From a virus (taxonomy: Duplodnaviria; Caudoviricetes): a stretch of DNA of 64,000 nt. The translations under genes and the position numbers were made by a program. Where the stretch lies: the IMG/VR virus record IMGVR_UViG_3300042914_003272, positions 1-64,000 of that record; one strand, given 5' to 3'. The notes beneath the pieces are model-generated. The model saw nothing but the letters and a program-made list of their open reading frames with translations, was not told where the DNA came from and made no database searches. Positions within the stretch are counted from its first letter, which is position 1. Each line of letters begins with the position of its first letter. This document shows, piece by piece, positions 1-64,000 of this stretch.

Positions 1-1
1 A

Positions 2-442
2 GATGCCTATGGAATAATTGAAAGAGCTATTACAGGGACTCAAGTAATAGTTGATTTAAAGATTAAAGAAGATATTAGAGAACAATATTATATTAAAAAA
101 GAAGAGAGTAGAAATAACTGTCAACCCATTTGCTTTGCCTTTATTGGTGAGTATTATGTAGGGTTAGTTCCAAGGTTCGCTGAACCCGGTCAAAAGGACG
201 GATTGAGTAATGATAAGGGTTCTATGGATTTAGAACCAGAAAAAAACACAGAACCTTTAGAACCCCAAGAAAGCTCTGATGATTTAGAACCTACTCTAGA
301 AGAAAGATTTGGTGTTACTAGAAGACGGATGCAAGGACTCTCCAAAAAAGATATTATCTATCAAGTGTGGGGAGCTACAAAAGGTGGAGGAAAAAGTTAT
401 CAATTAGCTAATTTAAAGTATGAGAAAATAATTCAAGACTAA
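2..442 (+). CDS. hypothetical protein, 5'-partial
   Basis: Frame open from position 2 into the tracked 203..442 ORF. Confidence 0.6.
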   Translation, partial: DAYGIIERAITGTQVIVDLKIKEDIREQYYIKKEESRNNCQPICFAFIGEYYVGLVPRFAEPGQKDGLSNDKGSMDLEPEKNTEPLEPQESSDDLEPTLEERFGVTRRRMQGLSKKDIIYQVWGATKGGGKSYQLANLKYEKIIQD

Positions 443-885
443 ATAATTGAAGAGTAGATTAACTCTTCAATTTCATTAACCAATACAACACCAAACCCAG
501 CTAACTCTGCTGTACTTAACCAAATTTGCGCTTGGTAGCTTGGGTCTGGTTGTGTTTGTTGAAGTAGTTTAATCAGCTTGTCATAACTTTCTTTAGAAAG
601 AATATCTCCGTCTTTCAAAATACCTAAACTAACAGCAACCAAATCCCAGTTTTGTTGATTGACTGCCTGTAGAATCCTGTCATACGTCCAGGTTTCTGCA
701 ATTTCAAATCTCTCTTTAGGTGTGAGAATTGCTAATGTTTGTTCTAAAGTAGGTAACAGAGGAATTGTACCCTGTGGTTTAGGATTATTAACTAATAACT
801 TATCGTTTAAGAATGAAGTTAATTCCCTAGCAGATAGTTGAGGGAATTGTGCAATTTGAGAAAGCAGCCATTCTTGTTTTGTCAT
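439..885 (-). CDS. hypothetical phage protein (tail-associated cluster)
   Basis: 148-aa ORF in minus-strand virion operon. Confidence 0.6.
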   Translation of the reverse strand: MTKQEWLLSQIAQFPQLSARELTSFLNDKLLVNNPKPQGTIPLLPTLEQTLAILTPKERFEIAETWTYDRILQAVNQQNWDLVAVSLGILKDGDILSKESYDKLIKLLQQTQPDPSYQAQIWLSTAELAGFGVVLVNEIEELIYSSII

Positions 886-915
886 AATTTTAATTATCCA
901 CTAATATGATTTTCC

Positions 916-1809
916 TCAAGCTACTGTGATGCTGTAGTACTTACCCTCATTGCGCTCAAGGGTTTGCCGGTCGGTGGTGGAAAGGACGGAGGGGAACGAA
1001 ATCAATTCTGATACAGTGCCTTCAAATGGGAACAATGCTCCAGTTCCATTCAGCGAACCTATCGTGCTATTGACCCCCGTATAGACGCTCGTGATTGTTG
1101 CGCTATCCCATTCCGCGCCGTTCTTAAACAGTTTCCACTGCTCGCTTCCGGTGGTTGATATAGATGTGATTAAAGTGGGTGTATTTGAAATAGCAACATC
1201 TGCGGCGAAACCACTGCCTCCTCCGCTTCCTCCGCCTTGCGTCGCTGAAGAGTTGAATACGTTTAAGCGCCCAACCGAAATAGGCCCAGCCGATTCTTGG
1301 TTTGCAATAACGTAAAAACGGCCATTTTGCCCCGAAGACCACTGCCCAAAAACAGTCCCAAATTCATTTTCAATCGTCGGTGTGAACAGAATAAACAAAC
1401 TGTGCGTTGCGCCAATAAGCGGAGAAGCGGCAGCTAAATAATCATTTACGCCATCAAACCTGATAGCGGGTTTGCCGTTTTGCGTCTCTATCGCACCATT
1501 GCTAACAATGCGCGGCCGCGATCCCGTAATTGAAACTGCATGACGACCATTGCCAGATTGGTCATACCAGATAACAATCTCACCGTTGTCCGAACCGACA
1601 AATGCTAATAATGTAACAATGTCTAAATCCTCTCCAATAAAACCTATATCTAATTGTGAGTTATCACTAGTTCTCATTACTCTTATAGCTGCGCCAGTCC
1701 AAAACCTGGAAAGCCGTCTTAATCCATAAGCGACAGAGGCTATAGCAAAAATTAAATCAAGAACACATTTAAAACCACCCAACACCACCATTCTAGTAGA
1801 AGGTCTCAT
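916..1809 (-). CDS. LamG/concanavalin-like lectin-domain tail or receptor-binding protein
   Basis: AYGLRRL...WYDQSGNGRHA...NGKPAIRFDG...FEGTVSELI motifs typical of ConA/LamG phage tail proteins. Confidence 0.65.
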   Translation of the reverse strand: MRPSTRMVVLGGFKCVLDLIFAIASVAYGLRRLSRFWTGAAIRVMRTSDNSQLDIGFIGEDLDIVTLLAFVGSDNGEIVIWYDQSGNGRHAVSITGSRPRIVSNGAIETQNGKPAIRFDGVNDYLAAASPLIGATHSLFILFTPTIENEFGTVFGQWSSGQNGRFYVIANQESAGPISVGRLNVFNSSATQGGGSGGGSGFAADVAISNTPTLITSISTTGSEQWKLFKNGAEWDSATITSVYTGVNSTIGSLNGTGALFPFEGTVSELISFPSVLSTTDRQTLERNEGKYYSITVA

Positions 1810-2642
1810 GGTGCAAAACTCCTAGCACGAATAGTAAAAGATTCACTATTTGCATTAGGGGTAAATGCTCCATTAGTAACCACATATCCAAACAGAGAAG
1901 TGCCAGTCAATTTATAAAGTTGGTTTAGGTTTCGTATTTCAGCAACTACACTACCACCACCTTGCGCTAGTGATGCTGATAAGGCTATGCCTCTAGGAGT
2001 TAGAATACTAGCTCTATCCCCAGATGATATAGAAAAAGCTAAGTTATCAGCTATAGCTGATGGTGGAGTAACACCGTATAAATACAAGGTAAAACTACTC
2101 ATACCACTAGGAACTGCTGTGATATTAAAAATAATATCTAAGCTTTCAATAAATATAAATCCACCACTAGCACCAATACTTGTTAACTCAAATACACCGC
2201 CATAAACATCATTAGCCGTATACGGTGTAACGTTAGCAGGTCTTGTTACTAGCGTTGATGCAACATAAGCTAGTCCTGCCGGAGCAGTAGCCATGCTTAC
2301 AGGTTGCGTAGCCCCGTCACTGGATAGTGTTACCGGAAAACTATTAGCTGCTGTTTTTGTTCCTAAGCTTGTAGGCAGCAATGCTATTAGAGATGTAATC
2401 TGTTGAGCCAGTCTTTGAAGTCTGCCATTTAATCCACTACTTGCGGTATCATTCGCTGGTGCTGATTCTGTCAAGCTACCTAGTTGTGTAATCTGTGTGG
2501 TTTGATTAGCAGCACTAGCATCACCGCCGCCTCCACCACCGCCTCCACCGCCTCCACCACTTGTCAACATAGCAACAGTAGCAGGAACTTTGTTGCCACT
2601 AGCATCTACTACATGAATTAAAGGCTTTTCATAATCTGCCAT
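1806..2642 (-). CDS. putative virion/tail fibre protein with poly-Gly linker
   Basis: Gly run, beta-rich C-terminal domain, operon context. Confidence 0.55.
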   Translation of the reverse strand: MADYEKPLIHVVDASGNKVPATVAMLTSGGGGGGGGGGGGDASAANQTTQITQLGSLTESAPANDTASSGLNGRLQRLAQQITSLIALLPTSLGTKTAANSFPVTLSSDGATQPVSMATAPAGLAYVASTLVTRPANVTPYTANDVYGGVFELTSIGASGGFIFIESLDIIFNITAVPSGMSSFTLYLYGVTPPSAIADNLAFSISSGDRASILTPRGIALSASLAQGGGSVVAEIRNLNQLYKLTGTSLFGYVVTNGAFTPNANSESFTIRARSFAP

Positions 2643-2942
2643 TTATATACCTCCAATTTTATTAATGTTTCCCATAAAAGAATTTCCCGCATAACCCTTT
2701 TGATATTTTTCCTTTTCAGCTTCTTCCTTTTCAAATTCAAATTCAAGGTCAGTAGGAATATCACCTTTTTTTAATTCCCCACGGATAATCCTGGCAGCTA
2801 ATATATGTTTACATTGACCTAATATTGCACCACCTTGTGAATTTTCCCAGCCGGATTCAAAAGGAACAAAATTAATTATCTTATTAGCGGCATCACGGTT
2901 TTTAGCACTGTCTTGACAATTACATTTGTACACAACAGCCAT
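2643..2942 (-). CDS. SWIM-type zinc-finger protein
   Basis: CNC...CKH (CxC-Xn-CxH). Confidence 0.6.
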   Translation of the reverse strand: MAVVYKCNCQDSAKNRDAANKIINFVPFESGWENSQGGAILGQCKHILAARIIRGELKKGDIPTDLEFEFEKEEAEKEKYQKGYAGNSFMGNINKIGGI

Positions 2943-2987
2943 ATATTCTCTATATAAATTTTGGTATATTATTCCTAATAGATGGGG

Positions 2988-5549
2988 TTAAAATCTTAGC
3001 CAACAAAATGTACCTGACAATGTAGCTCCAGCGTTTAGCGCATTAAATGTTAACACCCCATTCCCAGAAGATTGCATACTAATTTCTCCTGGGGCTGGTG
3101 CTGCACCATTGGTATAGACTTGTGTAACAGCTACCCCATTAATTGTAAACTTATGTAATTCTGGGGTATCGGTTTCTATTCTGATGAATGAAGGGTAAGT
3201 AGTTGCATCAGTTAAAGTTAATGTATAAGGTGCAGTAGCAGGTATTGTAAGACTTACGGGTTGGTTAAAAATTACCGGGATTGAATACCAAGCTGAGGAG
3301 TAATCTAGCGAACTAGCATTATCTTTCCAGAATCCGTAACATATTCCCTGAGTAAAATAGTTGGTAGATGTAAAATGCGGTGCATTAGTACCATTAGCAA
3401 ATGCAACTGTAATCCCATTAATCAATGCTTCTGCACCAGTATGAGTAGTTTTAGAATTGGCATTACCAGCGACCCAACTACTTCCATTCCAACCATAGTC
3501 AGTCCAGCAATAGGTATTATCAGTAAATAATTGCCTCATAGATGCGTAAAAAGTTATTCCGCTATCTAAATGTAAAAGTGTTGGTGTAGTTCCTAATGCT
3601 GTGTATGTAACCACTGATGTGTTATTAGAACTAAACAATCTATCATTAGTAATTAAATTACCATTATAAAAATCTACCTTATAGTAAGCATCACTTCCCC
3701 ATACTGTATGAGTAAAGGTTTCTGATGGAATACTCACAGCAACAGTACCACCGTTGATAGTAAAAGTCAATGCAGTTCTTGTAGTAGTTCCATAGGTAAA
3801 TCTAGATTCTTGTGCAGCCCAAAAACTTCCTGTATTACTAACATCTAAACTTGCAGGATATCTTTTTATCTGACTTCCTTCATATCCTAATACCGCTGCT
3901 GGTGTACCCACTTGCCACCAAACCATTCTTCTATTAGTGCCACTTGCATTTTCTGCAATAATAGCTATTCTGTCATTAGTATTTTCGGGGTCTGCTTTTA
4001 AAAAATAGACTCTTGACCAATTTCCATCGCTAATTCCAGTAAACGTAAAAGTTTCAGTAACTGCCCAATTATTAGAGCTATAAAGACCACCATCAACAAG
4101 TGCAAAAGTTCTACCATTTCTTCCTACATCAACTCCGTAACAAGGGCTGTTTAACTGTAAGGTAATTGAGTTTGTGTTGACATTAATTATGTAAAGCCCT
4201 GTATTCCTACAGGCAACATAAATTAGATTATTTGCAGGGTCTACAGCTACTTGTCTTATTTGAGTTGCACTTAAAACCGGAGTTGATAAGCTATCCCATG
4301 TGGTAAAAGTTCCGTCAAAGATATCAAGTAAAGTTACTCCAGTATCATCGTATTGGACTATTTGAGTATTTGACCAGCGCAATAAATCATTGTCTTGTTT
4401 TCTCCATCCGTGATGCCTGGGATGCGCTGCTATATTGGGATTTCTGTAGGGGCTTCCTATAGTTAAATCTGTATAGTTACTTCCATTAAAACCAAGATGT
4501 TTTCTAATGGATAATTTATAAGTCGCTACCCCTACTACACCTGTGGTAGTAATAGTAAGTTTAAATAATTCAGGCAATTTACCAGTCCAAGTTCCTGCAA
4601 GTGTAGGAATGCCATTAGAGCTACCAGCAAAAAGAGGGTCAAAGAAAGGAGTAGGTGCTGTAGATGAATGCCAAAATCCTGTTTGGAACGGCTCTTTAGC
4701 ATAATTTATTTTAGATACAAAGAAAGCATTGTTTTCACCCAAGGGTTCACCAACCCCTTGAGGCATTAAGTTGCAAATATATCCAATATACCTATTTCTA
4801 TCCCATGATAAATTATATCTCCATTTGTAATGAGAAGAGACTAATGTACCACCACTTAACCAACCTGGAGCAAAAGACTCTGAATTTGCAAGATTTGGAG
4901 AGTTGGCAACATAAAGATTTTTGTAGGAATCTAAGTTGTTGATATTTGTAAAGCTAACAAACAACATTCCAATTCTAAAAATGGAAGTTCCATCCCATGG
5001 AATTGTCACGGCTTTACCAAATTGATAACGGGCTGAATCACCCAGAAAACCTTGCCCACCACCGCTATTTGTAAATTGTATTCTATAAAAAATATCTAGA
5101 AATTCTGTTGCACCTTGAGTACAAGGGGTATCTAATTTTAAGTAAGCATAAGTTTGAGTAGATAAATTACCCTGGCTATTACCACTACCTAATGCTGTCA
5201 AACCAACAGAATTGAACACTCTACTTGTCCCAGTAAAATCTATTCTATTATGTATTTGCCCATAAGGTGGGTCAATACCAGGATTCCAAGTAGGTGAAGT
5301 AGCATTTGAAGGAATATAACCAGTTGCAATAATATTAGTTAATGTTGAGTTTAGTATTGTTGGTGTTGTTGTAGAGGTAGAAATAGAAATGCGTTTATCC
5401 CCAAAATAACCCCTTACCGCCCCCTGACTTAACACCCCCAATAAACTAGCAGCAGGTATTAAGTTTTTTTGTGTGATTACCTCTACTATTTCTCCAGTAA
5501 CACTATCAACTTTTTTTATCTCTACAACACCTTCAATTTTCATAACCAC
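2988..5549 (-). CDS. large tail/structural protein (beta-propeller-like middle)
   Basis: 853 aa, Thr/Gly/Asn-rich; VAVDPANNLIYVA...GLYII propeller-type blade. Confidence 0.6.
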   Translation of the reverse strand: MVMKIEGVVEIKKVDSVTGEIVEVITQKNLIPAASLLGVLSQGAVRGYFGDKRISISTSTTTPTILNSTLTNIIATGYIPSNATSPTWNPGIDPPYGQIHNRIDFTGTSRVFNSVGLTALGSGNSQGNLSTQTYAYLKLDTPCTQGATEFLDIFYRIQFTNSGGGQGFLGDSARYQFGKAVTIPWDGTSIFRIGMLFVSFTNINNLDSYKNLYVANSPNLANSESFAPGWLSGGTLVSSHYKWRYNLSWDRNRYIGYICNLMPQGVGEPLGENNAFFVSKINYAKEPFQTGFWHSSTAPTPFFDPLFAGSSNGIPTLAGTWTGKLPELFKLTITTTGVVGVATYKLSIRKHLGFNGSNYTDLTIGSPYRNPNIAAHPRHHGWRKQDNDLLRWSNTQIVQYDDTGVTLLDIFDGTFTTWDSLSTPVLSATQIRQVAVDPANNLIYVACRNTGLYIINVNTNSITLQLNSPCYGVDVGRNGRTFALVDGGLYSSNNWAVTETFTFTGISDGNWSRVYFLKADPENTNDRIAIIAENASGTNRRMVWWQVGTPAAVLGYEGSQIKRYPASLDVSNTGSFWAAQESRFTYGTTTRTALTFTINGGTVAVSIPSETFTHTVWGSDAYYKVDFYNGNLITNDRLFSSNNTSVVTYTALGTTPTLLHLDSGITFYASMRQLFTDNTYCWTDYGWNGSSWVAGNANSKTTHTGAEALINGITVAFANGTNAPHFTSTNYFTQGICYGFWKDNASSLDYSSAWYSIPVIFNQPVSLTIPATAPYTLTLTDATTYPSFIRIETDTPELHKFTINGVAVTQVYTNGAAPAPGEISMQSSGNGVLTFNALNAGATLSGTFCWLRF

Positions 5550-5586
5550 TTTAAATAATTAGTTTGGTGGTATAATTCCTACAACG

Positions 5587-5608
5587 GCTAACGCCGCAGG
5601 AGTGGTGA
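5587..5608 (+). promoter_or_regulatory. class A hairpin element
   Basis: CGGC-TAAC-GCCG, core+11nt+TGA. Confidence 0.7.
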
Positions 5609-5636
5609 AGTTATTCAATAATTAGTGGAGTAGTTT

Positions 5637-5933
5637 ATGAAAACAATATTTAACAAAGAAGGTCACGGAGACGATGCAGAAAGCTTGCATCAATTTGTTG
5701 ACAGGAATAAGATAGAAAAAGATAGCAACCATGCTACTTTACGAATTGACAAAGATGATTGGATTTCTATCTTTTACAAAGCAACTAACGGAAAGTTTTA
5801 CAAAGAAACGACCTCTTGCGGCTACGAAATTCATCTTTATGAATTTGAGTCTGAAGAAGAATATCAGACTTGTTTAAAAACTTGTTTGTTTGTTAATTGC
5901 GGTATGGGGTTATCCAATAATAACCCCACCTAA
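5637..5933 (+). CDS. hypothetical protein
   Basis: GGAG RBS, class A element upstream. Confidence 0.6.
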   Translation: MKTIFNKEGHGDDAESLHQFVDRNKIEKDSNHATLRIDKDDWISIFYKATNGKFYKETTSCGYEIHLYEFESEEEYQTCLKTCLFVNCGMGLSNNNPT

Positions 5934-7190
5934 GTCTACTTTGGTATAGCTGCTGGTCATTTTACTAGCTCCTATACCAACGCATTCATCAACATAAGTA
6001 TAACTGGAAGTTCTTAATTCTATTTGAGTTATTGACTGGTTTTGCTTACTAGATGATATGCCAGAATAAATATCTTCATATTGATAACTAGTAACTTTTA
6101 AATCTACAGTTACAATGTTTTGGCTCTGCTTGCTAAAAGATATTCCATTATAAGAATCATCGGCATAAACCTGATGGGTAATATCTCCAAAAGTAAAATA
6201 AAATATGTTTGATGGAGTATCAACTAGCTTTCCATAGAAGTTAAAGTGAGAGACAATTCTATAATGTTTATTTAGTTCTAATTGAAATAATCTTTCTTCA
6301 TTAACAGCAGCATAATCAATTACTGTATAGCTCCCAGTTGTGTTAACAGTTAGGCTATAACCAATAATAAATTGACTCTCACAGCTAGGGGAATTCCAGG
6401 TGACAAAGATATTATTTATATCTTCACAATAAGCTTTTTGTAAATAATCTGGAGGGGAAATGTAAGGGGTTATAGATACTTTTTGGCATTCTCTATCAGA
6501 AACAATCCCTTTGCTTACCGAAATTCCATAATGTGTAGAAGTTGGGGTGTTGTAAACAACTAAATCTTGGAAAATAGCTGGGTTATTTTCCAGCTTTACC
6601 CTAAGAATGATTGGCAGTCCAGTCCCGCTATCACATCCAGAAGTGTAACAAGTTGATTGAATAAATATAGTTGGTTCTGCTATAGAGTCATTATCAAATA
6701 ATACGGTTTTATTTCCTGCTCTTTGTTCCCACTTAAAATTTTTACCATCACTTTCTATAGCTCCAGTTAGTTTGAATCCAGTAGCAGGTGGGCATACAAT
6801 AACAAATGATGGAATCAACAAGTTAATAAATGTACCACTATCATCCTCAGCTACAGTTACCTCCCAAAACCCAGTATTAGAGTTGGAACTATAATAAAAA
6901 TAAGTGGTTTTATTGGGTTCTTCTTTAATCTTAGAAGGTTGTAATTCTAACGCTTTTAAATATCTTTTATAGGCAGACTTGAAGTTATACTCTTCTTGAG
7001 GATTAAATTCCCTCTTTCGACCAGTAATAATATCATCTATATTTGGGTTTTCACTTTTACCTTCTTCAAAATCAAAAGCATCAGGATTAGGTTCTGTAGA
7101 CTTAGGAGCAATAAACGAAGTCCTGTTAGACTGCCCTTTGGCAGCCCAGGGTTTTAACTTGTTTATTTTACCATTCCATCTTGATGCCAT
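5910..7190 (-). CDS. putative virion protein (Ig/FN3-like beta domains)
   Basis: 426 aa, FKWEQ..G and VTWNSP..IIGYSL patterns. Confidence 0.5.
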   Translation of the reverse strand: MASRWNGKINKLKPWAAKGQSNRTSFIAPKSTEPNPDAFDFEEGKSENPNIDDIITGRKREFNPQEEYNFKSAYKRYLKALELQPSKIKEEPNKTTYFYYSSNSNTGFWEVTVAEDDSGTFINLLIPSFVIVCPPATGFKLTGAIESDGKNFKWEQRAGNKTVLFDNDSIAEPTIFIQSTCYTSGCDSGTGLPIILRVKLENNPAIFQDLVVYNTPTSTHYGISVSKGIVSDRECQKVSITPYISPPDYLQKAYCEDINNIFVTWNSPSCESQFIIGYSLTVNTTGSYTVIDYAAVNEERLFQLELNKHYRIVSHFNFYGKLVDTPSNIFYFTFGDITHQVYADDSYNGISFSKQSQNIVTVDLKVTSYQYEDIYSGISSSKQNQSITQIELRTSSYTYVDECVGIGASKMTSSYTKVDLGGVIIG

Positions 7191-7221
7191 GATTTTAGTT
7201 ATTAGTTTGTGATATAATTCT

Positions 7222-7257
7222 TCAAAGAAATAGGGGCGATTGCCCCATTAGTGGTGA
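7222..7257. promoter_or_regulatory. class A hairpin element, bidirectional
   Basis: GGGGC-GATT-GCCCC, TGA 11 nt away on both strands. Confidence 0.7.
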
Positions 7258-7286
7258 TGTAATTGATTCGTAAAAGGAAATAAACA

Positions 7287-7685
7287 ATGCCTAAATTAAT
7301 AATTTCAAATGAATTAAAATTAGATTATCTTCAAGACCAGATAACACCCCAGGAGTTATTTGCCAGATGCCTAGAGGAAGGGCTTATAAATGAGATTTAT
7401 CTTCAGAAGATGATGAACTCTATGGCAACCGCTATGTTTTCTGTGTGGCGTGAATTAGGTATGCCTGATGAAATCTTTGACTCCATTATTAAAGGAGATT
7501 CTAAGGCTTTACAGGAAGCTATTGCCTACTTAAAAGCTGATAATGTTTCTGATAAAGAACGAGCATTAAAGGGAAACGTTCTTAATTGGACAATTAATAC
7601 TGTGGGATTAGGATATCAATTAGGAGCTATCTTTCAAAGAGATGATAAAACCCCAGGAGAAGAAGCCCCTATGATAAGAGGTTAA
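7287..7685 (+). CDS. hypothetical protein
   Basis: AGGA RBS, class A element upstream. Confidence 0.6.
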   Translation: MPKLIISNELKLDYLQDQITPQELFARCLEEGLINEIYLQKMMNSMATAMFSVWRELGMPDEIFDSIIKGDSKALQEAIAYLKADNVSDKERALKGNVLNWTINTVGLGYQLGAIFQRDDKTPGEEAPMIRG

Positions 7686-8209
7686 CTAATTCTTACAGGA
7701 ACATAGCGTTTACCTGTCAGTCTATATTTGTCATTCATTAGGTTTCTATAAGAACCTTGGTATTGCCCACCATCTCTATGATTTTCTCTTGCATATTGGT
7801 CGGCAATCACATCCCTCATTTCATTAAATTCTTTTCCCTTTGTCAGTAAATCTATTTTATCCTCATCCACCCATTTATATCTTTTTCCACCAAGCACAAA
7901 CTCATTAGAGTTTTCTAGCCATTGTTGGTATTTATCATCAGACCTGTTTTTGGCAACTCTATCAACCCATTCAGGTGTTAAACCTAAATCCCCTGATATA
8001 TCTGCTCTAATCCTTTGTTGTTCTTTAATCCTTTCTTGCTCACGCTGAATATGGTCATCAAGCAAATCCATTGGAGCAATTTTAGGTTGAGGATTGTTAG
8101 GCACGTTATATGGATTGCTGGCAGTATTTTTTTTACCTTCAGAAAGTCCATATCCTAACCCTGCGGCAACCGATGCTAGTCCTGTGCCAATAGCCCAAAG
8201 TGGTATCAT
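7682..8209 (-). CDS. putative ejection/internal virion protein
   Basis: Gly/Ala-rich hydrophobic N-terminus. Confidence 0.45.
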   Translation of the reverse strand: MIPLWAIGTGLASVAAGLGYGLSEGKKNTASNPYNVPNNPQPKIAPMDLLDDHIQREQERIKEQQRIRADISGDLGLTPEWVDRVAKNRSDDKYQQWLENSNEFVLGGKRYKWVDEDKIDLLTKGKEFNEMRDVIADQYARENHRDGGQYQGSYRNLMNDKYRLTGKRYVPVRIS

Positions 8210-8239
8210 AATCTTTTCTCCAAATATATTTACAACACA

Positions 8240-8599
8240 ATGAAAAACCTGTTGTCTTTTCTAATTCTTTTAACTTTGTGTAGCTGTACTAATGATGATA
8301 TTAACTGGATGCTAATGTCGCCAGCAGACAAAGACATTTATCGTGCTAAAAGTGTTTTTCGTATTCCAGGTTCATCCATTTTTGTTATTGAGTCTCCATT
8401 AGAAGAAAGTAATTCCAATCCTATAATCGCAAAAGATGATATTTACTTAAAGATAAGTGTCAGATGTACATCAAAAAGTGTTCAACCTGTTGCCATACTA
8501 AACGAAGAAGAAGTGTCTCTTTTTTGGGAAAAGCCGAAAAAAGAAATTAGCTTTTCCCAAAAAGAAAAAAATGTATTAATTAGGCATTTTTGTTCCTAG
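8240..8599 (+). CDS. putative lipoprotein
   Basis: MKNLLSFLILLTLCSC signal peptide with lipobox-like Cys. Confidence 0.55.
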   Translation: MKNLLSFLILLTLCSCTNDDINWMLMSPADKDIYRAKSVFRIPGSSIFVIESPLEESNSNPIIAKDDIYLKISVRCTSKSVQPVAILNEEEVSLFWEKPKKEISFSQKEKNVLIRHFCS

Positions 8600-9443
8600 T
8601 AAGAGCTTGACCTATATAAGAATCAATCAGAGATAATGCTTTTTGTCTCTGCATCTTCCTTTCAATAGGAATGTAATAATTTGTTCCTTCCGGGTCTGTG
8701 GGAATAGGAGCATTATTATTTCTATCATTAACGTGTTTTATATACCTTTGAAGGTTTGCTCCTTCAGGTTTGAATTGATTATTTCCAAATTCTTTACGGA
8801 CTACATCCTCTAGAGTTTGCCCCTTAGAAAATCTGTAGGGAACGTAATCATATTCTTTACCTCCTATTGCTAGTTGTGCTGCGGGAGCATTGCCAAATTC
8901 CATTATCTCTTGCCGTGACATCGGTATTCTTATATCAACAGGATATTCGGACCTCCAAGGAAGTTGTGCGCTAACGCCAGAAAGAGCAGGAATATAGTGT
9001 TTATTTCCTAATGCTTTGAAGTATCCAGGAATATCTTTCGCGTCAAAATCGTAATAGTCACTTATTCTCCATTCATCCCCAACTCTTTGAACCGAACCCC
9101 GTCCTATCAAAGTTTTGATATCGTAAGTTCCCGGACCCGCTGATGGAATATCCTCCCCTGTCTTTCGGTCTTTGACCTTGTAGTCATTGTAGCTTATCTG
9201 CCCTCTTTCAGAACCCGGTAAACCAGGCTTTCCTTGTATTGGTTTTCTGTAAGATATTGCAGCCAAACGCCGCAATGACTCTACCTCATTTGCATTCAAC
9301 CAAGAACCGTCAAGAGTTGAATCTTGCCAGGGTAACAAAAACTTTGTGTAAGCATAGTTTCTTCCGCTTCCCGTAGCAGCACCAATAGCACCACCGGCGG
9401 CTATAGAACCACCAGCAAGTAATGGAACAATTGGAATAGGCAT
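8580..9443 (-). CDS. putative virion protein with LysM-like C-terminal segment
   Basis: Gly/Ala N-terminus; YRFSKGQTLEDVVRK...YYIP resembles LysM. Confidence 0.45.
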   Translation of the reverse strand: MPIPIVPLLAGGSIAAGGAIGAATGSGRNYAYTKFLLPWQDSTLDGSWLNANEVESLRRLAAISYRKPIQGKPGLPGSERGQISYNDYKVKDRKTGEDIPSAGPGTYDIKTLIGRGSVQRVGDEWRISDYYDFDAKDIPGYFKALGNKHYIPALSGVSAQLPWRSEYPVDIRIPMSRQEIMEFGNAPAAQLAIGGKEYDYVPYRFSKGQTLEDVVRKEFGNNQFKPEGANLQRYIKHVNDRNNNAPIPTDPEGTNYYIPIERKMQRQKALSLIDSYIGQALTRNKNA

Positions 9444-9557
9444 TAATAATCTCCTCTACGTAAGTGACTACCTGTAAGTCTTTGTTTTTTTTGTTAATCA
9501 GGTTTAAGTAAAAACTTTAACACTGCCTGTTGTTTCCATGATTTTGTTTTGTAATAA

Positions 9558-10358
9558 TCAATAGTTCCTAAATTGTTTTCTTGCCAAATTGCTTATATCT
9601 TGAGAATTGTTTTGTTCATAAAAATACCTTTCTCCCGTTCTGTTATATCTTTCAATATCTAACTCTTGCCATGACAGAGGCTTGTAATTATTTGTGGCAG
9701 CTTCCATTAATTGCTCTGGCGGTTTACCACCTTGAGTCCATTGAACTTCTTTAATAATATCTGGTCTTTTGTCCCCCCAATATTGCATTTCCAGGTAAGG
9801 CTTGAGATTGTTGACGTTGGTTGCATCTTTCTGGTATGGATAAACCCTAGAGAATTGTTGTCTTATATTTTCTGGTGTTGCTGGCAAAACGTCGTCATAA
9901 GAAAATCCTCTTATCCTTTCATTTGGGGTTCTATAGTGAGCCATTAAATCCCCAGGAAATATAGTAGACCTTTCTAGCGCACTATCATAAAGTTTTAGCA
10001 ATACGGGATTGCTTGAGTTTTCACCCCACTTAGAACGGGAGTTCTTACCATAAAACAAAAGATTGCTACTGGCATAAGCCATTGGGTTTTCTTCTGGTAG
10101 AACTGCACCATAAACAGGAGTATTCGTATTTGACCATTCTGGAGTTACAAGTTTCTCATTACGATTTCTTATCCAAATATTTGGGGTATTGTTTCCTAGT
10201 TTTGGTTTAAATCCCTCTTTTAATATTGATGGCACAACATTATCGGCAGCAACAACATAAGGTGCAAATGAATCTATTTCATCTACGTTTTTAGCTACTC
10301 GCCACATATCATCAATGTGTTGAGAGATTAGCCTCAAAGCTTTTATGGATGGTGGCAT
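9558..10358 (-). CDS. DUF3626-like, putative ADP-ribosyltransferase-fold protein
   Basis: PVYGAV...YG...LKL...RSTIFPGD...YLEMQYWG motif order. Confidence 0.5.
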   Translation of the reverse strand: MPPSIKALRLISQHIDDMWRVAKNVDEIDSFAPYVVAADNVVPSILKEGFKPKLGNNTPNIWIRNRNEKLVTPEWSNTNTPVYGAVLPEENPMAYASSNLLFYGKNSRSKWGENSSNPVLLKLYDSALERSTIFPGDLMAHYRTPNERIRGFSYDDVLPATPENIRQQFSRVYPYQKDATNVNNLKPYLEMQYWGDKRPDIIKEVQWTQGGKPPEQLMEAATNNYKPLSWQELDIERYNRTGERYFYEQNNSQDISNLARKQFRNY

Positions 10359-10789
10359 TAATAATCCCCTCCACGCACTGTTAATATAATTCCACTAGCT
10401 ACGGCTGTTCCCAAACTACAATACAAACTTACCCCACCTTCTAAGTGCATACCTGTATTGCCTGAAGGAAGAATTGCAGGTAAAGTAAATGAAGCTGGTG
10501 CAATTGCTGTAGTGTTGTTAGAACTACTTGTAGCAGTTAGGCTAAGTTCATTCTCAAGGTAATACTGGGTATCATCTGCAAACTTACTGTAGAGCCTTGC
10601 CACTGTTGCTACATTATCTCCTTGATGTCTTACATCAATTGCATGAATAAGACATCCATTATCTCCTACAGTTCCTAAAAGGACGGGTGTTTCTGTGGTG
10701 ATAGCTCTAGGAGTTACTTGTGCTAATAGTCTGGCTTTCCAGTAAATAATGCTCTTTGGATAAATAGGCTGTACATTGGGATTAGCCAT
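10358..10789 (-). CDS. putative structural protein
   Basis: 143-aa beta-rich ORF in virion operon. Confidence 0.5.
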   Translation of the reverse strand: MANPNVQPIYPKSIIYWKARLLAQVTPRAITTETPVLLGTVGDNGCLIHAIDVRHQGDNVATVARLYSKFADDTQYYLENELSLTATSSSNNTTAIAPASFTLPAILPSGNTGMHLEGGVSLYCSLGTAVASGIILTVRGGDY

Positions 10790-10836
10790 AAATATTATTT
10801 TATTTAAGTTCTTAGTAGATACAATTCCTAGTAAGG

Positions 10837-10858
10837 GCTAATGCCCTAGTGATGGTGA
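10837..10858 (+). promoter_or_regulatory. class A hairpin element (antisense, no + ORF)
   Basis: AGGGC-TAAT-GCCCT, +11nt TGA. Confidence 0.65.
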
Positions 10859-10870
10859 TTTAGATTGGAA

Positions 10871-11359
10871 TTAAAACCCAAAGCTACCAGCTAACTGAGT
10901 AAATTCAACTTTTCTACTAGCCACCGAAGTGTCAGCTACACCTGGAAGCGCATTAATGTAAACACTTCCAGTTCTGCTAAACATTTGTTGCTGCCAACCT
11001 TCTTCGTTATAGTTAGGAACGTGAAGCATCTGAGCTAAAGTTCTAGTTTCTTCCCTATAATTTTCTTTCCATAATCTCAAGTCCTTAATCTGTTCTCTAA
11101 GAATTGTTCTATTAACATCCCCTGCATAGAACTCTTTAGTACCAAATCTAACGGTTGTAGTTTTGGTTGCCTTCATAGCATCATAGGCATCATCACAGAT
11201 ATCTAACTGATACAACACCTCTGTTTTCATATACTCGGAAAAAATGGTATTACAGGCTTCTTCTACCTGTGCTAAGTCACCTGCGTCAATACCAACTCTT
11301 GCACCCATACCAAGGTGAAAATAGACTCTTTCTTTGTCGTTAAATGATAAAGCTACCAT
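10871..11359 (-). CDS. putative head-tail connector/adaptor
   Basis: LS..DKERVYFHLG N-terminus, helical, downstream of head genes. Confidence 0.45.
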   Translation of the reverse strand: MVALSFNDKERVYFHLGMGARVGIDAGDLAQVEEACNTIFSEYMKTEVLYQLDICDDAYDAMKATKTTTVRFGTKEFYAGDVNRTILREQIKDLRLWKENYREETRTLAQMLHVPNYNEEGWQQQMFSRTGSVYINALPGVADTSVASRKVEFTQLAGSFGF

Positions 11360-11362
11360 GAC

Positions 11363-11908
11363 CTACATTATTCTCCCCAAATGCCTTGCTAAATTAATAG
11401 ATGCTCTTTTAATAAAATCTCTTGAAGCTTTATTTTCCCACAATTTTTCTGAAACAAAATCTCCTGCTACATCACCAATCATCCCACTAATGCTAGTGGC
11501 TAAAGGATTAGAATTGCCTTCCTCGTCTTTGAATAGCTGACTGCCAATTAATTGCCCCGTCAACATACCAGCACCGCTTCCTACAGCTAAAGCACCTGCT
11601 TTGACAGGACTCATACCAGATATATTTCTGTTAACAATGTATTCAACCCCTGAGTCAATTATAGGATTAACAACCCAAGTATTTAGATTGTTTAAATTTT
11701 GGATTGTTTCATTTTCAGGCATAAATTGCGCTGCTGTGGACAGTCCAAAAGAACCAATTGTTAAAGGAACTGACCCTTGAATCATTCTATATTGAAAAGG
11801 ATTTTTAACCTGCCATTCAGCATCTTGCAATTTGTTAAAAAACTCTACATTCTTTCTTGCGTACCCTTCAGGGTCTTGCATCATAACTCTAGCTGCTCTA
11901 CCTACCAT
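11363..11908 (-). CDS. putative ejection/membrane-associated virion protein
   Basis: Gly-zipper-like hydrophobic segments. Confidence 0.4.
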   Translation of the reverse strand: MVGRAARVMMQDPEGYARKNVEFFNKLQDAEWQVKNPFQYRMIQGSVPLTIGSFGLSTAAQFMPENETIQNLNNLNTWVVNPIIDSGVEYIVNRNISGMSPVKAGALAVGSGAGMLTGQLIGSQLFKDEEGNSNPLATSISGMIGDVAGDFVSEKLWENKASRDFIKRASINLARHLGRIM

Positions 11909-11911
11909 ATA

Positions 11912-12457
11912 TTACATCCCCATCTTATGCAAAGTGCTAGACAATAAATAAATTATTTTATCTCTAAGCTGTTTTTCATATTCTTGTAGTTGATTAGCAT
12001 CACAAGCACAACCAATTTCAGATAAGTAGTTACCAGCTTTACAGCAGTAATCTTTCAACACCAAGGTGGCTTCCAATAACCAACTAGCAAATTCAGCACC
12101 TTCCATGGATGCTAATGGAAATGGCTTATATTTCTTTGACAATTGGCTGTTGTTGGCAGCAAACACGCAACCAACTTGAATAGGACAAGCGCAATCTAAA
12201 CCACCTATGGATTCTGCTATGGCATCAATTGAAAGTATTTCTGCCAGTGCATTACCACATCTTTCAAATAGTAAGTGGTCTTGATAAAAAACACTTCCTC
12301 TATTATTTAAATGAGCTAACAGAAAACAACCTTGAAGGAATGTAGAGTCAGCAATTAGTTGATGATAGATTTGAATTGTAATACCAACTTTATCTACTTC
12401 TTGAGGTTGTGGTAAAGCTAATTGAGGATTAGTTTTGTAATTGGCTGATTGTTCCAT
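11912..12457 (-). CDS. Dps/ferritin-like protein
   Basis: AHLNNRGSVFYQDHLLFE...IDAIAESI matches Dps HWN.G.F..H..FE...D..AER pattern. Confidence 0.6.
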   Translation of the reverse strand: MEQSANYKTNPQLALPQPQEVDKVGITIQIYHQLIADSTFLQGCFLLAHLNNRGSVFYQDHLLFERCGNALAEILSIDAIAESIGGLDCACPIQVGCVFAANNSQLSKKYKPFPLASMEGAEFASWLLEATLVLKDYCCKAGNYLSEIGCACDANQLQEYEKQLRDKIIYLLSSTLHKMGM

Positions 12458-12459
12458 AA

Positions 12460-12879
12460 TTAAAATACCAACACCTCTTTCAATTCATCCCAGTTAATAG
12501 CCAAATCACTGTTTAGTTCTTTAAGTTCTTCTATGTCTTGATAACCAGATGAAGGCTTGTTGGCTAGTATTTTCTTAGCTCCTGCTCTACCAATCCCAGG
12601 TAGTGACTTGTGCATTTCCGTAAAAGAAACCTGATTGATATTCACACTTTCAGGGTCAGGTATTTCCTCATCTTTTTTACCACCTTCTAGTGAAGTGATT
12701 ACAGTATCGTCATCAACTATCCGTAAGTTAGCTCCCGGTTCTCCCGGTGGAGTGGCTAATACCTGGACTTTTTTATTGCCACCATCTTCTGTGGGTTGGT
12801 TATAATAAATGTACCAACCATGGGAGAATTGTTGCCCAGGAACTAATTGCACTTCTTGTCCTTTGTAGATATATTTCAT
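12460..12879 (-). CDS. helix-hairpin-helix (ComEA-like) DNA-binding protein
   Basis: VNINQVS..EM..SLPGIGRAGAKKIL. Confidence 0.7.
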   Translation of the reverse strand: MKYIYKGQEVQLVPGQQFSHGWYIYYNQPTEDGGNKKVQVLATPPGEPGANLRIVDDDTVITSLEGGKKDEEIPDPESVNINQVSFTEMHKSLPGIGRAGAKKILANKPSSGYQDIEELKELNSDLAINWDELKEVLVF

Positions 12880-12880
12880 A

Positions 12881-13192
12881 TTAAACCTTTATATTATTAA
12901 CTATTTCTTGTATACCTTCTTCCGCTATTTCCTTTTTCTCGTAATCCTCATCATCAAAAACAAAATCAATGAAGGCTTTATAAGCACTTGCGTTAACAGA
13001 TTTTAAACAAGCCCCAAGGATTAATAGACAACTAAGATACATCTCTTTCCATTCAGTCAATCCATAATGAATAGACTTTTTAAGAATTTCATTTAGTTCA
13101 AACCCAATACTTTCTTCGCTAAAGTTTTTAGAAAGATTGTCCAATGAAAAATTAATTATTCTAATTGTTATTTCATCTGTAGGATTATCCAT
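12881..13192 (-). CDS. hypothetical protein
   Basis: AAGGA RBS, operon packing. Confidence 0.55.
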   Translation of the reverse strand: MDNPTDEITIRIINFSLDNLSKNFSEESIGFELNEILKKSIHYGLTEWKEMYLSCLLILGACLKSVNASAYKAFIDFVFDDEDYEKKEIAEEGIQEIVNNIKV

Positions 13193-13243
13193 GATTTCCT
13201 TTTAAATAATTTATTTAAGCCCCAATAATAGGGGCATTTACTT

Positions 13244-13828
13244 TTAGTTTGTAGGTGCTAAGAAACCAAAATCTTCACGAGTACCAAATGGGTTGACAGT
13301 TATAAATCCAATCTCCACGTCAATAATGGTGTCTGTAGAAACTGTCATTGTAGATGCAGCAGCAGCAGCACCAGCACCACCATCTGTAGCAAATAGACGA
13401 TAGGTAACGTTACTAGAACCAACAGTTGTAGCAGCATCAAAGTTTAATTGTTCTACAGCACCAGCAGGCACAGCAAGAATGTTAGAAGCCGCAGCAGCAG
13501 ATTCTACATACAATGCCGCAGTTGCATTAGTTAAAGTAGGAGCGCACTTAATTTTTCCGGTAGCAGCACCTAAAGTAATAGCACCACGATTGATTAAACG
13601 AACTCCGGTAATCCGAGAGTTAGCATAAACCAACATTGAGTTGTTATTGGAAGTTCCACGGTGCTGGGAAGGGCGGACAATATCAACACTGGCATAACTT
13701 ACACCAGCTTTAAGAGTTGCAAAACCCCTCCAGAAGCCGTAACTGTACATCCCTCTACTTACTACAGTTTCGGTAAAAGAAGACTCTGAACTTTGTCGGT
13801 CACAAGTGTTGATTATATTTAAAGCCAT
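13244..13828 (-). CDS. putative capsid decoration/structural protein
   Basis: Ala/Thr-rich, GAGGA RBS, next minus-strand gene after the capsid gene. Confidence 0.5.
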   Translation of the reverse strand: MALNIINTCDRQSSESSFTETVVSRGMYSYGFWRGFATLKAGVSYASVDIVRPSQHRGTSNNNSMLVYANSRITGVRLINRGAITLGAATGKIKCAPTLTNATAALYVESAAAASNILAVPAGAVEQLNFDAATTVGSSNVTYRLFATDGGAGAAAAASTMTVSTDTIIDVEIGFITVNPFGTREDFGFLAPTN

Positions 13829-13852
13829 TCAACTATCCTCTCAAATAAAGGG

Positions 13853-13874
13853 GCGATTGCCCCGGTGTTGGTGA
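13853..13874 (+). promoter_or_regulatory. class A hairpin element
   Basis: GGGGC-GATT-GCCCC, +11nt TGA. Confidence 0.7.
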
Positions 13875-13976
13875 AAGCTAAAAGCTATAACAGCAAAACT
13901 GCTCTGGTAAACTAATAGTTAGAACTTAGTTTTCCTAGCAAAATAAACGGAGCAGTAAGCAAAGCGTCTGCAAAAT

Positions 13977-14405
13977 ATGGTTAAGAAAAAATCTGAACTG
14001 GATTTAGACTACATTCCTCCAAGGTGGAAACCTGGGGAAGCTGTAGTTCTTCTAATGAACCGAGATGGTAAAACTTATTTTGTGGGTGGTTACGAAGTTT
14101 TTAATCCCGAAAAAGAACACAGCTTATGTAAAGGGTATATGCCAATTACATTACCTTCTACTAAAAAGCCCCGTTATAGGGAATTGTTAGTAGTTAAAAA
14201 GGGTCAAAAAGGTAGACCTGTTAGAAAAAAGGAAAGTGAAGTTCTTAAATTATCCGATGTTCCTAAAGGTAAGATTTACTCATTTGAAGAACTCTTTGGC
14301 TGTGCCGGAGGAGTAACTGTTATGGCAGGGTCTTATGCTCAGTCAGAGCAGGAAGATTTAAGCCTCGGTATAGCACCTTTTGTAGAAGAAATTATTGAGG
14401 AGTGA
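13977..14405 (+). CDS. hypothetical protein
   Basis: 142-aa ORF downstream of class A element 13853. Confidence 0.6.
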   Translation: MVKKKSELDLDYIPPRWKPGEAVVLLMNRDGKTYFVGGYEVFNPEKEHSLCKGYMPITLPSTKKPRYRELLVVKKGQKGRPVRKKESEVLKLSDVPKGKIYSFEELFGCAGGVTVMAGSYAQSEQEDLSLGIAPFVEEIIEE

Positions 14406-14409
14406 ATCA

Positions 14410-14901
14410 ATGGTTAAAATTAGCAAACCACCAGCCGAAAGGTTTTGGGGTAAAGTTGACGTGTGTGGTGAGGATGAATGTTGGGAATGGCAAGCCAGAA
14501 TTAATAATGGTGGTTACGGACAATTTAGGTTTGACCCTAACAAAGCTCATTATCCTGCACATCGTGCCTCTTGGATTTTAGCTAATGGTGAAATACCAGA
14601 AAGATTAATTGTTTGTCATAAATGTGATAACAGAAAATGTGTTAATCCTAAGCATTTATTTCTTGGCACTCACAAAGACAATATGCAAGACATGATTAAA
14701 AAGGGAAGGCAAAACTATTACCAGTTACCACCAAGAAAAGGTTCTGAGCATGGATGTTCCAAGCTTACTGAATCTCAAATATTTGAGATAAGGGAAAAGC
14801 TAAAGCAAGGACTATCCTGTTGTGCAATTGGTAGAGAATATGGAGTTTCTAATCAATTGATTAACAGAATTAAACAGGGTGAAGCCTGGACTCACGTTTA
14901 A
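14410..14901 (+). CDS. free-standing HNH homing endonuclease with C-terminal HTH
   Basis: CWEW..GYG..AHRASW..VCHKCDNRKCVNPKHL..GT..DN; ATG 14410 follows a GAGGAG RBS. Confidence 0.9.
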   Translation: MVKISKPPAERFWGKVDVCGEDECWEWQARINNGGYGQFRFDPNKAHYPAHRASWILANGEIPERLIVCHKCDNRKCVNPKHLFLGTHKDNMQDMIKKGRQNYYQLPPRKGSEHGCSKLTESQIFEIREKLKQGLSCCAIGREYGVSNQLINRIKQGEAWTHV

Positions 14902-14903
14902 AC

Positions 14904-14934
14904 AAAAAAATTGAGGGGTTTTACCCCCTCTTTT
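14904..14934. terminator. bidirectional intrinsic terminator between HNH and capsid gene
   Basis: A7-run, GAGGGG-TTTTAC-CCCCTC, T-run. Confidence 0.7.
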
Positions 14935-14939
14935 CTGCG

Positions 14940-15004
14940 CTAGTTAGTAAAACTTCTACAAGTAGTTACAAATCTAGCGTCTAGTAATTCCCAGCTTCCA
15001 TATA
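14940..15004 (-). CDS. major capsid protein exon 2 (LYGSWELLDARFVTTCRSFTN*)
   Basis: In frame after splicing 15269..15005; ends at TAG just before the terminator. Confidence 0.85.
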
Positions 15005-15269
15005 CGGATGTTACCCTAAAGGCTCTTTATCCTTTAGCTCTTACAGTTAAACCACTACCTGTAAGTCCAGACTATCTCTTCAACTCAGTGAGTTGTTCGG
15101 CACTCGTGTTGGGATTATTGCTTGAGTTGCTCACCCATTAGTCGTTACACCTTCCTGGGTACTTATTACTCTTCCCCTGGCTTGGCACGGTATTTGCCAT
15201 TTAAGTGGCGGCATCCACCGTTTTCACCGAATTATTGCCTACTTGTTGCCAAGTAGCGAGACAATATTC
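15005..15269 (-). ncRNA. group I self-splicing intron (265 nt, no ORF) in major capsid gene
   Basis: P1 GAGAU/GUCUC with U-G at splice site, P3 UUCGGU/GCCGAA, P7 GACUA/UAGUC, GUAACGACUA and AAGAGAUAGUCU core elements, terminal G. Confidence 0.92.
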
Positions 15270-16386
15270 ATCTCCAAATGGCTATGACAAACCGTTGAAA
15301 ATCGTCGTTGTTATTAAGTAGAATTTCTGGTCCATTACCACCTAATCCAACCCCAATAGCTTCAGCCCCATAGAAGATTCCCAGTTCTCCAGTTCTAACT
15401 GCACTACCATTAGGTGCATTAGTAGTGTTAACAGAGTTGGTATAATTAAGTGTAACCTGTGCTTTAGGTAAGTTGTTAGAGGCGAAAAATCTTACGCCGT
15501 CAAAAACAAAACCCATAGGCATCATTACTTGACCCATTACATCGTTTGCCTGCCCACCGGTTAAACCAGATTGCCAAGGAGCAGCATTGAAGTTTATTTG
15601 GGGAGGAGCAAAACTACCAGCAGCACCGTTAGTCATGGCAGATGCCGGAACTAAGCTGGGGTTACTAGCGTAGTATCGGGTAATCTCTAGGAACTTGCTA
15701 TCACTTCTCAAATGTTTGATGAAGATAGCAGAACAAGCGCAGACATAGTTACCATCTTCAAACTGTGGGCAGTTACGGGTAAACAAATCTGCTACTACGG
15801 TCTCTAAGTCATTGACATTAAATTGAGGTGGTTGTCCGTTAAATCCAAAGTCAGCTTGAGTTAGGTTGACCGTTGCACCATCGGCAATACCCCGTGGATT
15901 GTAAATAAAAGTTGTCTTCAATAACTCGTTGGTATATAGACGGTCTTCCCATTTACGGAAGTCCTGGAGAAGGTTAGAACTACCAATACTATCGTGAAAC
16001 GCACGTTGCCCGTATTGCCATAGTTGGCGTTGAGCAGTCATGATGTCTTTGATAGGAATCTGAAAAGTAGATGGACTTTCAGGATTGTTTGGGTCGGCTG
16101 GTCCAGTATACTCTTCGAGAGTTAATATCACTTTATCTTTGGTGATATTCCGAGAGTTGTTTACACCAATTACCTGAGTAGCACCCCGTTGACGTGCAGC
16201 TTTATTGAAGCCAGCTTCAGGGGTTTGCCAGAATGCGTATCTGTCTAACTGAATATTGTCACCCGGCTGCTTCATGAAATCATGTTTTACCCGTGGTCGA
16301 GTAATGTATTTCATAATGTATTTAGCATCAGGGCGATACAGTTCTTGTCCTAAAAGAATGGGAAAATCTGCATCAATAAAAGCCAT
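15270..16386 (-). CDS. major capsid protein exon 1 (393 aa after splicing)
   Basis: FIDADFPILLGQELYRP...NDDFQRFVIAIW capsid-like sequence downstream of portal/scaffold; GAGG RBS. Confidence 0.85.
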
Positions 16387-16490
16387 TTATTTTTTAATAA
16401 CCTCATAGGAAATATAAGATTTAGATATAGTTGTTTACAGGCTTAGTCCCTTAATCGTTCCTTGCGATTAAGGGATTTATTTTTGTTTAT

Positions 16491-18041
16491 TTATCTTCTG
16501 TGGACACGATTGTGAATAATATCCATTCTGTCTCTAGCGTCACTCCTAGCTTGACTTAAGTTACCCAATCCTCCTGTTTCTTCTATGATTTGTAAAAGAC
16601 TATCATAATCTACAGTAGGAGCAATGCGGTATTCTTGGACATCATCACCAAATCGAGAATCGTAATTCCTTGAGTTGATAATTTGTTGGTTTACCTCATC
16701 TTGCATTTCTGCTATTTGAGATTCTACTTTTCTGGCATTATTGCTTGCCCAAGCTGGCAAGCTATATTTACCTCTTCCTTCAAAGTTTCCACCAATTAAT
16801 CTATTTCCCGGTGGGTCACTTGGCGGGGTATAGGGTCTATTCTGTGCATCAATAGCCCATTGAGGAAGTTTGTTTGAATTCTCTCTATTACGGTAATTCC
16901 CACCAACAAAAGTTCTTTCTGGCGTATCAACTACGCTCTTTTTTTTTTGAGCCTCCCAATATCCATCAGCTTCACCAAATACATCAAAATTGGAATGCGT
17001 ATTACCTTGCTTTCGAGCCTCGTAATTAACTCTATTATCTTCTAACCATCGTATAGATGCTGTTAGCTCATCTACATCACGTGGATGGTACTTTGGCTGG
17101 AGATTTTGAAGTCTTTGCTGTTCAGCCAACTCCTGCTGTTGCCTAGCAGCCAACTCCCGTAACCTTAAAGCCTCTTCCATCATTTCCTGTCCTGGTTCTT
17201 TAGGTGGTTGTTTTATTACCACAGTTTTCATTCCAGGTGGAGACATTGGGTTTTGTAGCTCCATTGGGTTAAGTGGAATTACTTGAACAACTGGACGTTC
17301 AGCATTAACGTCAATTGTCATACCACCTAGACCTGGATTAGAAGGTACTGGTTTCCACCATTCAGGATGTGCAGTTTTTATCTCAGAAATTCTTTGGTTA
17401 ACATAATAACTGTCTTCAGGCGTTGTGTAAAACCCACCTTCAGGGTCTGATATATCTTTAATGGCTTGAATAAAAGCACGGTCGTCTAAATCACGCCAAT
17501 TAGAAGCAGGTTTAACTGATTGAGGTTGTTGTGACACTTGCGCCACTTGTGCTGTTTGTTCATATTTCTCTACTTCCTTGCCTACAATGTCTGACATTCT
17601 ATTATGAATTGCTTTTCTGTCGTTTGTTGACCCGCTGTAATCATGCCTGGTGGTATAAAACTCTTTAAACTGGTCATCGCTCATATTGCGAAAATCAGGG
17701 TACGGAGGTTTTACGGTTTCAGCAACATCAATATCAATATCAATATCCGGCGACTGTTGGGGTTGTGACGATACACCTGCATTCATTCCACGAGCGCGAG
17801 CATCTAAATTATTGTGAACTCTATTTTTTACCCATTTGTTAAACCCATAATTACTTGCCGCCCCTATTGCTGCACCACCCAAAGCAGCAACAAAAGGGTT
17901 GATATCATTAGACTCAATTGTATTACCATATTCATCTAGTGTTGGTTTAGAGATAGCATTATAGGCTAATGCACCACCACTTCCAAGTAGTCCCATGGCG
18001 GCTGCACTACCAAGTATTCTCATTGCATCATTAGCTTGCAT
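16491..18041 (-). CDS. putative ejection/internal protein
   Basis: Two Gly/Ala hydrophobic segments then low-complexity Q/P region. Confidence 0.45.
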   Translation of the reverse strand: MQANDAMRILGSAAAMGLLGSGGALAYNAISKPTLDEYGNTIESNDINPFVAALGGAAIGAASNYGFNKWVKNRVHNNLDARARGMNAGVSSQPQQSPDIDIDIDVAETVKPPYPDFRNMSDDQFKEFYTTRHDYSGSTNDRKAIHNRMSDIVGKEVEKYEQTAQVAQVSQQPQSVKPASNWRDLDDRAFIQAIKDISDPEGGFYTTPEDSYYVNQRISEIKTAHPEWWKPVPSNPGLGGMTIDVNAERPVVQVIPLNPMELQNPMSPPGMKTVVIKQPPKEPGQEMMEEALRLRELAARQQQELAEQQRLQNLQPKYHPRDVDELTASIRWLEDNRVNYEARKQGNTHSNFDVFGEADGYWEAQKKKSVVDTPERTFVGGNYRNRENSNKLPQWAIDAQNRPYTPPSDPPGNRLIGGNFEGRGKYSLPAWASNNARKVESQIAEMQDEVNQQIINSRNYDSRFGDDVQEYRIAPTVDYDSLLQIIEETGGLGNLSQARSDARDRMDIIHNRVHRR

Positions 18042-18044
18042 TAC

Positions 18045-18584
18045 TTACGCTCCTCGTTGTTGAGACATTTGAGACATTTGAGCCATTTGAGCTTTGTAAT
18101 TTAAAATCTTCTGACGTTCTTGCTCTTGCTCTATTAACCTTTGTTGACGTTGTTCTTCTTGTTGCATCAACCTTATCTGGCGAATCTTTTCTTGGTACAT
18201 AGCTTGTTGAGCTATGGGGTCTTTTTCAAGATGTGCATTAAGTAATTCTGTGGGAGAAATTCTATTCATAGGTACTTCACCATTCAGGACTCGCTGCCGA
18301 TATCCTTCTTGAGTAAGTCCCATATCTGCATCAAAAACATTTGATACTCTGTCTGATAGCCAACCACCACCCAATGCACCAATAGTTCCGGCAAGAACTC
18401 CAGGAATACCGCCTCCAAAAGTTCTATATCCAGCCAAGCCGCCAGCTAGATTCCCTGCTGTATTTGCTGCTGTTCTTTCCCATTTCTCATCAAATCTATC
18501 TCCCTCACCGCCAATTAAGGCGTTAGCCCCATAAACTCCTGCGGGTATTAAGCCCATTGCGGCTAATTCTATTGCAGTTGCCAT
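18045..18584 (-). CDS. putative ejection protein (Gly-zipper plus Q-rich coil)
   Basis: GGLAG..GGIPGVLAGTIGALGGG. Confidence 0.45.
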   Translation of the reverse strand: MATAIELAAMGLIPAGVYGANALIGGEGDRFDEKWERTAANTAGNLAGGLAGYRTFGGGIPGVLAGTIGALGGGWLSDRVSNVFDADMGLTQEGYRQRVLNGEVPMNRISPTELLNAHLEKDPIAQQAMYQEKIRQIRLMQQEEQRQQRLIEQEQERQKILNYKAQMAQMSQMSQQRGA

Positions 18585-18636
18585 AATTTTTCTCTCTGAA
18601 TAATTTAATTAGGGAGTATTTGAACTCCCATAAAAT

Positions 18637-19557
18637 CTATACCTGAATCAAGACCTTACCTTCCCACATACCTTGACGTTCCATAGCATCAGCTACTTTC
18701 CATCGCTCTGAAGGGTGGATTTGAGATAAGTCAGGAACTCCAGGTTGAGGATTGCTAAGAACTGCTGGGAAGTCAGGTCTAACTAGTGGTGCTGCGTTAG
18801 GACGTTCTGGTAATGGTTGAACGTAAGTAAAGAAATCTACCGTATAAGCAGCTAAACTATCAGGGTCGGTCATCAAGTTCTCCATTGCTTGATAACGTTG
18901 AATGTGTGGGGCTAACGCCTGAATAGTCTCGAAAGAGCGGACGTTATAAGCCATTGACTCTTGATAAGCTTGAGTCAATGCTTCCATTTTATCTTCAAGC
19001 TGACAAGCGTACTCGTTTAGAATTTCCGCAGCACGTGGTCCGAATTGCTGAATCAGTTCTTCAGTTGAACTGTTAGAGTAATTTCTTCTACCGGGGAAGT
19101 TATCAGTTTTTTGGCTTGGGTTTACGTTTAGTAAAAGCTTTTGAGAATGTTGGGAATAGCTGCTGCCAGATACTACCGGGTTCTCTTGCTGATACTGCGA
19201 GGTCTGGGGGTATGCCTGCTGGCGTGCTTCCGTAACCTGGTTGACTACCGAGTAAGGGTTGTTGGGGTTGTGAGTTCCTGGTAACGTCCGTGACTGTTGC
19301 CCCTGCTGAGGGAATCCCAACGGTGTACTCAGGCGGGATAGCAAGTTGTTGATTAAGTTGTCCTTCCATGAGTCCGGGTTGTTGGCTCTGTTGATTGATT
19401 CCGTTGAGGGGTAGGACTCCTGATGACTGTAAGGGGGTTGGGTAGGTTGGGACTGCTGGGGAAATTGAACTACTTGACCTGGACTTTGTTGAGGTTGATA
19501 CTCCGGTTGCATTGCCGCTGACCCCTGAGATGGGAAGTTGATTGCTGTATTGGTCAT
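18637..19557 (-). CDS. putative capsid scaffolding protein
   Basis: Disordered Q/P N-terminus, coiled-coil middle, between portal and capsid gene. Confidence 0.55.
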   Translation of the reverse strand: MTNTAINFPSQGSAAMQPEYQPQQSPGQVVQFPQQSQPTQPPYSHQESYPSTESINRANNPDSWKDNLINNLLSRLSTPLGFPQQGQQSRTLPGTHNPNNPYSVVNQVTEARQQAYPQTSQYQQENPVVSGSSYSQHSQKLLLNVNPSQKTDNFPGRRNYSNSSTEELIQQFGPRAAEILNEYACQLEDKMEALTQAYQESMAYNVRSFETIQALAPHIQRYQAMENLMTDPDSLAAYTVDFFTYVQPLPERPNAAPLVRPDFPAVLSNPQPGVPDLSQIHPSERWKVADAMERQGMWEGKVLIQV

Positions 19558-21301
19558 AATTTGAATATCCTGTTGAATAGTTAGGGATGTCTCCAGGTTG
19601 TACTGGAGTTAATTCAGGGTTGTAATCTAATTCCTGGTAAAGGGTTTGAATTGACCTATTTATCAATGGGATGAGAGGTATTTCAGATGCTAAAGGAGCA
19701 TTATTTTGACTGTTAGGCAGTTGTCCCATTTGTCCGTAAAGCTGAAGCATTTGCCCTGTAGAAGATGCAACTGCACTCATATATCTAAATGGGTATCCAC
19801 CTTGCAACATTGCTTCTAATTCTTTTTCAGTTTTATTAGGAAATACGGTTCTTAAAGCCTCAAGACTTCTTACTCCTAATTCCTGATAGTTTCTAGCTGC
19901 AATAGTAGCTCGTTGGATATCATTTGCGTCAGGCTCAAATACTTCCCCTTTATGTCGCCATTTAACTTCTCTACTCCCGATAGGTTGTAACTGTCCTTTT
20001 ACTCTTCCTACTGGAGATAAGCCAAATACATTGGGTGGGATTTTATTCTTATCAAGTAATCCTGCAATAAATTCATTAGTTATTTGCGAAATATCTGGTT
20101 GTCCAGTTTCTTTATCAAACTTATTTAAAGCTGCTGCAAGTGAGAGTCTAAATAAGTCCTCTTCTGCTGCAATTGCCATCTCGAACAGTTTGCAGATGCC
20201 GTAGGTGTATATAGCTTCGCATTTTTTGGATGCTGTTGCATTAACTCTACCGTAAACCGATTTATTCGCGTAAGCTGTGGCGTTAGAACTAATTCCTCTT
20301 TCATCTATTCCTCCTAGAGCGTAATGGATTGCTTCTCTATTATCTTGTACATGGCGCACATGGTCAGGAGATATAGGGTCAGGTGCTATATACCCAAATC
20401 TTTCATCTCCCTGAACATTACCAATTACTTTTTTAACTTTGCCGTTTACACTCTTTCCATAGTTTGTGGGGTCTTGATTTACTGTACTAGGAGTAGAGCC
20501 ATAAAAACCAGAGGCACTAGACATTGTCCTGGATTTACGTCTGTCTTCATAAGCCTCTGTAACAACTTCTTTAATGGACCGTGTAGTAACTAAACTCGGA
20601 TTACCAAAAAAGTCTAGGTTTTCATCAATAGCTAGGTGTTGGCTGTCATGTTTTTCTATTTGAGATGCTAGTTGAACAAACTCACCTACTCCGGGTTCTC
20701 CTGGTTTAGACGGATTATTTTTAGCAACAACACAAGGGATAAAACCTAAAGTATTCTTAGTGGTTTTAACATTAGTTGAAAAAATTGCCTGCTGGTCTTG
20801 TTCAAAGTTAGGAGGAGCTTCAGAATAAGTCTGTGTAATTGTTTCAGAATTAATTGTTAACTTAATCCACTTAGTTTGATTCTGATAATTTCCACGCTCT
20901 TTATAAGAATAACGGATTACGACTTCATTCAATTCACCATCAAGATTATAGTAGTCTCTAAACTCATCTTTGTCAAAGAAATAAAATTTATAACTACCTT
21001 CTTTGGTTGGTCTAAGATAGAAAAGAACTTGACCTTTACCTAGATGTCTTTTCCAAATTTCATCTAGGTAAATGCCAACCTTATTTTGCTTCCAGATGTT
21101 ATCTAAAAACTTTTTTCTACTATCAAAATCATCGTCCTGGTCTGGGTATATTTCTATTCCTTGTCTAACCCCAAACATTATCATTTGAGCTAGGTGGTTG
21201 TGAATGACAAGAGTAGAGCCACCTACATTTTGTTTGTATTCTCTGGCATATACAGCTTCTAATATTTGGTTAATTGTTGCCATAATCTCGTAACCATACA
21301 T
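19103..21301 (-). CDS. portal protein
   Basis: 732 aa; NTLGFIPCV..N..GVGEF..I..HD..N..FFGNP portal-like pattern; head-gene context. Confidence 0.75.
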   Translation of the reverse strand: MYGYEIMATINQILEAVYAREYKQNVGGSTLVIHNHLAQMIMFGVRQGIEIYPDQDDDFDSRKKFLDNIWKQNKVGIYLDEIWKRHLGKGQVLFYLRPTKEGSYKFYFFDKDEFRDYYNLDGELNEVVIRYSYKERGNYQNQTKWIKLTINSETITQTYSEAPPNFEQDQQAIFSTNVKTTKNTLGFIPCVVAKNNPSKPGEPGVGEFVQLASQIEKHDSQHLAIDENLDFFGNPSLVTTRSIKEVVTEAYEDRRKSRTMSSASGFYGSTPSTVNQDPTNYGKSVNGKVKKVIGNVQGDERFGYIAPDPISPDHVRHVQDNREAIHYALGGIDERGISSNATAYANKSVYGRVNATASKKCEAIYTYGICKLFEMAIAAEEDLFRLSLAAALNKFDKETGQPDISQITNEFIAGLLDKNKIPPNVFGLSPVGRVKGQLQPIGSREVKWRHKGEVFEPDANDIQRATIAARNYQELGVRSLEALRTVFPNKTEKELEAMLQGGYPFRYMSAVASSTGQMLQLYGQMGQLPNSQNNAPLASEIPLIPLINRSIQTLYQELDYNPELTPVQPGDIPNYSTGYSNYDQYSNQLPISGVSGNATGVSTSTKSRSSSSISPAVPTYPTPLQSSGVLPLNGINQQSQQPGLMEGQLNQQLAIPPEYTVGIPSAGATVTDVTRNSQPQQPLLGSQPGYGSTPAGIPPDLAVSAREPGSIWQQLFPTFSKAFTKRKPKPKN

Positions 21302-21333
21302 TTGTTTTCTTTAGATTGTAATAGGTTTTTGTT

Positions 21334-21579
21334 TTATTTATCTCCATTGTGAAGACAACTTACAATTTCTTTTACTTGTTCTGTAATTGTAGTCATTTTG
21401 TATTCAATCATTTTTCTGTCTCCGGCTACCTCTTCAATGTGAAGTTCTAATTTTTTATTTACTGCCTCAATTGAATCTTCTATTTTTGCTTCCATTCTAG
21501 CAATCTGATAGATAAAACCAATTACTGAACAAATAATGCCTATGGTCTCCATATTTAGCTCAATATCTTTTATTTGCAT
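21334..21579 (-). CDS. small membrane/coiled-coil protein
   Basis: One hydrophobic helix then coiled coil. Confidence 0.45.
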   Translation of the reverse strand: MQIKDIELNMETIGIICSVIGFIYQIARMEAKIEDSIEAVNKKLELHIEEVAGDRKMIEYKMTTITEQVKEIVSCLHNGDK

Positions 21580-21587
21580 TTCTTCCT

Positions 21588-22151
21588 TTATCTTTTATTT
21601 AAACTTCTACGTGGGTCTTCTCCCCATAAATTGTCTTCCTCACTCATTTCTGTGTTAGCAATCCTGGAGTTGTTAATCAACTGTTGTGGTGGTGTAATAA
21701 TTTGATTAGGTTCTCCATTTTTACCCCAATTACCATTAACATCATTAGCTCTAATCTTGGGGTTGTCCTGTCCATCACCGTAACTGTATTGTGAAACTAA
21801 AGTCTTTGGTTCTTGGTAAGATTGAATCTTGTTTACAACAGCACCTTGAGGTAGTTGTTGTAAATATTCGTTGAGCATTCTAGCTTCATAATCCTGTCTA
21901 GCTTTTTTACCTGTTGTTACTGGTATCTGTTTTTGAGAAATAGCTTGAGGATTTTCTTTCCCAAATCTAAATACAGGCTTTTCTTCTTTAGCCTCTTTAT
22001 TACAAACTAAAGACTTATAAGCTTCGCAATTAAGTTTAAATAACTCAGAATAAACAAGTGCTGTCTCTAAGTCACCTTTTTCTAAATAATGCTCTATTGC
22101 TAATTGCAATTGAGTAATTATCTCTTCTTGTTTTTCGATTATTGATTCCAT
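21588..22151 (-). CDS. hypothetical protein
   Basis: AGGA RBS; first gene of the minus operon. Confidence 0.55.
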   Translation of the reverse strand: MESIIEKQEEIITQLQLAIEHYLEKGDLETALVYSELFKLNCEAYKSLVCNKEAKEEKPVFRFGKENPQAISQKQIPVTTGKKARQDYEARMLNEYLQQLPQGAVVNKIQSYQEPKTLVSQYSYGDGQDNPKIRANDVNGNWGKNGEPNQIITPPQQLINNSRIANTEMSEEDNLWGEDPRRSLNKR

Positions 22152-22199
22152 TTTAAATCCTGTATTTGTTTTGCTTGCAGTAGTTTTCCTATTACAAAG

Positions 22200-22221
22200 G
22201 CTAACGCCTTAAAAATGGTGA
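22200..22221 (+). promoter_or_regulatory. class A hairpin element
   Basis: AAGGC-TAAC-GCCTT, +11nt TGA. Confidence 0.7.
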
Positions 22222-22240
22222 TGTTTGTAATTTGTGACTT

Positions 22241-22384
22241 ATGACTACGCTCCTTCTTGACAAAACTCTCAATCTATTTGCTGATGTTATTGCATCCCTA
22301 CAACTGGAAACAGAAGAAGACAACTACTATGAAAACGAATATCTCAACTCAGTTGAAAACCGTTATTCACATTATGGTTTCTAG
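22241..22384 (+). CDS. small acidic hypothetical protein (47 aa, not in track)
   Basis: ATG..TAG ORF directly downstream of class A element 22200. Confidence 0.45.
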   Translation: MTTLLLDKTLNLFADVIASLQLETEEDNYYENEYLNSVENRYSHYGF

Positions 22385-22501
22385 GAACTATAAGAATACA
22401 CTTTAACTACTTCACTTTATCCACCCTATGCGAGTTAGGGTGGATATTTTCTTTTGCGTATGTGTACAGTTTTATATATATTTTTTGAGCTTATAAATTT
22501 C

Positions 22502-22579
22502 AATAACGTCACTATATTATTTATATATATTTGAGTGGAAATTTGAATAACGTCACTATATTATTTATATATATTTGAG
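22502..22579. repeat. 34-bp AT-rich direct repeat x2
   Basis: AATAACGTCACTATATTATTTATATATATTTGAG at 22502 and 22546. Confidence 0.9.
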
Positions 22580-22659
22580 GGGGCAAACTCAATTTATATA
22601 TATTATTTTAACCAAAAGAAAAAAGGGGGTGATGCCCTCAATTTTAAACCAATGAAGTT

Positions 22660-22698
22660 TTTATGGGTCGCTACGCTCCCAACTAATTGGTGTAGTTC
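22660..22698 (+). promoter_or_regulatory. class B hairpin element
   Basis: TTTATG..GCTACGC (22670)..TGTAGTT. Confidence 0.7.
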
Positions 22699-22714
22699 AT
22701 TTGGTTATTGGTTT

Positions 22715-22984
22715 ATGTTTACAGAGTTTCTTGCTACACTTTCTGATGCTGATTTGGCGGCTGTGTTGTGGTCACTAGCTGACTATGACATAACTCCGGA
22801 TGAAGATTATCCTGAGTATCATGTTCCTGTATCTGTTCAACAATGCTCAGAGATTCTTGAGAGCAGATGGGTAACTCTTCAAGATATTGAAGAATACCTA
22901 GAGATTCGTAAACAAGCTCGGACTCAATCCGAGTTGTGGAACGACCTTATGATTGGGTCGTATGACCCATTGGTTGGGTTCTAA
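22715..22984 (+). CDS. early hypothetical protein
   Basis: Start moved to ATG 22715, downstream of class B element. Confidence 0.55.
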   Translation: MFTEFLATLSDADLAAVLWSLADYDITPDEDYPEYHVPVSVQQCSEILESRWVTLQDIEEYLEIRKQARTQSELWNDLMIGSYDPLVGF

Positions 22985-22990
22985 CTTATT

Positions 22991-23019
22991 AGGGAATGGA
23001 TAAACCATTCCCTTTTTTT
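22991..23019 (+). terminator. intrinsic terminator fused to class B element
   Basis: AGGGAATGG-ATAAA-CCATTCCCT then T-run. Confidence 0.7.
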
Positions 23020-23052
23020 ATGGTCGCTACGCGCCCTAATTGTGGCGTAGTT
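23016..23052 (+). promoter_or_regulatory. class B hairpin element
   Basis: core 23026, CGTAGTT. Confidence 0.7.
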
Positions 23053-23067
23053 AACCAAGTTAAATAT

Positions 23068-23631
23068 ATGTCTGACCCAAGGTTTGAGGTCTTATATATC
23101 CCTGAGTGGGGATGTACAAGCAAAATTAGTGTATATTTAATCGCAGTTCCCAGTTACCTGGGAGACAAGCTTTGTTCATATTTGCAGCATCACCGATGCA
23201 AGTTCCAACAGCGTTGGAGCATTCAGCGGTTAAATCGTTGCGAATTTTTTGTGGAGGAAATTCCTTCACAAGTCTTAGACGCAATTTGTGTGAGAACCCT
23301 TGCCAACCAAGGCAAGGTTAATTTAGGCGTTAACTTTCAGGTTTGCCTCAAGGCCTGCCCAGTAACAGGAGAGCAACTGCTCTCTATTAAAGTCAATGGT
23401 AAAGATATCCCCGCTAGTGGGGACGACATGGATGATTATGAGTGGTGGCTTGCTCAAAATAACTTAGACCTCAAATTAAAGCCACTCATAGAAATGGCAG
23501 TTGACTCCGCTGAGTGCGATATCGCATTCTATTACGACACTAGGGTCAACCTCAATTTAAGGGAATTACTTGAATCTTGCGGTTTCGAGTATTCTCCTGA
23601 AGAGGAGGCTATGAGATTTTGTAAGTCATAA
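23068..23631 (+). CDS. early hypothetical protein
   Basis: Start moved to ATG 23068, downstream of class B element. Confidence 0.55.
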   Translation: MSDPRFEVLYIPEWGCTSKISVYLIAVPSYLGDKLCSYLQHHRCKFQQRWSIQRLNRCEFFVEEIPSQVLDAICVRTLANQGKVNLGVNFQVCLKACPVTGEQLLSIKVNGKDIPASGDDMDDYEWWLAQNNLDLKLKPLIEMAVDSAECDIAFYYDTRVNLNLRELLESCGFEYSPEEEAMRFCKS

Positions 23632-23647
23632 GTACAGGGGCAATTGC
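23626..23647 (-). promoter_or_regulatory. class A-like element on minus strand, doubling as + strand terminator
   Basis: GGGGC-AATT-GCCCC, minus-strand TGA at 11 nt. Confidence 0.45.
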
Positions 23648-23654
23648 CCCTTTT

Positions 23655-23691
23655 TTTTATGTGGGCTACGCCCTGTCTAGTAATTGTAGTT
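23655..23691 (+). promoter_or_regulatory. class B hairpin element
   Basis: core 23665, GGGC-TAC-GCCC. Confidence 0.7.
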
Positions 23692-23716
23692 AGCAAAATA
23701 ACGGTTTATAAAAGAT

Positions 23717-24073
23717 ATGGATTACTCAGTCTTTTTCTGCTTGGTTTTAATACTTGCATTGTTTGCTTGCATGACCGCGGATATAATTCTTGACCTTGAA
23801 GTGATTTGGAGTAACGCTGGACAAGTTCAATTACCAGAGACTGAAGTTAATATAATTGAATTAGCCAAGGAACAAATGATTCCTAAGCTTCCAATCCCTG
23901 GCTCTGACCTTTGGGCAAACCTAGATGCTCAATTTGAGCAATCTAAGTGCAAGGAACTAGATTACAACTCCCTAACAGTTAGGGAACTGAAAGGTATAGC
24001 CAAACAAAGGGCTATACCCAAATATGGCAGCATGAGAAAGTCTGAGTTGATTGCAGCTTTGCAGTCACAATAA
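23717..24073 (+). CDS. membrane-anchored Rho-N/HeH-domain protein
   Basis: N-terminal hydrophobic helix; LTVRELKGIAKQRAIPKYGSMRKSELIAAL. Confidence 0.7.
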   Translation: MDYSVFFCLVLILALFACMTADIILDLEVIWSNAGQVQLPETEVNIIELAKEQMIPKLPIPGSDLWANLDAQFEQSKCKELDYNSLTVRELKGIAKQRAIPKYGSMRKSELIAALQSQ

Positions 24074-24119
24074 CTTCCTGGGGGTGAAATTCCCCCCGTT
24101 TGTCTTTCGCATGGACAAG

Positions 24120-24141
24120 GCTAACGCCTGATAGGTTTTGA
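24120..24141 (+). promoter_or_regulatory. class A hairpin element
   Basis: AGGC-TAAC-GCCT, +11nt TGA. Confidence 0.7.
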
Positions 24142-24394
24142 TGTTAGTCTTGTCTGATTATGGGGACTACAAATGCGGATACACTTGAGATATTGGAATG
24201 GGAGATACAAGAGGTAAACACGACAAAACAGAGCATCCTATAAACCAAGCTAAAATAAACCCAGTCAAAGAACCTCTTTAACAATTTAAATATTCAGTTG
24301 TCTAGACAGTGGGCTAAAACAATATAGGTAATCAGGTTTTACAACCAACTTGCAATCAGAACTTTAGAGTTCCCAACTAATTCTTTACTTTAAT

Positions 24395-24612
24395 TGAGGG
24401 TCTCTCAACCAAGTCCCGGTTTCCCAGGTAAGGCAGAACTTTAGCCCGGTGTCCTCACGATTGCTTAAAGGACTGTTTACCAAGTCTGAACTCTATCCGG
24501 CATTTCGTCTGCTAACCAAGCCTAGTTCCTCACTAGCTCTACACTTCAAAGCCTCAAGAGCCTTACATCGTGGTGGTTTGCGTCTACTCACTCGTAGTTA
24601 GTTCAACCAAGT
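24395..24612 (-). ncRNA. candidate structured ncRNA (about 220 nt)
   Basis: ORF-free, several hairpins incl. GAAA tetraloop, long-range pairings, 4x CUUGGU, sigma70-like promoter upstream. Confidence 0.45.
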
Positions 24613-24618
24613 AAATAC

Positions 24619-24648
24619 AATATAGCAGACTTTGTGGTTAAGTGACAA
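24619..24648 (-). promoter_or_regulatory. sigma70-like promoter for candidate ncRNA
   Basis: TTGTCA-18nt-TATATT with extended TG. Confidence 0.5.
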
Positions 24649-24679
24649 GTCTTGCAGCTTGTTGTTCTGGCAAAGCTAT

Positions 24680-24717
24680 TTTTATGGTCGCTACGCTCCC
24701 TATATATAGTTGTAGTT
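24680..24717 (+). promoter_or_regulatory. class B hairpin element
   Basis: core 24690. Confidence 0.7.
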
Positions 24718-24731
24718 AACGAGGTTTGGTT

Positions 24732-24911
24732 ATGAGAATCACATTTAAACTGTCAGCACTGAATCGTATTCACTTGGCTGGGAAACAAGAACTCATGAAT
24801 CTGGCAGAGTTCTACGAGGTTGAGGGCTATGAGGATATGAGCATGGAAATGCTAAGGGAAGCCCTTGAGGAGGTAAAGTCCTCATTTAATGAGGACGGTT
24901 ACAGAGAGTAA
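24732..24911 (+). CDS. small Rho-N/HeH-like acidic protein (paralog 1)
   Basis: ELMNLA..EVEGYEDMSMEMLREALEE; GAGG RBS. Confidence 0.55.
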   Translation: MRITFKLSALNRIHLAGKQELMNLAEFYEVEGYEDMSMEMLREALEEVKSSFNEDGYRE

Positions 24912-24916
24912 ACAAT

Positions 24917-24942
24917 TGGAGGGCATTGTCCCTCCTTTTTTT
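24917..24942 (+). terminator. intrinsic terminator (duplicated at 25204)
   Basis: GGAGGGCATTGTCCCTCC plus T-run. Confidence 0.75.
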
Positions 24943-24976
24943 ATGGTCGCTACGCTCCCTATATATAGATGTAGTT
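24939..24976 (+). promoter_or_regulatory. class B hairpin element
   Basis: core 24949. Confidence 0.7.
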
Positions 24977-24992
24977 AATTCAGGTATTGATT

Positions 24993-25196
24993 ATGTTGGT
25001 CTTAAGTTATTTCGATATTTATTCTTATGATTTGTCCACTCTCAGACATTTTGCAAAGCTTGACCAGATAAAGGGTTTTGAGGATATGAGTTGTGAAGAA
25101 CTCAGAGAAGCTTTGGAGGAGGAAGGTCAGAGACTCGCCAGAGAAGGTGATGAAGCCTTGTCAAAGTTTGAGGAATCAAAGGAAGTGTTTGGTTAA
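24993..25196 (+). CDS. small Rho-N/HeH-like acidic protein (paralog 2)
   Basis: TLRHFA..QIKGFEDMSCEELREALEE. Confidence 0.55.
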   Translation: MLVLSYFDIYSYDLSTLRHFAKLDQIKGFEDMSCEELREALEEEGQRLAREGDEALSKFEESKEVFG

Positions 25197-25203
25197 TTTA
25201 TTC

Positions 25204-25227
25204 TTGGAGGGCATTGTCCCTCCTTTT
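25204..25227 (+). terminator. intrinsic terminator (copy of 24917)
   Basis: Identical TTGGAGGGCATTGTCCCTCCTTTT. Confidence 0.75.
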
Positions 25228-25465
25228 CTTCTGTTGGCTTCGCACAACCCCTGAAACCAAGACTACAACTACGTTTGCAATATTAATACACTTAGTCTTT
25301 CAGATGACATTCTTCTAGTAGAAATTACAATGGATTATTTGCAGCCTATTAACTGTAATCAAGTTAATAACAACAAAATCACTGAGAAGACAGATTAAAG
25401 CAAGCTTAATCTACTTAATTTAAAGTAAACCAAATAACATTAAACCAAATTTGACAATCTCAGTA

Positions 25466-25500
25466 TGTACAAAACGCCAAAGGCTTTGTACAAAACGCCA
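25466..25500. repeat. 14-bp direct repeat TGTACAAAACGCCA x2
   Basis: Copies at 25466 and 25487. Confidence 0.85.
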
Positions 25501-26049
25501 GACCGCAACTTGCTTGACTTGTACAAAGTGACAATTGGTCAACCACTATGCTTTCAGCCCATCTAAGACCACGATTGCTTGATAGCAGCATAACATTATT
25601 TAATCTGTGTATGGCTAATCGTACAATATCATAGTGAACTCAGTCATTCTACATACCTTCTCAGTAATCCGTACAAAGATATACTTATTCCCTGCTATTT
25701 TCTAATAATTAAAATAAACTAAAATCCTTTAACAGTAACGCTTTCAATTAATACAAAATAACTTTTAAATGCCTATTTCAACCCTATCAAAATACCTTTT
25801 TAACCAACGTCTCTATTGCTACCATCAAGCAAATAAACGCTGCTCTTATATTATATATATTAGTTAATATATTATATTAATTAAATTACGCACGATATAA
25901 GAAGACTACTTTATTTGAACAGGTGTCCTATTTGCAACACACCTCCGAATATAGACAGGCTATCGCCTGGTGCGCGCAGGGAAAACTTTCACCTAAAAAC
26001 CAAAAGAATTTTAAACCAGCAAGAAAGTTTAAACTAGCTTTGTTAAAAC

Positions 26050-26123
26050 AGGCTGTTAGGGTATATAGGCTGTTAGAAAAACAGGCTGCTAGAAAAACAG
26101 GCTATTAGAAAACCAGAAGTTAG
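26050..26123. repeat. iteron-like 16-17-bp tandem repeat
   Basis: AGGCT(G/A)(T/C)TAG at 26050, 26067, 26083, 26099, degenerate at 26115. Confidence 0.8.
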
Positions 26124-26382
26124 AGGGCTAGAGGGTACACAATGCTAGAAAACCTTCTGTACTGGGTTTACCCTTGCTTTCCCACCACAGAATTTCCTTC
26201 TTTGGTCTACGCCTTTGCCTTTTCCTGGGGATAAGCTTTCCGCCGCTCGTCCTCTGATTTGCCTCTATTTTTGTGTTTTAAATGCCTTTAATATCTTTCT
26301 GGGGTATTTAGTTATTAATCCAAATCCAAGAGGCTTTAACAAGGAAAATTGAAGGGATAATCTAAAACCACTGCAAAATTTT

Positions 26383-26625
26383 ATGCAACCATTGCCTAAC
26401 CCAGTCCCTAACAACCTTCCCCACATAGCCAACCTGGTTGCCGCAGACATCTTGTACCGGAAACAGATAGGCATTCGTAAATATGGTACTCCACTACAAC
26501 CTTTCAACAACAGAAGTGCTTTACAAGACGCTTATGAAGAAGTATTAGACTTAGCTAATTATCTCAAGCAAAAATTAGAAGAAGAACGGATTAATCTTGA
26601 CAATACAGATTACCCTGATTGGTAA
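26383..26625 (+). CDS. conserved small phage protein (MazG/NTP-PPase-like helices)
   Basis: R..IG..KYGTPL...ALQDAYEEVLDLANYL. Confidence 0.5.
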   Translation: MQPLPNPVPNNLPHIANLVAADILYRKQIGIRKYGTPLQPFNNRSALQDAYEEVLDLANYLKQKLEEERINLDNTDYPDW

Positions 26626-26641
26626 GCATACAAAGTACAAG

Positions 26642-26663
26642 GCTAACGCCTTATAAGCAGTGA
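26642..26663 (+). promoter_or_regulatory. class A hairpin element
   Basis: +11nt TGA. Confidence 0.7.
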
Positions 26664-26687
26664 AGTATCAACACAACAGTGCTGTAT

Positions 26688-26909
26688 ATGTCTAAAGAAA
26701 TAACTCAGGCTGCTGTAGTTGAATTTAACAACGCTAGAAAGTTGTTATCTGAAAACAACTTTCATGCTGTCCAAATGCTGCTTAACAATGACAGATACTG
26801 GTCTGTTATCTGGAAACTTAATGGTAAATTAACTAACATTAAAATTGGTTTGACTAAAGCCAAAGCCATTAAATTAGCAGAAGCTTTGAACAAAAAATTG
26901 AAACAATAA
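26688..26909 (+). CDS. hypothetical protein
   Basis: Downstream of class A element 26642. Confidence 0.55.
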   Translation: MSKEITQAAVVEFNNARKLLSENNFHAVQMLLNNDRYWSVIWKLNGKLTNIKIGLTKAKAIKLAEALNKKLKQ

Positions 26910-26913
26910 AGAT

Positions 26914-26951
26914 TTTTATGGTCGCTACGCTCCTACTTTGTAGGTGTAATT
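26914..26951 (+). promoter_or_regulatory. class B hairpin element
   Basis: core 26924, TGTAATT. Confidence 0.7.
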
Positions 26952-26962
26952 TATGGTGGTTT

Positions 26963-27361
26963 ATGTTTAAATCCTGCAATATTTGGAGCGGTAGCTCCGA
27001 TGGATTAAGTGCAGCATTAACTAACTGCACTGAAATTGCCTTTAGAAAAGGCAAGCTAAAAAATCACTACCCTATTGTTGATAAAAATGGGGTTGTTTTC
27101 CCTGACGCTGAAACAGCCTATAAACTACATAAAACAGGTGACATTGTAAAGGATAGAGCAATAATGATTAGGATTATTGCTGCCAAGCTAAGGCAATACC
27201 CACGCCTTACTCACCACATTACCGCACGTGGTGGTATCGAGTGGCTACAGACCTGTAGTCATATAGTTGGGGTAAAAGGTTCAAGGTGGGAAGGCGTGGG
27301 TACTGAAAGTAATTTTATAAGTTGCTTAATTGCAGCTTATGAAGTTGTGGTTGATGAGTAA
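26963..27361 (+). CDS. NADAR/YbiA-like protein
   Basis: NIWS..AALTN..F.DAETAY..M..II.AKL.QYP.L..WEG.G..F..L..AYE; start moved downstream of class B element. Confidence 0.5.
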   Translation: MFKSCNIWSGSSDGLSAALTNCTEIAFRKGKLKNHYPIVDKNGVVFPDAETAYKLHKTGDIVKDRAIMIRIIAAKLRQYPRLTHHITARGGIEWLQTCSHIVGVKGSRWEGVGTESNFISCLIAAYEVVVDE

Positions 27362-27390
27362 TGAATTAGGTGGTGTAAAAGCCACCTATT

Positions 27391-27430
27391 TTTTATGGTC
27401 GCTACGCTCCTAAATTATTTAGTTGTAGTT
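27391..27430 (+). promoter_or_regulatory. class B hairpin element
   Basis: core 27401. Confidence 0.7.
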
Positions 27431-27446
27431 TATTTTGCATTAAATC

Positions 27447-27863
27447 ATGAACATCCTACGTCATAAAAACGGTTACATTGGTAATACTAAAATCGTCTAT
27501 TGTGGTAGACTTAAATCCAATAAACAATGGAAATTAGGCAATCCATTTAGCTGGAAACGGTCTCAAGCCCGTTGGTTAGTTAAAGACCTAAAAGAATGCC
27601 TTGATAAATTCAAATTGTTTACTTGGGACTTAATTAATGAGCGTTGGAATAAATTCAACCCTGAAGATATTGAATTTGCCCAACAATATTGGACTCAAAT
27701 GAAATCCTTAGCAAATCAAATTAAGCAGGGTGAGGTTGATGCCCTCACCTGTTTTTGTGGTGAATGGAAAAACTTTACTCCAGTTAAAGGTGTTCCCTAT
27801 GAATGCCATACCCAAATATTATATGCAGCTTGCTTGTATATGATTGAAAAAGAAATTGTCTAA
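27447..27863 (+). CDS. DUF4326-like protein
   Basis: VYCGR..LGNPF..LTCFC..CH motifs. Confidence 0.6.
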   Translation: MNILRHKNGYIGNTKIVYCGRLKSNKQWKLGNPFSWKRSQARWLVKDLKECLDKFKLFTWDLINERWNKFNPEDIEFAQQYWTQMKSLANQIKQGEVDALTCFCGEWKNFTPVKGVPYECHTQILYAACLYMIEKEIV

Positions 27864-27887
27864 CCTGTTGGCGTTAGCAAGTACAAG

Positions 27888-27909
27888 GCTAACGCCTAAT
27901 TACTTTTGG
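27888..27909 (+). promoter_or_regulatory. class A hairpin element
   Basis: +11nt TGG. Confidence 0.65.
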
Positions 27910-27937
27910 TGGAAATTAACTAATCGGAGAAAAAGAA

Positions 27938-28159
27938 ATGACCAACTTAAATTTACCAGAAGAAATGACTTATTACTTTACGGAATGGAAGTCCGGTAAT
28001 CCTTATTTTGGAAAGTTTAAATCTAAAGATTACTGCGTAAATGGAAGATTAGAATACGAGAAAATATCTCAGTCTTTGGGATTTAAAATTAAAATTCAGC
28101 CTTTAAAAGATGAAAACTTGATAGAAAGGTTGAATCGTGAAGGGAACTTTTTTATCTAG
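27938..28159 (+). CDS. hypothetical protein
   Basis: GGAG RBS, class A upstream. Confidence 0.55.
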   Translation: MTNLNLPEEMTYYFTEWKSGNPYFGKFKSKDYCVNGRLEYEKISQSLGFKIKIQPLKDENLIERLNREGNFFI

Positions 28160-28178
28160 GCTTAATCGAATAAAGGTT

Positions 28179-28218
28179 TTTATGGGAGGCTACGCCTCCC
28201 TTTTTTTTGTTTGTAGTT
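28179..28218 (+). promoter_or_regulatory. class B hairpin element
   Basis: GGGAGGC-TAC-GCCTCCC, core 28189. Confidence 0.7.
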
Positions 28219-28243
28219 TTAGTTAATTTAATTAAAGTTTATC

Positions 28244-28699
28244 ATGGCTTACACAACAGTTCAAGTTTCAGAATTAGCTTGCAATATCTTTTCTCAATGG
28301 GCTATTAAGTCCGTTAGTACACTAAATTTGCAACAGCTAGACTCTAATGTTTTTAAATGGGTTTTTTGGAAAGGTGGGGAGATTAAATCCATTACTTTGT
28401 TGGTTAAAGGTAGTACAAAAACTATTGAGAATCTTTACTTTCAAAAAGCTAAGTTTGGTAAAGGGTTAATTCTTGAAATGCCCAAGCATGATAGTGTAAC
28501 CCATGTTCTTTGGGTTGATGTTAATAATGGTGACAGTGCTTTAGCTTCACTTGTTAACCTTTCAGTCTTATTGCAGTCTAAAACAGATGCTGATGATTTC
28601 AACTCATTCAAAACTCCTGACGGCAACGTTCATGTAGTCCCATTAGACTATCTTGAGTGCGAAAACATAGGCGTTAAAAGACGTAATCTTTTAGCTTAA
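28244..28699 (+). CDS. early hypothetical protein
   Basis: Class B upstream, terminator downstream. Confidence 0.55.
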   Translation: MAYTTVQVSELACNIFSQWAIKSVSTLNLQQLDSNVFKWVFWKGGEIKSITLLVKGSTKTIENLYFQKAKFGKGLILEMPKHDSVTHVLWVDVNNGDSALASLVNLSVLLQSKTDADDFNSFKTPDGNVHVVPLDYLECENIGVKRRNLLA

Positions 28700-28739
28700 T
28701 ACTCAATTTTTACCCATTGGTTTAATCCGGTGGGTGTTT

Positions 28740-28778
28740 TTTTATGTGCGCTACGCGTATTAATTTTAGTTTGTAGTT
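28740..28778 (+). promoter_or_regulatory. class B hairpin element
   Basis: core 28750. Confidence 0.7.
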
Positions 28779-28802
28779 TTAGTTAATTGTTTGGAGTTTG
28801 CT

Positions 28803-29042
28803 ATGGTTTTCCAAATTAAAGTTGAGAATTTTTACTCTGCTATTTTGGCATTACAGATGAACGAGTATTTAGATATGATTGAGTATTTTAATTTCGGCTA
28901 CGCAACAAAAGACAGAAGTGAAGTCGAAGAATGTATCCCGCCATGGGATATGGCTTTAGAGCTAGTAGACAGGGGATATCGTGTTTCAGACCTTTACAAT
29001 GAAGGGTATAAATACATCCCCCAATATTGCCCTCTAGGTTAA
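28803..29042 (+). CDS. early hypothetical protein
   Basis: GGAG RBS before ATG 28803. Confidence 0.55.
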   Translation: MVFQIKVENFYSAILALQMNEYLDMIEYFNFGYATKDRSEVEECIPPWDMALELVDRGYRVSDLYNEGYKYIPQYCPLG

Positions 29043-29076
29043 TTTCAATTTAAGACCAGTGTAAAAGCTGGTCTTT

Positions 29077-29113
29077 TTTTATGTGCGCTACGCATCTTGA
29101 TTTAGTTGTAGTT
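29077..29113 (+). promoter_or_regulatory. class B hairpin element
   Basis: core 29087. Confidence 0.7.
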
Positions 29114-29134
29114 TAATTAGTTGTTCGAGGTTTT

Positions 29135-29380
29135 ATGATTCAAATAACTGTGATTTCCGAAGCCAATGCTTATGCAGAAGGCTCAGAAAGGAACTGGGTT
29201 AGAAGAGAATATTATATTGAGTCCAGTGGACCTATCCCAAATAAAGATTATTTATGGGAACACCTGGAAAAGCTAAAAAAAGAAGGTAAAGTCCATTATA
29301 AATGGGCTTTGCCTCAAGACATACTCCTATTTGATGATGGGACGGCTGTGTTTACCCCTTATTTGGGAAGCATGGATTAG
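29135..29380 (+). CDS. early hypothetical protein
   Basis: GAGG RBS, class B upstream. Confidence 0.55.
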   Translation: MIQITVISEANAYAEGSERNWVRREYYIESSGPIPNKDYLWEHLEKLKKEGKVHYKWALPQDILLFDDGTAVFTPYLGSMD

Positions 29381-29410
29381 ATATATAGAGAGGGTTTAAT
29401 GCCCTCTTTT

Positions 29411-29449
29411 TTTTATGGACGCTACGCGCCCTACTAGTTTTGTGTAGTT
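29411..29449 (+). promoter_or_regulatory. class B hairpin element
   Basis: core 29421. Confidence 0.7.
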
Positions 29450-29535
29450 AAGTGGACGCACTTTGGGTAATTCTAGATAGCCCCTACAACGACTGTATCT
29501 AGCTCAATTTATTAGCAAAATAATCGGAGTCTGTT

Positions 29536-30396
29536 ATGTCAGTCAAGCCTGAAATCACAGTTACTTGCTTGAAAGAATCTCGCCAGTATCAAGGGGCTAA
29601 ATGCCCTATTGGTACATTCATTGTCCGTCTATACTGGAAAGATTATTCCAAGTATGTTAGAAACGAACGAAAACTTGACGGTGTTTATTTGTTAAAGGAT
29701 TCCAAAAATATTTACCACAGAACTTGTGAATTTGCCGTTACATCTTTACAGTCTTTAGAATACCTTTTGTCCAATTGCGATAAAGCTGGTGGTATCAAAG
29801 GCAAATGGTTTCAAAGACAAACAGAGTACGCTGTAATGAAGTTCCGTGGCTTTGCTCAGACTGCATACGAATTTGTCAAGCCCATTAAAGTTGCAGTAAC
29901 TCAAGTTAAGCAAACTGTTTCCAAGGTAGCTCAATCCGTTTTCCGCAGATTTGACCCACGCCAACCTCAATCATTTGCCAAGTGCTTCACCCTTGAGCAA
30001 GCCAAATATTTGTTCGACCGTTGCCCTGAGTCTCAACGTACTCAGAAGTTTATTGACAATTATTTGGCAACTTGTGAACGCATAGCTGCTGTTCCCCAAG
30101 TTGTTTCCATAGACGATATTGCTCCTGCATTGGTTGAACAACATTCAGAAGTTCTTGAGCATATCCCAGCTACGGACTCTCAAGTTAGACAAATGATGGC
30201 TGATGGCTACAAAGCTAACGCCAGACGTTGTAAGCAATGGGTAATCGGCGTTGGTAGGTCTATTCCTGATTTTCAAGTAATTGTCAAGGGGACTGACAAG
30301 CGCAATGCTGAAAAAATAATGCAGCAAGTAATTGAAAATATTCTGCTTGCAGAGTTGTCAGTGTCACAATTACGTGATATCATTGCAGCAAGTTAG
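29536..30396 (+). CDS. hypothetical protein
   Basis: 286 aa, GGAG RBS. Confidence 0.65.
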   Translation: MSVKPEITVTCLKESRQYQGAKCPIGTFIVRLYWKDYSKYVRNERKLDGVYLLKDSKNIYHRTCEFAVTSLQSLEYLLSNCDKAGGIKGKWFQRQTEYAVMKFRGFAQTAYEFVKPIKVAVTQVKQTVSKVAQSVFRRFDPRQPQSFAKCFTLEQAKYLFDRCPESQRTQKFIDNYLATCERIAAVPQVVSIDDIAPALVEQHSEVLEHIPATDSQVRQMMADGYKANARRCKQWVIGVGRSIPDFQVIVKGTDKRNAEKIMQQVIENILLAELSVSQLRDIIAAS

Positions 30397-30454
30397 GTGG
30401 TGTTCCCTAGCCTGACCTGATGACTACCACTGGGGATTATCCTCCCCACTTTCC

Positions 30455-30490
30455 CCAGTGGTACAGGGGCGACTGCCCCATTAGAATTGA
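30455..30490 (+). promoter_or_regulatory. class A hairpin element (possibly bidirectional)
   Basis: GGGGC-GACT-GCCCC, TGA on plus, TGG on minus. Confidence 0.65.
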
Positions 30491-30595
30491 AGTATTAGCA
30501 AAATAAAAGGAGTTTCTCATGGAACGTGGTTCAGGTAGATAATTGACTGGAAGCACCCTATTCCTAGTGTTTTTATACTAAGAATAGGGGGCAAG

Positions 30596-30617
30596 GCTAA
30601 CGCCTAATTAGTTGTGA
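30596..30617 (+). promoter_or_regulatory. class A hairpin element
   Basis: +11nt TGA. Confidence 0.7.
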
Positions 30618-30643
30618 AGTAAAATAAATTTGGAGAATATGTT

Positions 30644-30820
30644 ATGCGTAATTATGTCTTTGCCATTCCAGGCAATGTTGGGTACGAGTATATCAAAGCC
30701 TCTAATCTAAAAGAGGCAGAAGATATTGCGAATGAAATATGCCGCAATCACTCCTTTTTAGGAGGGGCGGTGCAGCCTCTGGTGACGGAAGTAGGAAAAT
30801 CCTACGCTGACTCGAAATAG
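30644..30820 (+). CDS. small hypothetical protein (58 aa, not in track)
   Basis: GGAG RBS, class A element 30596 upstream. Confidence 0.5.
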   Translation: MRNYVFAIPGNVGYEYIKASNLKEAEDIANEICRNHSFLGGAVQPLVTEVGKSYADSK

Positions 30821-30821
30821 T

Positions 30822-30860
30822 TTTTATGGGGGCTACGCCCCTATTTGGTTTGTTGTAATT
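30822..30860 (+). promoter_or_regulatory. class B hairpin element
   Basis: GGGGC-TAC-GCCCC, core 30832. Confidence 0.7.
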
Positions 30861-30884
30861 TAAGTAGATTGATTGGAGTTTGTT

Positions 30885-31190
30885 ATGGAATTAATTAAAT
30901 CTGACAAAATTGAAATGGGTGTTTGTTTAATTGATATTTATCGCGCAAGCGGCGATTTATATAGTAGCTATGACATCGTTAAGCAATCAGAAGATGGTAG
31001 CTTTCCAAGGCTGCCAGACGCAAGGTATGGAGTTGACCAACCTGATTACGATGATGAAGACCTATCTGATGTTCGACGTAAACCTATCAATATTGAAATC
31101 CTGAATGAAACATTTGATAGAAATGGTTGGACTGTTAGAGAAGAATCAGTTATTGGTGATGGCAAAGTTCTTTGTCATAGACAGTATTAA
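30885..31190 (+). CDS. early hypothetical protein
   Basis: GGAG RBS before ATG 30885. Confidence 0.55.
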   Translation: MELIKSDKIEMGVCLIDIYRASGDLYSSYDIVKQSEDGSFPRLPDARYGVDQPDYDDEDLSDVRRKPINIEILNETFDRNGWTVREESVIGDGKVLCHRQY

Positions 31191-31196
31191 ATAAAT

Positions 31197-31235
31197 TTTA
31201 TTAGGGGCTACGCCCCTATTTAGTTTGTTGTAGTT
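31197..31235 (+). promoter_or_regulatory. class B hairpin element
   Basis: TAGGGGC-TAC-GCCCCTA, core 31207. Confidence 0.7.
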
Positions 31236-31258
31236 TAAGTAAATTGATTGGAGGAATT

Positions 31259-31501
31259 ATGTCTATTCAAGAAGCGATTGTTAAATCTGGTTTAACAGTT
31301 AGACTCTTTGCAGACTGCTGGGACGGAAGTGTTGCTGGACACGCAGAAGAGCCAGCCACAGGAACAGAATGGAAAGTAGTGCCAGGAACTCGCACCGAAG
31401 CGGGTAGGTATTATCAGGAAGTCAGAATGACTGAAGTTAATCCAAATCATCCTATCCTTCTCAACCTTCCAGAAAATTGCTATATAGATGGTGGGTTTTA
31501 A
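31259..31501 (+). CDS. early hypothetical protein
   Basis: GGAGG RBS before ATG 31259. Confidence 0.55.
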   Translation: MSIQEAIVKSGLTVRLFADCWDGSVAGHAEEPATGTEWKVVPGTRTEAGRYYQEVRMTEVNPNHPILLNLPENCYIDGGF

Positions 31502-31595
31502 TGATTTAGTTTAATCTTTTGGCGGCATAATAGCCCCTATTCCTAGTGTTTTTATACTAAGAATAGGGGGCAAGGCTTGCTGATTCAAAATAGTT

Positions 31596-31634
31596 TTTTA
31601 TGGGGGCTACGCCCCTATTTAGTTTAATGTAGTT
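31596..31634 (+). promoter_or_regulatory. class B hairpin element
   Basis: core 31606. Confidence 0.7.
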
Positions 31635-31661
31635 TAAGTAAATTGATTGGAAAATTTGGCT

Positions 31662-32126
31662 ATGTCTTTATTAGAAAAAATGGCTGATGCTTCTAGAGCA
31701 AACAGAGTATTAGGGATAGATGATCTAGAAGATGCAGCTTGGGAGAAGTTGGGGTATAGAGTTTATATTCCAAGCCTAATTGGTTGTAGTTCAGAGTATC
31801 TTGCGCCTTATCAAGAATTTGGGTTTAATCATCCTAGCAAAAATGAGCAGGTAAAAGCCTGGGGCAATGTGAAAAAGTCTGTTCGATGGGTAGAAGTCAG
31901 AAGTGCCTCAAAAGGGGTTGAAGGATATAAAGTAACTCATAGCCTTCAAGTACATCAAGTTTTAGATGAAATCCTTTCTTTGATGAAGAAGGACTCTGTA
32001 TTTGCGGCATCTTTAATGAATGCTTTCCTTGGGTGTTCAGCATTCCCAATGCTAAAAGCAGAAGGAATTGTTTTTGATGAAGAAATTGCAAAAAAAATGA
32101 ACAAATATTTTGACGCAACAATTTAA
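31662..32126 (+). CDS. early hypothetical protein
   Basis: Class B upstream, terminator downstream. Confidence 0.55.
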   Translation: MSLLEKMADASRANRVLGIDDLEDAAWEKLGYRVYIPSLIGCSSEYLAPYQEFGFNHPSKNEQVKAWGNVKKSVRWVEVRSASKGVEGYKVTHSLQVHQVLDEILSLMKKDSVFAASLMNAFLGCSAFPMLKAEGIVFDEEIAKKMNKYFDATI

Positions 32127-32218
32127 TTCCGTAATTTGTTAGGGGCTACCATGCCCCTTTTCTTTTGTTACCTTGCGGGTTATAATAACCAATAGCAAAA
32201 TAAACAGAAGTTAAAGTT

Positions 32219-33379
32219 ATGATAGCTATTCAAATAAAAACCAAGGTTGGGCGGTGTGAGTCGTGCCACAAATTTCGTAATAACATGGAGTGGCAAGTAG
32301 AGAGTAGAGTAGTTTGCATTGACTGCTTTAAAATGCTCAAAAACCAAAAGCTAATAGATGAAGTAGTTAAACGAGTTGAGAAGGTTGAAGTAGATACAAC
32401 TAAAACAGGCAAAAAAGTTAAAGAAGATAAGCCTAAAAGAGAAATAACCAACTATAGACAGACAGTATTAAACCACCTAAAAAACACTGATAAACCTTTA
32501 TCTGTCAGAGAGATGTATGCAGATAGAGTATCAAGTAAAGTCACCCTGGAAAGATGGTTGAAAGTCTTACTGGCAAGTGGTGAAATAGTAACTATGAAGT
32601 CTACAGCCAGAGCCTATTACATAGATGCTGATAGAAAAGATTTACTTGATGAGTATATAGAAAGTCTTAAACCAAAGAAAAAGACAACTTTACCTGATGA
32701 AATATTAAAAAGATTAAAAAGTTTATCACGTCCATCTACTGCATCCCAAATTAATGAGGAGAAAACTTGGGTCAAAAAGTCTGTTTATACTGCACTAGTT
32801 AAGTTGGTCGAAACTGAAAAAGTTGTTTTTATTAAGCTCAATAAAGTTAAAAAAATCTATATTGACACTGACAGAAAACATTTACTTGATGAATTTAACC
32901 AATATAAGAAGGTAGATGTTTTAGGTGGAAACAGAAAAAAAGCCTTAGATTTTATTAATTCAAATAATAGAGTTACTTATATAAAAGATTTAACTAATGT
33001 ATTAAGGGCGGATAAAAGTACATCTTTAAGGGTGGTTCATGAACTCATAGAATTAGGGTTAGTTAAATGCGCGAAGGGTAGAAGACACAATGCCGCTTTG
33101 GTTATTGTGCCAATCAATAATGAACATCTACTTGAACAATTTGAATTTGTAACTTACGACTCAACAGAAAATATATTAAGAAGGTTTATGGAAGAAGGTA
33201 ATGCGGTAACATTAGACCAGTGTTATTTTGTTGTTGGCTGCAAGTCTGGTAGTGGTGGGACTAGAAGATATGTTCGGAGGCTTTTAAAAGAATGGAAGTG
33301 TGAAATATCTGAACTAAATGGAGTTAAAACTTACCGTTTACCTTGCCTCTATCCTCTTTCTGACCCCAGCAGCTTGTAA
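32219..33379 (+). CDS. multi winged-helix DNA-binding protein
   Basis: N-terminal Cys pairs; repeated wHTH-like units ending YID.DRK.LLDE. Confidence 0.55.
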   Translation: MIAIQIKTKVGRCESCHKFRNNMEWQVESRVVCIDCFKMLKNQKLIDEVVKRVEKVEVDTTKTGKKVKEDKPKREITNYRQTVLNHLKNTDKPLSVREMYADRVSSKVTLERWLKVLLASGEIVTMKSTARAYYIDADRKDLLDEYIESLKPKKKTTLPDEILKRLKSLSRPSTASQINEEKTWVKKSVYTALVKLVETEKVVFIKLNKVKKIYIDTDRKHLLDEFNQYKKVDVLGGNRKKALDFINSNNRVTYIKDLTNVLRADKSTSLRVVHELIELGLVKCAKGRRHNAALVIVPINNEHLLEQFEFVTYDSTENILRRFMEEGNAVTLDQCYFVVGCKSGSGGTRRYVRRLLKEWKCEISELNGVKTYRLPCLYPLSDPSSL

Positions 33380-34849
33380 CGCTATCGCAGAGGCATCTAA
33401 GCAGTCATCATGTGATTTACTTCCAAAGTTTACAAGCTCATCTATAACTTCATCTTTGAGCTTGAACTTATATTTATTGTACCTCACCACCCCAGAGGCG
33501 TAAGCCCCACTGATTGATAGGAGATGGGCTAACTTATCTCCCTTCAGTCTGTAGGGGTAACAGTTGATGTCGTATAAACCTTTTTCGTTAACAACATAAC
33601 GTTGAAAGTCTCCCTGCAAAGATGACTGATAAGCTACTGACTCAACGTAAATGTTGAATGGTACACCATCTTCATACCATTCTTCATACATTCCCAATAA
33701 GGCATCTAGTATCTGTAAGTTACCTTGCCATTTACCTCTACGGTAATCAAGGAAATAAAATTTACCATCCAATACTCCCAATAACATCATCACTGTGTAG
33801 TCTGCTTTCTGTTTTAAACTAGCAGCTAAATCTACACCAACAACATAATTATCAAACTCAGTGGGAATGTTTTCAAAGTAAATCCATCCTGGTTCTAAAC
33901 CAATATCTTCCAGTGGAACAATTGTATTCTGGTATTGGTAGGCAAACGCCAAGGGGTCTTCTTGTCTACGTCCTTGCAAAACTTCTAGCTTTAACCATTC
34001 TTCCCAAAAGCTATACTCATTTCCCTCTTCATCTATGAGTATTGCGCTTTCCTGAATTTGATACCATCCCTTGTCAGGGGTAAAAGCAGTGCAGTGAATA
34101 TCATCAGGACGGAATCTAGTACCCAAAGAAAGTTTACGCCCTCCTGGTAGCAACGTAGGGTTAATAGAAGATGATACCAACTTTTCTAGTTTAACCCTGG
34201 CTTCTCCTGTAGCCATTTCATCTACTGATTTAATTAAGTCATCAAAAATTACTAGGTTAAAGCGTTTACTGACAATACCACCCTTTACGCCAGCAGCAAT
34301 CATGGTAAATCTCTCAGTGCCACTAGATTTAATACCAGCGTAACTAAAATCTATAGCCCAATAGCTGTCAGCCCATCGGTGTTTTGCTGGGATAACTGTA
34401 GGGAATACTTCTTGGTATTCTGGACTACTTATAATATCTTTTATAGCAGCAGATTTAGCACGAGCTAATTCAATACTGTTACTTACATATAGTATTTGTA
34501 ATACTCTTTTAGCTAATGCGTGTTTACCTATAGACCACGCAAGAAATAGACCCAATACTGTAGACTTAGCACTTCCGCGTGGGGCGAGTAAATCTATGTC
34601 TACACCTGCTATACCTACAAGATTCTCACTATCTTTTCCTGTAATCCAATGTTTTACCCACCCCAGATGGTGTTTGGCTAGAACAATAGGACGCTCAGAG
34701 TTACGGGTAACATATTCACAGAAGAATGGAAACTCATTCTGTGCTTTTACCATTTCTTCTGATGGTGCTGTAATCATAGCCTCACGGGCTTTATCTTTAG
34801 CTCGTTCTCTAGCAGCATCCCGTTGTGTTCTTAGTAGTTGATTAGCCAT
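33338..34849 (-). CDS. terL: terminase large subunit
   Basis: APRGSAKST Walker A, IFDD Walker B, GTRF..DD, VGVDLA..ADYT nuclease, HDDCLDA. Confidence 0.93.
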   Translation of the reverse strand: MANQLLRTQRDAARERAKDKAREAMITAPSEEMVKAQNEFPFFCEYVTRNSERPIVLAKHHLGWVKHWITGKDSENLVGIAGVDIDLLAPRGSAKSTVLGLFLAWSIGKHALAKRVLQILYVSNSIELARAKSAAIKDIISSPEYQEVFPTVIPAKHRWADSYWAIDFSYAGIKSSGTERFTMIAAGVKGGIVSKRFNLVIFDDLIKSVDEMATGEARVKLEKLVSSSINPTLLPGGRKLSLGTRFRPDDIHCTAFTPDKGWYQIQESAILIDEEGNEYSFWEEWLKLEVLQGRRQEDPLAFAYQYQNTIVPLEDIGLEPGWIYFENIPTEFDNYVVGVDLAASLKQKADYTVMMLLGVLDGKFYFLDYRRGKWQGNLQILDALLGMYEEWYEDGVPFNIYVESVAYQSSLQGDFQRYVVNEKGLYDINCYPYRLKGDKLAHLLSISGAYASGVVRYNKYKFKLKDEVIDELVNFGSKSHDDCLDASAIALQAAGVRKRIEAR

Positions 34850-34861
34850 TGGTTAGTAGTA

Positions 34862-34897
34862 TCATAAATAAAGGGGTTAACACCCCAGTAGCAGTGA
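34862..34897. promoter_or_regulatory. class A hairpin element, bidirectional (terL / phosphatase)
   Basis: GGGGT-TAAC-ACCCC compensatory stem, TGA at 11 nt on both strands. Confidence 0.7.
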
Positions 34898-34915
34898 TGT
34901 AGTTAAAAGATTAAA

Positions 34916-35527
34916 ATGAAGTTAGCTTTATTGGATAAAGACGGAACTCTTGTCATTTCAGCAGAAGAAAATGGTTTTATTAATAAGCCAGAACAACAAA
35001 TTATTAAACCTGGTTCTTTGGATTTAGTAAAAAGATTGCTGTCACAAGATTTTACTTTAGTAATTGTCTCTAATCAAGGTGGTGTAGAAAAACGTTTTAA
35101 ATCTTTGGATACAGTGTTTGATGAAATGATGTATTGCAATAATCTTTTTGTTAAAGAATTAAATATGCCTGTGTTTGAAAGAATTTACTTTTGTCCAGAT
35201 TTTCAAGGAAATACCTGCTATGTTGGAGAAATATCCGGATATTCAACTCATAGTCAGTCATGGATTGGTGGGAAGCCTTGGGATTTATCCAATACTTTAT
35301 CTGCTCAGAAATTAGGGACAAAAGGTAAATTCAGAAAGCCTTGCTCTGGGATGTTAGAACAAGCAATATGGTATTACTCAAAAAACTCGGTGGACAAAAA
35401 CAAACTAGAAAAAGTAATCATGATTGGTGACAGAGAAGAAGATAAACAAGCGGCGGAAAATGTTCAGATTCAGTTCTACTGGATTGAAGAGGCAATAAGT
35501 ATGGTTAATATTCTGCCTCTTCAATAA
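34916..35527 (+). CDS. HAD-superfamily phosphatase (GmhB/polynucleotide 3'-phosphatase-like)
   Basis: LDKDGTL, SNQGG, RKP..GML, MIGDREED. Confidence 0.85.
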   Translation: MKLALLDKDGTLVISAEENGFINKPEQQIIKPGSLDLVKRLLSQDFTLVIVSNQGGVEKRFKSLDTVFDEMMYCNNLFVKELNMPVFERIYFCPDFQGNTCYVGEISGYSTHSQSWIGGKPWDLSNTLSAQKLGTKGKFRKPCSGMLEQAIWYYSKNSVDKNKLEKVIMIGDREEDKQAAENVQIQFYWIEEAISMVNILPLQ

Positions 35528-36098
35528 CTAACATGGCTGCCCTAGCGGCCTCTGAAATTGCCTCATAAATGAGAGGATTATCCTTGAATGTTTCTAGGAT
35601 TTCCTCTTTCATCCTATAAGCACCTGCAAATACTAAGTCTTTTTTATCCTTGATTTGCTGGAATTCAGAAACAATTTTTAAAGTGTTGTTCTGTTCCCTG
35701 GCAGCAGCAGGTATAAACTTTAGGATTTCAGATGGGGGAATTTTAGACCAATCAGTTTCTTCTAATTGCGCTACCCCTTTATCCAGAAGTTTACCCATAG
35801 TAGCTCCTACCTTACGAGCTAAACCTAAAGACAAGTCAGCACCTTGATATTTCTCTAGGTCTTTATTATAATCTTGTGCTAACGTTCCTACTTTCTGTTT
35901 AGACCTTACCCAGGTTTTTACATAGGTAAAACCAAACACAAAAGGAGTGTCGTTTTCCTTTCCCCAATCAATTAAAGTTTGGTAAATTTCTTTCTCGCTG
36001 GGAGTAGGGGAATACACAATCTCCATTATCATTGAGAAGATTTCATTAGGGAGATTGTCTACATATTCTTGTACTGATTCTACTTTTTGATTTGTCAT
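35505..36098 (-). CDS. possible terminase small subunit
   Basis: Helical 197-aa ORF, nearest upstream minus gene to terL. Confidence 0.35.
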   Translation of the reverse strand: MTNQKVESVQEYVDNLPNEIFSMIMEIVYSPTPSEKEIYQTLIDWGKENDTPFVFGFTYVKTWVRSKQKVGTLAQDYNKDLEKYQGADLSLGLARKVGATMGKLLDKGVAQLEETDWSKIPPSEILKFIPAAAREQNNTLKIVSEFQQIKDKKDLVFAGAYRMKEEILETFKDNPLIYEAISEAARAAMLVIEEAEY

Positions 36099-36136
36099 AG
36101 TTTAGTTTTAGTCTTATAAAGTATTATATTTGTAAG

Positions 36137-36158
36137 GCTAACGCCTTAATAATGGTGA
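36137..36158 (+). promoter_or_regulatory. class A hairpin element
   Basis: +11nt TGA. Confidence 0.7.
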
Positions 36159-36180
36159 CGTAATCAAGGAATTAGAACTT

Positions 36181-36507
36181 GTGTTGTTAAGAGAAATCCC
36201 ACTCAACAAAACCCAAACAGTATACCCTTTTCCCTGGTTGCAGGCTAGGGAGCAAAACAATAATGACCCTTTAGCCACAGAACTTCTTGATACTGATGTT
36301 TCAAGCAAGTTTGTTTACAGTGGGGGATTCTTGATATATTTTCAGCCCTCTGGTAACTGGATAGTTGTAGCTGAAACAAAATATCCATTTTCACCTGAAG
36401 GTTGGATTGTTAGAAATTGGGAATACTGGAATAATGCGATTAATAATGCCGATTCAATAATCAAGAATGAAGAAATGAGGAAGTTAATAGATTTTCAAGA
36501 TTACTAG
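36181..36507 (+). CDS. hypothetical protein
   Basis: Class A upstream, AGGA RBS, hairpin at 36518-36535. Confidence 0.55.
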   Translation: MLLREIPLNKTQTVYPFPWLQAREQNNNDPLATELLDTDVSSKFVYSGGFLIYFQPSGNWIVVAETKYPFSPEGWIVRNWEYWNNAINNADSIIKNEEMRKLIDFQDY

Positions 36508-36542
36508 ATTTAATTGAGGGAGGTTATTACCTCCCGTTTACA

Positions 36543-37058
36543 TTAACTTCTAGCCTTAAACCTATTAAATCTATTACTGCCACTGTTAAACCGATTAAAT
36601 TTATTACCACCACCAAAGAAAGCACTGTTAGCAGCTTGTCTAGCAGCATTAGTAGTTTCAGTTCTCATTTGGTAATCTCTTTCCATGGTCTCGTCGGCAG
36701 CACGCTCTCTTTCTGCCCTATCTGTGTTACGAAAAGCGTAGTTATCATCAGCCAGTTGTTTTTCAAAACCAAATCGCTGTTGACTCTGACGACGGGTTAT
36801 TTCATCATCAACATTAGCTTTTCTAATTTGAAACGCATAGCCATCATCAGCTAAGGTCTTTCTAAAACCAAAGTCTTGGTCAGCTTCTTGTCTTCTAAAG
36901 TCAAATGCCTGTTGACCTAGTCTCATGCTATTTTCCAATTGTTGCTGTGCTAAATCCTTTGCTTGCTGGTGTTGCCTTTTTTGTTGACTGTTCCCAAATA
37001 ATCCACCAACAACACCGCTTGCAAGCCCACCCAATAAAGCTCCAAAAAAACCAATCAT
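36543..37058 (-). CDS. DNA pilot/ejection-like protein
   Basis: GALLGGLASGVVGGLFG then Q/R/A coiled coil. Confidence 0.55.
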   Translation of the reverse strand: MIGFFGALLGGLASGVVGGLFGNSQQKRQHQQAKDLAQQQLENSMRLGQQAFDFRRQEADQDFGFRKTLADDGYAFQIRKANVDDEITRRQSQQRFGFEKQLADDNYAFRNTDRAERERAADETMERDYQMRTETTNAARQAANSAFFGGGNKFNRFNSGSNRFNRFKARS

Positions 37059-37072
37059 ACTCTACCCTTTCT

Positions 37073-37924
37073 TTAATTCCAATACTTAAAGTTATACGGA
37101 TTACTTGACAAGAAAGAGCTATATATTTGTGCTGCTGCTTGACTACTAGAAGCTCTTTGCTTGTTGATTGAGTCTAATATACCTAAACCAGCGTTAAGAT
37201 AAAAATCTTGTTTGTTCTTTTCTTTCTGGTTTGCATTTTTCTCTCTTTCTACAAAGTAGTTTGCATCGGTTTGTTTATTCCTTGCTTCAGCATCTCTATC
37301 AGAAGCATATTTACTAGCATCAGCAGATGTAGTAGCACCAAATTTACTAGCCTCAGCAGCAGTAATAGCACCAAATTTATTAGCATCAGCAGCAGTAGTA
37401 GCACCAAATTTACTAGCCTCAGCTTGTGTTTTTGCAACTTCTACATTACCCCCACTAGTAATCTCTGCTGTTTTTACATTACCCTGACTAGTAATCTCTG
37501 CTGTTTTTACATCACCCTCTGTTCTTACTCTTTGCACCCCTAAAGTGGTATCGTTTATTGATTTTTGCAGAAAACGTTGATTGGCAAAAGAAGCTGCTTG
37601 GGACTCTTTTGCTAAATTGCCATAAAATGTTCCCAGTTCTTTTTGGCGTTTAAACAACTCCTGTTGATATCTAAGATACTGCTCCTCAATATATTTATCT
37701 TGCGGAGTTGGTGTATATCTTGTCTGAGACGATTGAGACGGTGGTCTTACTTTGGGTGGTTGAGGTCTAGCTTGAGTAGTTTTTTTAATTGTGGTTTGTT
37801 TTGGAATAGGAGAATAAACTCTTTCAACAACATTACCTTTGGGGTCTATTTTTACTTCGTAGTCTCCCATCCTAGACCGCTTCCATCCTCTAGCTTTTTC
37901 TAGAGCTTCTAGTTGTTTATTCAT
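37073..37924 (-). CDS. ejection-like protein with 11-aa repeats
   Basis: KTAEITS.GNV and AEASKFGATTA repeats (33-bp DNA units). Confidence 0.55.
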   Translation of the reverse strand: MNKQLEALEKARGWKRSRMGDYEVKIDPKGNVVERVYSPIPKQTTIKKTTQARPQPPKVRPPSQSSQTRYTPTPQDKYIEEQYLRYQQELFKRQKELGTFYGNLAKESQAASFANQRFLQKSINDTTLGVQRVRTEGDVKTAEITSQGNVKTAEITSGGNVEVAKTQAEASKFGATTAADANKFGAITAAEASKFGATTSADASKYASDRDAEARNKQTDANYFVEREKNANQKEKNKQDFYLNAGLGILDSINKQRASSSQAAAQIYSSFLSSNPYNFKYWN

Positions 37925-38075
37925 ATTTTACCCCTATTCTATCTACACTTTTCTGAGTAGAATAACTTGTGTCTAAACCTGTGCTAGTTGGCGCATCATA
38001 AGAGGAAGATTTACCTTTACCTTTTTTAGCTTGCCACATTTTAGATTTGTTTAAAGCTTGTTCTTTGATTTCCAT
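37917..38075 (-). CDS. small hypothetical protein (52 aa, not in track)
   Basis: Fills the operon gap; stop overlaps the next ATG. Confidence 0.4.
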   Translation of the reverse strand: MEIKEQALNKSKMWQAKKGKGKSSSYDAPTSTGLDTSYSTQKSVDRIGVKYE

Positions 38076-38078
38076 TTC

Positions 38079-39251
38079 TTACCTTGCTGCTTGATAGATT
38101 TGTGCAATGCTATTAGCTACAGATTGAGGCATCTCAGCATACCTTGATAACAAATCAGATGCTTGCTTTGCTGTAAACTCAGTCATGTAGTTGCGACGGT
38201 TAATGTCATCACGCTTTTTGAAGACCTCGGCAGCTTTGTCTTCGTTGCGCTGCCATATTCTGTTTTCGTAGTCCTCCATTTCCTGCCGACTACGAAAGCC
38301 TTTCTGATAGATTGCTTCATCGTAAGGGTTGTAGATTTTTAGATTATCTTCAACCCTAGCGGTCTCGTTGTTTTGCTTTATTTGCTGTTGACTCATTCTA
38401 TTTCGTCCATCAAAATCTGTGTTAAACCCTACAGTGTTAGCAACAGCGTCAGCACCACCAGCAAGAACTCTACCAACACCTTTTGAGAGGTTAGCACCAG
38501 TTAGTTGGTCGCCAACAAGAGCTAATGCAGCACCAGCTTTTACTACATTATTGCCAGGAATAGCATTCCAGACTCTACCAATATTATTTCCAGTGGTACG
38601 AAAGCCTCTACCTATGGCTCTTCCTATGTCACCTGGAACTTCTCTCGCAGCCCAGCGAGCAGCCTCTTCAGGTGTTGCATTTAATAATGGGTCAGCTTGA
38701 AATATAGCCTTATTCCTAGCGTAATCGTAAGGAATGTCTTTTAATTCATTGCCAATATTAAGCACGGTGTTACCACCAGCAACAACCACGCCCCCTTTAA
38801 CAATCCAGCCAACTATATTCCCGTTATCATCAACCTCTGCAATATCGCCTGTTCTTTGGTCTTGTACATATTGAGACATATTATTTTTAACTCCTGTATT
38901 TTTACCCCTAACGGCTTCATCTAATCTATCAGCAGTCCATCCCCCGGCAAAACCACCTAAACCTTGTGTTGCTAATGAAGTACCCAATCCTGCAAGTCCA
39001 CCGATAGCACCACCAGCAAGTGTTCCTACTCCTGGTGCTAAGGCAGTACCAAGGGCAGCCCCAACCTTAGCACCAGCAGCAGTGGCAGCACCAGTGGCGG
39101 CTAAACCACCAAGGGTAGAGCCTACAGCACCAGCACCAGCCCGAATATCATCTTCTCCCTGTTCTTTCCCGCTTTGGTAGTCTATAAAACCACCGACTAC
39201 AGGCATACCATAATTGAATGCTTTACCTGCTATCCTGCCAAAGTTACCCAT
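38079..39251 (-). CDS. ejection-like protein with long Gly-zipper
   Basis: GAKVGAALGTALAPGVGTLAGGAIGG. Confidence 0.55.
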   Translation of the reverse strand: MGNFGRIAGKAFNYGMPVVGGFIDYQSGKEQGEDDIRAGAGAVGSTLGGLAATGAATAAGAKVGAALGTALAPGVGTLAGGAIGGLAGLGTSLATQGLGGFAGGWTADRLDEAVRGKNTGVKNNMSQYVQDQRTGDIAEVDDNGNIVGWIVKGGVVVAGGNTVLNIGNELKDIPYDYARNKAIFQADPLLNATPEEAARWAAREVPGDIGRAIGRGFRTTGNNIGRVWNAIPGNNVVKAGAALALVGDQLTGANLSKGVGRVLAGGADAVANTVGFNTDFDGRNRMSQQQIKQNNETARVEDNLKIYNPYDEAIYQKGFRSRQEMEDYENRIWQRNEDKAAEVFKKRDDINRRNYMTEFTAKQASDLLSRYAEMPQSVANSIAQIYQAAR

Positions 39252-39651
39252 AATATTGCTCCTCTTCAGAACGTGGTAACATTTGCATAGCCATTGGTGC
39301 TAAAAACATGGCATTTACGCCTAGGTTTAAAGCATTGCCAAAATTCTTCCTAGCAAATTGTCCTGTATGTGCCACACCCTTACCCATGCGGTAAAGGATT
39401 TCATTTTCATCTATAGGTATTTGACTATTAGGCGCAACAAAACTTGCGTACCATCTAGCAGCATCTTTTTGTGCTTCTGCCATATACTTAGCAGCGTCAT
39501 CAGCAGTGAATAAACCATTAACATTCAATTCTTTAGCAACTGCTTTGGTAACATGGTCAACATACTCCTCACCAATTCTTCTACCCATTTGACTACGGGC
39601 AATGTCATCAGCTACAGAAGCAAATCCTCTTCCTACACTTCCCCAGTTCAT
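39244..39651 (-). CDS. hypothetical virion protein
   Basis: Overlapping stop/start in operon. Confidence 0.5.
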   Translation of the reverse strand: MNWGSVGRGFASVADDIARSQMGRRIGEEYVDHVTKAVAKELNVNGLFTADDAAKYMAEAQKDAARWYASFVAPNSQIPIDENEILYRMGKGVAHTGQFARKNFGNALNLGVNAMFLAPMAMQMLPRSEEEQYYG

Positions 39652-40196
39652 TGATAGCCCTCCATTCCAGGTTGTTGATTAAGAAAGTCTTGCAATGCTT
39701 GATAAGTTAATATCTGTTGGGCAGTGCGGTTAGTGGTGTACTTCATAAACTTATCCCGCTCTTCCTCATTAAGTTCTGGTATTTGAACTTGGTTAGACTG
39801 CTGTATTCCAGGTTGTATTTCCAGAATAGGTTGATTAGTTCCTTGAGTAACTTCAACAATTCTTTGAGGTGGTTGTTCGATATACTCATCAGGTTTTAAA
39901 TTAGTTAATCCCATTGAGAGGAAATCAATAGCCCCTCCTACTGGATTACCAATTAAATTATTTACTACGGTACCGCCAGCTAACGCAGCAGCAGCACCAT
40001 AGGGATTATCAACTGCAAACTCTAAGGCATTACCAATGCCAGGTTGTTGTCCTAACCAAAAGGATGCTTTGTCAGCATTACCATAATACTCTTGAGGAAT
40101 ATGAGGACGGGTAGCATACATTCTTCCGTCCTTAATGGCATTTCCATACCTTTTAAAAGCAACTTGTGGGTTTATTTCTCTACCAAATATTTGCAT
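39648..40196 (-). CDS. hypothetical virion protein
   Basis: Gly/Ala hydrophobic segment, operon packing. Confidence 0.5.
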   Translation of the reverse strand: MQIFGREINPQVAFKRYGNAIKDGRMYATRPHIPQEYYGNADKASFWLGQQPGIGNALEFAVDNPYGAAAALAGGTVVNNLIGNPVGGAIDFLSMGLTNLKPDEYIEQPPQRIVEVTQGTNQPILEIQPGIQQSNQVQIPELNEEERDKFMKYTTNRTAQQILTYQALQDFLNQQPGMEGYQ

Positions 40197-40201
40197 AATT
40201 A

Positions 40202-42040
40202 TTACTTCCTGAACCCTGCTATTCTTCCTGTTCTAACTAATTCCCTACCCGCTAACAGTGCAGCCCCGGCGGCTAACGCCCCAGTAGGTGTGACAGAATA
40301 ACCCATGACTGACAACTCTGGTCCATTAATTCCATCCATAGTTCCTTTAATTAATCCCCCAGTAGCATCTCTCAGGAAGTTATCATCTTTATTACGTAAA
40401 TAGTCCTGATACTTCTGATACTGTTCATAGGGGATATCAGTCCGCTCCTGTCTAAATTGCTCCCAAGGAAGTAGCTTACCTCTTTTACCTAACAATCCTC
40501 TATCAATTAATAACTCGGACAGCGGTGATGTAGAAATACGTGGGTCATCCTCATCAGGATTAATAGCTTGATATCCTGCAACCCTACCGCCTTCACCCAG
40601 GTTAAATGGGTTATAAATTTGAGAGCCTAATTCTAATCCTGTAACAGCAGCAAATGGAACTACGACCTTTGCCATCCTACTTGCATCTTCACCTAAGAAC
40701 TTAGAACCGTGAGTACCCACAAAATCCGCAGGGTGTATAGTCCATAAGACTTGACGACTGCCATTCCCTATTACGTCACCTGCTACTCTACCAACCCCAA
40801 ATCCCACTCTACCTTCATTTTGTAAATGGGCATATTGACTTTCAGGTGCGCGATTCCAAGCTACTGATGCAGAACGTCCAGGATGTTTACCAGCCTCTAC
40901 GGCATAATCAAACCCTCTCTTAGTTCCATGCCACACATTCCCCCACCAACTACCAGTATCAGCCACTTGTCTTGCCTTGTCGTTTAGATGTTGTTGACGG
41001 GCTTGATTAAATTCTTCCCCATCAAAGTCATAGTTACCACCACCTGTGGGGGGTTTAGGGGGAATACTCCCACCACCTCCACTCATAGGAATACCGGAAG
41101 AAGTAGATACAGCTTTACTTCCAGGGTAAACACTACGATTAATACCACTCTCAGGAGTCCCTTCTGGTATGGGTAGTGGGCTATAAGATACGGTTTCTGG
41201 AACTACACTAAACCCCGGCTGTGTTGATAATATGCTCACAACGTCTGGGGCAATTGCCCCATTATCTGTAGGGATAGTTGTTACAGTTCCCGGAACTTCT
41301 TGGGGGGTAGGTTGAGGTTGTGAATTTAAAAAGAGATTATCTAAATCATTTAAGATTGCTTCGGATTCAGCATTATTAGCAAGAGGAGACGATTGTACAA
41401 GAGGGGTTTCAGGAATGGGTTGACTTACCACACCTTGAGGAGCATTGACTTTCCTGGATTCTAAATACGATTGGATTTCAGGTTTGAGAGCATACCTACC
41501 TCTTTCTCCTAGTGTTTCATCAAAAATTGCATACTTCTTTGGGACTACCCTATTTCCTTCAGGAGTTAATACTTGAATTAACCCTCTCTTTTTTAGTTCA
41601 TCAAAGAAAGCATTTCCTTTTCCTCTGAACTGCTCTCTCATTGCTTGCTCCTCTTCTAAAGGGATAAAAATATCACCTTCAATTCGCATTGCACCTTGAG
41701 GAGCTTTAGCAGAACGTCTTTGAGAATTAATCGGAGCATTTTCAGGAACAAATTCCGTATCTATGTCACCACCTGATACTGCTTCTTCAACTCTTCTTCT
41801 TTCTGGTTTGTACCCAAATCTTTTAGCTTGTCTTTCTATTTCTAACAAATAGTTTTTTTGTTCTGCATTTCTCATTGCCTGTGCTTCTACTAATTGTTCA
41901 GCGGCAGGAAGATGCGAGAAAAACTCATCATAATGAGAAGCGGGTAGCTGAACAAAGTAATCATCAAGCTGCTGTTTTGTCCCACTCAGCCATGCGGCAA
42001 CGTCATCAGCAGATGTAAGTGTTGGTATCCTAAATGTCAT
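40202..42040 (-). CDS. putative internal virion protein
   Basis: 612 aa, Pro-rich linker, C-terminal hydrophobic helix. Confidence 0.5.
   Translation of the reverse strand: MTFRIPTLTSADDVAAWLSGTKQQLDDYFVQLPASHYDEFFSHLPAAEQLVEAQAMRNAEQKNYLLEIERQAKRFGYKPERRRVEEAVSGGDIDTEFVPENAPINSQRRSAKAPQGAMRIEGDIFIPLEEEQAMREQFRGKGNAFFDELKKRGLIQVLTPEGNRVVPKKYAIFDETLGERGRYALKPEIQSYLESRKVNAPQGVVSQPIPETPLVQSSPLANNAESEAILNDLDNLFLNSQPQPTPQEVPGTVTTIPTDNGAIAPDVVSILSTQPGFSVVPETVSYSPLPIPEGTPESGINRSVYPGSKAVSTSSGIPMSGGGGSIPPKPPTGGGNYDFDGEEFNQARQQHLNDKARQVADTGSWWGNVWHGTKRGFDYAVEAGKHPGRSASVAWNRAPESQYAHLQNEGRVGFGVGRVAGDVIGNGSRQVLWTIHPADFVGTHGSKFLGEDASRMAKVVVPFAAVTGLELGSQIYNPFNLGEGGRVAGYQAINPDEDDPRISTSPLSELLIDRGLLGKRGKLLPWEQFRQERTDIPYEQYQKYQDYLRNKDDNFLRDATGGLIKGTMDGINGPELSVMGYSVTPTGALAAGAALLAGRELVRTGRIAGFRK
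40272..40293 (+). promoter_or_regulatory. class A element inside minus-strand gene (antisense)
   Basis: GGC-TAAC-GCC, +11nt TGA. Confidence 0.45.
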
Positions 42041-42041
42041 A

Positions 42042-42668
42042 TTATCCTTCTTCTTTAATCCAATTACTTGCCATTAACCAAATACTTCTAACATTTAAGT
42101 CACCACTACTAAGAGATTTTAATTCCTTATTAGTAGCATTACTGTAATCAACTTTGAATACTTTACTTTCCTCTATTTGATTATCATGTGATGGTAACTC
42201 TAGTGGTTTTCTATCATCACTATCATCATCAATAGAATGAAGATGAGTAGATGCAGCATAAGCACCAATAGCTAGTTGATATTCTTCCTGAGTAATATTT
42301 AATTGTCTACATATTTCCTCTACAGTAACTGAATGGATGGCTATTCTTTTAATGTCTGCTATTAACTTTTGCATTGACTGACTAAGCCTAATTAACTTAG
42401 ACCTATCTCTAAGATATTGCAATATCTTTCCTGATATTCTAGGGACTGCGTAGGAAGAAAACATAATTCCTTTATAGGGGTCGTAATCTTCTACTGCTCT
42501 AATCAATCCTATAAACGCTTCTTGTGATAAGTCATCAAAACTTTCATTGCAGTATAACTTAGCTGTATGTGCAGCTTTATAAGCTAATCCTTCATTGAGC
42601 ATTACTAATTTATTTCTAATAGTAATAGACTTTGTTTGTTGATACTTCCTGAAAAGTTCTATTGACAT
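42042..42668 (-). CDS. sigma-70 family sigma factor (SigF/SigB-like), region 4 apparently absent
   Basis: RNKLV..N.GLA..DDLSQEAFIGLIRAVEDYDP.KG..FSSYAVPRISGKILQYLRD. Confidence 0.85.
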   Translation of the reverse strand: MSIELFRKYQQTKSITIRNKLVMLNEGLAYKAAHTAKLYCNESFDDLSQEAFIGLIRAVEDYDPYKGIMFSSYAVPRISGKILQYLRDRSKLIRLSQSMQKLIADIKRIAIHSVTVEEICRQLNITQEEYQLAIGAYAASTHLHSIDDDSDDRKPLELPSHDNQIEESKVFKVDYSNATNKELKSLSSGDLNVRSIWLMASNWIKEEG

Positions 42669-43648
42669 AAGCTTCTTAGACTCCCTAACAAAGATATCTG
42701 CCAATCAGCAAATTCATTATACGCATAGAATGTAGTAGCAATGGATTTCGTATGAGGGTGATTTTCACTTAGTAGAGTATTTGCATTTAATTTAGGAGAA
42801 TGAGATTGATAAAGTTGTTCTACAGCTTCAGCTACAAATAAAGGTATTTCTAAGCTGGTTACTTGATAAGTCTGGTATATTGAAGTGATATCTCCTGACT
42901 TAATTTTGTATCTTAATCCTGATGTAATCTCAATTACTTTACCCCACTTAACGCAGGATTCTTTTATAGATACAAAATCACCGACTTTAAATTCTAAGTT
43001 ATTAGGCTTAGGTGGTTTAATCTCAGGATTAATCATCTCAGCGTAAGCTCTTTTAATATCTGATGTAGTGGGAGTTTCATTGCATTGTTCTAAAGCTTTA
43101 CGCCACACATTAGCTCTTAACTCTACATCTTTTATTTGTCCTAATAATCTAAGAACGTAATCTGTTTTAGGAAGCAAGGTATCATCATCAAAGTAAATGC
43201 GAATACTTTCACAATCTTGATATGCCTTAATAGCTCTACTTGCAGTAGTAGGATTAATGCCTAAACCTAACTGACAATAAGACTGCCAACTATTGTATTG
43301 TTCACGGTAGAGTCTTCTTTGTTTGAGGGTATGTAAGTCTCTGCCTGTGTCTATAAAAAACCTTTTTGTGTTCTCTATAATTCTTGTTTCTAATTTTTGT
43401 TTTAATTCCTTATCTTCATCAGCCAACGGAGCTACAGGTTTACTTTTGTTCCCATCATTAAGAAGTGATTGAAACCAACTCCACTCTTCGTTAGATATAT
43501 TTTCTCTAACCCTAGAAGTTATCTTAGCTAAATGAGTTTCTTCCAACTCTGACAGTTCCGTGATAACCGATTTAGCTAAGTCTGTATTCCTATTAACAAT
43601 AGCTATTCCCAAGCTGTTGCTCAGTTCCGTAGATTTATTTAGTTCCAT
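42659..43648 (-). CDS. putative DNA-binding protein with KOW-like C-terminal domain
   Basis: G.DL..LK..RLYR..Y.SW..YC helix motif; FKVGDFVSI..WGKVIEI. Confidence 0.5.
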   Translation of the reverse strand: MELNKSTELSNSLGIAIVNRNTDLAKSVITELSELEETHLAKITSRVRENISNEEWSWFQSLLNDGNKSKPVAPLADEDKELKQKLETRIIENTKRFFIDTGRDLHTLKQRRLYREQYNSWQSYCQLGLGINPTTASRAIKAYQDCESIRIYFDDDTLLPKTDYVLRLLGQIKDVELRANVWRKALEQCNETPTTSDIKRAYAEMINPEIKPPKPNNLEFKVGDFVSIKESCVKWGKVIEITSGLRYKIKSGDITSIYQTYQVTSLEIPLFVAEAVEQLYQSHSPKLNANTLLSENHPHTKSIATTFYAYNEFADWQISLLGSLRSLCQ

Positions 43649-43719
43649 TGTCTAACCAACCACTGTTTATTTTGCTTGCTCTATGGTATAATATATTCGG
43701 CAAAATAAACAGGTGAGTT

Positions 43720-43854
43720 ATGAAAAAACAACAACTTGATAATAGATATTTAGTTACCTCTAGTGCAATTAGATTAGACACACAAACTAATAACAACAAT
43801 ATAAAAAAGAAAATAGATTTTCCAGTAAATGCGTTGCTTGGATTCGGTAGTTAA
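43720..43854 (+). CDS. small hypothetical ORF (44 aa, not in track)
   Basis: Follows TGgTATAAT and GCAAAATAAAC motif. Confidence 0.3.
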   Translation: MKKQQLDNRYLVTSSAIRLDTQTNNNNIKKKIDFPVNALLGFGS

Positions 43855-43858
43855 ACCA

Positions 43859-43894
43859 TCAAAAGTATAGGGGCGATTGCCCCATTAATAGTGA
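43859..43894. promoter_or_regulatory. class A hairpin element, bidirectional
   Basis: GGGGC-GATT-GCCCC, TGA at 11 nt on both strands. Confidence 0.7.
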
Positions 43895-43913
43895 AGTAAT
43901 TTGTGAAGTAATT

Positions 43914-44210
43914 ATGACTGAGGAAAATGAAGTTAGGGTATTTAGTAATGGCAGTCAATATAGTGACTGGACTGCAAGTAATTGTGATAGATGCAAAAAA
44001 GCAGCACCCCTTTATGAAGATTCTACCTGCCCTATTGAGTTAGCACTTTGTGAGGCATTGTTATCTTGCGGTAAAGTTACTCAAGAGATTGCAAATAGAA
44101 TGGGGTATGTAGACCAAGGAAAGGATGTTTGGATGTGCAAGGAAGTCGAGTGGACAGAGGAATGGAAGTCTGAAGTCTTAGCAAGGAAAGATGCCAAAGT
44201 CAAATCTTGA
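43914..44210 (+). CDS. Cys-containing hypothetical protein
   Basis: FSNGSQY..W...NCDRC..CPI; class A upstream. Confidence 0.55.
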   Translation: MTEENEVRVFSNGSQYSDWTASNCDRCKKAAPLYEDSTCPIELALCEALLSCGKVTQEIANRMGYVDQGKDVWMCKEVEWTEEWKSEVLARKDAKVKS

Positions 44211-44541
44211 ATTAAAGTTTGAAGAACTATGGCTTACTCTTTATCCTAGCATTGATTTAATAAATGAGTTTAAGCCTGTTCCTAAACGCAGATTTAGGGC
44301 AGACTATGCTCATATTAACTCTAAGGTTCTCATAGAAATCAATGGTGGTACTTGGGGTAAAGGTGGGCATAGTAGCGGAGGTGGGATAGAAAGAGATTAT
44401 ATAAAAAATAACCTTTGCCTTTACTATGGTTATGTCACATTTCAGTTATCAAATAAAATGATAACTGAAGAGTGGTTAAATATAATAGCCGACACCATTA
44501 GAGGTAGAGAGGCTTTTAATCTTGATTATCTCAAGTCCTAG
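44191..44541 (+). CDS. PD-(D/E)xK endonuclease (Vsr/DUF559-like)
   Basis: EF..RRFRADYA..KVLIEINGG..H..RD..K.N. Confidence 0.75.
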   Translation: MPKSNLELKFEELWLTLYPSIDLINEFKPVPKRRFRADYAHINSKVLIEINGGTWGKGGHSSGGGIERDYIKNNLCLYYGYVTFQLSNKMITEEWLNIIADTIRGREAFNLDYLKS

Positions 44542-44542
44542 T

Positions 44543-45031
44543 TTATTTATCCAAACTACTCATAACAGTAGTGAACCCGCTATATTTTCCTTGATAGGGA
44601 ATAGTGGGTTTTTCTGTTGAATGAATGATTAGCTGACCTATTCTCAATTCTGGGTAGATAAACACTGGTTTTTTTGTGGAGTAATTCTTTAATTCCAAAG
44701 TCAATACTCCATGAAATCCGTTATCTACCCAACCTGCTAATGCGTGAGACAATCCTTCTCTAGCTCTAGAAGATTTTAACTTTAACTCTATAGCAACATT
44801 ATTTGGAACTGTTAAATATTCTAGAGTTTCTGCCAGCACAAATTCATTAGCATCTAAGATGTAGGGATTTTCTTTTGTGTGATGAGAAATGTTTACAATT
44901 TCATTATCAATAATTAGATTATTCCCTAACCTAATATCTAAGGAAGATGGATTAATTAAAGATTCATCATAGGGTTTAACAAGTCCTTTCTTACAAAGAG
45001 ATTTGATTTGATGGTCAACTAATACTGTCAT
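44543..45031 (-). CDS. dcd: dCTP deaminase
   Basis: NPSSLDIRLG, KSSRAREGL, AGWVDNGFHGVLTLELKN, IGQL, Y.GKY. Confidence 0.9.
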   Translation of the reverse strand: MTVLVDHQIKSLCKKGLVKPYDESLINPSSLDIRLGNNLIIDNEIVNISHHTKENPYILDANEFVLAETLEYLTVPNNVAIELKLKSSRAREGLSHALAGWVDNGFHGVLTLELKNYSTKKPVFIYPELRIGQLIIHSTEKPTIPYQGKYSGFTTVMSSLDK

Positions 45032-45096
45032 GGTAAACTTAGTTTATTTTGCTTGCTTTAAATAATAACATAACTCAGGTTTAAACTAAAGAAGGT

Positions 45097-45134
45097 TTTT
45101 ATGGACGCTACGCGTCCTAGTTATAGTTTTAGTT
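45097..45134 (+). promoter_or_regulatory. class B hairpin element (degenerate downstream box)
   Basis: GGACGC-TAC-GCGTCC, core 45107. Confidence 0.6.
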
Positions 45135-45177
45135 CCTTCGGAGTTAGTATTCTTTTGGGATTAGGAGTAAAGAGTTT

Positions 45178-45216
45178 TTTATGGGGTGCTACGCACCTAT
45201 TTTTGTAGTTGTAGTT
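45178..45216 (+). promoter_or_regulatory. class B hairpin element
   Basis: GGTGC-TAC-GCACC, core 45188. Confidence 0.7.
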
Positions 45217-45245
45217 TTAGTTTTGAATTAAGTTGGAGGGGAATT

Positions 45246-45623
45246 ATGCTGGATAGAATTGCTTTAAATCTAATTTCTTGTGGGTACATTTTTGTCAAAG
45301 AGTCCTGTGGGAAGTATTATGGCTACCCAGAAGACCTCCGTTGGTTCGGACATGGTGAAGCTATTTACGCTTTACCTCTACTCGATTTTCCTCAGATTGA
45401 GGATGAAGAAAATTATGTAATGCCTGAAGAGGGTATCACCGACCCTTATTGGGTAAGAAAGAATGGTGAGGATACTTATTCTTATACATCTTCCAGGATA
45501 TACGAATCGAGCATTCCCGTTCTTTCCGAAGAAGGCGAACCTATTTACGCAGTTAGACGGGAACTGATGTCCCTGGAATCTCAGTTTATCGCTGAGGTTT
45601 GGCAAAGGGATGTACAAGGCTAA
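45246..45623 (+). CDS. early hypothetical protein
   Basis: GGAGG RBS before ATG 45246; class B upstream. Confidence 0.55.
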   Translation: MLDRIALNLISCGYIFVKESCGKYYGYPEDLRWFGHGEAIYALPLLDFPQIEDEENYVMPEEGITDPYWVRKNGEDTYSYTSSRIYESSIPVLSEEGEPIYAVRRELMSLESQFIAEVWQRDVQG

Positions 45624-45640
45624 CGCCTAAATAGGATTGA
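45619..45640 (+). promoter_or_regulatory. class A hairpin element
   Basis: +11nt TGA. Confidence 0.7.
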
Positions 45641-45685
45641 ACTAACTCACTTCAATTTGACTTAGGTTGAATTGAAGTGAGTTAT

Positions 45686-45722
45686 TTTTATGTGGGCTAC
45701 GCGTTTTTGTGGAGTTGTAGTT
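45686..45722 (+). promoter_or_regulatory. class B hairpin element
   Basis: core 45696. Confidence 0.65.
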
Positions 45723-45741
45723 AAATAATTGAGTTGAATGT

Positions 45742-45918
45742 ATGATTACTTTAGTTAGACCTTACCACCCTTCCCATAAGTTGATTCAGAAAGAGGAGAT
45801 TTCAATAAGAAGTGAGGGTACATTTATTGATTACTATCTTCCGTCAGATGATGACGGAGCTTACTATTACAGCCCAACCCTTCATTCTTGGGTTTTAAGC
45901 GTAGATGACGGTTGGTAA
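45742..45918 (+). CDS. small hypothetical protein (58 aa, not in track)
   Basis: ORF between class B 45696 and class A 45931. Confidence 0.45.
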   Translation: MITLVRPYHPSHKLIQKEEISIRSEGTFIDYYLPSDDDGAYYYSPTLHSWVLSVDDGW

Positions 45919-45930
45919 GGGATGTACAAG

Positions 45931-45952
45931 GCTAACGCCTAATCAGTTTTGA
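45931..45952 (+). promoter_or_regulatory. class A hairpin element
   Basis: +11nt TGA. Confidence 0.7.
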
Positions 45953-45987
45953 GTTAAGTTTTGAGTTAAGTTCAGTACAGGGAAGTT

Positions 45988-46194
45988 ATGAAAGCAGAAA
46001 AAATAAATCAAAAACTAAAACAAAAACCTTTTGTCGAAAAGAGTGAAGAGGGCATTGCCTTATATTGGGTAGTAAAAGGCGGGAAGTTTCGACTAACAAA
46101 CTTCCACCCATGCGAGGCTCTTGCATGGGGCGAGTTCTGGGGTGCTGTAAATATTTATGCAGATGATTCTGCGTCGGTTGACTGGGAAGGCTAA
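45988..46194 (+). CDS. hypothetical protein
   Basis: Class A upstream. Confidence 0.5.
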   Translation: MKAEKINQKLKQKPFVEKSEEGIALYWVVKGGKFRLTNFHPCEALAWGEFWGAVNIYADDSASVDWEG

Positions 46195-46211
46195 CGCCTA
46201 AATAGGATTGA
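46190..46211 (+). promoter_or_regulatory. class A hairpin element upstream of RNAP gene
   Basis: +11nt TGA. Confidence 0.7.
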
Positions 46212-46355
46212 ACTAACTCACTTTGATTTGACTTAGGTTGAATTGAAGTGAGTTATTTTTATGTTCACTTTGTGCTGATTTAAACAAAAACCCCTTAGTA
46301 GCTAGTTTGGTCGCTGTCTACTAGGGGGTCTTTTATCTAACATAGAGTCTATTCC

Positions 46356-48767
46356 ATGTCTAAGCTCATTCTAAAACAGTATGACCTGGTTAGTCAACAG
46401 TGGCTACCAGAGCATTGCAAGTCAACTTACCACAACACAATGTTGGGGCATCTATTCCCTAACGTTAAGTTTGCTATCGGTGATGTGGGTAGTTTATTAG
46501 CTGATGAAAATCCCAATATAGAATACATCTCTGAAGTTCTTGACAAAGGCTTTGAAGAGTATGTATTAGTCGGTGGTAGTGGTAGTAGAAAACAAGGCAA
46601 GGCAATCTACTCAACATCAGAGTTTGACTGTTTTACCAGATTTTTTGGTAGCAATATGAATGCTGCCAACTACGGTTCTAACTTAACAACTGAATGTAAG
46701 TTGATTAAGGATATCAGCATTAAGCTGCTAGTAGTTGATGACGGTGATAGCAAGTCCCGCAAGTACCGCACAGGTGATTGTCACGGGAAATGTTCTGAGA
46801 AGTTTGCTATGGAGTTTGTGGATTCCATATTCAATCCATTCCAGTTTAGGGCTTTCAATATCAACCCTGATTGGTGTGCAAAGGGTACGATTGCAGTTGG
46901 TTTTAAGAAAGGTAAGTATGACCTTGTTTTACCTACGTCCTGTTTTAAGGGCAATAAGGTTAAACCTGGGGAGTATGAGTTGGCTAAGTTGGCTTTTGGT
47001 GTGGTGTTTAAGTCACCATCCCTAAAAAGGTGGACCGAGACTCATGACATTCTAGGGCTTCAACTAGAGCGTGAGATGTGTGGTTACGACTACCGCAAGT
47101 CTAATCTTTCATATTCAGTAGTGCAGTTTCTGCCTTGGGATGCAGTGTGGGAAGACATAGTTCCCAATGCACAAAAACAGGCACAGGAACTTAACACCCT
47201 AGTCAGCAACCCTCAGAGGTTGTTAGATTACCTCCTGCGGAAAGGAGATGAAGGTAAAGGTCAAGAGAAATCTCGGTTAAGTCAGATTTTAAAGTCTGAC
47301 GTACACGGTCAGCTATCTACCCACCCATGGGCTATCAAGGCAACTATGGGAATGTTGAGTAGAAGATGGCGTGAGATTGCTACATCAGGTGGAATTAAGT
47401 TTAACTCATCTATGGTGATGCCAGATGAGGAATTACCAGATAACTCCTGTTACGTTCCAGGGTTAGCAGATGGTGAAGAGGTAATCGTATTTCCCTATCC
47501 TTGCCGTTGGAAGTACGACATCAAGGTATGGACAAATCACATACTCCCTAAGTGGGAACAGATGGAAGGAGTTATTGTAGGTAACTGCAATACTCTAATG
47601 AAACTTGGTAGAGATACCGACGGCGATTTTCTTATGTGGCTACCAGCATCTAAGTTACCTCACGTAGCTCAAGTTGTTAAGTCTTTTGGTGAACCTGACC
47701 TAGACCAGGCAGGGTTAAAGCCTAAGAAGATTCCCATTGAAGGCACTCTAGGACAAATTCTGGTTAAGAGTATGGAAAACTTAACTGGTCTGATAACCTA
47801 CTACATAGCCAAATCCTGGGCGTGTAAGAGGGAAGACTTTGTTTTCCAGTTAGTTCCACAACTTCAAGCAGCAGTTGATTCCCTCAAAGGTGCATTACCA
47901 CCTGACAGAAAATTAATAGGTTCTATTGGTAATGCACTCAAATCTCAACGAGTTGACTGGTTGAAACAGGTCAAGGATGACGACTGCTACCTATTCTACC
48001 AGATGTCATCACGGAGTAATGATACTGTAGGACTGTTGATAGCAGAGGTCAACAAGCTTTGGGTTAAGCCTGAGTTGAAGGCAACTAACCTTAGACCATT
48101 CAATGTTTTATTCTCACACCTCAATCCTAGCAAAAAGTGGATTGAGAGGGCTGAGGTTGTGTCTAACGAATATTCATCTGCCATGTATGCTGCCGGATTA
48201 GAACAACGTAGGTGGGAAAAGGCTAATCCAGGGAAGAGAGTTCCCAGAATTGTTAAAGAACGCAGATTATCTTCCCAGAAAGATATCTGTAAATACTATG
48301 AGGGGATACTTAACCATTTACCCCCTGCACAGAGGATGATGGCTGTAGCCGCTTTCTGGGACGTCAAACACAGGAATAACAAAACTGGTATTCCTAATCC
48401 TCAAGCCAAAGACCACGAAGACAGGGTAGGCTTCTCAACTAACATCTGTTTTTTGCTAGGCATAGAACAGATATGTGAGCAGCTTCAGGAATTGAGGATT
48501 GACACACTCAATATTGTAGGCAGGACTTACTCAGACTTCCGCAATCATATTTTCAAAGGTGAAATGATTGTCATTACCATTGAGTCAGGCATTGGTAATG
48601 ACGGAAAGCATTATTTCTTTGCCAAGTCCAATGGTTATAGCATTGGTGTAATCCCAGTAAAGGACACGCCACCTATTAAATTTGGAGATGAGATAGTGGT
48701 TTATCTCCACACCAGGTTTGATAAGGTAGGACATCCGAGTTACAACGAGGCCTTTCTTGTGAAGTAA
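46356..48767 (+). CDS. single-subunit two-barrel RNA polymerase (YonO / QDE-1 RdRP-like)
   Basis: GDCHGKCS, FQFR..AKGTI, catalytic GRDTDGDF (D420/D422/D424), AAVDSLKG in the order of the RdRP/YonO family. Confidence 0.75.
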   Translation: MSKLILKQYDLVSQQWLPEHCKSTYHNTMLGHLFPNVKFAIGDVGSLLADENPNIEYISEVLDKGFEEYVLVGGSGSRKQGKAIYSTSEFDCFTRFFGSNMNAANYGSNLTTECKLIKDISIKLLVVDDGDSKSRKYRTGDCHGKCSEKFAMEFVDSIFNPFQFRAFNINPDWCAKGTIAVGFKKGKYDLVLPTSCFKGNKVKPGEYELAKLAFGVVFKSPSLKRWTETHDILGLQLEREMCGYDYRKSNLSYSVVQFLPWDAVWEDIVPNAQKQAQELNTLVSNPQRLLDYLLRKGDEGKGQEKSRLSQILKSDVHGQLSTHPWAIKATMGMLSRRWREIATSGGIKFNSSMVMPDEELPDNSCYVPGLADGEEVIVFPYPCRWKYDIKVWTNHILPKWEQMEGVIVGNCNTLMKLGRDTDGDFLMWLPASKLPHVAQVVKSFGEPDLDQAGLKPKKIPIEGTLGQILVKSMENLTGLITYYIAKSWACKREDFVFQLVPQLQAAVDSLKGALPPDRKLIGSIGNALKSQRVDWLKQVKDDDCYLFYQMSSRSNDTVGLLIAEVNKLWVKPELKATNLRPFNVLFSHLNPSKKWIERAEVVSNEYSSAMYAAGLEQRRWEKANPGKRVPRIVKERRLSSQKDICKYYEGILNHLPPAQRMMAVAAFWDVKHRNNKTGIPNPQAKDHEDRVGFSTNICFLLGIEQICEQLQELRIDTLNIVGRTYSDFRNHIFKGEMIVITIESGIGNDGKHYFFAKSNGYSIGVIPVKDTPPIKFGDEIVVYLHTRFDKVGHPSYNEAFLVK

Positions 48768-48967
48768 AATAGATTTACTCCCTAGCTTAATTGCTAGGGA
48801 ATAACTACTTTCTTTTTTTTAACATGAACCAACAATCAAACCAATAACCGATTAGCTAAAGAGCAGTGGATTGAAGTTGCGTATGAACATGGTCAAGTAA
48901 TTCCTTTGCCATCTGAAATGTAATGGACTTCATAGGAACTCTAGCAACAAATTAATTTAGAGTTTCT

Positions 48968-51900
48968 ATGAATAATGAAATTGAGTATTTAGTATCTCAG
49001 ATGACTCCTGGACAATTAAATGCTTTCATCAACCAATCATTTCCTGATTTAGTTGGTGGGAACTTTATGTTTAGACAGGGGCAAACTGAACAAGATAAAA
49101 AAAGAATTGTAGCAGATAGATTATCTAAAGCTGTAGCTAGTCCTGCTGTGGATGCTACTCAAGAAGCCGTACTTAATAGTTTAGGTAGGTACGTTAGCCC
49201 AGAAGTTCAACAATCTCAACAATCTAGAACAGCTAACATTGGCAACTATACTAACTTTGATGACGAAAGCTACGGTGCTGTTCTTGGAAGTTATGACGAT
49301 TTTAATTACGATTTATTAGATGATTCAGCTTATATTCCATCAGCAGGTATTCAAAAAAGCACTGGAGCTTCACAAGCACCGTTAGATATAGCAGGTGTCC
49401 AGAATGCTATTGCACAAGACCCTAATTGGCAACCAAGAAATGACTATGAGAGATGGGCGTTAGGGTTTATAAGAGGTGAGGATTCAGGTGTTAATCCTAC
49501 CGTTGTTCCTGTAAATACTAATAGAACTGCTGGGATTCAAACGCCTAAAACACAAGGTGAGAAATATCAGTTCAATGTATTAGAAAATAGAGAAAACAGA
49601 ACTGCAAATATTCCGAATATTCCTATACCTAAACCAGTTGGTATTAAAACAGATTTGCTAACTGGTTTGGTTTATGACTATAACAGAGGGTTGGTTTTCA
49701 ACCCTGTTAATGGCGTTACTCAAAAGTTAATTAGTGATGGTAGAACTATTCCTACTAAATTAGAAATTCCTAATTTAATTCAAGGTGAACAAAGTAATTC
49801 TATTCCTGTACCATCAATACGTCCAAATATAGGATTTAACGTCAATGAGAACCCTGAATTTGCAGGTGATGGCAACTTTTTTATTCAACAAGGTAATCAA
49901 CTTACTCGTACTACTCCAGGAGTGTCTTACCAATCAACAGCATTATCGAGCAATAATAATAGCCAATATAAATGGCACGCACCTTTAGCTATTAAAAATA
50001 ATTCCACTTTAGCTGAGTACACTAATCTCTCTCCACAAGCTAGACAATATTTAATTGATAGACAATGGAATAGAGACAAAGAAAGAGCTTATATTCAACA
50101 ACAACAAGAAGTAGGTAATCAAATAACTGATGGTGAAGGTAGGTTTTTTGATACTGCTAGTTACATTGCTAACAGAGATAATTCAGTTCCCTATCCTAGA
50201 ACTATTGGCATAGCACCAAAAATAGCAGGGGTAGGACAAGAATACTCTCCAGAAGTAATGTCCAGGATAGGACAAGGTGGGTTCTTAAATAACGCTGGTT
50301 CTATTAAGCTACCTAATACTTGGATAGATAAAGAAACTAATCAGAGGGTGTTTAGTAAGGGTAGGGGAACTCCCGCCACTATTGTTTACACAGGTGACAA
50401 AGAAGGTAGTGCAATCCCAAGTATTTCTATTCCTAGAATTCAAGGAGGTGGGAATGAATTAATTAGCTTTGAGGATGCAGTTAAACGTCAACTAATTAGT
50501 CCTGAGCAATACAATAATTATATTAATCAAGCTGCTCAAACTAAGTTCATTCCTGCTGGTAACATGGATAGTTTTAATAGAGATAATATAAAACTCTATG
50601 AGACTACAGATAATCAAGGAAAAAACTACCGTGCTACTTACATGAATCCTCTAACAAAAGAGGTTTTTAATGTTACTCAAAATGGTGGGTTTTATCTAGT
50701 AAGACCCGCAGTAAGTGAGGAGTCTGGTGGTCTACCTATTAGAAAACAAACTACTAATCTTGCTCAGGAAATGACTGACATTAACCGAGTAATGAGAGAA
50801 GGTGGTAGAGATAATTTAGTTGACATTATCAGAGAAGACCCTACTAATCCAGGATTAGAGGCATTTACTAGACCTGTTCCTGCTATTAATCCAATTACAG
50901 GTGAGACAATTAATAAATATGTTCACACTGGGAATTTAGTTAATCCAGAAACTTTACAACCTGAATCTATTGAACCCGGGGTTGATTACAGTCAATACGC
51001 TGTTTTAGACAAAGAAGGAAATCCAATTCCTACTGACAATTTTATTGAGATTTGGGATAAAAGAATGGGAACTCCCAAGCCTCCTAATGTTCAATTACTT
51101 GGGGAAGCAAGCAGGGATGCTTTCAAGCCTGTTGCTAGAAAGTGGGTAGACGATAATAACCCACAGGATTTATTCAACTACTTTAACGCTAATGCCGAAA
51201 GTAGTGGACAATCAATGCAAGCTCTTGATTTATCTAGAGGTGGCAGTAGAACCGCAGGGGTTAGAAAAGCACCTGCTGATATGTATATTTCACCTTATCT
51301 GGATTATGATGCTGCTGGAAACTTGCAACTCAGAAGAAATTTTGTTCCAGAAAGAGGAGAAACTACAATATTTAATTCTGGGAATTCTATAACAGTTTCT
51401 GCACCTACAGGATATCAAGATACTAATGCCACATCTGCATATCCATCACTTCAAGAAACAGATTATCTTGGTGGCAGGTTAGCTTTTAATCCTGATGGAA
51501 TTGTTGTTGATGTTCCTAGCAATGCTCCAGCCGCCAAAGGTATAAATAACTTTACCCCAGCAAGTGAGTTTACTTCTAGTTCCCCACAAGTTGTTAGGGA
51601 TACACGAACTGGAAAAGTTATTTATGACCCTAACAGAACTGTCTATGTCAGAACAGGTAACACAGGACTTGATGATGATAACTTTGCAGTAGTTCCTTAT
51701 AAAGAAGACAAGCCTATAGTTAGTCGTGTTGCTAATATCAATAGTCCACAATCAATAGTTATAAATGACGGAAAGGTTGTTGGCAAAAACGCATTAGTTC
51801 AACAAGAAATCTTTGGCAATCAAGAAGTTTACCCTGGAGATTTTACCAACACTAAATTCTACAGATTTAAAACCAATCCTGAAACTCCTTTGGGTGCTTA

Positions 51901-54622
51901 CAAGGTAAGTGAGTACGGAACACCAATTCCCAATGAGTATGGATTTCCTGAAGAAGTATTAACACCGTTATACGGAAACCCGTTAACCCTCCCAAGGTCA
52001 GCACAGATAGCTAATAAAGCTGAATTTATATCTCGTCCTCGCTTAATGGTACAGGATTTTAAAGGCATAACTCCTGACTATCAGCCTATTCCCGATGGTA
52101 TGAGCTATGAAGAGGCAGACAGGAAAGGACTATTGAATCCCATCTTTAATAGCAGAACAGCAGGGTTAAATAGCAGTTACCAAATCCCTTTACCTAAAGG
52201 TGTGGGGTTAGCTAGGGTTCTTGATGAGTCTAACCCCAGAACTCAAGCGGCAATTGCCGCACAAGTGGCGAGGCGGCAAATCCCTTCCTTAGTTCAACAA
52301 AGGCAGTCTATACTTGCTGACAATTCTTTTACACTTGAAGAAAAGAAAGCTAAAGTTGATGAATTATTTGCACAACCATTAGCAGTTCTTGGTGGTGATG
52401 AAGTTGATGCCTTAATTAAGATAGCGAAGAAGGGAGAATCTAAACCTGCATTTGATAGAAAGTACACTATTACTCCTAGTAGAACAGCAGGTGTTGAGAG
52501 TCCACAATATACTCAATATTTAGACTTAGCAACTTATGATGATAGTCCTGACTTGACATTCTGGAAAGAGAATATTCCTGGTGTAGTTCCCCAAGGTGTA
52601 ATTGATGGTGCTTATCTTCCAGTAACAACTATTCCTAGACCAATAAATAAGGAAGGTAAAAAAGGCTGGTTAATAAATGACCAAATTTACACTACAGAAT
52701 CCGGTAGACAGGTCAGGGGAGATAAGGCTGTTAACTATGTCAATATCCCACTTAATTTAGATAGTGTTAGCTCTTACCTTCCTAAAAGCAAACGTGAGGA
52801 ATTAGAATTAAAAGGTTTTAGTGATGATGCTATACAAGCTTGGGCAAATGTTAACCCTAATCTTGCTAGAGATAATGCCTTGGCTAACGCCAAGATATTA
52901 ATTGATGGAAAATATTATGATGTAACCCCACAAGCTACTGTAGCCGAATTTAATCCTGTTGCTGGTGGGAATTATGCAATGGCTGAGACCAGGAGTCAAG
53001 GTAGAGCAGCAAGGATAGATTTACCATTTAAAGCTGGTGCAAATATATCTGAACCTACTCCTGAATGGATTGCCCAACAAGCTGCTGGTGGCAATTTAAG
53101 ATTTAATGCCGACGACTATATTAGTCCTGATGATAAGGCAATTTTAAATCAGAAAGAAGTTTACAATGCTGGTTATGAAGAACCAGCAGATATTCTTGGA
53201 GCTATCAGCAGAGTTCAACAGAAGAAAAATCAGATTGATGCAGTAATTAGTAACAGAAAACAACGTCAAGTAGCTAAACCTCAAAGTAATATTGAAGTTC
53301 TAAAATACAAGTCCTATGTACTAGGTAAAGAGGCACAAGAGGCAAGGACTGATATTGATAGGCTTAGGGCTTTACAACAAAAAGCACAAATAGATTTATT
53401 GATAGACTCTCCGCAACAGAGAGTTGCTAATAATCTAGATGGGAAAATAAGTTCATCTATTGATGAGAACTATACAACCCTTGGTCAAGACAGGTCTTTT
53501 AGTATTAATCCAGAAATCTTGCCACTATCTGATGCGGAAAGGGTTGAGTTTATAAGAAATTATCAGCCTAACGCTTCTGATGTTTTATTGAACACAAAAG
53601 ATATAGCTCCTGTTCAATCTACTCGTCCTAGAGATTTACAAGAATACTCTGACTATTTAGCAGAAGAAATTAACCGTGCTAGTGCAGCACATAACGCAAT
53701 AGTCAACATTGAAGATTCGCCTGAAATTGTAATCAAAAGACAAGGGAATCCACAACAATTAAACGCATTTATTTCTGCCGCAAATACTTTGGGAATGCAA
53801 ACTGAAGACGATTCTTTTAGGTATAAAAATAATCCTGATGAAAAGTTAACTGCTTCCGTTACTGGTAGTTTACCTAATACATATTTACCCTATGAACAAG
53901 CACAGGAGTTAAATGAATCTAGGCTTTATCATCCACAAGATATTCAGGATGCCATAGAAAGTGGTGATTTTAGTGAACGGCAAATTAGGTCTATGCAAAA
54001 TGCTAGACTACTACCTGCTTACCGCACACAACAAAAAGTTGAACTACCTACAGTTCCCACTTCTAATGTTGCTAAATTAGGTAGGGTAAAATTTGTTGAA
54101 GACTACATGGGAAACCCTGAAAGTATGTTGGAAGGTATGGGGCTTGATGGTGGTTCTATCCCTGGGGATTATATTCCAAATCCGTCAAAAGTGATTCAGC
54201 AATTTGTACCCGCAGGCAATCAGGTAATTAATATAGTTCCCAGCAGTTCCGAGAACTATCAATACAGAAGTGGTGGCAATGCCGATTATGGAATATGGGA
54301 TATGCCTATTACTAATGACTTAGGAGGTATGGGATTTGATGGTGGTTCTATCCCTGGGGATTACATACCCCGTCAAGTTAGAACCAATGTACAGCAAGGG
54401 GTTCAGTCAGAACCTCAACAAGTTAGAACCCCTAGAACCCCTGGAACTCAATCTTTCAATACTTCCATAGACCCTGAAGTTAAAATAACAGGTGGTATGA
54501 AGATTCCTAAATGGGCTATTCCTGCTACACTGGGTGCTGTGTGGTTAGGGTTAGCTGCTAACGCCCGTAGACAACAGGATGAGGACAGGAGACAACGGCA
54601 AGGTGTGGTAAACAGATACTAA
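48968..54622 (+). CDS. giant (1884 aa) probable internal virion/ejection protein
   Basis: Almost Cys-free, Q/N/P-rich, repeated R[TV]A[GN] motif, duplicated GMG.DGGSIPGDYIP, C-terminal hydrophobic helix. Confidence 0.55.
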   Translation: MNNEIEYLVSQMTPGQLNAFINQSFPDLVGGNFMFRQGQTEQDKKRIVADRLSKAVASPAVDATQEAVLNSLGRYVSPEVQQSQQSRTANIGNYTNFDDESYGAVLGSYDDFNYDLLDDSAYIPSAGIQKSTGASQAPLDIAGVQNAIAQDPNWQPRNDYERWALGFIRGEDSGVNPTVVPVNTNRTAGIQTPKTQGEKYQFNVLENRENRTANIPNIPIPKPVGIKTDLLTGLVYDYNRGLVFNPVNGVTQKLISDGRTIPTKLEIPNLIQGEQSNSIPVPSIRPNIGFNVNENPEFAGDGNFFIQQGNQLTRTTPGVSYQSTALSSNNNSQYKWHAPLAIKNNSTLAEYTNLSPQARQYLIDRQWNRDKERAYIQQQQEVGNQITDGEGRFFDTASYIANRDNSVPYPRTIGIAPKIAGVGQEYSPEVMSRIGQGGFLNNAGSIKLPNTWIDKETNQRVFSKGRGTPATIVYTGDKEGSAIPSISIPRIQGGGNELISFEDAVKRQLISPEQYNNYINQAAQTKFIPAGNMDSFNRDNIKLYETTDNQGKNYRATYMNPLTKEVFNVTQNGGFYLVRPAVSEESGGLPIRKQTTNLAQEMTDINRVMREGGRDNLVDIIREDPTNPGLEAFTRPVPAINPITGETINKYVHTGNLVNPETLQPESIEPGVDYSQYAVLDKEGNPIPTDNFIEIWDKRMGTPKPPNVQLLGEASRDAFKPVARKWVDDNNPQDLFNYFNANAESSGQSMQALDLSRGGSRTAGVRKAPADMYISPYLDYDAAGNLQLRRNFVPERGETTIFNSGNSITVSAPTGYQDTNATSAYPSLQETDYLGGRLAFNPDGIVVDVPSNAPAAKGINNFTPASEFTSSSPQVVRDTRTGKVIYDPNRTVYVRTGNTGLDDDNFAVVPYKEDKPIVSRVANINSPQSIVINDGKVVGKNALVQQEIFGNQEVYPGDFTNTKFYRFKTNPETPLGAYKVSEYGTPIPNEYGFPEEVLTPLYGNPLTLPRSAQIANKAEFISRPRLMVQDFKGITPDYQPIPDGMSYEEADRKGLLNPIFNSRTAGLNSSYQIPLPKGVGLARVLDESNPRTQAAIAAQVARRQIPSLVQQRQSILADNSFTLEEKKAKVDELFAQPLAVLGGDEVDALIKIAKKGESKPAFDRKYTITPSRTAGVESPQYTQYLDLATYDDSPDLTFWKENIPGVVPQGVIDGAYLPVTTIPRPINKEGKKGWLINDQIYTTESGRQVRGDKAVNYVNIPLNLDSVSSYLPKSKREELELKGFSDDAIQAWANVNPNLARDNALANAKILIDGKYYDVTPQATVAEFNPVAGGNYAMAETRSQGRAARIDLPFKAGANISEPTPEWIAQQAAGGNLRFNADDYISPDDKAILNQKEVYNAGYEEPADILGAISRVQQKKNQIDAVISNRKQRQVAKPQSNIEVLKYKSYVLGKEAQEARTDIDRLRALQQKAQIDLLIDSPQQRVANNLDGKISSSIDENYTTLGQDRSFSINPEILPLSDAERVEFIRNYQPNASDVLLNTKDIAPVQSTRPRDLQEYSDYLAEEINRASAAHNAIVNIEDSPEIVIKRQGNPQQLNAFISAANTLGMQTEDDSFRYKNNPDEKLTASVTGSLPNTYLPYEQAQELNESRLYHPQDIQDAIESGDFSERQIRSMQNARLLPAYRTQQKVELPTVPTSNVAKLGRVKFVEDYMGNPESMLEGMGLDGGSIPGDYIPNPSKVIQQFVPAGNQVINIVPSSSENYQYRSGGNADYGIWDMPITNDLGGMGFDGGSIPGDYIPRQVRTNVQQGVQSEPQQVRTPRTPGTQSFNTSIDPEVKITGGMKIPKWAIPATLGAVWLGLAANARRQQDEDRRQRQGVVNRY

Positions 54623-54633
54623 GAATACATGGG

Positions 54634-54655
54634 GCTAACGCCCCTTTAGTGGTGA
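54634..54655 (+). promoter_or_regulatory. class A hairpin element
   Basis: GGGGC-TAAC-GCCCC, +11nt TGA. Confidence 0.7.
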
Positions 54656-54661
54656 GGTATC

Positions 54662-54985
54662 TTGGAAGTAACAATGTTAATAAGAAAAGAGAACACTCAG
54701 CTTACACTTAAAAAACATGGTGAAGATGAAAATGTTGTAATAGAATTTTCATTGATGGACAAAAAGGTTGTTTTAACAATTCACTTTTCCCATCAGAATT
54801 TAAGTACCAGGATTTATGACAATAGGTATGCAACTCTTGAACATTATCAACGGCTAATTCCATTAGCTGCTGAAATAATTAAAGGTCGGGAAGAGTTTAT
54901 TAAAGAACCATGTGGCTTTCTAGAACAACAGTCTTGGAAAGTTCAAAGCTTAGAAGACAAAGAGAATGCAATGCTAACGCATTAA
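54662..54985 (+). CDS. hypothetical protein
   Basis: Class A upstream. Confidence 0.5.
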   Translation: MEVTMLIRKENTQLTLKKHGEDENVVIEFSLMDKKVVLTIHFSHQNLSTRIYDNRYATLEHYQRLIPLAAEIIKGREEFIKEPCGFLEQQSWKVQSLEDKENAMLTH

Positions 54986-54994
54986 TAGTTATGA
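54973..54994 (+). promoter_or_regulatory. class A hairpin element
   Basis: AATGC-TAAC-GCATT compensatory stem, +11nt TGA. Confidence 0.7.
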
Positions 54995-55069
54995 AGTAAA
55001 AGTAAAACCCCTCTTAGAAATCTCCTAGGAGGGGCTTTTGATGTTTGATAATTGTAGGAGTATTATATC

Positions 55070-55789
55070 ATGAAAACAAAGTTATCTGCGAAAGAAAAAG
55101 CTGTTATTGTATTTAGTGATATCAAAAGAATTGAAGACTTACAGGCTTTAACCATCAGACAACTAAAGGCATTAGCTTCTAGGATTAATAAAGAACTAGG
55201 ACAACTAATTGTCAAAGCCAAGTTTGGTAAAGTAATGTCTAATATGACAAAAGCTGAACTCATTCATGCTATTGATTATGTTAGAGTTTGCCGCGCTCAA
55301 ACTGAAATGCGCGACTCTACTTTAATTGCAGTAAGCAATAGAATCTATGAATACAATAGATGTGATGGCGCACCTGGTAGTCTTCATTGGATTACTTACT
55401 TTGGGTTTAATAAAACCTCTGAGGGAAGTGCCAATCAAAATGCTGAGAGGTTTAGGCAATGGCTACTAAAGAACAAGTATTGTCGTTTAGCTGCTATCAG
55501 GAAGTCTGACAGGTTGAAGAATTTTGGTTTTGAGTTTGAAGTAAAAGTGTGGGGAATTAAGAATAACATCTTTGACTTAATAGTTTCCAAGGAAGCAAAA
55601 GCTAAGGAACAAGAAATGAAGAAACCCATTATCCCTTTAGCTGAAAGACCGTTGGAAGAACAAAGAGAAGCATTGCAAAGGCAATATGACTTAGCTAAGT
55701 CTAACCCATTAACCAGAAATCATGCTGTTAAAAACATCTACCTTTTTGGGTTTGAATTAGTTGGAGAGCTTGTAGACTATAAATTTTAA
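55070..55789 (+). CDS. Rho-N/HeH-domain protein
   Basis: LQALTIRQLKALA..SNMTKAELIHAI; AGGAG RBS. Confidence 0.55.
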   Translation: MKTKLSAKEKAVIVFSDIKRIEDLQALTIRQLKALASRINKELGQLIVKAKFGKVMSNMTKAELIHAIDYVRVCRAQTEMRDSTLIAVSNRIYEYNRCDGAPGSLHWITYFGFNKTSEGSANQNAERFRQWLLKNKYCRLAAIRKSDRLKNFGFEFEVKVWGIKNNIFDLIVSKEAKAKEQEMKKPIIPLAERPLEEQREALQRQYDLAKSNPLTRNHAVKNIYLFGFELVGELVDYKF

Positions 55790-55802
55790 GGAGTAGTTAA
55801 TC

Positions 55803-56306
55803 ATGGAATATCGCGCAATATCACTGCATCAACCTTGGGCTTCTCTTGTTGCTTTGGGAATTAAGAGGTATGAGACTAGAAGTTGGAGTACAAAGTTTAG
55901 AGGAAAACTTCTAATTTGTTCTGCAAAGAAAAAGTACGTACCAGATATTAGCTTTGTAAATAAAGTTTTCGACTTAAAAGATGTAAGACAATTTGACAGA
56001 ACAAGGCTAGACTTTATTGGTACGAACACAGAGTACGTAGAATTTCTTCCTTTGGGAAAAATCCTTTGCGTAACTGACTTAGTTGATTGCTTAAAAATGG
56101 AATCTTACCCTAAACACAAAGAAAATATAATTCTTGAAGACGTTCCAGAATTAGAACAGCTTTGTGGCGACTGGCAAGCAGGTAGATACGCATGGGAATT
56201 AGCTAATCTCATGACATTACCCAAACCTATTCCTATTAAAGGGAAACAAGGTTTATGGATTCCTGATAGTTCAATTATTCAAGACATTGAAAAACAATTT
56301 CAATAG
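55803..56306 (+). CDS. ASCH-domain protein
   Basis: AISLHQPWASLVALGIKRYETRSW..RGKLLICS..KGKQGLW. Confidence 0.9.
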   Translation: MEYRAISLHQPWASLVALGIKRYETRSWSTKFRGKLLICSAKKKYVPDISFVNKVFDLKDVRQFDRTRLDFIGTNTEYVEFLPLGKILCVTDLVDCLKMESYPKHKENIILEDVPELEQLCGDWQAGRYAWELANLMTLPKPIPIKGKQGLWIPDSSIIQDIEKQFQ

Positions 56307-56328
56307 GCTAACGCCTAAATGTTTGTGA
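56307..56328 (+). promoter_or_regulatory. class A hairpin element (ssb)
   Basis: TAGGC-TAAC-GCCTA, +11nt TGA. Confidence 0.7.
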
Positions 56329-56372
56329 GGAAATGCAATAATTTCCTCTTTACTCACTTACCAGTTAAATCC

Positions 56373-57032
56373 ATGAACATTATCATCATTACGCTCACAG
56401 TTAACTTTGTAGAATCCTTTACTGATATCCCTGGGCAACAACCATTTTCAATTGCTCAGTGTAGTTATCTTCAAACTGACAAAGACGGTAATCCTATAGA
56501 ACACTTTGTGACTATTAAAGGATTTAATAACTCCTACGATAAAACCTCTTCTGGCATTACCTCTGATAGATTAAGTTTATTTAAGCCAGGAATGAAAATG
56601 CTTGTTACAGGTCAATTATTTACTGAGCAAAAAGATAAGGAAACTAAACAAGTTATTGAACAGCCTTATATACTTGCCCATTCAGTTTGTCCAGTTAAGG
56701 CAGAAGTCAATTACAATACCATTTATCTTGCAGGTAAGATGATGAAAATGCCTGAAAAGAGAATTTATGAAAGTGGCAAACTGTCTATCACTACTTCACT
56801 TTTAATTAAGGAAGGGAGGAAGGGGTATTTCTACAACGTCACTGCTTGGAATAAGCAGGGTGAAACAGTAGAAAGATATTGTCGCAAAGGTGAGAATCTT
56901 GGGATTGAAGGCACTTTAGTTTTTGAATCCTGGAATGACAAGACCACTGGTGAACCCAGGACTGGCATTAAGATTACTGCTAATAAAGTGCGACTGATGG
57001 GAAGTAAAGATTCAAAAGATGATGAGTTCTAA
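56373..57032 (+). CDS. ssb: single-stranded DNA-binding protein (two OB folds)
   Basis: NTIYLAG..VTAWNKQGE..YCRKG..IEGTL..SWNDKTTGEPR; acidic DDEF tip. Confidence 0.85.
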   Translation: MNIIIITLTVNFVESFTDIPGQQPFSIAQCSYLQTDKDGNPIEHFVTIKGFNNSYDKTSSGITSDRLSLFKPGMKMLVTGQLFTEQKDKETKQVIEQPYILAHSVCPVKAEVNYNTIYLAGKMMKMPEKRIYESGKLSITTSLLIKEGRKGYFYNVTAWNKQGETVERYCRKGENLGIEGTLVFESWNDKTTGEPRTGIKITANKVRLMGSKDSKDDEF

Positions 57033-57054
57033 GCTTACGCTTTACTAACTGTGA
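57033..57054 (+). promoter_or_regulatory. class A hairpin element (helicase)
   Basis: AAGC-TTAC-GCTT, +11nt TGA. Confidence 0.65.
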
Positions 57055-57126
57055 TGAACAAAATAAGCCCTGTTATAATTAAATTATAGCAGGGTTTTTA
57101 ACTAGCAAAATAAACGAGTGAAAACA

Positions 57127-58758
57127 ATGGCTCAAACAATAAATACTTTAAATACTCTAATAGATTCCGACTACCAGAAAGCGGTTTATAATGCCATAGA
57201 ATACGGTAGTCACAACATCATCGTTGAGGCTCTAGCTGGTAGTGGGAAAACAACTCTAATTAAAAGAAGTTGTGAAATCATCTACAACAAGCAGGGTGTT
57301 AAACCTTTAGCTATTGCGTTTGGTAAACGTATTCAGAAAGAGCTTGAGTTAAAGATTGGCAAGATAGCCCAAGTTCAAACTCTTAACTCCCTTGGGCATG
57401 GATTAGTCCGTAAAGCCCTAAATTATAGAGATTTAGATGTTGATAGGAAAAAGTACCTTCAAATAGCCAGAAAAGTAGTTAAAGACCAGAATGGAACTAC
57501 AGACTGGGAAGTAAATGAAAAGCTGTCTAATGAGTTGTGGGTTCTAACTACATTCTCAATGAAGACCTTAACTGGCACTAAATCCAGAGAAGCTTTAGAA
57601 AAGATGATTCAGGATTACAACCTGGATATCTGTCATCTTAATACTGTAGGAAATTGGTTAGGGTACGTAATCAAAGAAGGGGATAGACTAGCTAAAGAAG
57701 GCTTTCTCTCATTTGAAGACCAACTATTTCTTCCCTACCTATGGAAGCTAAACTCTACCTATAAATATGCTTGGGTATTTGGTGATGAAATGCAGGACGT
57801 TTCTAGTGCAGCACTAGAACTTTTCCTGAAGTTTACTGATGAAAATACTCGTATTCTTGGAGTAGGGGACAGATGGCAGTCTATTATGGGCTTTGCTGGT
57901 GCAAATACAGATGCTTTGGACAGGTTAAAGTATCGCACCAATGCAATATCTTTGCCATTGTCAATCTGTTATAGATGCCCTAAGTCTCACTTGAAATTAG
58001 CACAGAAATTAGTACCATCAATAGAAGCTTCACCTACTGCCATTGAGGGTGTAATAATTGATATTGATTTAAAAGTTAACATGGCAGGGCATTACGACTA
58101 TGAAGAATTACTCCCACATTTAACAGGTGGTGAGTTAATTGTTTGTAGAAAAACCGCACCGTTAATTAGTCTTTGCATTAAACTCATAATTGCCCGTATT
58201 CCTGCAAAAATCATAGCTGGTGACTCTAACCTTGAACAGTCTCTATCAAGTCTTATAGACGACATTTCTAAGGTGTCTGGATTTAGATTTGAAAGATTCC
58301 CAGAGTTTGTAGAAATCTTATTTCAGAGCAGACAGTCCAGGCTAATTGAGCAAGGCGCATTTAAAATAATTGCAAATCTGCGTGATAGGTGTGATGCTTT
58401 GTTAGCTTGCTTTGAGGGATTTGATAATCTGGTTAACATCAAGTCATTGAAAAAATCACTTAGCAATCTATTTCTTGAAAGGCAAGATAGTGTTACCCTT
58501 TCTACCATACACACTGCCAAAGGATTAGAAGCAGAGCGTGTTGTATTCTTGCATCCTGAATTATGCCCTCATACATTTAAGGGGCAAAACAAAGAAAGTT
58601 TACAGCAAGAAAAGAATCTTCAATATGTGGCTCTCACTAGAAGTAAACGCACTTTGATTTTAGCTTGTAGTGGTGGAGTTAAAAAACCTCAATCCAAGAA
58701 GACTGATGATTGTCCAAAAGATTGCCAGAAGTCCAAAGAAGAGGAATTAGATAGTTAG
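57127..58758 (+). CDS. UvrD/Rep-like SF1 helicase
   Basis: ALAGSGKTT, DEMQD, GDRWQSIMGFAGA, YRCP, TIHTAKGLE, YVALTRSK. Confidence 0.92.
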   Translation: MAQTINTLNTLIDSDYQKAVYNAIEYGSHNIIVEALAGSGKTTLIKRSCEIIYNKQGVKPLAIAFGKRIQKELELKIGKIAQVQTLNSLGHGLVRKALNYRDLDVDRKKYLQIARKVVKDQNGTTDWEVNEKLSNELWVLTTFSMKTLTGTKSREALEKMIQDYNLDICHLNTVGNWLGYVIKEGDRLAKEGFLSFEDQLFLPYLWKLNSTYKYAWVFGDEMQDVSSAALELFLKFTDENTRILGVGDRWQSIMGFAGANTDALDRLKYRTNAISLPLSICYRCPKSHLKLAQKLVPSIEASPTAIEGVIIDIDLKVNMAGHYDYEELLPHLTGGELIVCRKTAPLISLCIKLIIARIPAKIIAGDSNLEQSLSSLIDDISKVSGFRFERFPEFVEILFQSRQSRLIEQGAFKIIANLRDRCDALLACFEGFDNLVNIKSLKKSLSNLFLERQDSVTLSTIHTAKGLEAERVVFLHPELCPHTFKGQNKESLQQEKNLQYVALTRSKRTLILACSGGVKKPQSKKTDDCPKDCQKSKEEELDS

Positions 58759-58789
58759 CAAAGAATATAAGTTAATTTGTTAACACCTT

Positions 58790-58825
58790 TCATAATCATT
58801 GGGGCAATCGCCCCTTTGATTTTGA
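58790..58825. promoter_or_regulatory. class A hairpin element, bidirectional
   Basis: GGGGC-AATC-GCCCC, TGA at 11 nt on both strands. Confidence 0.7.
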
Positions 58826-58865
58826 TGTACAATGTTTACTAGCAAAATAAACAGAATCAATAGTT

Positions 58866-59483
58866 ATGAGAAACTTAAAAGATTGGTTAGGGCATAAAGT
58901 ATTAGTCCTGGGAATTGTTAATAAGATAGAACCAAATAGCTACTGTATTACCAACGTCAGAGTTAAGGAATATTCTCTTAATCCTGAAATTAGAGAAATA
59001 CACCACATTAATACTTTCTTTACTGAACGTGAAATGGAAGTTTATGATGACTTGAAGAAAACTCACCCTAAAAAAATTCCCAGACTAAATGAGAAAGTAG
59101 GGTTTGTTGGTAGAGTTATTAAGTATACTAGAAGGAATGGAACTGAAGATTATGGGATACAAAGTATTCCTACTATTTCTTTTACGGTTACTGGCAAAAA
59201 AGGAACTAAAATGCCTGCCAAAGAGAGGGAAAAGTTAGTATTAGAGATGATGGCGTTACTCAGAAAAAAGGAAATCTTTTACGACTTTGAAAAACAAAGT
59301 TATGAAAAACATCTCAGTGAGTTAAATGAGATTCTAAAACACATTCGTTGGGAGTTAGCAATTCTCAGATACTCTCATGATAAAGCTATCGAATCTATGA
59401 AGAAAACCCGTAGAGGCAACCTCAATCCTGACCCTGTTAAGTTTAAATCCCGTAGGCTAAAAAATGTTTGTGGGTTTAAATAG
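58866..59483 (+). CDS. hypothetical protein (OB-fold-like)
   Basis: 205-aa basic ORF, class A upstream. Confidence 0.55.
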   Translation: MRNLKDWLGHKVLVLGIVNKIEPNSYCITNVRVKEYSLNPEIREIHHINTFFTEREMEVYDDLKKTHPKKIPRLNEKVGFVGRVIKYTRRNGTEDYGIQSIPTISFTVTGKKGTKMPAKEREKLVLEMMALLRKKEIFYDFEKQSYEKHLSELNEILKHIRWELAILRYSHDKAIESMKKTRRGNLNPDPVKFKSRRLKNVCGFK

Positions 59484-59491
59484 CCAAGAAG

Positions 59492-59513
59492 GCTAACGCC
59501 TTAATAGTAGTGG
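59492..59513 (+). promoter_or_regulatory. class A hairpin element
   Basis: +11nt TGG. Confidence 0.65.
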
Positions 59514-59558
59514 AGTAACTAAAGGTAATTATGACTGAGGGTAAATATTGTATCAACC

Positions 59559-59900
59559 ATGAAAACTAAACTGGTAATTGACTGCACAATCAAAGGTAAT
59601 TTGTATCAACAAACGGTCAATGACCTCATTGACTTAGACAAGTTTATAGCCACACATCAAGCTCCTGAATACTTATTCTTTCATCCTGAGTACACAGCTT
59701 CCTTTAAGTTGTGTACAAAAGACATCTCACGATACTATTGTGAGTTTGCAGTGGCTGATAGAAAGTATGAGATTAAAACTCTGCAAACTTTATTGTTTTG
59801 TTTAGGTGATAATGTAGATGTTAAGGGTATTCCCTTGTTCTTTCAAATAGGGAATAGTTTGTTTGAAGTGAGTGCTAATGGGCTAACGCCCAACTGGTAG
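59559..59900 (+). CDS. hypothetical protein
   Basis: Class A upstream. Confidence 0.5.
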   Translation: MKTKLVIDCTIKGNLYQQTVNDLIDLDKFIATHQAPEYLFFHPEYTASFKLCTKDISRYYCEFAVADRKYEIKTLQTLLFCLGDNVDVKGIPLFFQIGNSLFEVSANGLTPNW

Positions 59901-59903
59901 TGA
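59882..59903 (+). promoter_or_regulatory. class A hairpin element
   Basis: TGGGC-TAAC-GCCCA, +11nt TGA. Confidence 0.7.
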
Positions 59904-59925
59904 TGTAGTTTTAAAGGTGAACGAA

Positions 59926-60330
59926 ATGGGATTTGATATCAAAGCTCACATTGAGGTTAAGATTGACAAACAATGGCATCACTACTCTTGTCCGTCAATT
60001 CTCAGGAATTACGAGTTAATGGATTTTCTAGGTGCGGAAAATTTATACCACTACAATCGGTTTAAAGCTAAAGGTTTGCCTGAAGACATCTCTGTAGTCA
60101 CCCGTATTGCCTACAATAAAGACACAACCAACTTATTCAACCCTTCTTGGCTTACTCCCGATGAGTTGAAGATAGTCTCTAGCAAATTTCCACAATTAGA
60201 CCCATTCAATATTATGCGAGGTAATGAGTTGGGATACCTTTTCGACAATTCAGTCGAAAGGTTTTACCAATACCGGGAAGATTACCCTCAAGAAATTGAG
60301 GACGTAAGGATAGTATTTTGGTTTAAATAA
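59926..60330 (+). CDS. conserved phage hypothetical protein
   Basis: MG.DI..HIE..RNY.L..GLPEDIS..SWLT..EL..RIVFWF family pattern. Confidence 0.65.
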   Translation: MGFDIKAHIEVKIDKQWHHYSCPSILRNYELMDFLGAENLYHYNRFKAKGLPEDISVVTRIAYNKDTTNLFNPSWLTPDELKIVSSKFPQLDPFNIMRGNELGYLFDNSVERFYQYREDYPQEIEDVRIVFWFK

Positions 60331-60374
60331 TTAGGGCTAGGAGTGAGTTATTTAATTTAACTCACTCACACTGC

Positions 60375-60722
60375 ATGAAGCAGACGTTTACCCATCAAAC
60401 TAGTTTTCCTTTAGGAGTAGGAGTAGTTATGGATTTTACAAAATTAAAAACATTAAAGGAAATCACCAACAAGGCAAATAAGGTTACGCATTGGACGCCC
60501 ATCCGAGGAGGTATCGAATACATAAACAATCTTCAGTCCCAATATGTTGCTGACACAGAACAGAAGGTGTTTGAGGACTACCAAGACATACAGGATTGGG
60601 ATTTTTCAGATTATGAGTTGGCTCAAAATGTTGTTCCTGGAGAAGTTTACAACTTACCTCCTAATGCAGTAATTATTGAAAACAGTGAAGACGGTACATT
60701 GTTTGCTGTATCTTTTGAGTAG
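60375..60722 (+). CDS. hypothetical protein
   Basis: True start probably MDFTK after AGGAG. Confidence 0.55.
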   Translation: MKQTFTHQTSFPLGVGVVMDFTKLKTLKEITNKANKVTHWTPIRGGIEYINNLQSQYVADTEQKVFEDYQDIQDWDFSDYELAQNVVPGEVYNLPPNAVIIENSEDGTLFAVSFE

Positions 60723-60737
60723 TCTTAGGAAACAACG

Positions 60738-60759
60738 GCTAACGCCTTACTAGTCTTGG
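60738..60759 (+). promoter_or_regulatory. class A hairpin element
   Basis: +11nt TGG. Confidence 0.65.
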
Positions 60760-61136
60760 AGATAACCATTTTCTTGATGTCGAGAAAATGGTTTAAATCG
60801 GTACTAAATAAATTAGGAGTAGTTGAGAAAGTGTTTACAAGAAAACAATACATGGCAAATGAATGTACTCACCGCGAGTATTATGGTCAATTTGTGACTG
60901 ATGAGATTAAACAAGCAGTGTTAAGGGTGTTTTCCAGGGAGAAATTAGTTCATGCTTTTAAGAAAGATGAAGATTTTAATACTCTGCCTTTACACCAGTG
61001 GGATTTCATACCTTATGAGTTCTCTGAATTTGCTAAAGCAATGAAAGAGGCTAACGGTAATAGTAGTATCTCTCTAAGTGATTGCGTTTGCACTTCTAAG
61101 GAAGCTGCTAGACAAATCATAGAAGAAATCGAATAA
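60756..61136 (+). CDS. hypothetical protein
   Basis: Class A upstream; true start likely internal. Confidence 0.55.
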   Translation: MEITIFLMSRKWFKSVLNKLGVVEKVFTRKQYMANECTHREYYGQFVTDEIKQAVLRVFSREKLVHAFKKDEDFNTLPLHQWDFIPYEFSEFAKAMKEANGNSSISLSDCVCTSKEAARQIIEEIE

Positions 61137-61192
61137 GTTCTGCATAAACATGACATATCAACAACCCAAGCAAAGTATCAAGGAGTATTATC

Positions 61193-61498
61193 ATGTCTAA
61201 CTCATTTGACTATAAATTCAATGGCTCTTTGCAGAAAGAACTGCCAGCAATAGAAATCATCGAGGATGATGCCATGAAAAATGCAACTACAGTCCTATTT
61301 GATAACAAGGATAAAAAATATATTCAAATACTAGGGACTAAGGTAGAGACTGATTTAGTTGGTGGGAAAAGACAGGAAATTGAATGGACAAAAACCCCCA
61401 ATAAAGAAGAGGCAACAAGATTTTCTGCTGATGCAGCCAGAATTGCACAAGAAAAAACAGTAGGCTACAGCAACACCATAAGTCATTTATTGGCATAA
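61193..61498 (+). CDS. hypothetical protein
   Basis: AGGAG RBS. Confidence 0.55.
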   Translation: MSNSFDYKFNGSLQKELPAIEIIEDDAMKNATTVLFDNKDKKYIQILGTKVETDLVGGKRQEIEWTKTPNKEEATRFSADAARIAQEKTVGYSNTISHLLA

Positions 61499-61548
61499 TG
61501 TCTAGAAAGTCAGAGAGCGTTATGCCCTCTGTCTCCCCGGATTACAAA

Positions 61549-61586
61549 GCCGAACTCGAAAAACTCTCCCTAGAGTTCGGCTGTTT
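61549..61586. terminator. hairpin between convergent genes
   Basis: AGCCGAACTC...GAGTTCGGCT. Confidence 0.5.
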
Positions 61587-61647
61587 ATGGGGTGAAAATC
61601 CCAATCACTGAAGAACTGAGCAAGCTTGTCCTAGAAACTGACCTAGA

Positions 61648-62997
61648 TTACCAGGTCTGCTGAACCATATTTTTAAACTGAGTATATTCAGCATCGAACA
61701 ACAACTTTACAGTTCCTGTTGGTCCATTTCTGTGTTTAGCAATTATAATCTCTGCTAAACCCTTATCCATGGTTTCGGAATTGTAATACTCATCCCTGTA
61801 CAAAAACATTGCTATATCTGCTTCTTGCTCAATACTTCCGCTTTCACGTAAGTCACTTAGCATAGGACGTTTATTTGTTCTTGCTTCTACGGCACGACTT
61901 AATTGAGATAGAGCTATAACAGGACAATGGAGTTCTCTAGCCATTTGTTTTAACATTCTAGTGATGTATGACAATTCACTTACCCTGTTGTCTTTCCCAT
62001 CAAATCTAGGGTCAGACATTAGTTGTAGGTAATCTATCATTACCAAACCAAGTTGCCCTTGTTCACTGGCTAAACTACGGCATTGGCTGTTAATAACTCC
62101 AACACTAACATTACCAGTATCACAGATGTGAATGTTGGGACTTATATTCCTGGTAGCAAGTTGTAAACTATCCCATTGTTCTTTAGTTAATTTCCCCGTC
62201 TTCAATGCAATAGATGGAACTTTTGCATCAGCACCTTGCATTCTATTTACTAATTGTTCTTTACTCATTTCCAGAGAAAAGATAGCAACAGGTAAATTGT
62301 GTTGGGTGGCAATATACTTGGAAATATTTACCGCAATTGCTGTTTTTCCCATACTTGGTCTACCAGCAACTATGATTAAATCACTTCTCTGGAATCCCGC
62401 AGTCATGGCATCTAAATCATAGAAACCACAGGGAATACCAGGAGGAATTAAACCATTGGCAACATTAATTGTGTGGTTAAAATTCACCGCAGCAATGGTG
62501 TTAGCGTTGGTAAAAATGGCTTTTCTACCTGATTGAGTAACAGCATAAATCTTCTGTTCTGCTATATTTTTTACCTCATCAATAGATAAATCGGTTTGAT
62601 GTCCTAATTGAATTAACTCATTTCCAGTTTTGATAAGTTGCCTACGGTCATATTTTTCTATTACTAATTCTGCCAAGGCATCAATATTAACAGCACAAAC
62701 TACGCTGTCTGTCAATGTTGCCAGTTTATTCCTACCACCAATCCTCATTAATTTATCGTGGTCAGTCAACCAACTTGTTATTGATAATAAATCCGTTGGT
62801 TTACCTTGAGAGTGTAAAACTACAGCAGCATCGTAAATAATGCCGTGGTCACTAAGGTAAAACATTTCAGGACGTAGTTTATCTATTACCCTAGAAATTG
62901 CATCTGGGTCTAATAAAATACCACCTAGAATCGCTGCTTCTGCTTCCATGTTTTGTGGGGGTAAAGACGGATTACCACTAAAGTTTAGTTTTGACAT
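61648..62997 (-). CDS. dnaB: replicative DNA helicase DnaB
   Basis: PPQNMEAE, AGRPSMGKT, FSLEMS, IDYLQL, LSQLSR, RPMLSDLRESGSIEQ, KHRNGPTG; no intein. Confidence 0.96.
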   Translation of the reverse strand: MSKLNFSGNPSLPPQNMEAEAAILGGILLDPDAISRVIDKLRPEMFYLSDHGIIYDAAVVLHSQGKPTDLLSITSWLTDHDKLMRIGGRNKLATLTDSVVCAVNIDALAELVIEKYDRRQLIKTGNELIQLGHQTDLSIDEVKNIAEQKIYAVTQSGRKAIFTNANTIAAVNFNHTINVANGLIPPGIPCGFYDLDAMTAGFQRSDLIIVAGRPSMGKTAIAVNISKYIATQHNLPVAIFSLEMSKEQLVNRMQGADAKVPSIALKTGKLTKEQWDSLQLATRNISPNIHICDTGNVSVGVINSQCRSLASEQGQLGLVMIDYLQLMSDPRFDGKDNRVSELSYITRMLKQMARELHCPVIALSQLSRAVEARTNKRPMLSDLRESGSIEQEADIAMFLYRDEYYNSETMDKGLAEIIIAKHRNGPTGTVKLLFDAEYTQFKNMVQQTW

Positions 62998-63091
62998 AAC
63001 TGTTAACCTGTTTATTTTGCTATTAAATCTTCAATGCCAATAAGGCAATAGCCTATGATGTTTAATTCATAGGCTACTATAAATAGTATAA

Positions 63092-63295
63092 TTACTCTTG
63101 AGGAGTGGGTGGTGCTATTCCAGCAATCCTTTTAGCATCTAAAAAGATTATCTTTGCATTGATATTGTTGGCTCTTTGTTGTTCTTCCAAAATACTTACA
63201 AGTTCATTTTGATTCATAGGTGCTTTTGACTTAACAGTGGTAGTGCCTTGATAGCCTTCACTGTCTTTGTAGTGAACTATGTAGGTTACAGCCAT
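63092..63295 (-). CDS. hypothetical protein
   Basis: AGGAG RBS. Confidence 0.55.
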   Translation of the reverse strand: MAVTYIVHYKDSEGYQGTTTVKSKAPMNQNELVSILEEQQRANNINAKIIFLDAKRIAGIAPPTPQE

Positions 63296-63356
63296 TTTCT
63301 TTTCTCCTGTTAGTTGGTAAAATTTAGCAAACGAAATGTTTGTTTAGAAACCTCAC

Positions 63357-63995
63357 TTACGCCACATTCCTTAAATTACTCAATACTTTGTTTTTGTCTG
63401 CAAGCATATTGGGGAAATTGTCAGGGAATGTTTTACTAATCCACAATTCCCAGACATCTATCTCAGCTTGAGATTTGGTGTAATGGAACTTAGATAAGTC
63501 ACATTTACATTCCAAATATTCTTTGTATTGAGTTTTTACCCAAGCCCAAGAGGTTTTAACCCATGAAGGAAGATTATCTATTTCCTTCAACACTCTAGCG
63601 GCGTTAGCCGCAGGTGATGTGGTGTACTCCTGGAAATCCAACATCATGGCTTCAATTAAAGCTAAACCCTGCTCATCATATTCTCGTTTAGCAAGCCATA
63701 TCATAACTTGACCAGAAGTAATTTCTTTGCCTTCGTAATGCGGTGTCCTGGGTAGATAAACTTCTTTAAGGTATTTAACTACGTCAGGTTTATATTGGTG
63801 TTTGCCAAGACTAGTCCTCCAAGGCTGCAAGGGTTTAGGCTTCCATTTGTCCTCAAACTTCTGGGTAGAAGAATAAGTGTTTTGTAGTGGAAGTGGTTGG
63901 TATTCTAGAGGTACTGAGGGTGGAAGTGTTGGTATTGAATCTACTACTGGAAACTCCTGTAGTGGACTAGCCATCTCGCGCACAGGGAAATCCAA
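63357..63995 (-). CDS. hypothetical protein, probably 5'-partial (possible replication protein)
   Basis: Runs to window edge, upstream of dnaB. Confidence 0.45.
   Translation of the reverse strand: MDFPVREMASPLQEFPVVDSIPTLPPSVPLEYQPLPLQNTYSSTQKFEDKWKPKPLQPWRTSLGKHQYKPDVVKYLKEVYLPRTPHYEGKEITSGQVMIWLAKREYDEQGLALIEAMMLDFQEYTTSPAANAARVLKEIDNLPSWVKTSWAWVKTQYKEYLECKCDLSKFHYTKSQAEIDVWELWISKTFPDNFPNMLADKNKVLSNLRNVA
63587..63608 (-). promoter_or_regulatory. class A element on minus strand pointing at dnaB
   Basis: Minus strand GCGGC-TAAC-GCCGC, +11nt TGA. Confidence 0.65.
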
Positions 63996-64000
63996 TACTG

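What the first reader, a model, noticed from the sequence alone, without database searches (positions are those of the whole stretch)
5587..63608. Candidate new transcription system: YonO/RdRP-like two-barrel RNA polymerase plus about 44 DNA mini-hairpin promoters in two classes
Seen: ORF 46356..48767 carries the DxDGD catalytic loop (GRDTDGDF) and flanking motifs (GDCHGKCS, FQFR..AKG, AVDSLKG). 27 class A and 17 class B hairpin elements lie upstream of most non-virion genes, oriented with them, with compensatory stems and a fixed downstream box. Established: single-chain two-barrel polymerases (SPbeta YonO, crAss-like virion RNAP, Neurospora QDE-1) share these motifs; hairpin promoters are best known from the unrelated T7-fold N4 virion RNAP. 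Inference: this phage polymerase, possibly helped by the two-OB SSB or other small factors, reads extruded template-strand hairpins, with class B and class A marking two temporal classes. I am not aware of this pairing being described. Caveat: the usual RxP Arg before the catalytic loop is not obvious (VIVFPYP).
Basis: partly seen in the sequence, partly recalled or inferred. Interest (0 to 1): 0.93.

Follow-up and report, generated by a model that had tools for sequence, protein, structure and literature searches.

The report
Cyanophage RNA polymerase with mini-hairpin promoters
An uncultivated freshwater phage, probably of cyanobacteria, encodes a single-chain RNA polymerase of the RNAi-polymerase fold, and about fifty small DNA-hairpin signals sit in front of its genes and look like that enzyme's promoters, a pairing not described before.

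Summary

The 75,163-bp genome carries 33 class A elements (24 in the window) and 17 class B elements. They are strand-specific, 40 of 50 are intergenic, and they usually begin 45-70 nt before a same-strand start codon.

New here:
- Both invariant cores, read on the template strand, are GCGTTAGC and GCGTAGC. These are the two published "extraordinarily stable mini-hairpin DNA" motifs, the kind found in N4 virion-polymerase promoters.
- Class A has rigid geometry: GC-N4-GC-N11-TGR in 32 of 33 copies.
- The same architecture recurs in phages whose polymerase is only 46% and 25% identical.
- It is missing from 9 portal-related phages that lack the polymerase.

The best reading, about 0.6, is that these are template-strand hairpin promoters of the phage polymerase, convergent with N4. 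No transcript 5' ends were available. Temporal classes, a role for SSB and how the polymerase gene is first expressed remain untested. I rate it a new variant of a known kind. First-stage notes of this scan on the same genome had already flagged the same elements.

The parts
46356..48767 (+). Single-chain two-barrel RNA polymerase (803 aa, P0001); catalytic loop D420-T-D422-G-D424
48453..48767 (+). C-terminal beta-rich add-on of the polymerase (about residues 717-803). Not covered by any solved relative. Possibly an S1/OB-like barrel.
5579..5620 (+). Class A element; hairpin shared with the divergent late gene that starts at 5549
   Evidence: R1 38.4 bits; 58 nt before the ATG at 5637
7228..7269 (+). 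Class A element with a GGGGC-GATT-GCCCC hairpin; also reads N11-TGA on the - strand (bidirectional)
   Evidence: R1 41.2 bits on +, 22.9 bits on -
10829..10870 (+). Class A element with no + ORF downstream; it points antisense into a late gene
   Evidence: R1 32.1 bits, not in the training set
22192..22233 (+). Class A element
   Evidence: R1 41.7 bits
24112..24153 (+). Class A element
   Evidence: R1 37.1 bits
26634..26675 (+). Class A element
   Evidence: R1 40.9 bits
27880..27921 (+). Class A element
   Evidence: R1 39.0 bits
30461..30502 (+). Class A element in front of the 8-codon ORF MERGSGR
   Evidence: R1 34.9 bits
30588..30629 (+). Class A element (best score)
   Evidence: R1 46.3 bits
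34868..34909 (+). Class A element with stem GGGGT/ACCCC (inner pair changed on both sides); bidirectional
   Evidence: R1 42.2 bits
36129..36170 (+). Class A element
   Evidence: R1 41.6 bits
43865..43906 (+). Class A element; bidirectional, with N11-TGA on both strands
   Evidence: R1 40.9 bits on +, 26.5 bits on -
45611..45652 (+). Class A element followed at once by a 19-bp hairpin and a T-run
   Evidence: R1 39.2 bits
45923..45964 (+). Class A element
   Evidence: R1 39.5 bits
46182..46223 (+). Class A element 174 nt before the polymerase gene, followed by a 19-bp hairpin with a T-run that the scan lists as terminator-like and, by inspection, a second hairpin
   Evidence: R1 33.2 bits, not in the training set
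54626..54667 (+). Class A element
   Evidence: R1 40.5 bits
54965..55006 (+). Class A element with stem ATGC/GCAT (changed on both sides)
   Evidence: R1 41.2 bits
56299..56340 (+). Class A element just before the SSB gene
   Evidence: R1 38.9 bits
58796..58837 (+). Class A element
   Evidence: R1 31.7 bits
59484..59525 (+). Class A element
   Evidence: R1 43.0 bits
59874..59915 (+). Class A element
   Evidence: R1 43.5 bits
60730..60771 (+). Class A element
   Evidence: R1 33.9 bits
63575..63616 (-). Class A element on the - strand, in the - strand gene block
   Evidence: R1 31.7 bits, not in the training set
63019..63060 (-). Weaker class A element on -, 63 nt before the DnaB-like helicase gene
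   Evidence: R1 23.9 bits
22656..22697 (+). Class B element (T-run, ATGG, GCTACGC core, GTAGTT box)
23011..23052 (+). Class B element directly after a terminator-like hairpin
23650..23691 (+). Class B element directly after a terminator-like hairpin
24675..24717 (+). Class B element
24934..24976 (+). Class B element directly after a terminator-like hairpin
26909..26951 (+). Class B element
27386..27430 (+). Class B element directly after a terminator-like hairpin
28175..28218 (+). Class B element
28735..28778 (+). Class B element directly after a terminator-like hairpin
29072..29113 (+). Class B element directly after a terminator-like hairpin
29406..29449 (+). Class B element directly after a terminator-like hairpin
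30817..30860 (+). Class B element
31192..31235 (+). Class B element
31591..31634 (+). Class B element
45092..45134 (+). Class B element
45174..45216 (+). Class B element
45681..45722 (+). Class B element directly after the 19-bp hairpin
56319..57032 (+). SSB-family protein (237 aa). A possible accessory factor by analogy with N4 only.
   Evidence: PF00436, 4.7e-17, residues 133-227. No test of any link to the elements.

Best explanation
The 803-aa protein is a phage-encoded, single-chain, two-barrel, DNA-dependent RNA polymerase of the gp64/YonO/RdRP class. Class A and class B elements are its promoters.

Each promoter is built around a very short G+C stem. On the template strand its loop is of the GNNA type in class A (GCGTTAGC) or the GNA type in class B (GCGTAGC). 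The proposal is that negative supercoiling or transient strand separation lets this mini-hairpin form on the template strand. At the near-palindromic sites a small cruciform would form, which explains promoters that fire both ways. The polymerase would recognise the hairpin's shape and loop bases and start RNA synthesis at a fixed distance downstream, near the TGR box 11 nt after the class A stem or near the (T)GTAGTT box of class B. Terminator-like hairpins with T-runs close most of the small early units.

Shown: the fold and the catalytic motif; the existence of the elements, their covariation, geometry, strand and position; and their co-occurrence with the polymerase.

Inferred: DNA templating, by analogy with the phage homologues gp64 and YonO; hairpin extrusion; the start site; and that this polymerase is what reads the elements.

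For: 2. Precedent. Passages of PMC10770324 report ChIP-seq and TSS mapping for gp64 and its GC-rich motif, from which the authors propose that gp64 initiates at that motif. YonO is a DNA-dependent RNAP (PMC5467207).

3. Promoter-like anatomy. 40 of 50 elements are intergenic. Starts lie mostly 45-70 nt before a same-strand start codon. N11-TGR holds in 32 of 33 class A copies. In the early region, 7 class B copies begin with the T-run of a terminator-like hairpin, which leaves no room for another promoter; an eighth follows the 19-bp hairpin at 45643-45684. Sigma-70-like sites are not enriched in that region: 23 found against 32.3 +/- 5.5 expected. Terminator-like sites number 33 against 8.4 +/- 2.8 expected.

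4. DNA level and template strand. The cores equal GCGNNAGC and GCGNAGC on the strand complementary to the mRNA: 31 against 4, and 18 against 2. A review names these as the extraordinarily stable mini-hairpin DNA motifs. It also cites the N4 mini-vRNAP promoter (GCGGAGC and GAA loops) and GCGTTAGC in the St-1 and alpha3 origins (PMC13037366, passages). The stems vary almost only by Watson-Crick double changes: 38 cells against 1 G-U. In 5 of 17 class B stems the top-strand TC/CT mismatches become tandem GA/AG on the bottom strand (by inspection).

5. Co-occurrence.
- G001 (polymerase 46% identical) has 20 GCGTTAGC and 7 GCGAAGC on its template strand, with GC-N4-GC-N10-TGR in 13 of 16 copies.
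- G002 (25% identical) has GGATA-GCTACGC-N11-TGA in 9 of 9 listed copies, placed before start codons on the polymerase strand.
- The pattern GCTN{1,2}CGCN{10,11}TGA is found 25, 16 and 10 times in these three genomes.
- It is found 0-3 times in each of 8 portal-related IMG/VR genomes and once in S-EIV1. None of these 9 has a match to the polymerase profile.
Against: - No transcript 5' ends exist. The only RNA data are assembled metatranscriptome contigs, which cannot show starts, and some of them run across elements.
- The polymerase gene lies behind class A and class B elements and terminator-like hairpins, with no convincing sigma-70-like site in front. How the first polymerase is made, whether packaged in the virion or made by host RNAP, is open.
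- G003 has the polymerase (about 29% identical to the clade) but only background counts of the pattern, 2+2.
- The early region of P23-45, whose gp64 is the closest structure, shows no mini-hairpin excess. Hairpin reading is therefore not a general trait of the fold.
- Class B core-to-box spacing varies from 14 to 17 nt.
- Seven G000 class A copies have loops that are not GNNA on the template strand (top-strand GATT, GACT, AATC, AATT, TAAT, TATT); most of these have longer G+C stems.
- The class A copy at 10829, and a weak one at 40269, point antisense into late genes with no ORF to serve.
- P0001 itself has no Pfam hit and lacks the (R/K)xP arginine.
Confidence: 0.6

Rival explanations
1. The elements are RNA-level signals. 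On this reading the small hairpin plus box sits in the 5' leader of mRNAs made from other promoters. It would act as a stabiliser, a processing site or a binding site for a translational regulator.
For: The hairpin covaries, as an RNA helix would. The elements sit at a nearly constant distance from start codons. Some RNA-library contigs run across elements, for example 27843-28029 across the copy at 27880. A separate conserved leader, GCAAAATAAAC, shows that this phage does use leader signals.
Against: On the mRNA strand the loops would be UAAC and UAC. To my knowledge neither is a known stable RNA loop, whereas their complements are the two known DNA mini-hairpin motifs. Only 1 G-U pair stands against 38 double changes. 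Class B starts inside the T-run of the preceding terminator-like hairpin, so an independent transcript would have no upstream promoter. Single hairpins serve divergent gene pairs only 87-114 nt apart. No Rfam family matches the elements at gathering score.
Confidence: 0.12
2. The elements are promoters or regulatory sites read by the host RNA polymerase, helped by a phage factor that binds the hairpin or inverted repeat. The RdRP-like enzyme would then have another job, for example RNA-templated synthesis, counter-defence or priming.
For: The closest cellular relatives of the fold are RNA-dependent polymerases. The polymerase gene sits behind the same elements, which is easiest to explain if the host enzyme can read them. 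Late operons share the class A hairpin in the opposite direction and have TATAAT-like boxes just downstream.
Against: The elements have no -35/-10 geometry, and sigma-70-like sites are not enriched. A dimeric duplex-binding factor would not select compensatory changes in a stem. The motif architecture tracks the polymerase across 25% identity and is absent from 9 polymerase-less relatives. No sigma-like protein appeared among the 62 ORFs scanned with Pfam or PHROGs; not all ORFs were scanned.
Confidence: 0.12
3. The mini-hairpins are single-strand initiation signals for DNA replication, that is, priming sites on the lagging-strand template like the G4, St-1 and alpha3 complementary-strand origins. 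The two-barrel enzyme might be the primase.
For: GCGTTAGC is exactly the mini-hairpin of the St-1 and alpha3 primase-dependent origins (PMC13037366). No DNA polymerase or primase family was recognised among the ORFs scanned, whereas a DnaB-like helicase, a second helicase and an SSB are present. All copies in a block lie on one strand.
Against: Priming sites have no reason to sit at a fixed 45-70 nt before start codons, to avoid coding sequence, to follow terminators or to flip strand with the genes. The N11-TGR box followed by a leader and a ribosome-binding site reads as the start of a transcription unit.
Confidence: 0.05
4. The hairpins are terminators or insulators for the phage polymerase, not promoters.
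For: Near-palindromic G+C hairpins lie between convergent or tandem genes, for example 23636-23651 and 58796. Class B is fused to T-runs.
Against: Class A has no T-run after the stem. What is conserved lies downstream of the hairpin (N11-TGR), and the distance that is kept is to the next start codon, not to the previous stop. Separate longer hairpins with T-runs already fill the terminator role.
Confidence: 0.05

Closest known systems
Thermus phage P23-45 gp64 / P74-26 gp62 non-virion RNA polymerase (PDB 8F72, 8F5M)
   Different: Sequence identity is about 10-11%. gp64 is about 600 aa and lacks the C-terminal beta domain. Its promoter is described as a less conserved GC-rich motif, and the word 'hairpin' does not occur in the text. 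I saw no mini-hairpin excess in the P23-45 early region. P23-45 has a second, tape-measure-fused virion RNAP, whereas only one DxDGD ORF exists here. The promoter logos are in supplements and figures that I could not see.
Coliphage N4 virion RNA polymerase and its hairpin promoters
   Same: [quoted passage not shown] Extrusion is driven by supercoiling and helped by SSB (PMC13492108 and PMC13037366, passages). Class B has the same kind of core (GCGTAGC). The phage encodes an SSB.
   Different: N4 vRNAP is a T7-fold enzyme of 3,500 aa carried in the virion. The enzyme here has the unrelated two-barrel fold. Class A uses a 4-nt loop and an N11-TGR box. About 50 sites cover much of the + strand gene set, 38 of 67 + ORFs. 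To my recollection N4 has only a handful of early promoters. Extrusion and SSB dependence are untested here.
Bacillus prophage SPbeta YonO
   Same: It is a single-peptide two-barrel DNA-dependent RNAP that transcribes phage genes. Cyanobacterial 'YonO-like' proteins were noted in 2010 and 2017 (PMC2919709, PMC5467207, passages).
   Different: No direct sequence or structure comparison with YonO was possible here, because no YonO chain appeared in the PDB searches. In 2017 its promoter was still undetermined.
Eukaryotic RNAi polymerases (QDE-1, plant RDR2; Pfam PF05183)
   Different: Those enzymes are primer-independent or end-initiating and work in silencing, with no promoters. P0001 itself does not reach any Pfam model and sits in a dsDNA phage.
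Mini-hairpin DNA at G4/St-1/alpha3 primase-dependent origins
   Same: The octamer GCGTTAGC is identical in St-1 and alpha3 (PMC13037366).
   Different: Those are single sites on ssDNA phage genomes read by host primase. Here there are 31 + 4 copies tied to gene starts in a dsDNA phage.

Membership tests
Two-barrel (double-psi beta-barrel) RNA polymerases, single-chain RdRP/YonO/gp64 class | DxDGD metal-binding loop | tested here: met
   GRDTDGDF at residues 417-424. D420, D422 and G423 are invariant and D424 at least 90% conserved in 59 homologues. The loop aligns to the DLDGD of RDR2.
Two-barrel (double-psi beta-barrel) RNA polymerases, single-chain RdRP/YonO/gp64 class | Overall fold shared with solved members | tested here: met
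Two-barrel (double-psi beta-barrel) RNA polymerases, single-chain RdRP/YonO/gp64 class | Conserved basic residues of the other barrel facing the active site | tested here: inconclusive
   R165, K176 and K198 are invariant within the FQFR..AKG..FKG stretch. I could not inspect coordinates to confirm that they face the Asp triad.
Two-barrel (double-psi beta-barrel) RNA polymerases, single-chain RdRP/YonO/gp64 class | (R/K)xP motif before the catalytic barrel | tested here: not met
   P0001 has FPYP where the family profile has 'fryP' and RDR2 has TKNP. R384, two residues later, is at least 90% conserved.
Two-barrel (double-psi beta-barrel) RNA polymerases, single-chain RdRP/YonO/gp64 class | Template-dependent RNA synthesis on DNA | not testable with these tools
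   Inferred from the phage homologues gp64 and YonO.
Pfam PF05183 (RdRP) | Score above the Pfam gathering threshold | tested here: not met
   P0001 has 0 Pfam families at E up to 1. 6 of 64 homologues have a precomputed PF05183 hit.
N4-type DNA-hairpin promoters | Short G+C stem with a GNA-type 3-nt loop on the template strand | tested here: met
   Class B: 17 of 17 copies have GCTACGC on the sense strand, which is GCGTAGC on the template strand. The motif definition comes from PMC13037366.
N4-type DNA-hairpin promoters | Read by a T7-fold virion RNA polymerase | tested here: not met
   The only polymerase found has the two-barrel fold. No T7-like family appeared among the ORFs scanned; the scan did not cover every ORF.
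N4-type DNA-hairpin promoters | Supercoil-driven extrusion, SSB dependence and a start site at a fixed offset | not testable with these tools
   Needs biochemistry or 5'-end mapping.
Mini-hairpin DNA (GCGNNAGC / GCGNAGC) | Exact sequence motif | tested here: met
   Bottom strand: 31 GCGTTAGC, 18 GCGTAGC and 3 GCGAAGC. Seven G000 class A copies with other loops do not fit.
Sigma-70-type promoters | -35 and -10 hexamers 16-18 bp apart | tested here: not met
   No such geometry appears in the class A or B consensus. Sigma-70-like sites are not enriched in 22000-33500 (23 against 32.3 +/- 5.5) or in 43700-49000 (11 against 13.6 +/- 4.2).
Intrinsic terminators | G+C hairpin followed by a T-run | tested here: not met
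   The class A stem is followed by (T)nATTAGTnGTGA. In class B the T-run precedes the hairpin.

The most novel reading that the evidence does not exclude
A lineage of freshwater cyanophages runs most of its non-virion gene expression with one RdRP-fold, single-chain polymerase. That polymerase would natively recognise extruded template-strand DNA mini-hairpins (GCGTTAGC, GCGTAGC, GCGAAGC) followed by a start box about 11 nt away.

This would be an independent invention of the N4 strategy on the other great polymerase fold. It has been conserved while the enzyme diverged to 25% identity. It would also mean that structured single-stranded DNA is an ancestral kind of template for the family that gave rise to the eukaryotic RNAi polymerases. 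In addition it would yield a roughly 30-nt portable promoter for a two-barrel single-chain RNAP.
Probability: 0.45. Interest if true: 0.88.

Novelty: new variant of a known kind. Interest (0 to 1): 0.8.

Why it matters
Promoter recognition by single-chain two-barrel phage polymerases is barely understood. YonO's promoter was undetermined in 2017. For gp64 only a loose GC-rich motif was reported. For the crAss-like virion enzyme I found nothing in my searches.

Here the genome itself supplies about 50 natural promoter variants. They have covarying stems, a rigid spacer and two loop classes, and there are orthologous sets in phages whose enzyme is 46% and 25% identical. That makes the recognition code directly testable with oligonucleotide templates and one recombinant protein.

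If the hairpin is read on the template strand, this is convergent evolution with N4 on an unrelated fold. It would also connect to the DNA-template activity of QDE-1, which bears on how eukaryotic RNAi polymerases arose from phage enzymes. It could give a new orthogonal transcription module. Finally, it would show that an abundant lake phage lineage, probably infecting filamentous cyanobacteria, depends little on host promoters.

Tried and rejected
1. Direct sequence searches for the polymerase found nothing: tblastn against 50,697 phage records and phmmer against PDB (only E above 0.5). Only the family profile and the fold search gave answers.

2. RNA evidence. Two metatranscriptome runs from two studies (X23, X24) hold contigs that match parts of 22001-42000. 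They are assembled contigs from RNA libraries that may contain DNA, so they show neither strand, starts nor levels. One contig begins at 31640, 6 nt after a class B box; others cross class A copies. I draw no conclusion from either. Bins without cover mean nothing.

The intermediate relatives P0021, P0028 and P0031 (38-43% identity, contigs of 66-72 kb) could therefore not be fetched, and the co-occurrence test rests on what search for related loci returned.

4. A third 'late' motif, AGGAATTATAyC. With up to 2 mismatches many intergenic sites match, and only 4 convincing copies, all on the - strand (2976, 5580, 7222, 10829), stand out. That is too few, and the motif overlaps Shine-Dalgarno-like AGGA. 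TATAAT-like boxes before late operons were not tested against chance in this AT-rich DNA.

6. DNA folding energies do not separate the two strands: -3.1 against -3.2 and -6.4 against -6.5 kcal/mol. The nearest-neighbour model does not appear to give a bonus for GNA or GNNA loops. The commonest class B stem folds at 0 kcal/mol on the top strand and -0.5 on the bottom.

7. G003 has a different repeated hairpin, TTTCCGNCGGAAA: 13 exact copies, 9 with loop GAC and 4 with GTC on the polymerase strand (15 sites with up to one mismatch). It has no clear box and I did not pursue it.

8. Most of the 37 metagenome loci with distant homologues are short or G+C-rich. They showed no pattern hits beyond chance and say little either way.

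9. Papers. I found none describing hairpin promoters for a two-barrel polymerase or these motifs. The searches were made, which is 8 of the 10 allowed. The library lacks most subscription journals. Supplements, including the P23-45 promoter tables and logos, were closed.

10. Complex prediction was not used, because it does not model DNA.

Full report
SETTING. The window is bases 1-64000 of a 75,163-bp IMG/VR virus record rated 99% complete. G+C is about 38%. Minus-strand blocks hold virion genes: a portal-like protein at 19103-21301, a major head protein at 15268-16386, the large terminase at 33338-34849 and a tape-measure-like protein at 38079-39251. Plus-strand blocks hold many small ORFs of unknown function, the candidate polymerase, an SSB-family protein, a helicase and others. 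A DnaB-like helicase lies in a short minus block at 61.6-64.9 kb. DNA runs holding the sequence are labelled lake water metagenomes, and one is labelled an algae metagenome. Named homologues of the polymerase come from filamentous cyanobacteria such as Rivularia, Coleofasciculus, Nostoc and Microcoleus. A cyanobacterial host is therefore an inference, not a result.

THE PROTEIN. It reaches no Pfam model and hits only an unnamed PHROG (phrog_34895, 5e-29). It has no match in 50,697 phage records. Large-scale searches found 64 relatives and 265 relatives, mostly on 40-80 kb metagenome contigs. Six of the 64 carry PF05183, the eukaryote-type RdRP family.

In an alignment of 59 homologues D141, R165, K176, G177, S195, K198, H323, D420, D422, G423, D508 and K511 are invariant. 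D424 and R384 are at least 90% conserved. The profile of that alignment hits plant RDR2 chains at about 1e-4, aligning the region before the catalytic loop, the DxDGD loop and the AVDxxK motif.

No other ORF of the genome has a DxD[GAS]D motif. Pfam or PHROG scans of 62 ORFs showed no second polymerase and no sigma factor.

The double-barrel claim is therefore well supported. That the enzyme copies DNA rests on its phage relatives. Passages of PMC10770324 report gp64 on early promoters by ChIP-seq and TSS mapping. YonO is a DNA-dependent RNAP (PMC5467207).

THE ELEMENTS. Repeat finding shows two families at once.

Class A has the consensus ACAAGGCTAACGCCTnATTAGTnGTGAnGTAA. A covariance model built from 20 copies recovers them and finds 4 more in the window and 9 in the remaining 11 kb. 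That gives 33 copies in the genome, 30 on + and 3 on -. The minus copies sit in or beside the minus-strand helicase block.

Class B has 17 copies, all on +, confined to 22.6-31.7 kb and 45.1-45.7 kb. Its order is T-run, ATG(G), a stem around the invariant GCTACGC, 14-17 nt, then (T)GTAGTT, often doubled.

The class A stem covaries. On 45 distinct copies, including relatives, 93.3% of cells pair, 38 cells carry changes on both sides and only one is a G-U. None of 500 shuffles reached the observed values for percent paired, cells changed on both sides or covariation score, and slid registers drop to 31-52% paired. That alignment is fitted to the model, and related copies inflate such counts. The hand-made 20-copy alignment gave the same picture.

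Forty of 50 elements lie outside crude ORF calls, although ORFs cover about 87% of the genome. Thirty-eight of 67 plus ORFs, but only 1 of 44 minus ORFs, have a same-strand element 15-200 nt upstream. The usual distance from element start to start codon is 45-70 nt. Following a first-stage note (e1-6249706), I tested the spacing: GC-N4-GC-N11-TGR holds in 32 of 33 copies.

WHY DNA, AND WHY THE TEMPLATE STRAND. On the strand complementary to the mRNA, the class A core GCTAACGC reads GCGTTAGC and the class B core GCTACGC reads GCGTAGC. A 2026 review by the discoverers defines 'mini-hairpin DNA' as exactly GCGNNAGC or GCGNAGC. It gives a Tm of 70 degrees C for GCGTAGC. It notes GCGTTAGC at the primase-dependent origins of phages St-1 and alpha3. 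It also names the N4 mini-vRNAP promoter (GCGGAGC, GGA or GAA loops, 5-bp stem) as the known transcriptional case (PMC13037366, passages read).

In this genome GCGTTAGC occurs 31 times on the bottom strand and 4 on the top. GCGTAGC occurs 18 and 2 times, and GCGAAGC 3 and 0 times. A first-order Markov model expects about 7 for all variants on both strands together.

Three further hints point the same way. The near absence of G-U pairs fits a structure that must also exist as Watson-Crick duplex. Five of 17 class B stems have TC/CT mismatches that become tandem GA/AG on the bottom strand (by inspection). At three divergent gene pairs (7190/7287, 34849/34916, 43799/43914) a hairpin carries N11-TGA on both strands, as a small cruciform would allow (the same idea appears in first-stage note e1-6249708).

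Nearest-neighbour DNA folding does not distinguish the strands. The seven G000 class A copies with other loops do not fit GNNA; most of them have longer G+C stems.

PROMOTER CONTEXT. In 22000-33500 sigma-70-like sites are fewer than in shuffles (23 against 32.3 +/- 5.5). Terminator-like hairpins are four times enriched (33 against 8.4 +/- 2.8) and almost all lie on +. In that region seven class B copies begin inside the T-run of such a hairpin, and an eighth follows the 19-bp hairpin at 45643-45684. The early islands are thus chains of terminator, class B, small gene. There is no room for another promoter, which is hard to reconcile with a pure RNA-leader role. No Rfam family matches the elements.

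COMPARATIVE TEST.
- Close relatives (polymerase 78-98% identical, L003-L006) keep class A.
- G001, a complete 75.7-kb genome with terminal repeats and a polymerase 46% identical, has 20 GCGTTAGC and 7 GCGAAGC, the canonical mini-hairpin, on the template strand of its polymerase-strand genes. Its spacing is GC-N4-GC-N10-TGR in 13 of 16 copies.
- G002 (85 kb, 50% G+C, polymerase 25% identical over residues 17-683) has GGATA-GCTACGC-TA..., followed after exactly 11 nt by TGA(G/A)T, in 9 of 9 listed copies. These sit 15-30 nt before start codons on the polymerase strand.
- G003 (polymerase about 29% identical to the clade) has only background counts.

I then took 8 of the 80 loci returned for portal relatives (about 35% identity): all those, other than G001, whose contig was 64 kb or longer. 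I added the isolate Synechococcus phage S-EIV1 (portal 37.7% identical). None of these 9 matches the polymerase profile, which did find G001-G003. Their counts of GCTN{1,2}CGCN{10,11}TGA are 0-3, against 25, 16, 10 and 4 in G000-G003. The backwards control gives 0-3. G000 and G001 are kin, so this amounts to about two independent lineages, not three. The comparators are distant. The P23-45 early region shows no mini-hairpin excess, so the trait belongs to this cyanophage group, not to the fold.

WHAT REMAINS OPEN.
- There are no transcript ends, because the metatranscriptome contigs are uninformative.
- The polymerase gene is preceded by a cluster of three class A and three class B copies, a 78-nt duplication and, directly in front, terminator-like hairpins: one is listed by the scan and a second I saw only by inspection. 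It has no good sigma-70-like site. Either the enzyme enters with the virion or the host enzyme reads something I did not recognise.
- Late operons have no same-strand class A or B copy. All nine that I inspected share a class A hairpin pointing the other way, and several have TATAAT-like boxes. That would resemble N4, whose late genes, as I recall, use host RNAP, but I did not test it against chance.
- Temporal classes and an SSB role are untested.

VERDICT. The polymerase assignment is solid. The promoter reading is the best supported, at about 0.6, and is strengthened by the mini-hairpin identity, the rigid spacing and the co-occurrence. The system works like N4's hairpin promoters but is not a member of that system, because the enzyme has the other fold. 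In eight searches I found no paper describing such a pairing. I rate it a new variant of a known kind, namely phage-encoded two-barrel RNAPs with cognate promoters. Interest is high because it is directly testable.

Noticed in passing
window 15040-15279 (-): A group I intron (Rfam RF00028, 53.4 bits, full-length model) abuts the 3' end of the major head protein ORF 15268-16386. This fits first-stage note e1-6249710, which says the capsid gene is interrupted. The exon junctions were not checked.
   Followed up: partly
window 30519-30542 (+): An eight-codon ORF, MERGSGR*, with its own class A element (30461) and a GCAAAATAAAAGGAG leader. RGSGR is, to my recollection, the active PatS heterocyst-inhibitor peptide. 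That would point to a heterocyst-forming host (lead from note e1-6249717). Only the ORF itself was verified.
   Followed up: partly
window 48968-54622 (+): A 1,884-aa protein directly after the polymerase gene. It is rich in N, Q and P, carries repeated (S/N)RTAG/N motifs and has a hydrophobic stretch near the C-terminus. It has no Pfam or PHROG family. It has no DxDGD motif, so it is not an obvious second polymerase.
   Followed up: no
window 45616-45693 and 46187-46264 (+): A 78-nt unit duplicated at 97% identity. Each copy is a class A element followed at once by a 19-bp hairpin with a T-run and the start of a class B T-run. It would be a roughly 40-nt transcription unit (a small RNA or an attenuator) just upstream of the polymerase gene.
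   Followed up: no
window 13938, 23693, 29515, 30498, 32195, 43700, 57105, 58842 (+); 63020, 45052, 43675 (-); also 65243 (+) and 65016 (-) beyond the window: A conserved leader, (TA)GCAAAATAAAC(A/G)G, lies 10-20 nt before start codons whatever the upstream element. At 32195, 43700 and 57105 it lies 6-19 nt after a TATAAT box, which suggests a few host-type promoters.
   Followed up: partly
window 2976, 5580, 7222, 10829 (-): AGGAAT(T/A)(A/G)TAyC boxes lie before four late (tail-region) genes, just downstream of the reverse side of class A hairpins. This may be a late promoter class or only ribosome-binding context.
   Followed up: partly
whole genome G000 (window plus 64001-75163): No DNA polymerase or primase family was recognised among the ORFs scanned, although a DnaB-like helicase, a second helicase and an SSB are present.
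   Followed up: no
G003 (L067-L070), 13 exact sites, e.g. 16833, 24167, 32955: A different strand-marked hairpin, TTTCCG(A/T)CGGAAA, repeated in a phage that has a distant homologue of the polymerase but no mini-hairpin motif.
   Followed up: no
G001 and G002 (L058-L066): The cyanobacterial HIP1 palindrome GCGATCGC is the most over-represented word in both relatives but is not among the top words of G000.
   Followed up: no
window 37278-37442 (-, inside ORF 37073-37924): Four tandem 33-nt repeats inside a virion-region gene, that is, an 11-residue protein repeat (family D11).
   Followed up: no

Follow-up and report, generated by a model that had tools for sequence, protein, structure and literature searches.

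Hairpin-and-TGA elements in a cyanophage-like virus and a phage-encoded two-barrel RNA polymerase as their candidate reader

GCGNNAGC is a member of the family of DNA mini-hairpins described in PMC13037366, which is also represented at the G4 phage and ssiA primase sites. For the polymerases of related Thermus phages, AT-rich or GC-rich promoter motifs have been reported, and a hairpin is not mentioned in the available portions of that work. In the virus record analyzed here, a 75-kb cyanophage-like genome from an uncultured source, a small DNA hairpin recurs about forty times ahead of phage genes, with TGA at a fixed distance after it. The window, i.e., the whole 64,000-nt stretch under analysis, is part of this record. 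These class A elements are, on balance, best taken as promoters of the phage's own two-barrel polymerase (46356-48767), probably read as a template-strand hairpin.

A recurrent 30-nt element and its gene context

The class A element is a 30-nt block made up of a 5-bp stem, a 4-nt loop, an 11-nt spacer with conserved A-TAGT-G, and TGAnGTAA. In an alignment of 37 sites, conservation is limited to positions -3 to +26 relative to the core start, the flanks are not conserved, and no conserved sequence that could be the real promoter is present upstream of the hairpin. The sites in the window are given below with strand, core position, PWM score in bits and, where noted, the distance in nt from TGA to the start codon.

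5584..5613, +, class A; core 5587; PWM 36.2; ATG of 5637-5933 at 31
7233..7262, +, class A, plus half of a two-way site; core 7236; PWM 36.7; ATG of 7287-7685 at 32
7217..7246, -, class A, minus half, hairpin shared with 7236; core 7243; PWM 19.4; ATG of 5910-7190(-) at 34
10834..10863, +, class A, antisense to 10871-11359(-); core 10837; PWM 31.9; no ATG-ORF within 220 nt
13850..13879, +, class A; core 13853; PWM 19.8; ATG of 13977-14405 at 105
13834..13863, -, the 13853 hairpin read on the minus strand, doubtful; AGA replaces TGA; PWM 20.7; ATG just 13 nt on
18908..18937, +, degenerate class A; core 18911; CGA replaces TGA; PWM 24.4
22197..22226, +, class A, divergent junction; core 22200; PWM 34.3; ATG at 22
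24117..24146, +, class A; core 24120; PWM 34.4
26639..26668, +, class A; core 26642; PWM 36.2; ATG at 27
27885..27914, +, class A with TGG; core 27888; PWM 32.2; ATG at 31
30466..30495, +, class A; core 30469; PWM 26.0
30593..30622, +, class A, closest to consensus; core 30596; PWM 42.0; ATG at 29
33479..33508, -, class A within 3' end of terminase gene; core 33505; PWM 32.7; kept in G001
34873..34902, +, class A, GT..AC core pair; core 34876; PWM 28.6; ATG at 21; G001 has GC..GC (compensatory)
36134..36163, +, class A; core 36137; PWM 38.6; GTG start of 36181-36507 at 25
40269..40298, +, class A, within and antisense to ORF 40202-42040(-); core 40272; PWM 34.0
41231..41260, -, weak site within ORF; core 41257; PWM 18.4
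43870..43899, +, class A, plus half of a two-way site; core 43873; PWM 33.7; ATG at 22
43854..43883, -, class A, minus half, heads minus gene block 36543-43799; core 43880; PWM 23.3
45616..45645, +, class A, then 19-bp terminator-like hairpin 45643-45684 and T run; core 45619; PWM 33.3
45928..45957, +, class A; core 45931; PWM 32.5; ATG at 38
46187..46216, +, class A ahead of polymerase gene, then 19-bp hairpin 46214-46255 and T run; core 46190; PWM 33.3
54631..54660, +, class A; core 54634; PWM 39.3; ATG at 21
54970..54999, +, class A, AATGC/GCATT stem; core 54973; PWM 26.4; G001 has AAGGC/GCCTT (compensatory)
56304..56333, +, class A ahead of SSB gene; core 56307; PWM 34.1; ATG at 47
57030..57059, +, class A, TTAC loop, ahead of UvrD-like helicase gene; core 57033; PWM 18.0
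58801..58830, +, class A; core 58804; PWM 27.8; ATG at 43
59489..59518, +, class A with TGG; core 59492; PWM 39.3
59879..59908, +, class A; core 59882; PWM 36.2; ATG at 25
60735..60764, +, class A with TGG; core 60738; PWM 29.3; ATG at 20
63026..63055, -, class A ahead of dnaB; core 63052; PWM 25.9; ATG of 61648-62997(-) at 36
63582..63611, -, class A within ORF 63357-64448(-); core 63608; PWM 32.7; kept in G001

An earlier note had described this element from 25 plus-strand cores, all of which fit G(C/T)-N4-(G/A)C, exactly 11 nt, then TGR, with TGG at three of them (27888, 59492, and 60738). The regular expression GC.{4}GC.{11}TG[AG], combined with at least two further Watson-Crick pairs, finds 23 plus-strand and 10 minus-strand matches in the window, as against means of 0.27 and 0.255 and a maximum of 3 in 200 second-order Markov simulations. 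A PWM scan of the 75-kb genome gives 43 matches of at least 16 bits (top score in 20 simulated genomes, 13.9). The part past the window, 64-75 kb, holds 12 sites of at least 12 bits, and 10 of these reach at least 16 bits. GCGNNAGC occurs 50 times where 7.0 occurrences are expected, and in the 75-kb genome 26 of 35 copies of GCTAACGC are followed by TGR at exactly 11 nt, two at 12 nt and none at 10 nt. The orientation of the loop is likewise fixed, since GCTAACGC precedes the 11-nt spacer and TGR 26 times and GCGTTAGC only twice. Five members in the window, 18911(+), 7243(-), 43880(-), 63052(-), and 33505(-), were absent from the earlier list. The minus-strand copy at 63608 holds as a strong member by score and yet lies inside an ORF; the copy at 23640/23647 is weak at 14.3 bits, close to the top score of the simulated genomes, and makes better sense on the plus strand, where T8 comes directly after the hairpin.

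Of the 43 sites of at least 16 bits, 33 are intergenic (14% of the genome; P = 3e-20), and 23 have, 15-60 nt past TGA, the ATG of an ORF that is 40 aa or longer, as against 12.6% of random positions (P = 1e-10). Sites occupy 9 of 13 divergent gene junctions, two of which have sites facing both ways. Their orientation matches the direction of the next gene, about 20-50 nt ahead of its ATG, and minus-strand sites 7243, 43880, and 63052 accordingly precede minus-strand genes. These results lend computational support to the promoter proposal. A start at or near TGR is supported independently by related elements, where the nearest start codon falls 19-26 nt past the T of TGA at 81 of 138 sites. Against this reading count the strong sites 10837, 40272, 33505, and 63608, which have no downstream gene or lie within ORFs, as well as the position of the polymerase gene itself behind class A sites. 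Site 40272 fits in spacing and score but sits within a minus-strand ORF with a single pair beyond the core; its G001 counterpart is nearly identical, matching all 23 nt that stretch from GGC to TGA and differing once past TGA.

Stem, loop and recurrence across lineages

Watson-Crick pairing at -2/9 is present in 36 of the 42 GGC-N4-GCC+TGR sites (permutation mean 13.9) and at -3/10 in 31 of them (mean 14.1). None of 2000 permutations reached either value, so that the covariation noted earlier is borne out. Pair -4/11 is formed at 4 of the 42 sites only, which indicates that the stem ends at 5 bp. The outer pairs covary likewise in G001 (29/32 and 26/32), and compensatory changes separate orthologous sites of G000 and G001 at 34876, 54973, and 66224. 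There is a trade-off between the kind of loop and the outer stem: template loops of the form G..A (n = 25) have weak outer stems with a mean of 0.36 G:C pairs, whereas other loops (n = 17) have strong ones with a mean of 1.71, both outer pairs being G:C in 14 of 17. Together with the template-strand rule described below, these patterns give computational support to the proposal that the element is read as a hairpin; none of the three proposals of the earlier note (promoter, hairpin reading, start near TGR) met with contradiction. The G..A rule is broken at seven or so sites, and the nearest-neighbor hairpin energies, calculated for single strands, are modest at -3.1 to -6.2 kcal/mol; both points count against it.

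Distant contigs that bear this polymerase, and 23 of 46 cyanobacterial loci next to its homologues, show a common layout in which GCT-N1-2-CGC is followed by TGA at a set distance of 10 or 11 nt and by an ATG about 21 nt later. In G003, whose polymerase is 46% identical, 14 of 20 GCTAACGC cores are followed by TGA after 10 nt and none after 11, while G004 (26% identical) has 13 sites of GCTTCGC + 10 + TGA, 12 of them ahead of an ORF, and G005 (25% identical) has 10 sites of GCTACGC + 11 + TGA, seven ahead of an ORF. Across 46 cyanobacterial loci, which were selected for holding a polymerase homologue and many of which are related, non-independent Microcoleus elements, a spacer of 10 gives 147 matches and other spacers 5-16. 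At least three sites occur in 23 of the 46, and an ORF lies downstream of 117 of 144 sites. One Phormidium genome of 7.1 Mb has 30 matches, five of which fall within 14 kb of the polymerase homologue. S-EIVl, with a related portal, has neither a detectable polymerase homologue nor a site. Two cases count against the association, namely G006, which has a 27%-identical polymerase homologue and no such motif, and SPbeta, the home of YonO, where no such motif lies upstream of yonK. The sole feature that persists from lineage to lineage is the template-strand rule GCG-N1-2-AGC; loop letters and loop length vary.

Candidate readers and competing explanations

Two genes in the window could supply the reader:

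46356..48767, +, single-chain two-barrel RNA polymerase gene, proposed reader, 803 aa; DxDGD, fold
42042..42704, -, phage sigma-70 family gene, rival reader, outside the element, 220 aa; Pfam Sigma70_r2, E 2.7e-14, 53.2 bits

The polymerase motif D420-x-D422-G423-D424 is invariant across 31 homologues, and the structure model (pLDDT 87, pTM 0.82) retrieves RDR2 (E 7e-15), QDE-1 (E 7e-14), and phage gp62/gp64 (E 1e-9) in Foldseek. The analysis demonstrates the motif and its statistics, the gene context, the covariation, the polymerase fold and the association across lineages, whereas the identity of the reader, recognition of the hairpin form and the position of the RNA start are inferences. 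The composite signal of about 30 nt would comprise a stem-loop with template strand GCGTTAGC (a GCGNNAGC mini-hairpin), the 11-nt spacer and TGAnGTAA. Opening of the duplex by supercoiling, a single-strand binding protein or the polymerase itself would allow the template strand to fold into the mini-hairpin, which the polymerase may bind together with the adjoining single-stranded stretch as one rigid unit. RNA would then start at TGA or a few bases beyond, and its 5' leader would measure about 20-30 nt. Where a strong GGGGC/GCCCC stem carries a palindromic or A/T loop, one hairpin could serve two diverging genes.

An unlikely competitor is that the elements are duplex promoters for the host core enzyme with the phage sigma, GGCTAACGCC being -35-like and TGAnGTAA extended -10-like. 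About 21 bp separate the middle of the hairpin from GTAA, consistent with -35/-10 geometry, the TG-n-hexamer resembles an extended -10 promoter, and GCTAAC-N17-GTA resembles the ECF promoter form AAC-N16-17-CGT. Besides the phage's own Sigma70_r2 protein, sigma homologues are found in G001, G002, G003, and G005, all of them motif-bearing, and sigma and polymerase are therefore not separable as readers within this phage group. Farther afield they part: with a profile built on five phage sigmas, no match of E<=1 appears in G004, G006, S-EIVl or any of the 46 cyanobacterial loci, although 23 of these loci carry three or more sites. A duplex reading does not predict outer-pair covariation free of sequence conservation or the loop/stem trade-off, and from lineage to lineage the core centre differs in its letters as well as in size (7 or 8 nt) within a constant GCT...CGC, as expected of a loop and not of a -35 box. 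Sigma-70-like promoter matches are not enriched (48 vs 57.9 +/- 7.7 in shuffles), and a more natural sigma-type promoter is offered by another motif class, which combines a TAGTTT box with a spacing that is flexible at 14-17 nt.

It is quite improbable that the two-barrel polymerase reads these promoters as duplex, with the inverted repeat serving, e.g., as a regulator site or as insulation from upstream transcription. The promoter and co-occurrence evidence fits this equally, the hairpins are small (-3 to -6 kcal/mol), and the motifs reported for the Thermus phages come, in the text available, without a hairpin. Opposed to it are the rigid hairpin-to-TGA spacing, which favours a single recognition unit, the conservation of the template-strand rule alone across lineages, and the near absence of a stem past the mini-hairpin in 7-mer lineages, which leaves no palindrome for a dimeric regulator.

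An RNA-level signal for processing, stability or termination, ahead of each coding region in polycistronic transcripts, is very doubtful. It would suit the hairpins directly past many stop codons (e.g., 54634, 56307, and 57033), the tight TGA-to-ATG distance, and contigs that cross 59882 and 60738 in two metatranscriptome runs, whose data are assembled contigs in which transcript starts are not visible. Nine of the 13 divergent junctions have sites, however, where no same-direction upstream transcript is expected, and at two-way sites transcription of each arm would have to start within the leader of the other. No candidate promoter is conserved upstream, the stem lacks a following T run, and the conserved rule describes a DNA mini-hairpin on the strand opposite the RNA-like one, whose loops UAAC, UUC, and UAC are not known to be specially stable in RNA. 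Finally, single-strand initiation signals for replication priming, or mobile cassette junctions, are scarcely credible despite the kindred hairpins at the G4 and ssiA primase sites (PMC13037366), the strand bias in the window (26 plus, 7 minus) and the DnaB, SSB, and UvrD-like genes, because orientation tracks local gene direction, the minus sites at 7243, 43880, and 63052 included, and sites stay 20-50 nt ahead of start codons in every lineage.

Comparison with known systems

Relative to the earlier note, the likely enzyme is new: a phage-encoded two-barrel RNA polymerase. In VIA-align, its model superposes on gp64 of a P23-45-type Thermus phage (8f72) with Z 23.4 over 441 residues at an rmsd of 3.5, and on plant RDR2 with Z 23.2. 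With the promoters of phage N4, the class A template-strand core GCGN(N)AGC shares a very stable DNA mini-hairpin.

Layout and pairing of the class A element

The class A element consists of a 5-bp stem, a 4-nt loop, an 11-nt spacer and a TGAnGTAA box, and its sites are named by core position. All 25 plus-strand cores listed in the earlier note carry TGR (TGA or, in three cases, TGG) exactly 11 nt downstream. The regular expression proposed there, filtered for at least two extra Watson-Crick pairs, matches 23 times on the plus and 10 times on the minus strand of the window, compared with means of 0.27 and 0.255 per strand (maximum 3) in 200 second-order Markov simulations. In an alignment of 37 curated whole-genome sites, conservation is confined to one block that runs from -3 to +26, counted from the start of the core (consensus rrGGCTAACGCCyn-A-n-TAGT-n-GTGA-n-GtAa), outside of which the information content is near zero. 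Scored with a weight matrix, 48 positions of the whole genome exceed 12 bits and 43 reach 16 bits or more, the best score across 20 simulated genomes being 13.9 bits; as the matrix derives from the sites which it later recovers, these figures gauge the separation of the family and are not an independent test. The rigid 11-nt spacing that had been claimed is borne out by the 35 GCTAACGC cores of the 75-kb genome, where TGR follows after 11 nt in 26, after 10 nt in none and after 12 nt in two. Core orientation relative to TGR is likewise fixed (26 to 2), the loop measures 4 nt at every site in the window, and GCGNNAGC is found 50 times in the genome against 7.0 expected.

The covariation of the stem, also claimed from the sequence, was analyzed at the 42 places in the genome which fit GGC-N4-GCC followed by TGR. 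The outer pair -2/9 is Watson-Crick in 36 of these (permutation mean 13.9) and the outer pair -3/10 in 31 (permutation mean 14.1), values reached by 0 of 2000 permutations in either case. G:C, A:T, C:G and T:A pairs are all seen in the outer stem, with four types at -2/9, and the stem is exactly 5 bp long because the next pair outward is Watson-Crick in 4 of 42 places only. In the close relative G001, which is about 77% identical at the DNA level, the two outer pairs are Watson-Crick in 29/32 and 26/32 sites, and the orthologues of the two genomes differ by compensatory changes at sites 34876 (GGGGT..ACCCC vs. GGGGC..GCCCC), 54973 (AATGC..GCATT vs. AAGGC..GCCTT) and 66224 (GAAGC..GCTTC vs. GGGGC..GCCCC). 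For this comparison individual alignments were used, since the per-column identity profile around the sites is uninformative due to the often coding flanks and to some alignments on paralogous sites. Judged from these patterns, the class A hairpin is selected as a structure.

Loop type trades off against stem strength. A TNNC loop on the coding strand, corresponding to G..A on the template, is present at 25 of the 42 sites, with a mean of 0.36 G:C among the two outer pairs. The other 17 readings, which break the G..A template-loop rule and are not all independent, as some are reverse reads of two-way hairpins (one hairpin with a TGA box facing each direction), have a mean of 1.71 outer G:C, and both outer pairs are G:C in 14 of them. 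Single-strand DNA folding of the class A hairpins returned ordinary energies; to our knowledge, the parameters of the folding program do not model the special stability of mini-hairpins.

Genomic setting of the sites

The source record comprises 75,163 bp with 38% G+C and is classed as 99% complete; end repeats were not found in it. Comparison of 8 kb of the window with phage records by megablast gave no DNA-level match to any isolate. No tRNA genes were found in the window, and an Rfam gathering scan returned a group I intron as the sole match, with nothing at class A sites. The intron adjoins ORF 15268-16386 within the structural gene block.

Features of the window
15040-15279, minus strand: group I intron (Rfam RF00028, 53.4 bits)
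19103-21301, minus strand: portal-like protein, 38% identical to the portal of Synechococcus phage S-EIVl
22670-31606 and 45107-45696, plus strand: 18 copies of the class B element
33338-34849, minus strand: large terminase
42042-42704, minus strand: phage sigma-70 family protein, 220 aa
44543-45031, minus strand: dCTP deaminase-like protein
46356-48767, plus strand: 803-aa protein, candidate polymerase
48968-54622, plus strand: 1884-aa ORF, directly 3' of the polymerase gene
56319-57032: SSB
57118-58758: UvrD-like helicase
61648-62997, minus strand: DnaB

Enrichment upstream of genes, on which the earlier note had made its promoter reading depend, is evident. Of the 43 sites that reach 16 bits, 33 are fully intergenic, where intergenic sequence makes up 14% of the genome according to a crude ORF map (binomial P = 3e-20), and at 23 of the 43 an ATG-ORF of at least 40 aa begins 15-60 nt past the T of TGA (P = 1e-10; 12.6% of 2000 random positions). 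The distances from TGA to ATG cluster at 20-48 nt. Among intergenic gaps of 25 nt or more, 29 of 69 contain a class A site, as do 9 of the 13 divergent junctions. At 7236/7243 and 43873/43880, TGA boxes lie on both sides of a single hairpin, each box facing a gene, and at least four such two-way sites exist in G001.

Several sites do not fit this arrangement: 10837(+), 40272(+) and 18911(+) are oriented against structural genes of the minus strand, 33505(-) and 63608(-) are located within ORFs, TGA is absent from 13860(-) and 18911(+), and no minus-facing class A site is found where the portal operon begins, at about 22.2 kb. The strong sites among them, 10837(+), 18911(+), 40272(+) and 33505(-), may represent antisense or internal promoters. 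Sites 40272 and 33505 are kept in G001.

Other elements were noted close to class A sites. Near-identical 19-bp hairpins followed by TTTTT lie at 45643-45684 and 46214-46255 on the plus strand, right after the class A sites 45619 and 46190, respectively; upstream of the polymerase gene as they are, they look like an attenuator or leader arrangement. The word AGCAAAATAAAC(AG) occurs in 14-15 copies in the genome, often between the TGA box and the start codon (for example at 30495-30510, 58840-58855 and 63015-63030 of the window), and may be a leader or translation element.

Parts of the region from 44 to 64 kb are covered by assembled Logan contigs of the metatranscriptome runs X1 and X2, which bridge the class A sites 59882 and 60738; no usable starts or ends are visible in these contigs, which provide evidence neither way on class A sites. 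Both runs yielded contigs starting at 48969/48970, a position outside the class A sites, possibly because of strain divergence. This position falls at the beginning of the 1884-aa ORF, which belongs to no Pfam or PHROG family that was found and has neither a sequence match in the PDB nor a usable one in the Atlas.

Candidate readers and their distribution

The 803-aa protein proposed as reader contains the sequence DTDGD and has no match in Pfam, the RdRP family PF05183 included; its 39%-identical homologue P0027 from a Rivularia bin scores 24.7 bits against PF05183 (cut-off 23.8). Searches of PDB sequences with the protein and with its alignment produced chance-level rows only, and a fold search was therefore needed to place it. 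A large protein collection contains 46 homologues; 31 of these were aligned, D420, D422, G423 and D424 of the DxDGD metal-binding motif being invariant throughout, and from this alignment an AlphaFold model was built (mean pLDDT 87, pTM 0.82). Foldseek against the PDB retrieved maize RDR2 (E 7e-15) and QDE-1 (E 7e-14), both at a TM of about 0.52-0.55, the Thermus phage proteins gp62 of P74-26 and gp64 of P23-45 (E 1e-9), P23-45 gp96 (E 1e-5) and the virion polymerase gp66 of the crAss-like phage phi14:2 (E 3e-5), with the large subunits of cellular RNA polymerases ranking lower. VIA-align gave a Z of 23.4 for gp64 (441 residues, rmsd 3.5), 23.2 for RDR2, 23.0 for gp62, about 19 for QDE-1 and 12.7 for gp96, the top three matches spanning 441-590 aligned residues. 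By its predicted fold, the 803-aa protein is a single-chain two-barrel RNA polymerase, and no other kind of polymerase was found in the genome; the T7-like family PF00940 has no match, a weak result as control genomes gave none either. A tblastn search of 50,697 phage records with the polymerase returned no match.

Motif and polymerase recur together in related genomes. The matrix matches 32 times in G001 and 51 times in G002, a second close relative, and not at all in S-EIVl, where no polymerase homologue is detectable. The more distant G003, a complete 75.7-kb record with a 46% identical polymerase, has 16 GGCTAACGCC, all on one strand, and TGA follows its GCTAACGC cores after 10 nt in 14 of 20 cases and never after 11. 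In the partial contig G004 (polymerase 26% identical), GCTTCGC with 10 nt to TGA is found 13 times, and in 12 cases an ATG-ORF begins 15-60 nt further on; in G005 (25% identical), GCTACGC with 11 nt to TGA is found 10 times, and an ORF follows in 7 cases, compared with a fraction of 0.13-0.14 for random positions in these two contigs. Nothing comparable was found in G006, where 27% identity covers part of the polymerase.

Among prokaryotes, scanned at one genome per species, 46 homologue loci were identified, all in cyanobacteria and mostly in filamentous ones. These loci, which were chosen by the polymerase, reach 10 kb to each side and are in many cases mutually related, contain GCT-N1-2-CGC followed by TGA 147 times at a spacer of 10 nt in 761 kb, as opposed to 5-16 matches at each of the spacers 7-9 and 11-14. 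At least three sites are present in 23 of the 46 loci, the core is GCTTCGC in 103 of 144, and 117 of 144 precede an ATG-ORF at 15-60 nt; for 138 distinct sites, the distance from TGA to ATG peaks at 19-26 nt (81 sites) with a mode of 21. Across the 7.1-Mb Phormidium genome G007 (the source of locus L053), GCTWCGC-N10-TGA matches 30 times, compared with 11 for a reversed control; 5 of the 30 lie within 14 kb around the polymerase homologue, and a single dispersed repeat accounts for ten others. The 20-mer GCTTCGCCCCTACTCTATGA, with 10 copies scattered over the Phormidium chromosome, is a dispersed repeat unrelated to the polymerase locus.

What varies between lineages are the loop letters (AA, AT, AG, T, A), the core length (7 or 8 nt) and the spacer (10 or 11 nt), with 3-nt loops confined to the distant G004, G005 and cyanobacterial loci; what remains constant is GCT...CGC on the coding strand, equivalent to GCG-N1-2-AGC on the template strand. 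A rigid composite signal with a constrained stem, tied in orientation and distance to gene starts, thus co-occurs with the polymerase over deep divergence.

Other repeats were encountered in these genomes. The G004 repeat GATGGCGC-TAC-GCGCC-CCGCAAGCTACGA, with 7 copies on both strands (loci L033-L034; e.g., 1906, 2354, 9038, 18669 and 30784), is distinct from the GCTTCGC sites and was dropped as a candidate promoter once the latter class had been found. G003 (loci L029-L032) is rich in the cyanobacterial HIP1 palindrome, with 9-mers containing GCGATCGC, such as TGCGATCGC, in up to 42 copies; the two-way hairpins of the virus studied here contain one-mismatch HIP1 forms such as GCGATTGC instead.

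The main rival to the polymerase is the phage sigma-70 family protein, which together with a core enzyme is a candidate reader of class A. It shows sigma-70 region 2 (E 2.7e-14), region 4 not being detected. Homologues are present in G001, G002, G003 and G005, and in the phage group the motif is therefore accompanied by the sigma no less than by the polymerase. ECF-sigma promoters combine an AAC-containing -35 with a CGT-like -10 element at a fixed spacing of 16-17 bp, and GCTAAC-N17-GTAA in class A is readable as a promoter of this type. The cyanobacteria speak against such a reader: no homologue of the phage sigmas is detected at E<=1 in the 46 loci (tblastn with three phage sigmas, profile from five), 23 of which are site-rich, an argument covering polymerase-selected and often related loci with 10 kb on each side. 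By tblastn and the five-sigma profile, none is detected at E<=1 in the partial G004, in G006 or in S-EIVl. Furthermore, a two-part sigma promoter is resembled less by class A than by class B, i.e., TTTTTATGG-nn-GCTACGC-nn-CC followed at a flexible 14-17 nt by a TAGTTT box, GTTGTAGTT(A/T)A. Class B usually lies right after a terminator-like hairpin with a T run and shortly before small ORFs, and three copies are interleaved with three class A sites upstream of the polymerase gene. Its template strand, GCGTAGC, is also a mini-hairpin, with no TGA at 10-11 nt. Class B may represent promoters used by the phage sigma or by the host enzyme.

An ordinary sigma-70 promoter fits less well, as the A in second position of the -10 hexamer is replaced by G in the class A consensus, and TTGACA-like elements with TAnnnT at 16-18 bp are not enriched in the region from 44 to 64 kb (48 vs. 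57.9 +/- 7.7 shuffled). Intrinsic termination is improbable since positions 11-18 past the core read A-n-T-A-G-T-n-G, class A sites being without a T run after the stem, and 58804 is the only class A site to pass a terminator scan, via its own tail.

Covariation, gene context and co-occurrence across lineages thereby support and extend the hairpin-promoter idea of the earlier note, and class A sites are very likely promoters. That they are read by the two-barrel polymerase is probable. The polymerase would recognize the folded mini-hairpin of the template strand together with the downstream single strand, and transcription would start at or just after TGA, because start codons at most sites in three lineages are at least about 19-20 nt away and because conservation stops 7 nt past the T of TGA. 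We lean toward this combined proposal of polymerase promoters, recognition in hairpin form and a start near TGA. The first polymerase molecules could be packaged in the virion or be produced from class B promoters via the host enzyme.

Relation to known promoters and polymerases

The early promoters of the N4 virion RNA polymerase resemble class A in placing a small hairpin at a fixed distance upstream of the start (of TGA in class A). They are described as conserved from -17 to +1, with pairing as the sole requirement at some stem positions, a loop that is closed by C:G and contains G and A, and a dependence on gyrase and SSB (PMC4496689), and as being recognized as single-stranded template DNA (PMC4496689, PMC13037366). 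Extrusion of the N4-type hairpin requires negative supercoiling as well as SSB, and an SSB is also encoded by the virus studied here. Class A shares with them the mixture of conserved and merely paired stem positions (36/42 and 31/42), the C:G-closed template loop with 5' G and 3' A (GCGGAGC in N4; 25 of 42 class A sites) and the short inverted repeat, with a stem of 5 bp as opposed to 5-7 bp. Conversely, three hairpin promoters, all at one genome end, are described for N4, whereas here 43 matches of at least 16 bits, two-way sites included, are distributed genome-wide. The N4 loop has 3 nt, as in the related lineages, and that of class A 4 nt; measured from the loop centre, the conserved N4 block stops after 11 nt, at +1, whereas in class A the distance to the T of TGA is 15.5 nt and a further 7 nt are conserved. 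Finally, the N4 enzyme is a T7-like single-subunit polymerase, whereas the candidate enzyme is predicted to have an unrelated two-barrel fold.

QDE-1 and RDR2, among the closest solved folds (TM about 0.52-0.55, Z 19-23), are eukaryotic and 11-16% identical to the 803-aa protein, and we know of no sequence-specific promoters for them. Polymerases of the gp64/gp62, YonO and gp66 kind share the DxDGD site with it, the fold matches being to gp64, gp62, gp96 and gp66. According to the available part of one report, gp66 transcribes only single-stranded or denatured DNA, with no common motif among its early transcripts, and QDE-1 is robust on, and prefers, single-stranded DNA (10.1101/2020.03.07.982082), which makes single-strand reading of class A plausible. 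The promoter of YonO is stated to be still undetermined (PMC5467207), and no GCT-N1-2-CGC + TGA layout was found in SPbeta (AF020713, 1-75 kb) upstream of yonK, the reported YonO start region. GC-rich and AT-rich motifs have been assigned to gp64 and gp96 in a text whose available part does not mention a hairpin and whose logos are in figures or supplements. The class A layout was not found in the first 50 kb of P23-45 (EU100883). The GCTAACGC and GCTAGCGC hairpins of this phage (L092) at 39659, 40026, 40377 and 40998, namely GGG-GCTAACGC-CCC and GAGGGCTAGCGCCCTC, were rejected as class A; preceded by plus-strand A runs, they read on the minus strand as terminators consisting of a hairpin and a T run and located after small early genes.

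The assignment of GC-GNNA-GC to the unusually stable mini-hairpins agrees with the definition GCG-N1-2-AGC given for the mini-hairpin DNA of Hirao and colleagues, where the N4 promoter hairpin GCGGAGC is cited and the primase sites of phage G4 and ssiA are named as further occurrences (available portions of PMC13037366). The class A template core GCGTTAGC stands beside the mini-hairpins GCGNAGC and GCGNNAGC, as do the template cores GCGAAGC, GCGTAGC, GCGATAGC or GCGCTAGC of the related elements. The same portions treat oligonucleotide chemistry, G4/ssiA priming and N4, and describe no genome-wide two-barrel promoter class (PMC13037366). In the literature consulted, no hairpin promoter is described for two-barrel polymerases or cyanophages, a statement on which the P23-45 and crAss logos in figures and supplements may bear.

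Hardly any promoters are known for single-chain two-barrel RNA polymerases, and the signal of hairpin, fixed spacer and TGA is shared by four divergent lineages of phages and some two dozen loci in cyanobacteria. If the assignment holds, it would provide a promoter for pairing with the 800-aa polymerase in biochemical and structural work, and possibly in orthogonal expression in cyanobacteria, and supply a simple sequence rule to annotate transcription units in an uncultured cyanophage group. As a tentative generalization, which we put forward as a possibility, a QDE-1/YonO-like polymerase clade of cyanophages and filamentous-cyanobacterial elements might start at a template mini-hairpin GCG-N1-2-AGC located 10 or 11 nt before TGA, with lineage-specific loop and spacer. 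If true, the two-barrel family would gain its first defined promoter type and would have converged on this solution with the virion polymerase of N4, to which it is unrelated; initiation guided by structure on single-stranded DNA would then appear to be an ancient trait, shared with the eukaryotic RNA-silencing polymerases. If the assignment holds, DNA-hairpin promoters, so far known from N4, would extend past that phage to an unrelated polymerase fold and to genome-wide use.

Follow-up and report, generated by a model that had tools for sequence, protein, structure and literature searches.

A one-way repeated element ahead of small genes

The DNA analysed here, a stretch of 64,000 nucleotides that we call the window, belongs to the 75-kb genome (75,163 bp) of an uncultured lake cyanophage that is S-EIV1-like. 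The portal of S-EIV1 is related to that of the cyanophage; S-EIV1 gave no polymerase match and no enriched motif. The window contains a repeated element, class B, made up of a T-run/ATG, a GCTACGC core, 13-16 nt and a YGTARTT box. We searched for it with the pattern TTTTAT[GT]-N2-4-GCTACGC-N8-17-[GT]TA[GA]TT and found 17 matches on the plus strand, in the window as well as in the whole 75,163-bp genome, compared with none on the minus strand and none in 200 first-order Markov simulations. All 17 are real elements, which form one group of 14 between 22.66 and 31.63 kb and another of 3 between 45.10 and 45.72 kb (Table 1), which confirms the tripartite plus-strand copies listed in a preliminary description of this DNA, including their spacing. 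Spacers between core and box are 13 nt (4 copies), 14 nt (5), 15 nt (6) or 16 nt (2) long, and the box lies 18-21 nt from the centre of the hairpin loop.

The core by itself is strongly over-represented: the window has 19 copies of GCTACGC (18 plus, 1 minus) against 1.36 expected, and none of 100 shuffles reaches 19. Across this phage and four relatives, the 7-nt core is unchanged in 62 of 62 copies. We rejected the plus-strand GCTACGC at 28897..28903 as a chance copy; it lies within an ORF and has neither T-run nor downstream box. An RNA-library contig starts at 31640, just past class B 14, a weak observation. The RNA data consist solely of assembled contigs, in which 5' ends cannot be seen.

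Table 1 Class B elements and the polymerase gene in the window (core, GCTACGC).
Feature	Position	Strand	Description
Class B 1	22658..22697	+	T-run, GGTC-GCTACGC-TCCC, 14 nt, TGTAGTT; ATG 17 nt past box
Class B 2	23013..23052	+	GGTC-core-GCCC, 13 nt, CGTAGTT; adjoins terminator hairpin 22991-23013
Class B 3	23651..23691	+	GTGG-core-CCTG; adjoins terminator 23636-23651; followed immediately by AGCAAAATAA leader motif
Class B 4	24679..24717	+	GGTC-core-TCCC
Class B 5	24936..24976	+	GGTC-core-TCCC; adjoins terminator 24918-24935
Class B 6	26913..26951	+	GGTC-core-TCCT, box TGTAATT; only 11 nt from box to ATG
Class B 7	27389..27430	+	GGTC-core-TCCT; adjoins terminator 27367-27388; heads the DUF4326 ORF downstream
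Class B 8	28177..28218	+	Perfect stem GGGAGG-CTA-CCTCCC; also scores terminator-like
Class B 9	28737..28778	+	GTGC-core-GTAT; adjoins terminator 28711-28736
Class B 10	29074..29113	+	GTGC-core-ATCT; adjoins terminator 29052-29075
Class B 11	29407..29449	+	GGAC-core-GCCC; adjoins terminator 29387-29409; long leader, 86 nt
Class B 12	30821..30860	+	GGGG-core-CCCT, box TGTAATT
Class B 13	31196..31235	+	Upstream box is the TTTTATTAGGG variant
Class B 14	31594..31634	+	GGGG-core-CCCT
Class B 15	45096..45134	+	Perfect stem GGAC/GTCC, box TTTAGTT; next element precedes any ORF
Class B 16	45175..45216	+	GGGT-core-ACCT, three TAGTT boxes in tandem
Class B 17	45685..45722	+	GTGG-core-GTTT, stem almost absent; adjoins 19-bp-stem hairpin 45643-45684
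QDE-1/YonO-like two-barrel RNA polymerase, 803 aa	46356..48767	+	GRDTDGDF at residue 420

Every class B copy is intergenic. A candidate start codon (of an ORF of at least 40 aa) lies 8-86 nt past the first downstream box in 16 of the 17, and at no more than 35 nt in 15; the exception is the copy at 45107, which runs into the next element without an ORF start. Directly ahead of 8 of the 17 elements stands an intrinsic-terminator hairpin that ends in the element's T-run. This one-way, intergenic placement before candidate ORF starts, and in part behind terminators, agrees with the earlier proposal that the elements are promoters, of genes whose early expression and part in host takeover are inferred; the distance from hairpin to box fits that proposal less well, as the measured starts are closer, at 11 nt in N4 and 13-14 nt in LUZ7.

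Stems and the strand that folds

The stems named in the preliminary description (GGAG/CTCC, GGAC/GTCC, GGGT/ACC and GGGG/CCCC) are present, and stem length ranges from 2 to 7 pairs. Among the 17 copies, the first flanking position forms a Watson-Crick pair in 10 (shuffle P 0.002) and the third in 14 (shuffle P 0.005). The claim that the stems covary holds when the 62 elements (41 distinct sequences) of this phage and the four relatives are taken together: 82.1% of stem cells pair compared with 75.5% in shuffles, the covariation score is 0.262 compared with 0.174, and 0 of 500 shuffles reach either value. Double changes occur in four of the six stem pairs of this set. In slid controls 36-60% of cells pair. 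At the same place in the array, the stem is GGAG/CTCC here and GGGA/TCCC in the relative G004. The claim does not extend to every copy, however, as 6 of the 17 have poor stems; five copies (GGTC..TCCC/TCCT) contain two inner mismatches, and the copy at 45696 is nearly stemless.

The complement of the core, GCGTAGC, fits the published mini-hairpin consensus GCGNAGC, so the earlier assignment of a GC-GTA-GC mini-hairpin to the template strand stands. According to section 2.3 of PMC13037366, GNA is the only one of the 64 GCNNNGC loops that forms the mini-hairpin, and melting temperatures given in the same source are 70 C for d(GCGNAGC) with N = T, 69.5 C for d(GCGTTAGC) and 33 C for GCTTTTGC. The phage also carries a tetraloop element, class A, with the sequence GCTAACGC (complement GCGTTAGC) followed by TGA at a fixed distance; the complements of class A and class B are both among the d(GCGNAGC)/d(GCGNNAGC) DNAs measured there. 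These values are for oligonucleotides, whereas the cyanophage element lies in a duplex genome, where folding is predicted. Both classes put G..A on the strand that serves as template for the downstream genes. With a standard DNA model that has no GNA term, 6 of the 17 template-strand hairpins are at -0.8 kcal/mol or weaker.

A two-barrel RNA polymerase as the candidate reader

The sole polymerase found in the genome is a QDE-1/YonO-like two-barrel enzyme. Its structure model (pLDDT 85.7) has QDE-1 (2j7n_A, E 1.9e-15) and RDR2 as top Foldseek matches, and also matches P23-45-type gp64 relatives, gp96 and crAss gp66; the DxDGD motif is unchanged in 30 homologues. A Pfam scan of 121 ORF translations found no T7/N4-type polymerase domain and no sigma factor, and the likeness to N4 drawn in the preliminary description does not extend to the phage itself, which is not N4-like. 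The elements ahead of the polymerase gene are all of class B or class A, so that a first supply of enzyme must be assumed, a point against this reader; some polymerase would probably have to enter with the virion, a speculative step.

On balance we favour, with modest confidence, class B as the phage-specific promoters of small, probably early, gene cassettes and of the operon that holds the RNA polymerase gene. The most likely role of the copies is to start transcription by the unusual RNA polymerase that the phage itself encodes, with the 803-aa protein as candidate reader. We take class B to be one subclass of template-strand mini-hairpin promoters, with a triloop and confined to its clade, probably early and read by this enzyme. 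Where the DNA is negatively supercoiled or becomes transiently single-stranded, the minus-strand heptamer GCGTAGC would fold into a GNA mini-hairpin of two G-C pairs and a sheared G.A pair, which 2-4 flanking pairs would extend in most copies. The hairpin and the T-run/ATGG block upstream would position the two-barrel polymerase, a member of an enzyme class that appears to prefer single-stranded templates, and RNA would start at or beside the G of YGTARTT, 18-21 nt from the loop centre. The hairpin promoter design has so far been proven only with the unrelated polymerases of N4-like phages.

Hairpin boxes in relatives

In a relative with a 46% identical polymerase (G005), class A is kept, with 20 copies on one strand and none on the other, but class B was not found. 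This pattern shows that the polymerase family can do without class B, which could have a different reader. At loci whose polymerases are 25-30% identical, TGATG follows boxes of the form GCTATCGC, GCTTCGC, GCTACGC or GCT-NN-CGC. At five such distant loci, an ATG-ORF of at least 40 aa lies within 90 nt of the box in 12/13, 14/18, 11/14, 9/13 and 8/13 cases (54/71 in total), usually about 31 nt past the core. In some distant loci with the polymerase, the tetraloop element and analogous hairpin-plus-TGATG boxes precede candidate ORF starts; on the transcribed strand their loops always begin with G and end with A, and the middle letters vary. Among 50 polymerase-bearing sources, T..C loops make up 174 of 443 'GC-loop-GC + TGA' matches, compared with 1/16 expected. 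The family-wide pattern is uneven; with a strict downstream box, at least five one-strand hairpin boxes occur in only 8 of 51 sources. A wider hairpin-plus-box design, seen as class A here and as GCT(N1-2)CGC-N~10-TGATG in some distant relatives, accompanies the polymerase family in part of its loci but not in all.

Comparison with known promoters and polymerases

The N4 early promoters P1-P3, as presented in the available parts of PMC4496689 and PMC13037366 (section 4.2), likewise place a GC-rich heptamer between inverted repeats and form, on the template strand, a hairpin whose 3-nt G-N-A loop is closed by C-G (GCGGAGC; GGA or GAA loops). There too a sheared G:A pair gives stability and the elements head early genes. 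The cyanophage loop, in contrast, is GTA, so that the term N4-type triloop applies to the motif class and not to the loop sequence. The cyanophage has 17 copies in two clusters where N4 has 3 at one genome end, and its T-run/ATGG block is extra; N4 transcripts start 11 nt from the loop centre, nearer than the cyanophage box, with no YGTARTT-like box in the parts of those sources that were available. The N4 reader is its virion RNA polymerase, a T7-like single-subunit enzyme of 3,500 aa, and none is detectable in the cyanophage.

The Pseudomonas phage LUZ7 has two classes of hairpin promoter mapped by ONT-cappable-seq, nine early ones whose loop is 3 nt and middle ones whose loop is 3-4 nt; transcripts begin at G, 13-15 nt downstream of the hairpin (PMC9163698, available part). 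The two classes and their G starts resemble the pair of triloop class B and tetraloop class A, with the TG in the boxes of both. The two LUZ7 polymerases are T7-like, unlike the two-barrel cyanophage enzyme; the LUZ7 starts are measured while those of the cyanophage are inferred, and in class B the box lies at a greater distance from the hairpin.

YonO, gp66 of the crAss-like phage phi14:2 and gp96/gp64 of P23-45 share the fold class of the 803-aa protein. The YonO promoter is undetermined (PMC5467207). The phi14:2 enzyme transcribes single-stranded DNA, its preferred template, efficiently, and no common promoter motif was found for early transcripts (bioRxiv 10.1101/2020.03.07.982082). P23-45 has two promoter motifs, AT-rich and GC-rich, for two temporal classes, and the word 'hairpin' occurs 0 times in the text of that paper (bioRxiv 10.1101/2022.12.01.518664). 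P23-45 encodes both gp96 and gp64, whereas only one polymerase gene was found in the cyanophage.

Alternative readings

It is unlikely that class B is a double-stranded early promoter for the host RNA polymerase and that the phage polymerase reads class A only, as in the T7 scheme, where the host enzyme acts first and the phage enzyme later. Recognition would then depend on a host sigma factor of an unusual kind, or on a factor of the phage that redirects the host polymerase. A host-read early promoter does predict what we see at the polymerase gene, which is downstream of class B and lacks a sigma70-like site in the intergenic DNA ahead of it, and G005 has the polymerase and class A without class B; moreover, with 803 aa the polymerase is about as large as enzymes that are not carried in virions, for example YonO (about 100 kDa), and the gp64-family Foldseek targets are 592-595 residues long. 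Against this reading, no -10/-35 geometry fits, with about 25 nt from TTTATG to TAGTT. The YGTARTT box cannot be a -10 element, because the ATG is 11 nt past the box in the copy at 26924 and the position next to TAGTT, where a -10 element would have its T(-7), is mixed (A 18, T 15, G 11, C 2; n = 46). The constancy of the core is unlike a -35 box. Sigma70-like sites are under-represented rather than enriched at 22-33.5 kb (23 compared with 32.3 expected), TATAAT-type promoters are recognisable elsewhere in the genome and look different, and Pfam found no sigma or known redirecting factor.

We regard as quite unlikely an element that acts in RNA, be it as terminator or attenuator, processing site or stabiliser, or through a GCUACG/UGUAGU switch in read-through transcripts. 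Seven of the 17 hairpins with their T-rich tails score terminator-like themselves, but a canonical terminator already stands ahead of eight elements, where a second would be redundant. The 26 stem cells of the 62-element set that are G.T on the plus strand would be G.U-compatible in RNA and A.C mismatches if the template strand folds; the five GGTC..TCCC/TCCT copies, however, fold weakly or not at all, no special stability is documented for UAC or UAAC loops in the literature covered, and it is the opposite-strand G..A that relatives conserve, while the middle loop letters vary. Minimum-energy RNA folds show the local hairpin for 9 of the 17 copies and pairing of the core with the box for 6. 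This pairing, the switch raised in the preliminary description, is not upheld by covariation, because the core is constant and the GTAATT and TTAGTT box variants break it without compensation.

Mini-hairpins occur at phage G4-type origins, and DNA polymerase D is among the two-barrel enzymes. Single-strand initiation (priming) signals or recombination sites in place of transcription signals are very improbable all the same: although mini-hairpins are linked to primase sites (PMC13037366, available part), classes A and B are almost entirely one-stranded, Pfam recognised no DNA polymerase or primase in the genome and homology breakpoints cluster at class B, sites of priming would have no reason to track gene starts as most class B copies and distant-locus boxes do, the elements are scarce across 33 kb of minus-strand structural genes, where two of them head small plus-strand ORFs (5587, 36137), and breakpoints at repeats are expected from homology alone.

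Exchange of gene cassettes

Class B elements are also markers of where gene cassettes break off and are exchanged. Comparison with the relatives G001, G003 and G004 gives 38 homology breakpoints, 15 of which are no further than 60 nt from a class B core (15.5% expected, P 3e-4). The cassette at 29087-29421 is absent from G001 and from metagenome contigs, and such contigs join 29071 to 29405 and 30823 to 31588. The PeSL promoter-terminator cassettes of T4-type phages, as described in the available parts of PMC2839356 and PMC4122927, are similar in their repeated stem-loop/early-promoter joints, small variable ORFs and modular shuffling. Early promoters of the host sigma70 type are typical of PeSLs, whereas the proposed promoter part in the cyanophage is a hairpin element specific to the phage. 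Being repeated joints of terminator and promoter, the class B elements would serve as crossover points in the gain and loss of cassettes.

Class B elements lie in one direction ahead of plus-strand genes

The heptamer GCTACGC occurs 18 times on the plus strand of the window and once on the minus strand, compared to 1.36 copies expected, and none of 100 shuffled sequences reaches 19; the rest of the 75,163-bp genome holds a single further copy, on the minus strand. We rejected the copy at 28897 as a class B element; it is inside an ORF with neither flank present. Three parts are common to the 17 class B elements: a T-run ending in ATG(G), an invariant GCTACGC core between 3-4 variable letters per side that are often complementary, and a YGTARTT motif (the box) set off by a T-rich spacer of 13-16 nt, at 18-21 nt from the loop centre. 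The full pattern is found 17 times on the plus strand, never on the minus strand, and in none of 200 simulated sequences; the preliminary description, which counted 14 copies at 22.6-31.7 kb and three at 45.1-45.7 kb, is correct in its counts and coordinates.

All 17 elements are intergenic and point in the same direction as the genes after them. In 16 of them, the candidate start codon of an ORF of at least 40 aa lies 8-86 nt past the first box (within 35 nt in 15); the next feature after element 15 is element 16, not an ORF start. The stretch of about 40 nt downstream of element 15, which contains CCTTCGG and runs up to the T-run of element 16 without an ORF, is conserved in three related genomes (G001, G003, and G004), possibly as a small RNA. 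In 8 of the 17, the element's T-run doubles as the end of an intrinsic-terminator hairpin, giving a layout of terminator, element, short leader, and gene. Terminator-like sites are enriched in the class B region (33 found, 8.4 expected); sigma70-like sites are not (23 found, 32.3 expected).

The flanks covary and the template strand carries a mini-hairpin sequence

Within this genome, the letters flanking the core pair more often than in shuffles at the first position (10/17, P 0.002) and the third (14/17, P 0.005). We extended the comparison to 62 elements (41 distinct) from this phage and its relatives G001-G004; here 82.1% of cells are paired compared to 75.5% in shuffles, and the covariation score is 0.262 compared to 0.174, values reached by none of 500 shuffles, while slid controls pair 36-60% of cells. 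All four Watson-Crick pair types are seen at the first flanking position, and at a corresponding place in the array this phage has GGAG/CTCC and G004 has GGGA/TCCC. Against a uniform stem, each of the two inner positions is unpaired in 16 of the 41 distinct rows; most of these rows form a GGTC..TCCC group, in which C.T and T.C on the plus strand correspond to tandem G.A on the minus strand, and 26 stem cells in the 62-element set are G.T on the plus strand. Counting the two core pairs, the stem has at least 5 pairs in about half of the 17 copies and 2-4 in the others.

The minus strand, the template for plus-strand genes, reads GCGTAGC in 17/17 elements here and 62/62 across the five genomes, in agreement with the mini-hairpin sequence GCGNAGC. 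The plus-strand loop, TAC, is not among the mini-hairpin-forming loops in the excerpted text of the Kimoto and Hirao review, where the Tm is 69.5 C for d(GCGTTAGC) and 33 C for GCTTTTGC (PMC13037366). The core of class A, the second, tetraloop hairpin element of this genome, is GCTAACGC, which reads GCGTTAGC on the same minus strand; thus in both classes the transcribed strand has G..A at the loop ends. By our own post hoc estimate, the chance of finding G..A on a named strand in both classes is about 1 in 256. A nearest-neighbour DNA model that contains no GNA term hardly separates the strands (0 to -7.8 kcal/mol for the template, 0 to -7.7 kcal/mol for the non-template), and puts 6 of the 17 template-strand hairpins at -0.8 kcal/mol or weaker.

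Class B elements do not resemble sigma70 promoters

By the sigma70 pattern of -35 and -10 hexamers spaced 16-18 nt, with A at -11 and T at -7, class B does not qualify: promoter scans listed none of the 17 elements among the sigma70-like sites. Reading the box itself as a -10 hexamer is ruled out by two observations: the ATG of element 6 lies 11 nt past its box, with GGTGG between, and the position after TAGTT that would be T(-7) is not biased towards T (A 18, T 15, G 11, C 2; n=46). We infer that transcription probably starts at or adjoining the box. An intrinsic-terminator scan (GC-rich stem of at least 5 pairs plus a T-run) accepts 7 of the 17 class B hairpins and not the other 10, and 8 of the 17 have a separate terminator immediately upstream. 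Parts of the class B region appear in two metatranscriptome runs, as assembled contigs only. One RNA contig begins at 31640, 6 nt past a box, and another has 12 unmatched letters ending GTGATGAC before 27002; as ends of assembled contigs, these are weak hints at best.

Class A and other promoter-like elements

The class A core is commoner than class B in this genome, with 31 copies on the plus strand and 4 on the minus strand. Class A precedes replication-type plus-strand genes, class B heads small ORFs without assigned function and the polymerase operon, and the late minus-strand genes have neither, some carrying TATAAT-like boxes instead. This distribution makes a three-stage programme plausible.

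Two further motifs may belong to the host enzyme. The (T)AGCAAAATAAAC motif lies 12-18 nt before start codons, several copies falling about 7 nt past a TATAAT-like box (e.g. 32175, 43680), and the genes that it heads include the UvrD-like helicase, DnaB, and dCTP-deaminase; these sites look like host-type promoters with a conserved short leader. The TAT(A/G)(A/T)(T/C)AC-like boxes (e.g. AATTATACCAC and AATTATATCAC) could serve the host polymerase as late promoters. A hairpin with a 19-bp stem and a T-run has been duplicated together with the class A element that precedes it; TTTTTATGTT follows its second copy but the GCTACGC core is missing, which marks a decayed class B element. The 10-bp hairpin before the polymerase start codon could be an attenuator.

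Positions of features in the window, except where the genome is named
Feature	Position	Strand	Remarks
Class A, (ACA)AG-GCTAACGC-CTnAnTAGTnGTGA	5587, 22200, 24120, 26642, 27888, 30596, 36137, 45619, 45931, 46190, 54634, 54973, 56307, 59492, 59882, 60738		covarying flanks; TGA fixed at +19 to +21
Class A beyond the window	genome 65220-71335		
(T)AGCAAAATAAAC motif	13937, 23692, 29514, 30497, 32194, 57104, 58841	+	
(T)AGCAAAATAAAC motif	43676, 45053, 63021	-	
TAT(A/G)(A/T)(T/C)AC-like boxes	5549-5600, 7190-7240, 34849-34900, 36098-36140, 43648-43690	-	before several late genes
HNH endonuclease gene and neighbouring ORF	13977-14901	+	PF13392, E 4.7e-14
Major head protein	15268-16386	-	
Portal	19103-21301	-	
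Terminase	33338-34849	-	
Stretch downstream of element 15	45135-45175		
Hairpin, 19-bp stem, T-run	45643-45684, 46214-46255		duplicated
Hairpin, 10 bp, T-rich tail	46284-46322		just before polymerase start codon
803-aa polymerase	46356-48767	+	
1,884-aa protein	48968-54622	+	longest ORF, directly after polymerase gene
SSB	56319-57032	+	PF00436

The genome encodes a QDE-1/YonO-like polymerase

The window covers the first 64 kb of a 75-kb IMG/VR record with an estimated completeness of 99%. The closest resemblance noted for the portal is to Synechococcus phage S-EIV1 (37.7% identity, E 4e-106). The plus strand carries the small ORFs and replication genes (UvrD-like helicase, SSB), with DnaB on the minus strand. 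Among 121 ORF translations (21 + 61 + 20 searched by Pfam, 19 with PHROGs), there is no T7/N4-type polymerase domain (PF00940 or other T7-like) and no sigma factor. Despite the presence of DnaB, the UvrD-like helicase, and SSB, no DNA polymerase or primase domain was matched by Pfam in the scanned ORFs; the S-EIV1 annotation includes both a primase and a family A DNA polymerase. A DxDxD scan for a second polymerase among the structural genes gave low-complexity acidic runs only, and a tRNA scan found none.

The 803-aa ORF has the DxDGD motif and double-psi-barrel fold of two-barrel RNA polymerases. It carries GRDTDGDF at residue 420, with D420, D422, and D424 invariant in 30 homologues. An AlphaFold model built from the 30-sequence alignment (pLDDT 85.7) matches QDE-1 in Foldseek (2j7n_A; E 1.9e-15, probability 1.00, TM about 0.5), and also plant RDR2, the gp64-type and gp96 polymerases of P23-45-like phages, and crAss gp66. 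The protein itself has no Pfam match at E 1e-3, though its homologue P0042 carries PF05183, and phmmer against PDB sequences gave two chance-level matches only. Neither the polymerase (tblastn, E 1e-3) nor the 22-34 kb region (megablast) had a match among 50,697 GenBank phage records. All 46 homologous polymerase loci in species genomes are in assemblies labelled cyanobacterial, mostly filamentous, and the runs containing this DNA are labelled lake-water metagenomes. The phage carrying this two-barrel RNA polymerase of QDE-1/YonO type is a cyanophage, not an N4-like phage.

The related genome G005 contains 41 copies of GCGATCGC, a highly iterated palindrome typical of cyanobacteria; there are none in this 75-kb genome, which also has only 2 GATC and 6 GGCC sites, a strong avoidance of some restriction-type sites. 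The HNH gene pair sits within the minus-strand structural block and is headed by the AGCAAAATAA motif. The 1,884-aa protein is rich in Q, N, S, and T and has no Pfam or PHROG match and nothing by phmmer against PDB sequences. The motif [SN]RTA[GN] recurs six times in it, a hydrophobic stretch at its C-terminus resembles a membrane helix, and its homologues share contigs with polymerase homologues (contigs sized 16517, 12102, and 11649). Possible roles are those of a virion or ejection protein, or of a polyprotein cleaved at the repeated sites.

Loop ends are kept in distant relatives while the middle letters vary

Class B elements stand at corresponding places in G001 (14), G003 (15), and G004 (14), whose polymerases are 86-98% identical, and the fragment G002 has 3. 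G005, a complete genome with terminal repeats whose polymerase is 46% identical, has no class B and 20 class A elements, all in one direction; its frequent words CTTGTAAT and TTTATTAA were rejected as a class B replacement, being scattered inside genes. An IMG/VR scan for TTTTTATGNNNGCTACGC returned 64 loci. The 24 with a downstream box are all from five related contigs, and 38 of the remaining 40 are single matches in unrelated contigs, without the box; the full class B element was found in the five related contigs only.

Distant loci with polymerases 25-30% identical show the same design with other loops, followed by TGATG about 10 nt later and usually by an ATG about 31 nt past the core. 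The core is GCTATCGC in L048 (13 copies, an ATG-initiated ORF of at least 40 aa within 90 nt in 12/13); by the same measure of following ORFs, it is GCTTCGC in L076 (9/13) and L085 (11/14), GCTTCGC and GCTACGC side by side in L059 (8/13), and GCT-NN-CGC in L061, where NN is AG, AA, TT, TA, AT, GG, or GA (14/18). GCTTCGC is the complement of the archetypal GCGAAGC. T..C loops, G..A on the template, make up 174 of 443 generic 'GC-loop-GC then TGA' matches in 50 polymerase-bearing sources. The family-wide pattern is uneven, with at least 5 copies of the strict box on one strand in only 8 of 51 sources, and S-EIV1, which has the related portal and no polymerase match, shows neither motif enrichment nor strand bias. 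Given that the G..A loop ends are kept while the middle letters vary, what the family conserves is the pair of loop ends forming the sheared G.A pair in DNA rather than loop letters displayed in RNA.

Template-strand hairpins as proposed promoters for the phage polymerase

The explanation that we favour, with modest confidence, is that class B elements are phage-specific template-strand hairpin promoters read by the 803-aa polymerase. Its observed basis is their placement, one-way orientation, invariance, covariation, template mini-hairpin consensus, and co-occurrence with the polymerase family. The elements would act as promoters, an extruded or exposed template-strand hairpin would be the feature recognized by the polymerase, and initiation would occur at the TG of the box, at a distance from the loop centre of 18-21 nt for class B, about 16 nt for class A, and about 15 nt for the distant loci. 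Only class A and class B elements precede the polymerase gene, so either the enzyme enters with the virion or a host enzyme reads one class. It is mainly for this reason that we keep the alternative that host RNA polymerase reads class B, which we consider unlikely; the elements have no sigma70 signature, as described for the box.

More tentatively, and as something possible rather than probable, DNA-hairpin promoters may be the native start signal of QDE-1/YonO-like two-barrel polymerases in cyanophages and cyanobacterial mobile elements, with a single virion-delivered enzyme reading both classes and hairpin recognition having arisen convergently. Triloop class B would then serve early cassettes and tetraloop class A the replication genes, with timing set by loop size, upstream T-run, and initiator box. 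If so, template-strand mini-hairpin recognition would be convergent in two unrelated polymerase superfamilies, fitting the preference of crAss gp66 and QDE-1 for single-stranded DNA. The hairpin mechanism that we favour for class B also agrees with three published points: gp66 prefers single-stranded DNA and no early motif was found for it (bioRxiv 10.1101/2020.03.07.982082), and the YonO paper leaves its promoter open (PMC5467207).

Comparison with N4 and LUZ7 promoters

The preliminary description had read class B as early promoters with an N4-type triloop, an interpretation that our analysis supports in part. The template-strand C-GTA-G is indeed there in 17/17 copies, but the N4-type assignment falls on the lack of a T7-like polymerase, the GTA loop, the extra blocks, and the longer spacing. 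In the excerpted review, N4 promoters have a 5-7-bp stem and a 3-nt G-purine-A loop with G or A in the middle (PMC13037366), where class B has T. Starts measured in the cited excerpts lie 11 nt past the loop centre in N4 (PMC4496689) and 13-14 nt in LUZ7 (PMC9163698), shorter than the 18-21 nt to the class B box. N4-type promoters also depend on supercoiling and on a single-strand-binding protein, and an SSB gene is present in this phage. By analogy, class B would work like an N4/LUZ7 hairpin promoter without being of N4 type. The staging of class B and class A parallels that of N4 (PMC4496689) and especially LUZ7, in which, according to the excerpt, the mapped hairpin promoters have 3-nt loops in the early class and 3-4-nt loops in the middle class, with transcripts starting at a G 13-15 nt from the hairpin (PMC9163698).

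In the excerpted parts of these two papers, the enzymes said to use hairpin promoters are all T7-like and come from N4-like phages (PMC4496689, PMC9163698). In our literature search, no paper contained GCTAACGC, GGCTAACGCC, or GCTACGC; the mini-hairpin review was the sole source of GCGTTAGC, three unrelated papers on fungi were the sole sources of GCGTAGC, and no paper dealt with a cyanophage with a YonO/QDE-1-like two-barrel polymerase. What is new here is most likely the pairing of a DNA-hairpin promoter with a different polymerase superfamily, class B being a clade-specific subclass. Little is known of the promoters used by single-chain two-barrel phage polymerases, and a short invariant element beside an expressible 803-aa polymerase makes the question testable in vitro without phage culture. 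Confirmation would provide a promoter/polymerase pair from a new enzyme class and a convergent use of the GNA mini-hairpin, and would make it possible to annotate the early and middle genes of lake cyanophages of this widespread group.

Homology breakpoints cluster at class B elements

When this phage is compared to G001, G003, and G004, 15 of 38 homology endpoints are no more than 60 nt away from a class B core, where 15.5% would be expected (P 3e-4, with endpoints that are not fully independent). Metagenome contigs also skip whole cassettes, with joints at the elements (29071 to 29405, 30823 to 31588, and 24203 to 30820). These breakpoints show how such phages exchange early-gene cassettes, and the joints resemble the PeSL cassettes of T4-type phages as excerpted from PMC2839356 and PMC4122927.
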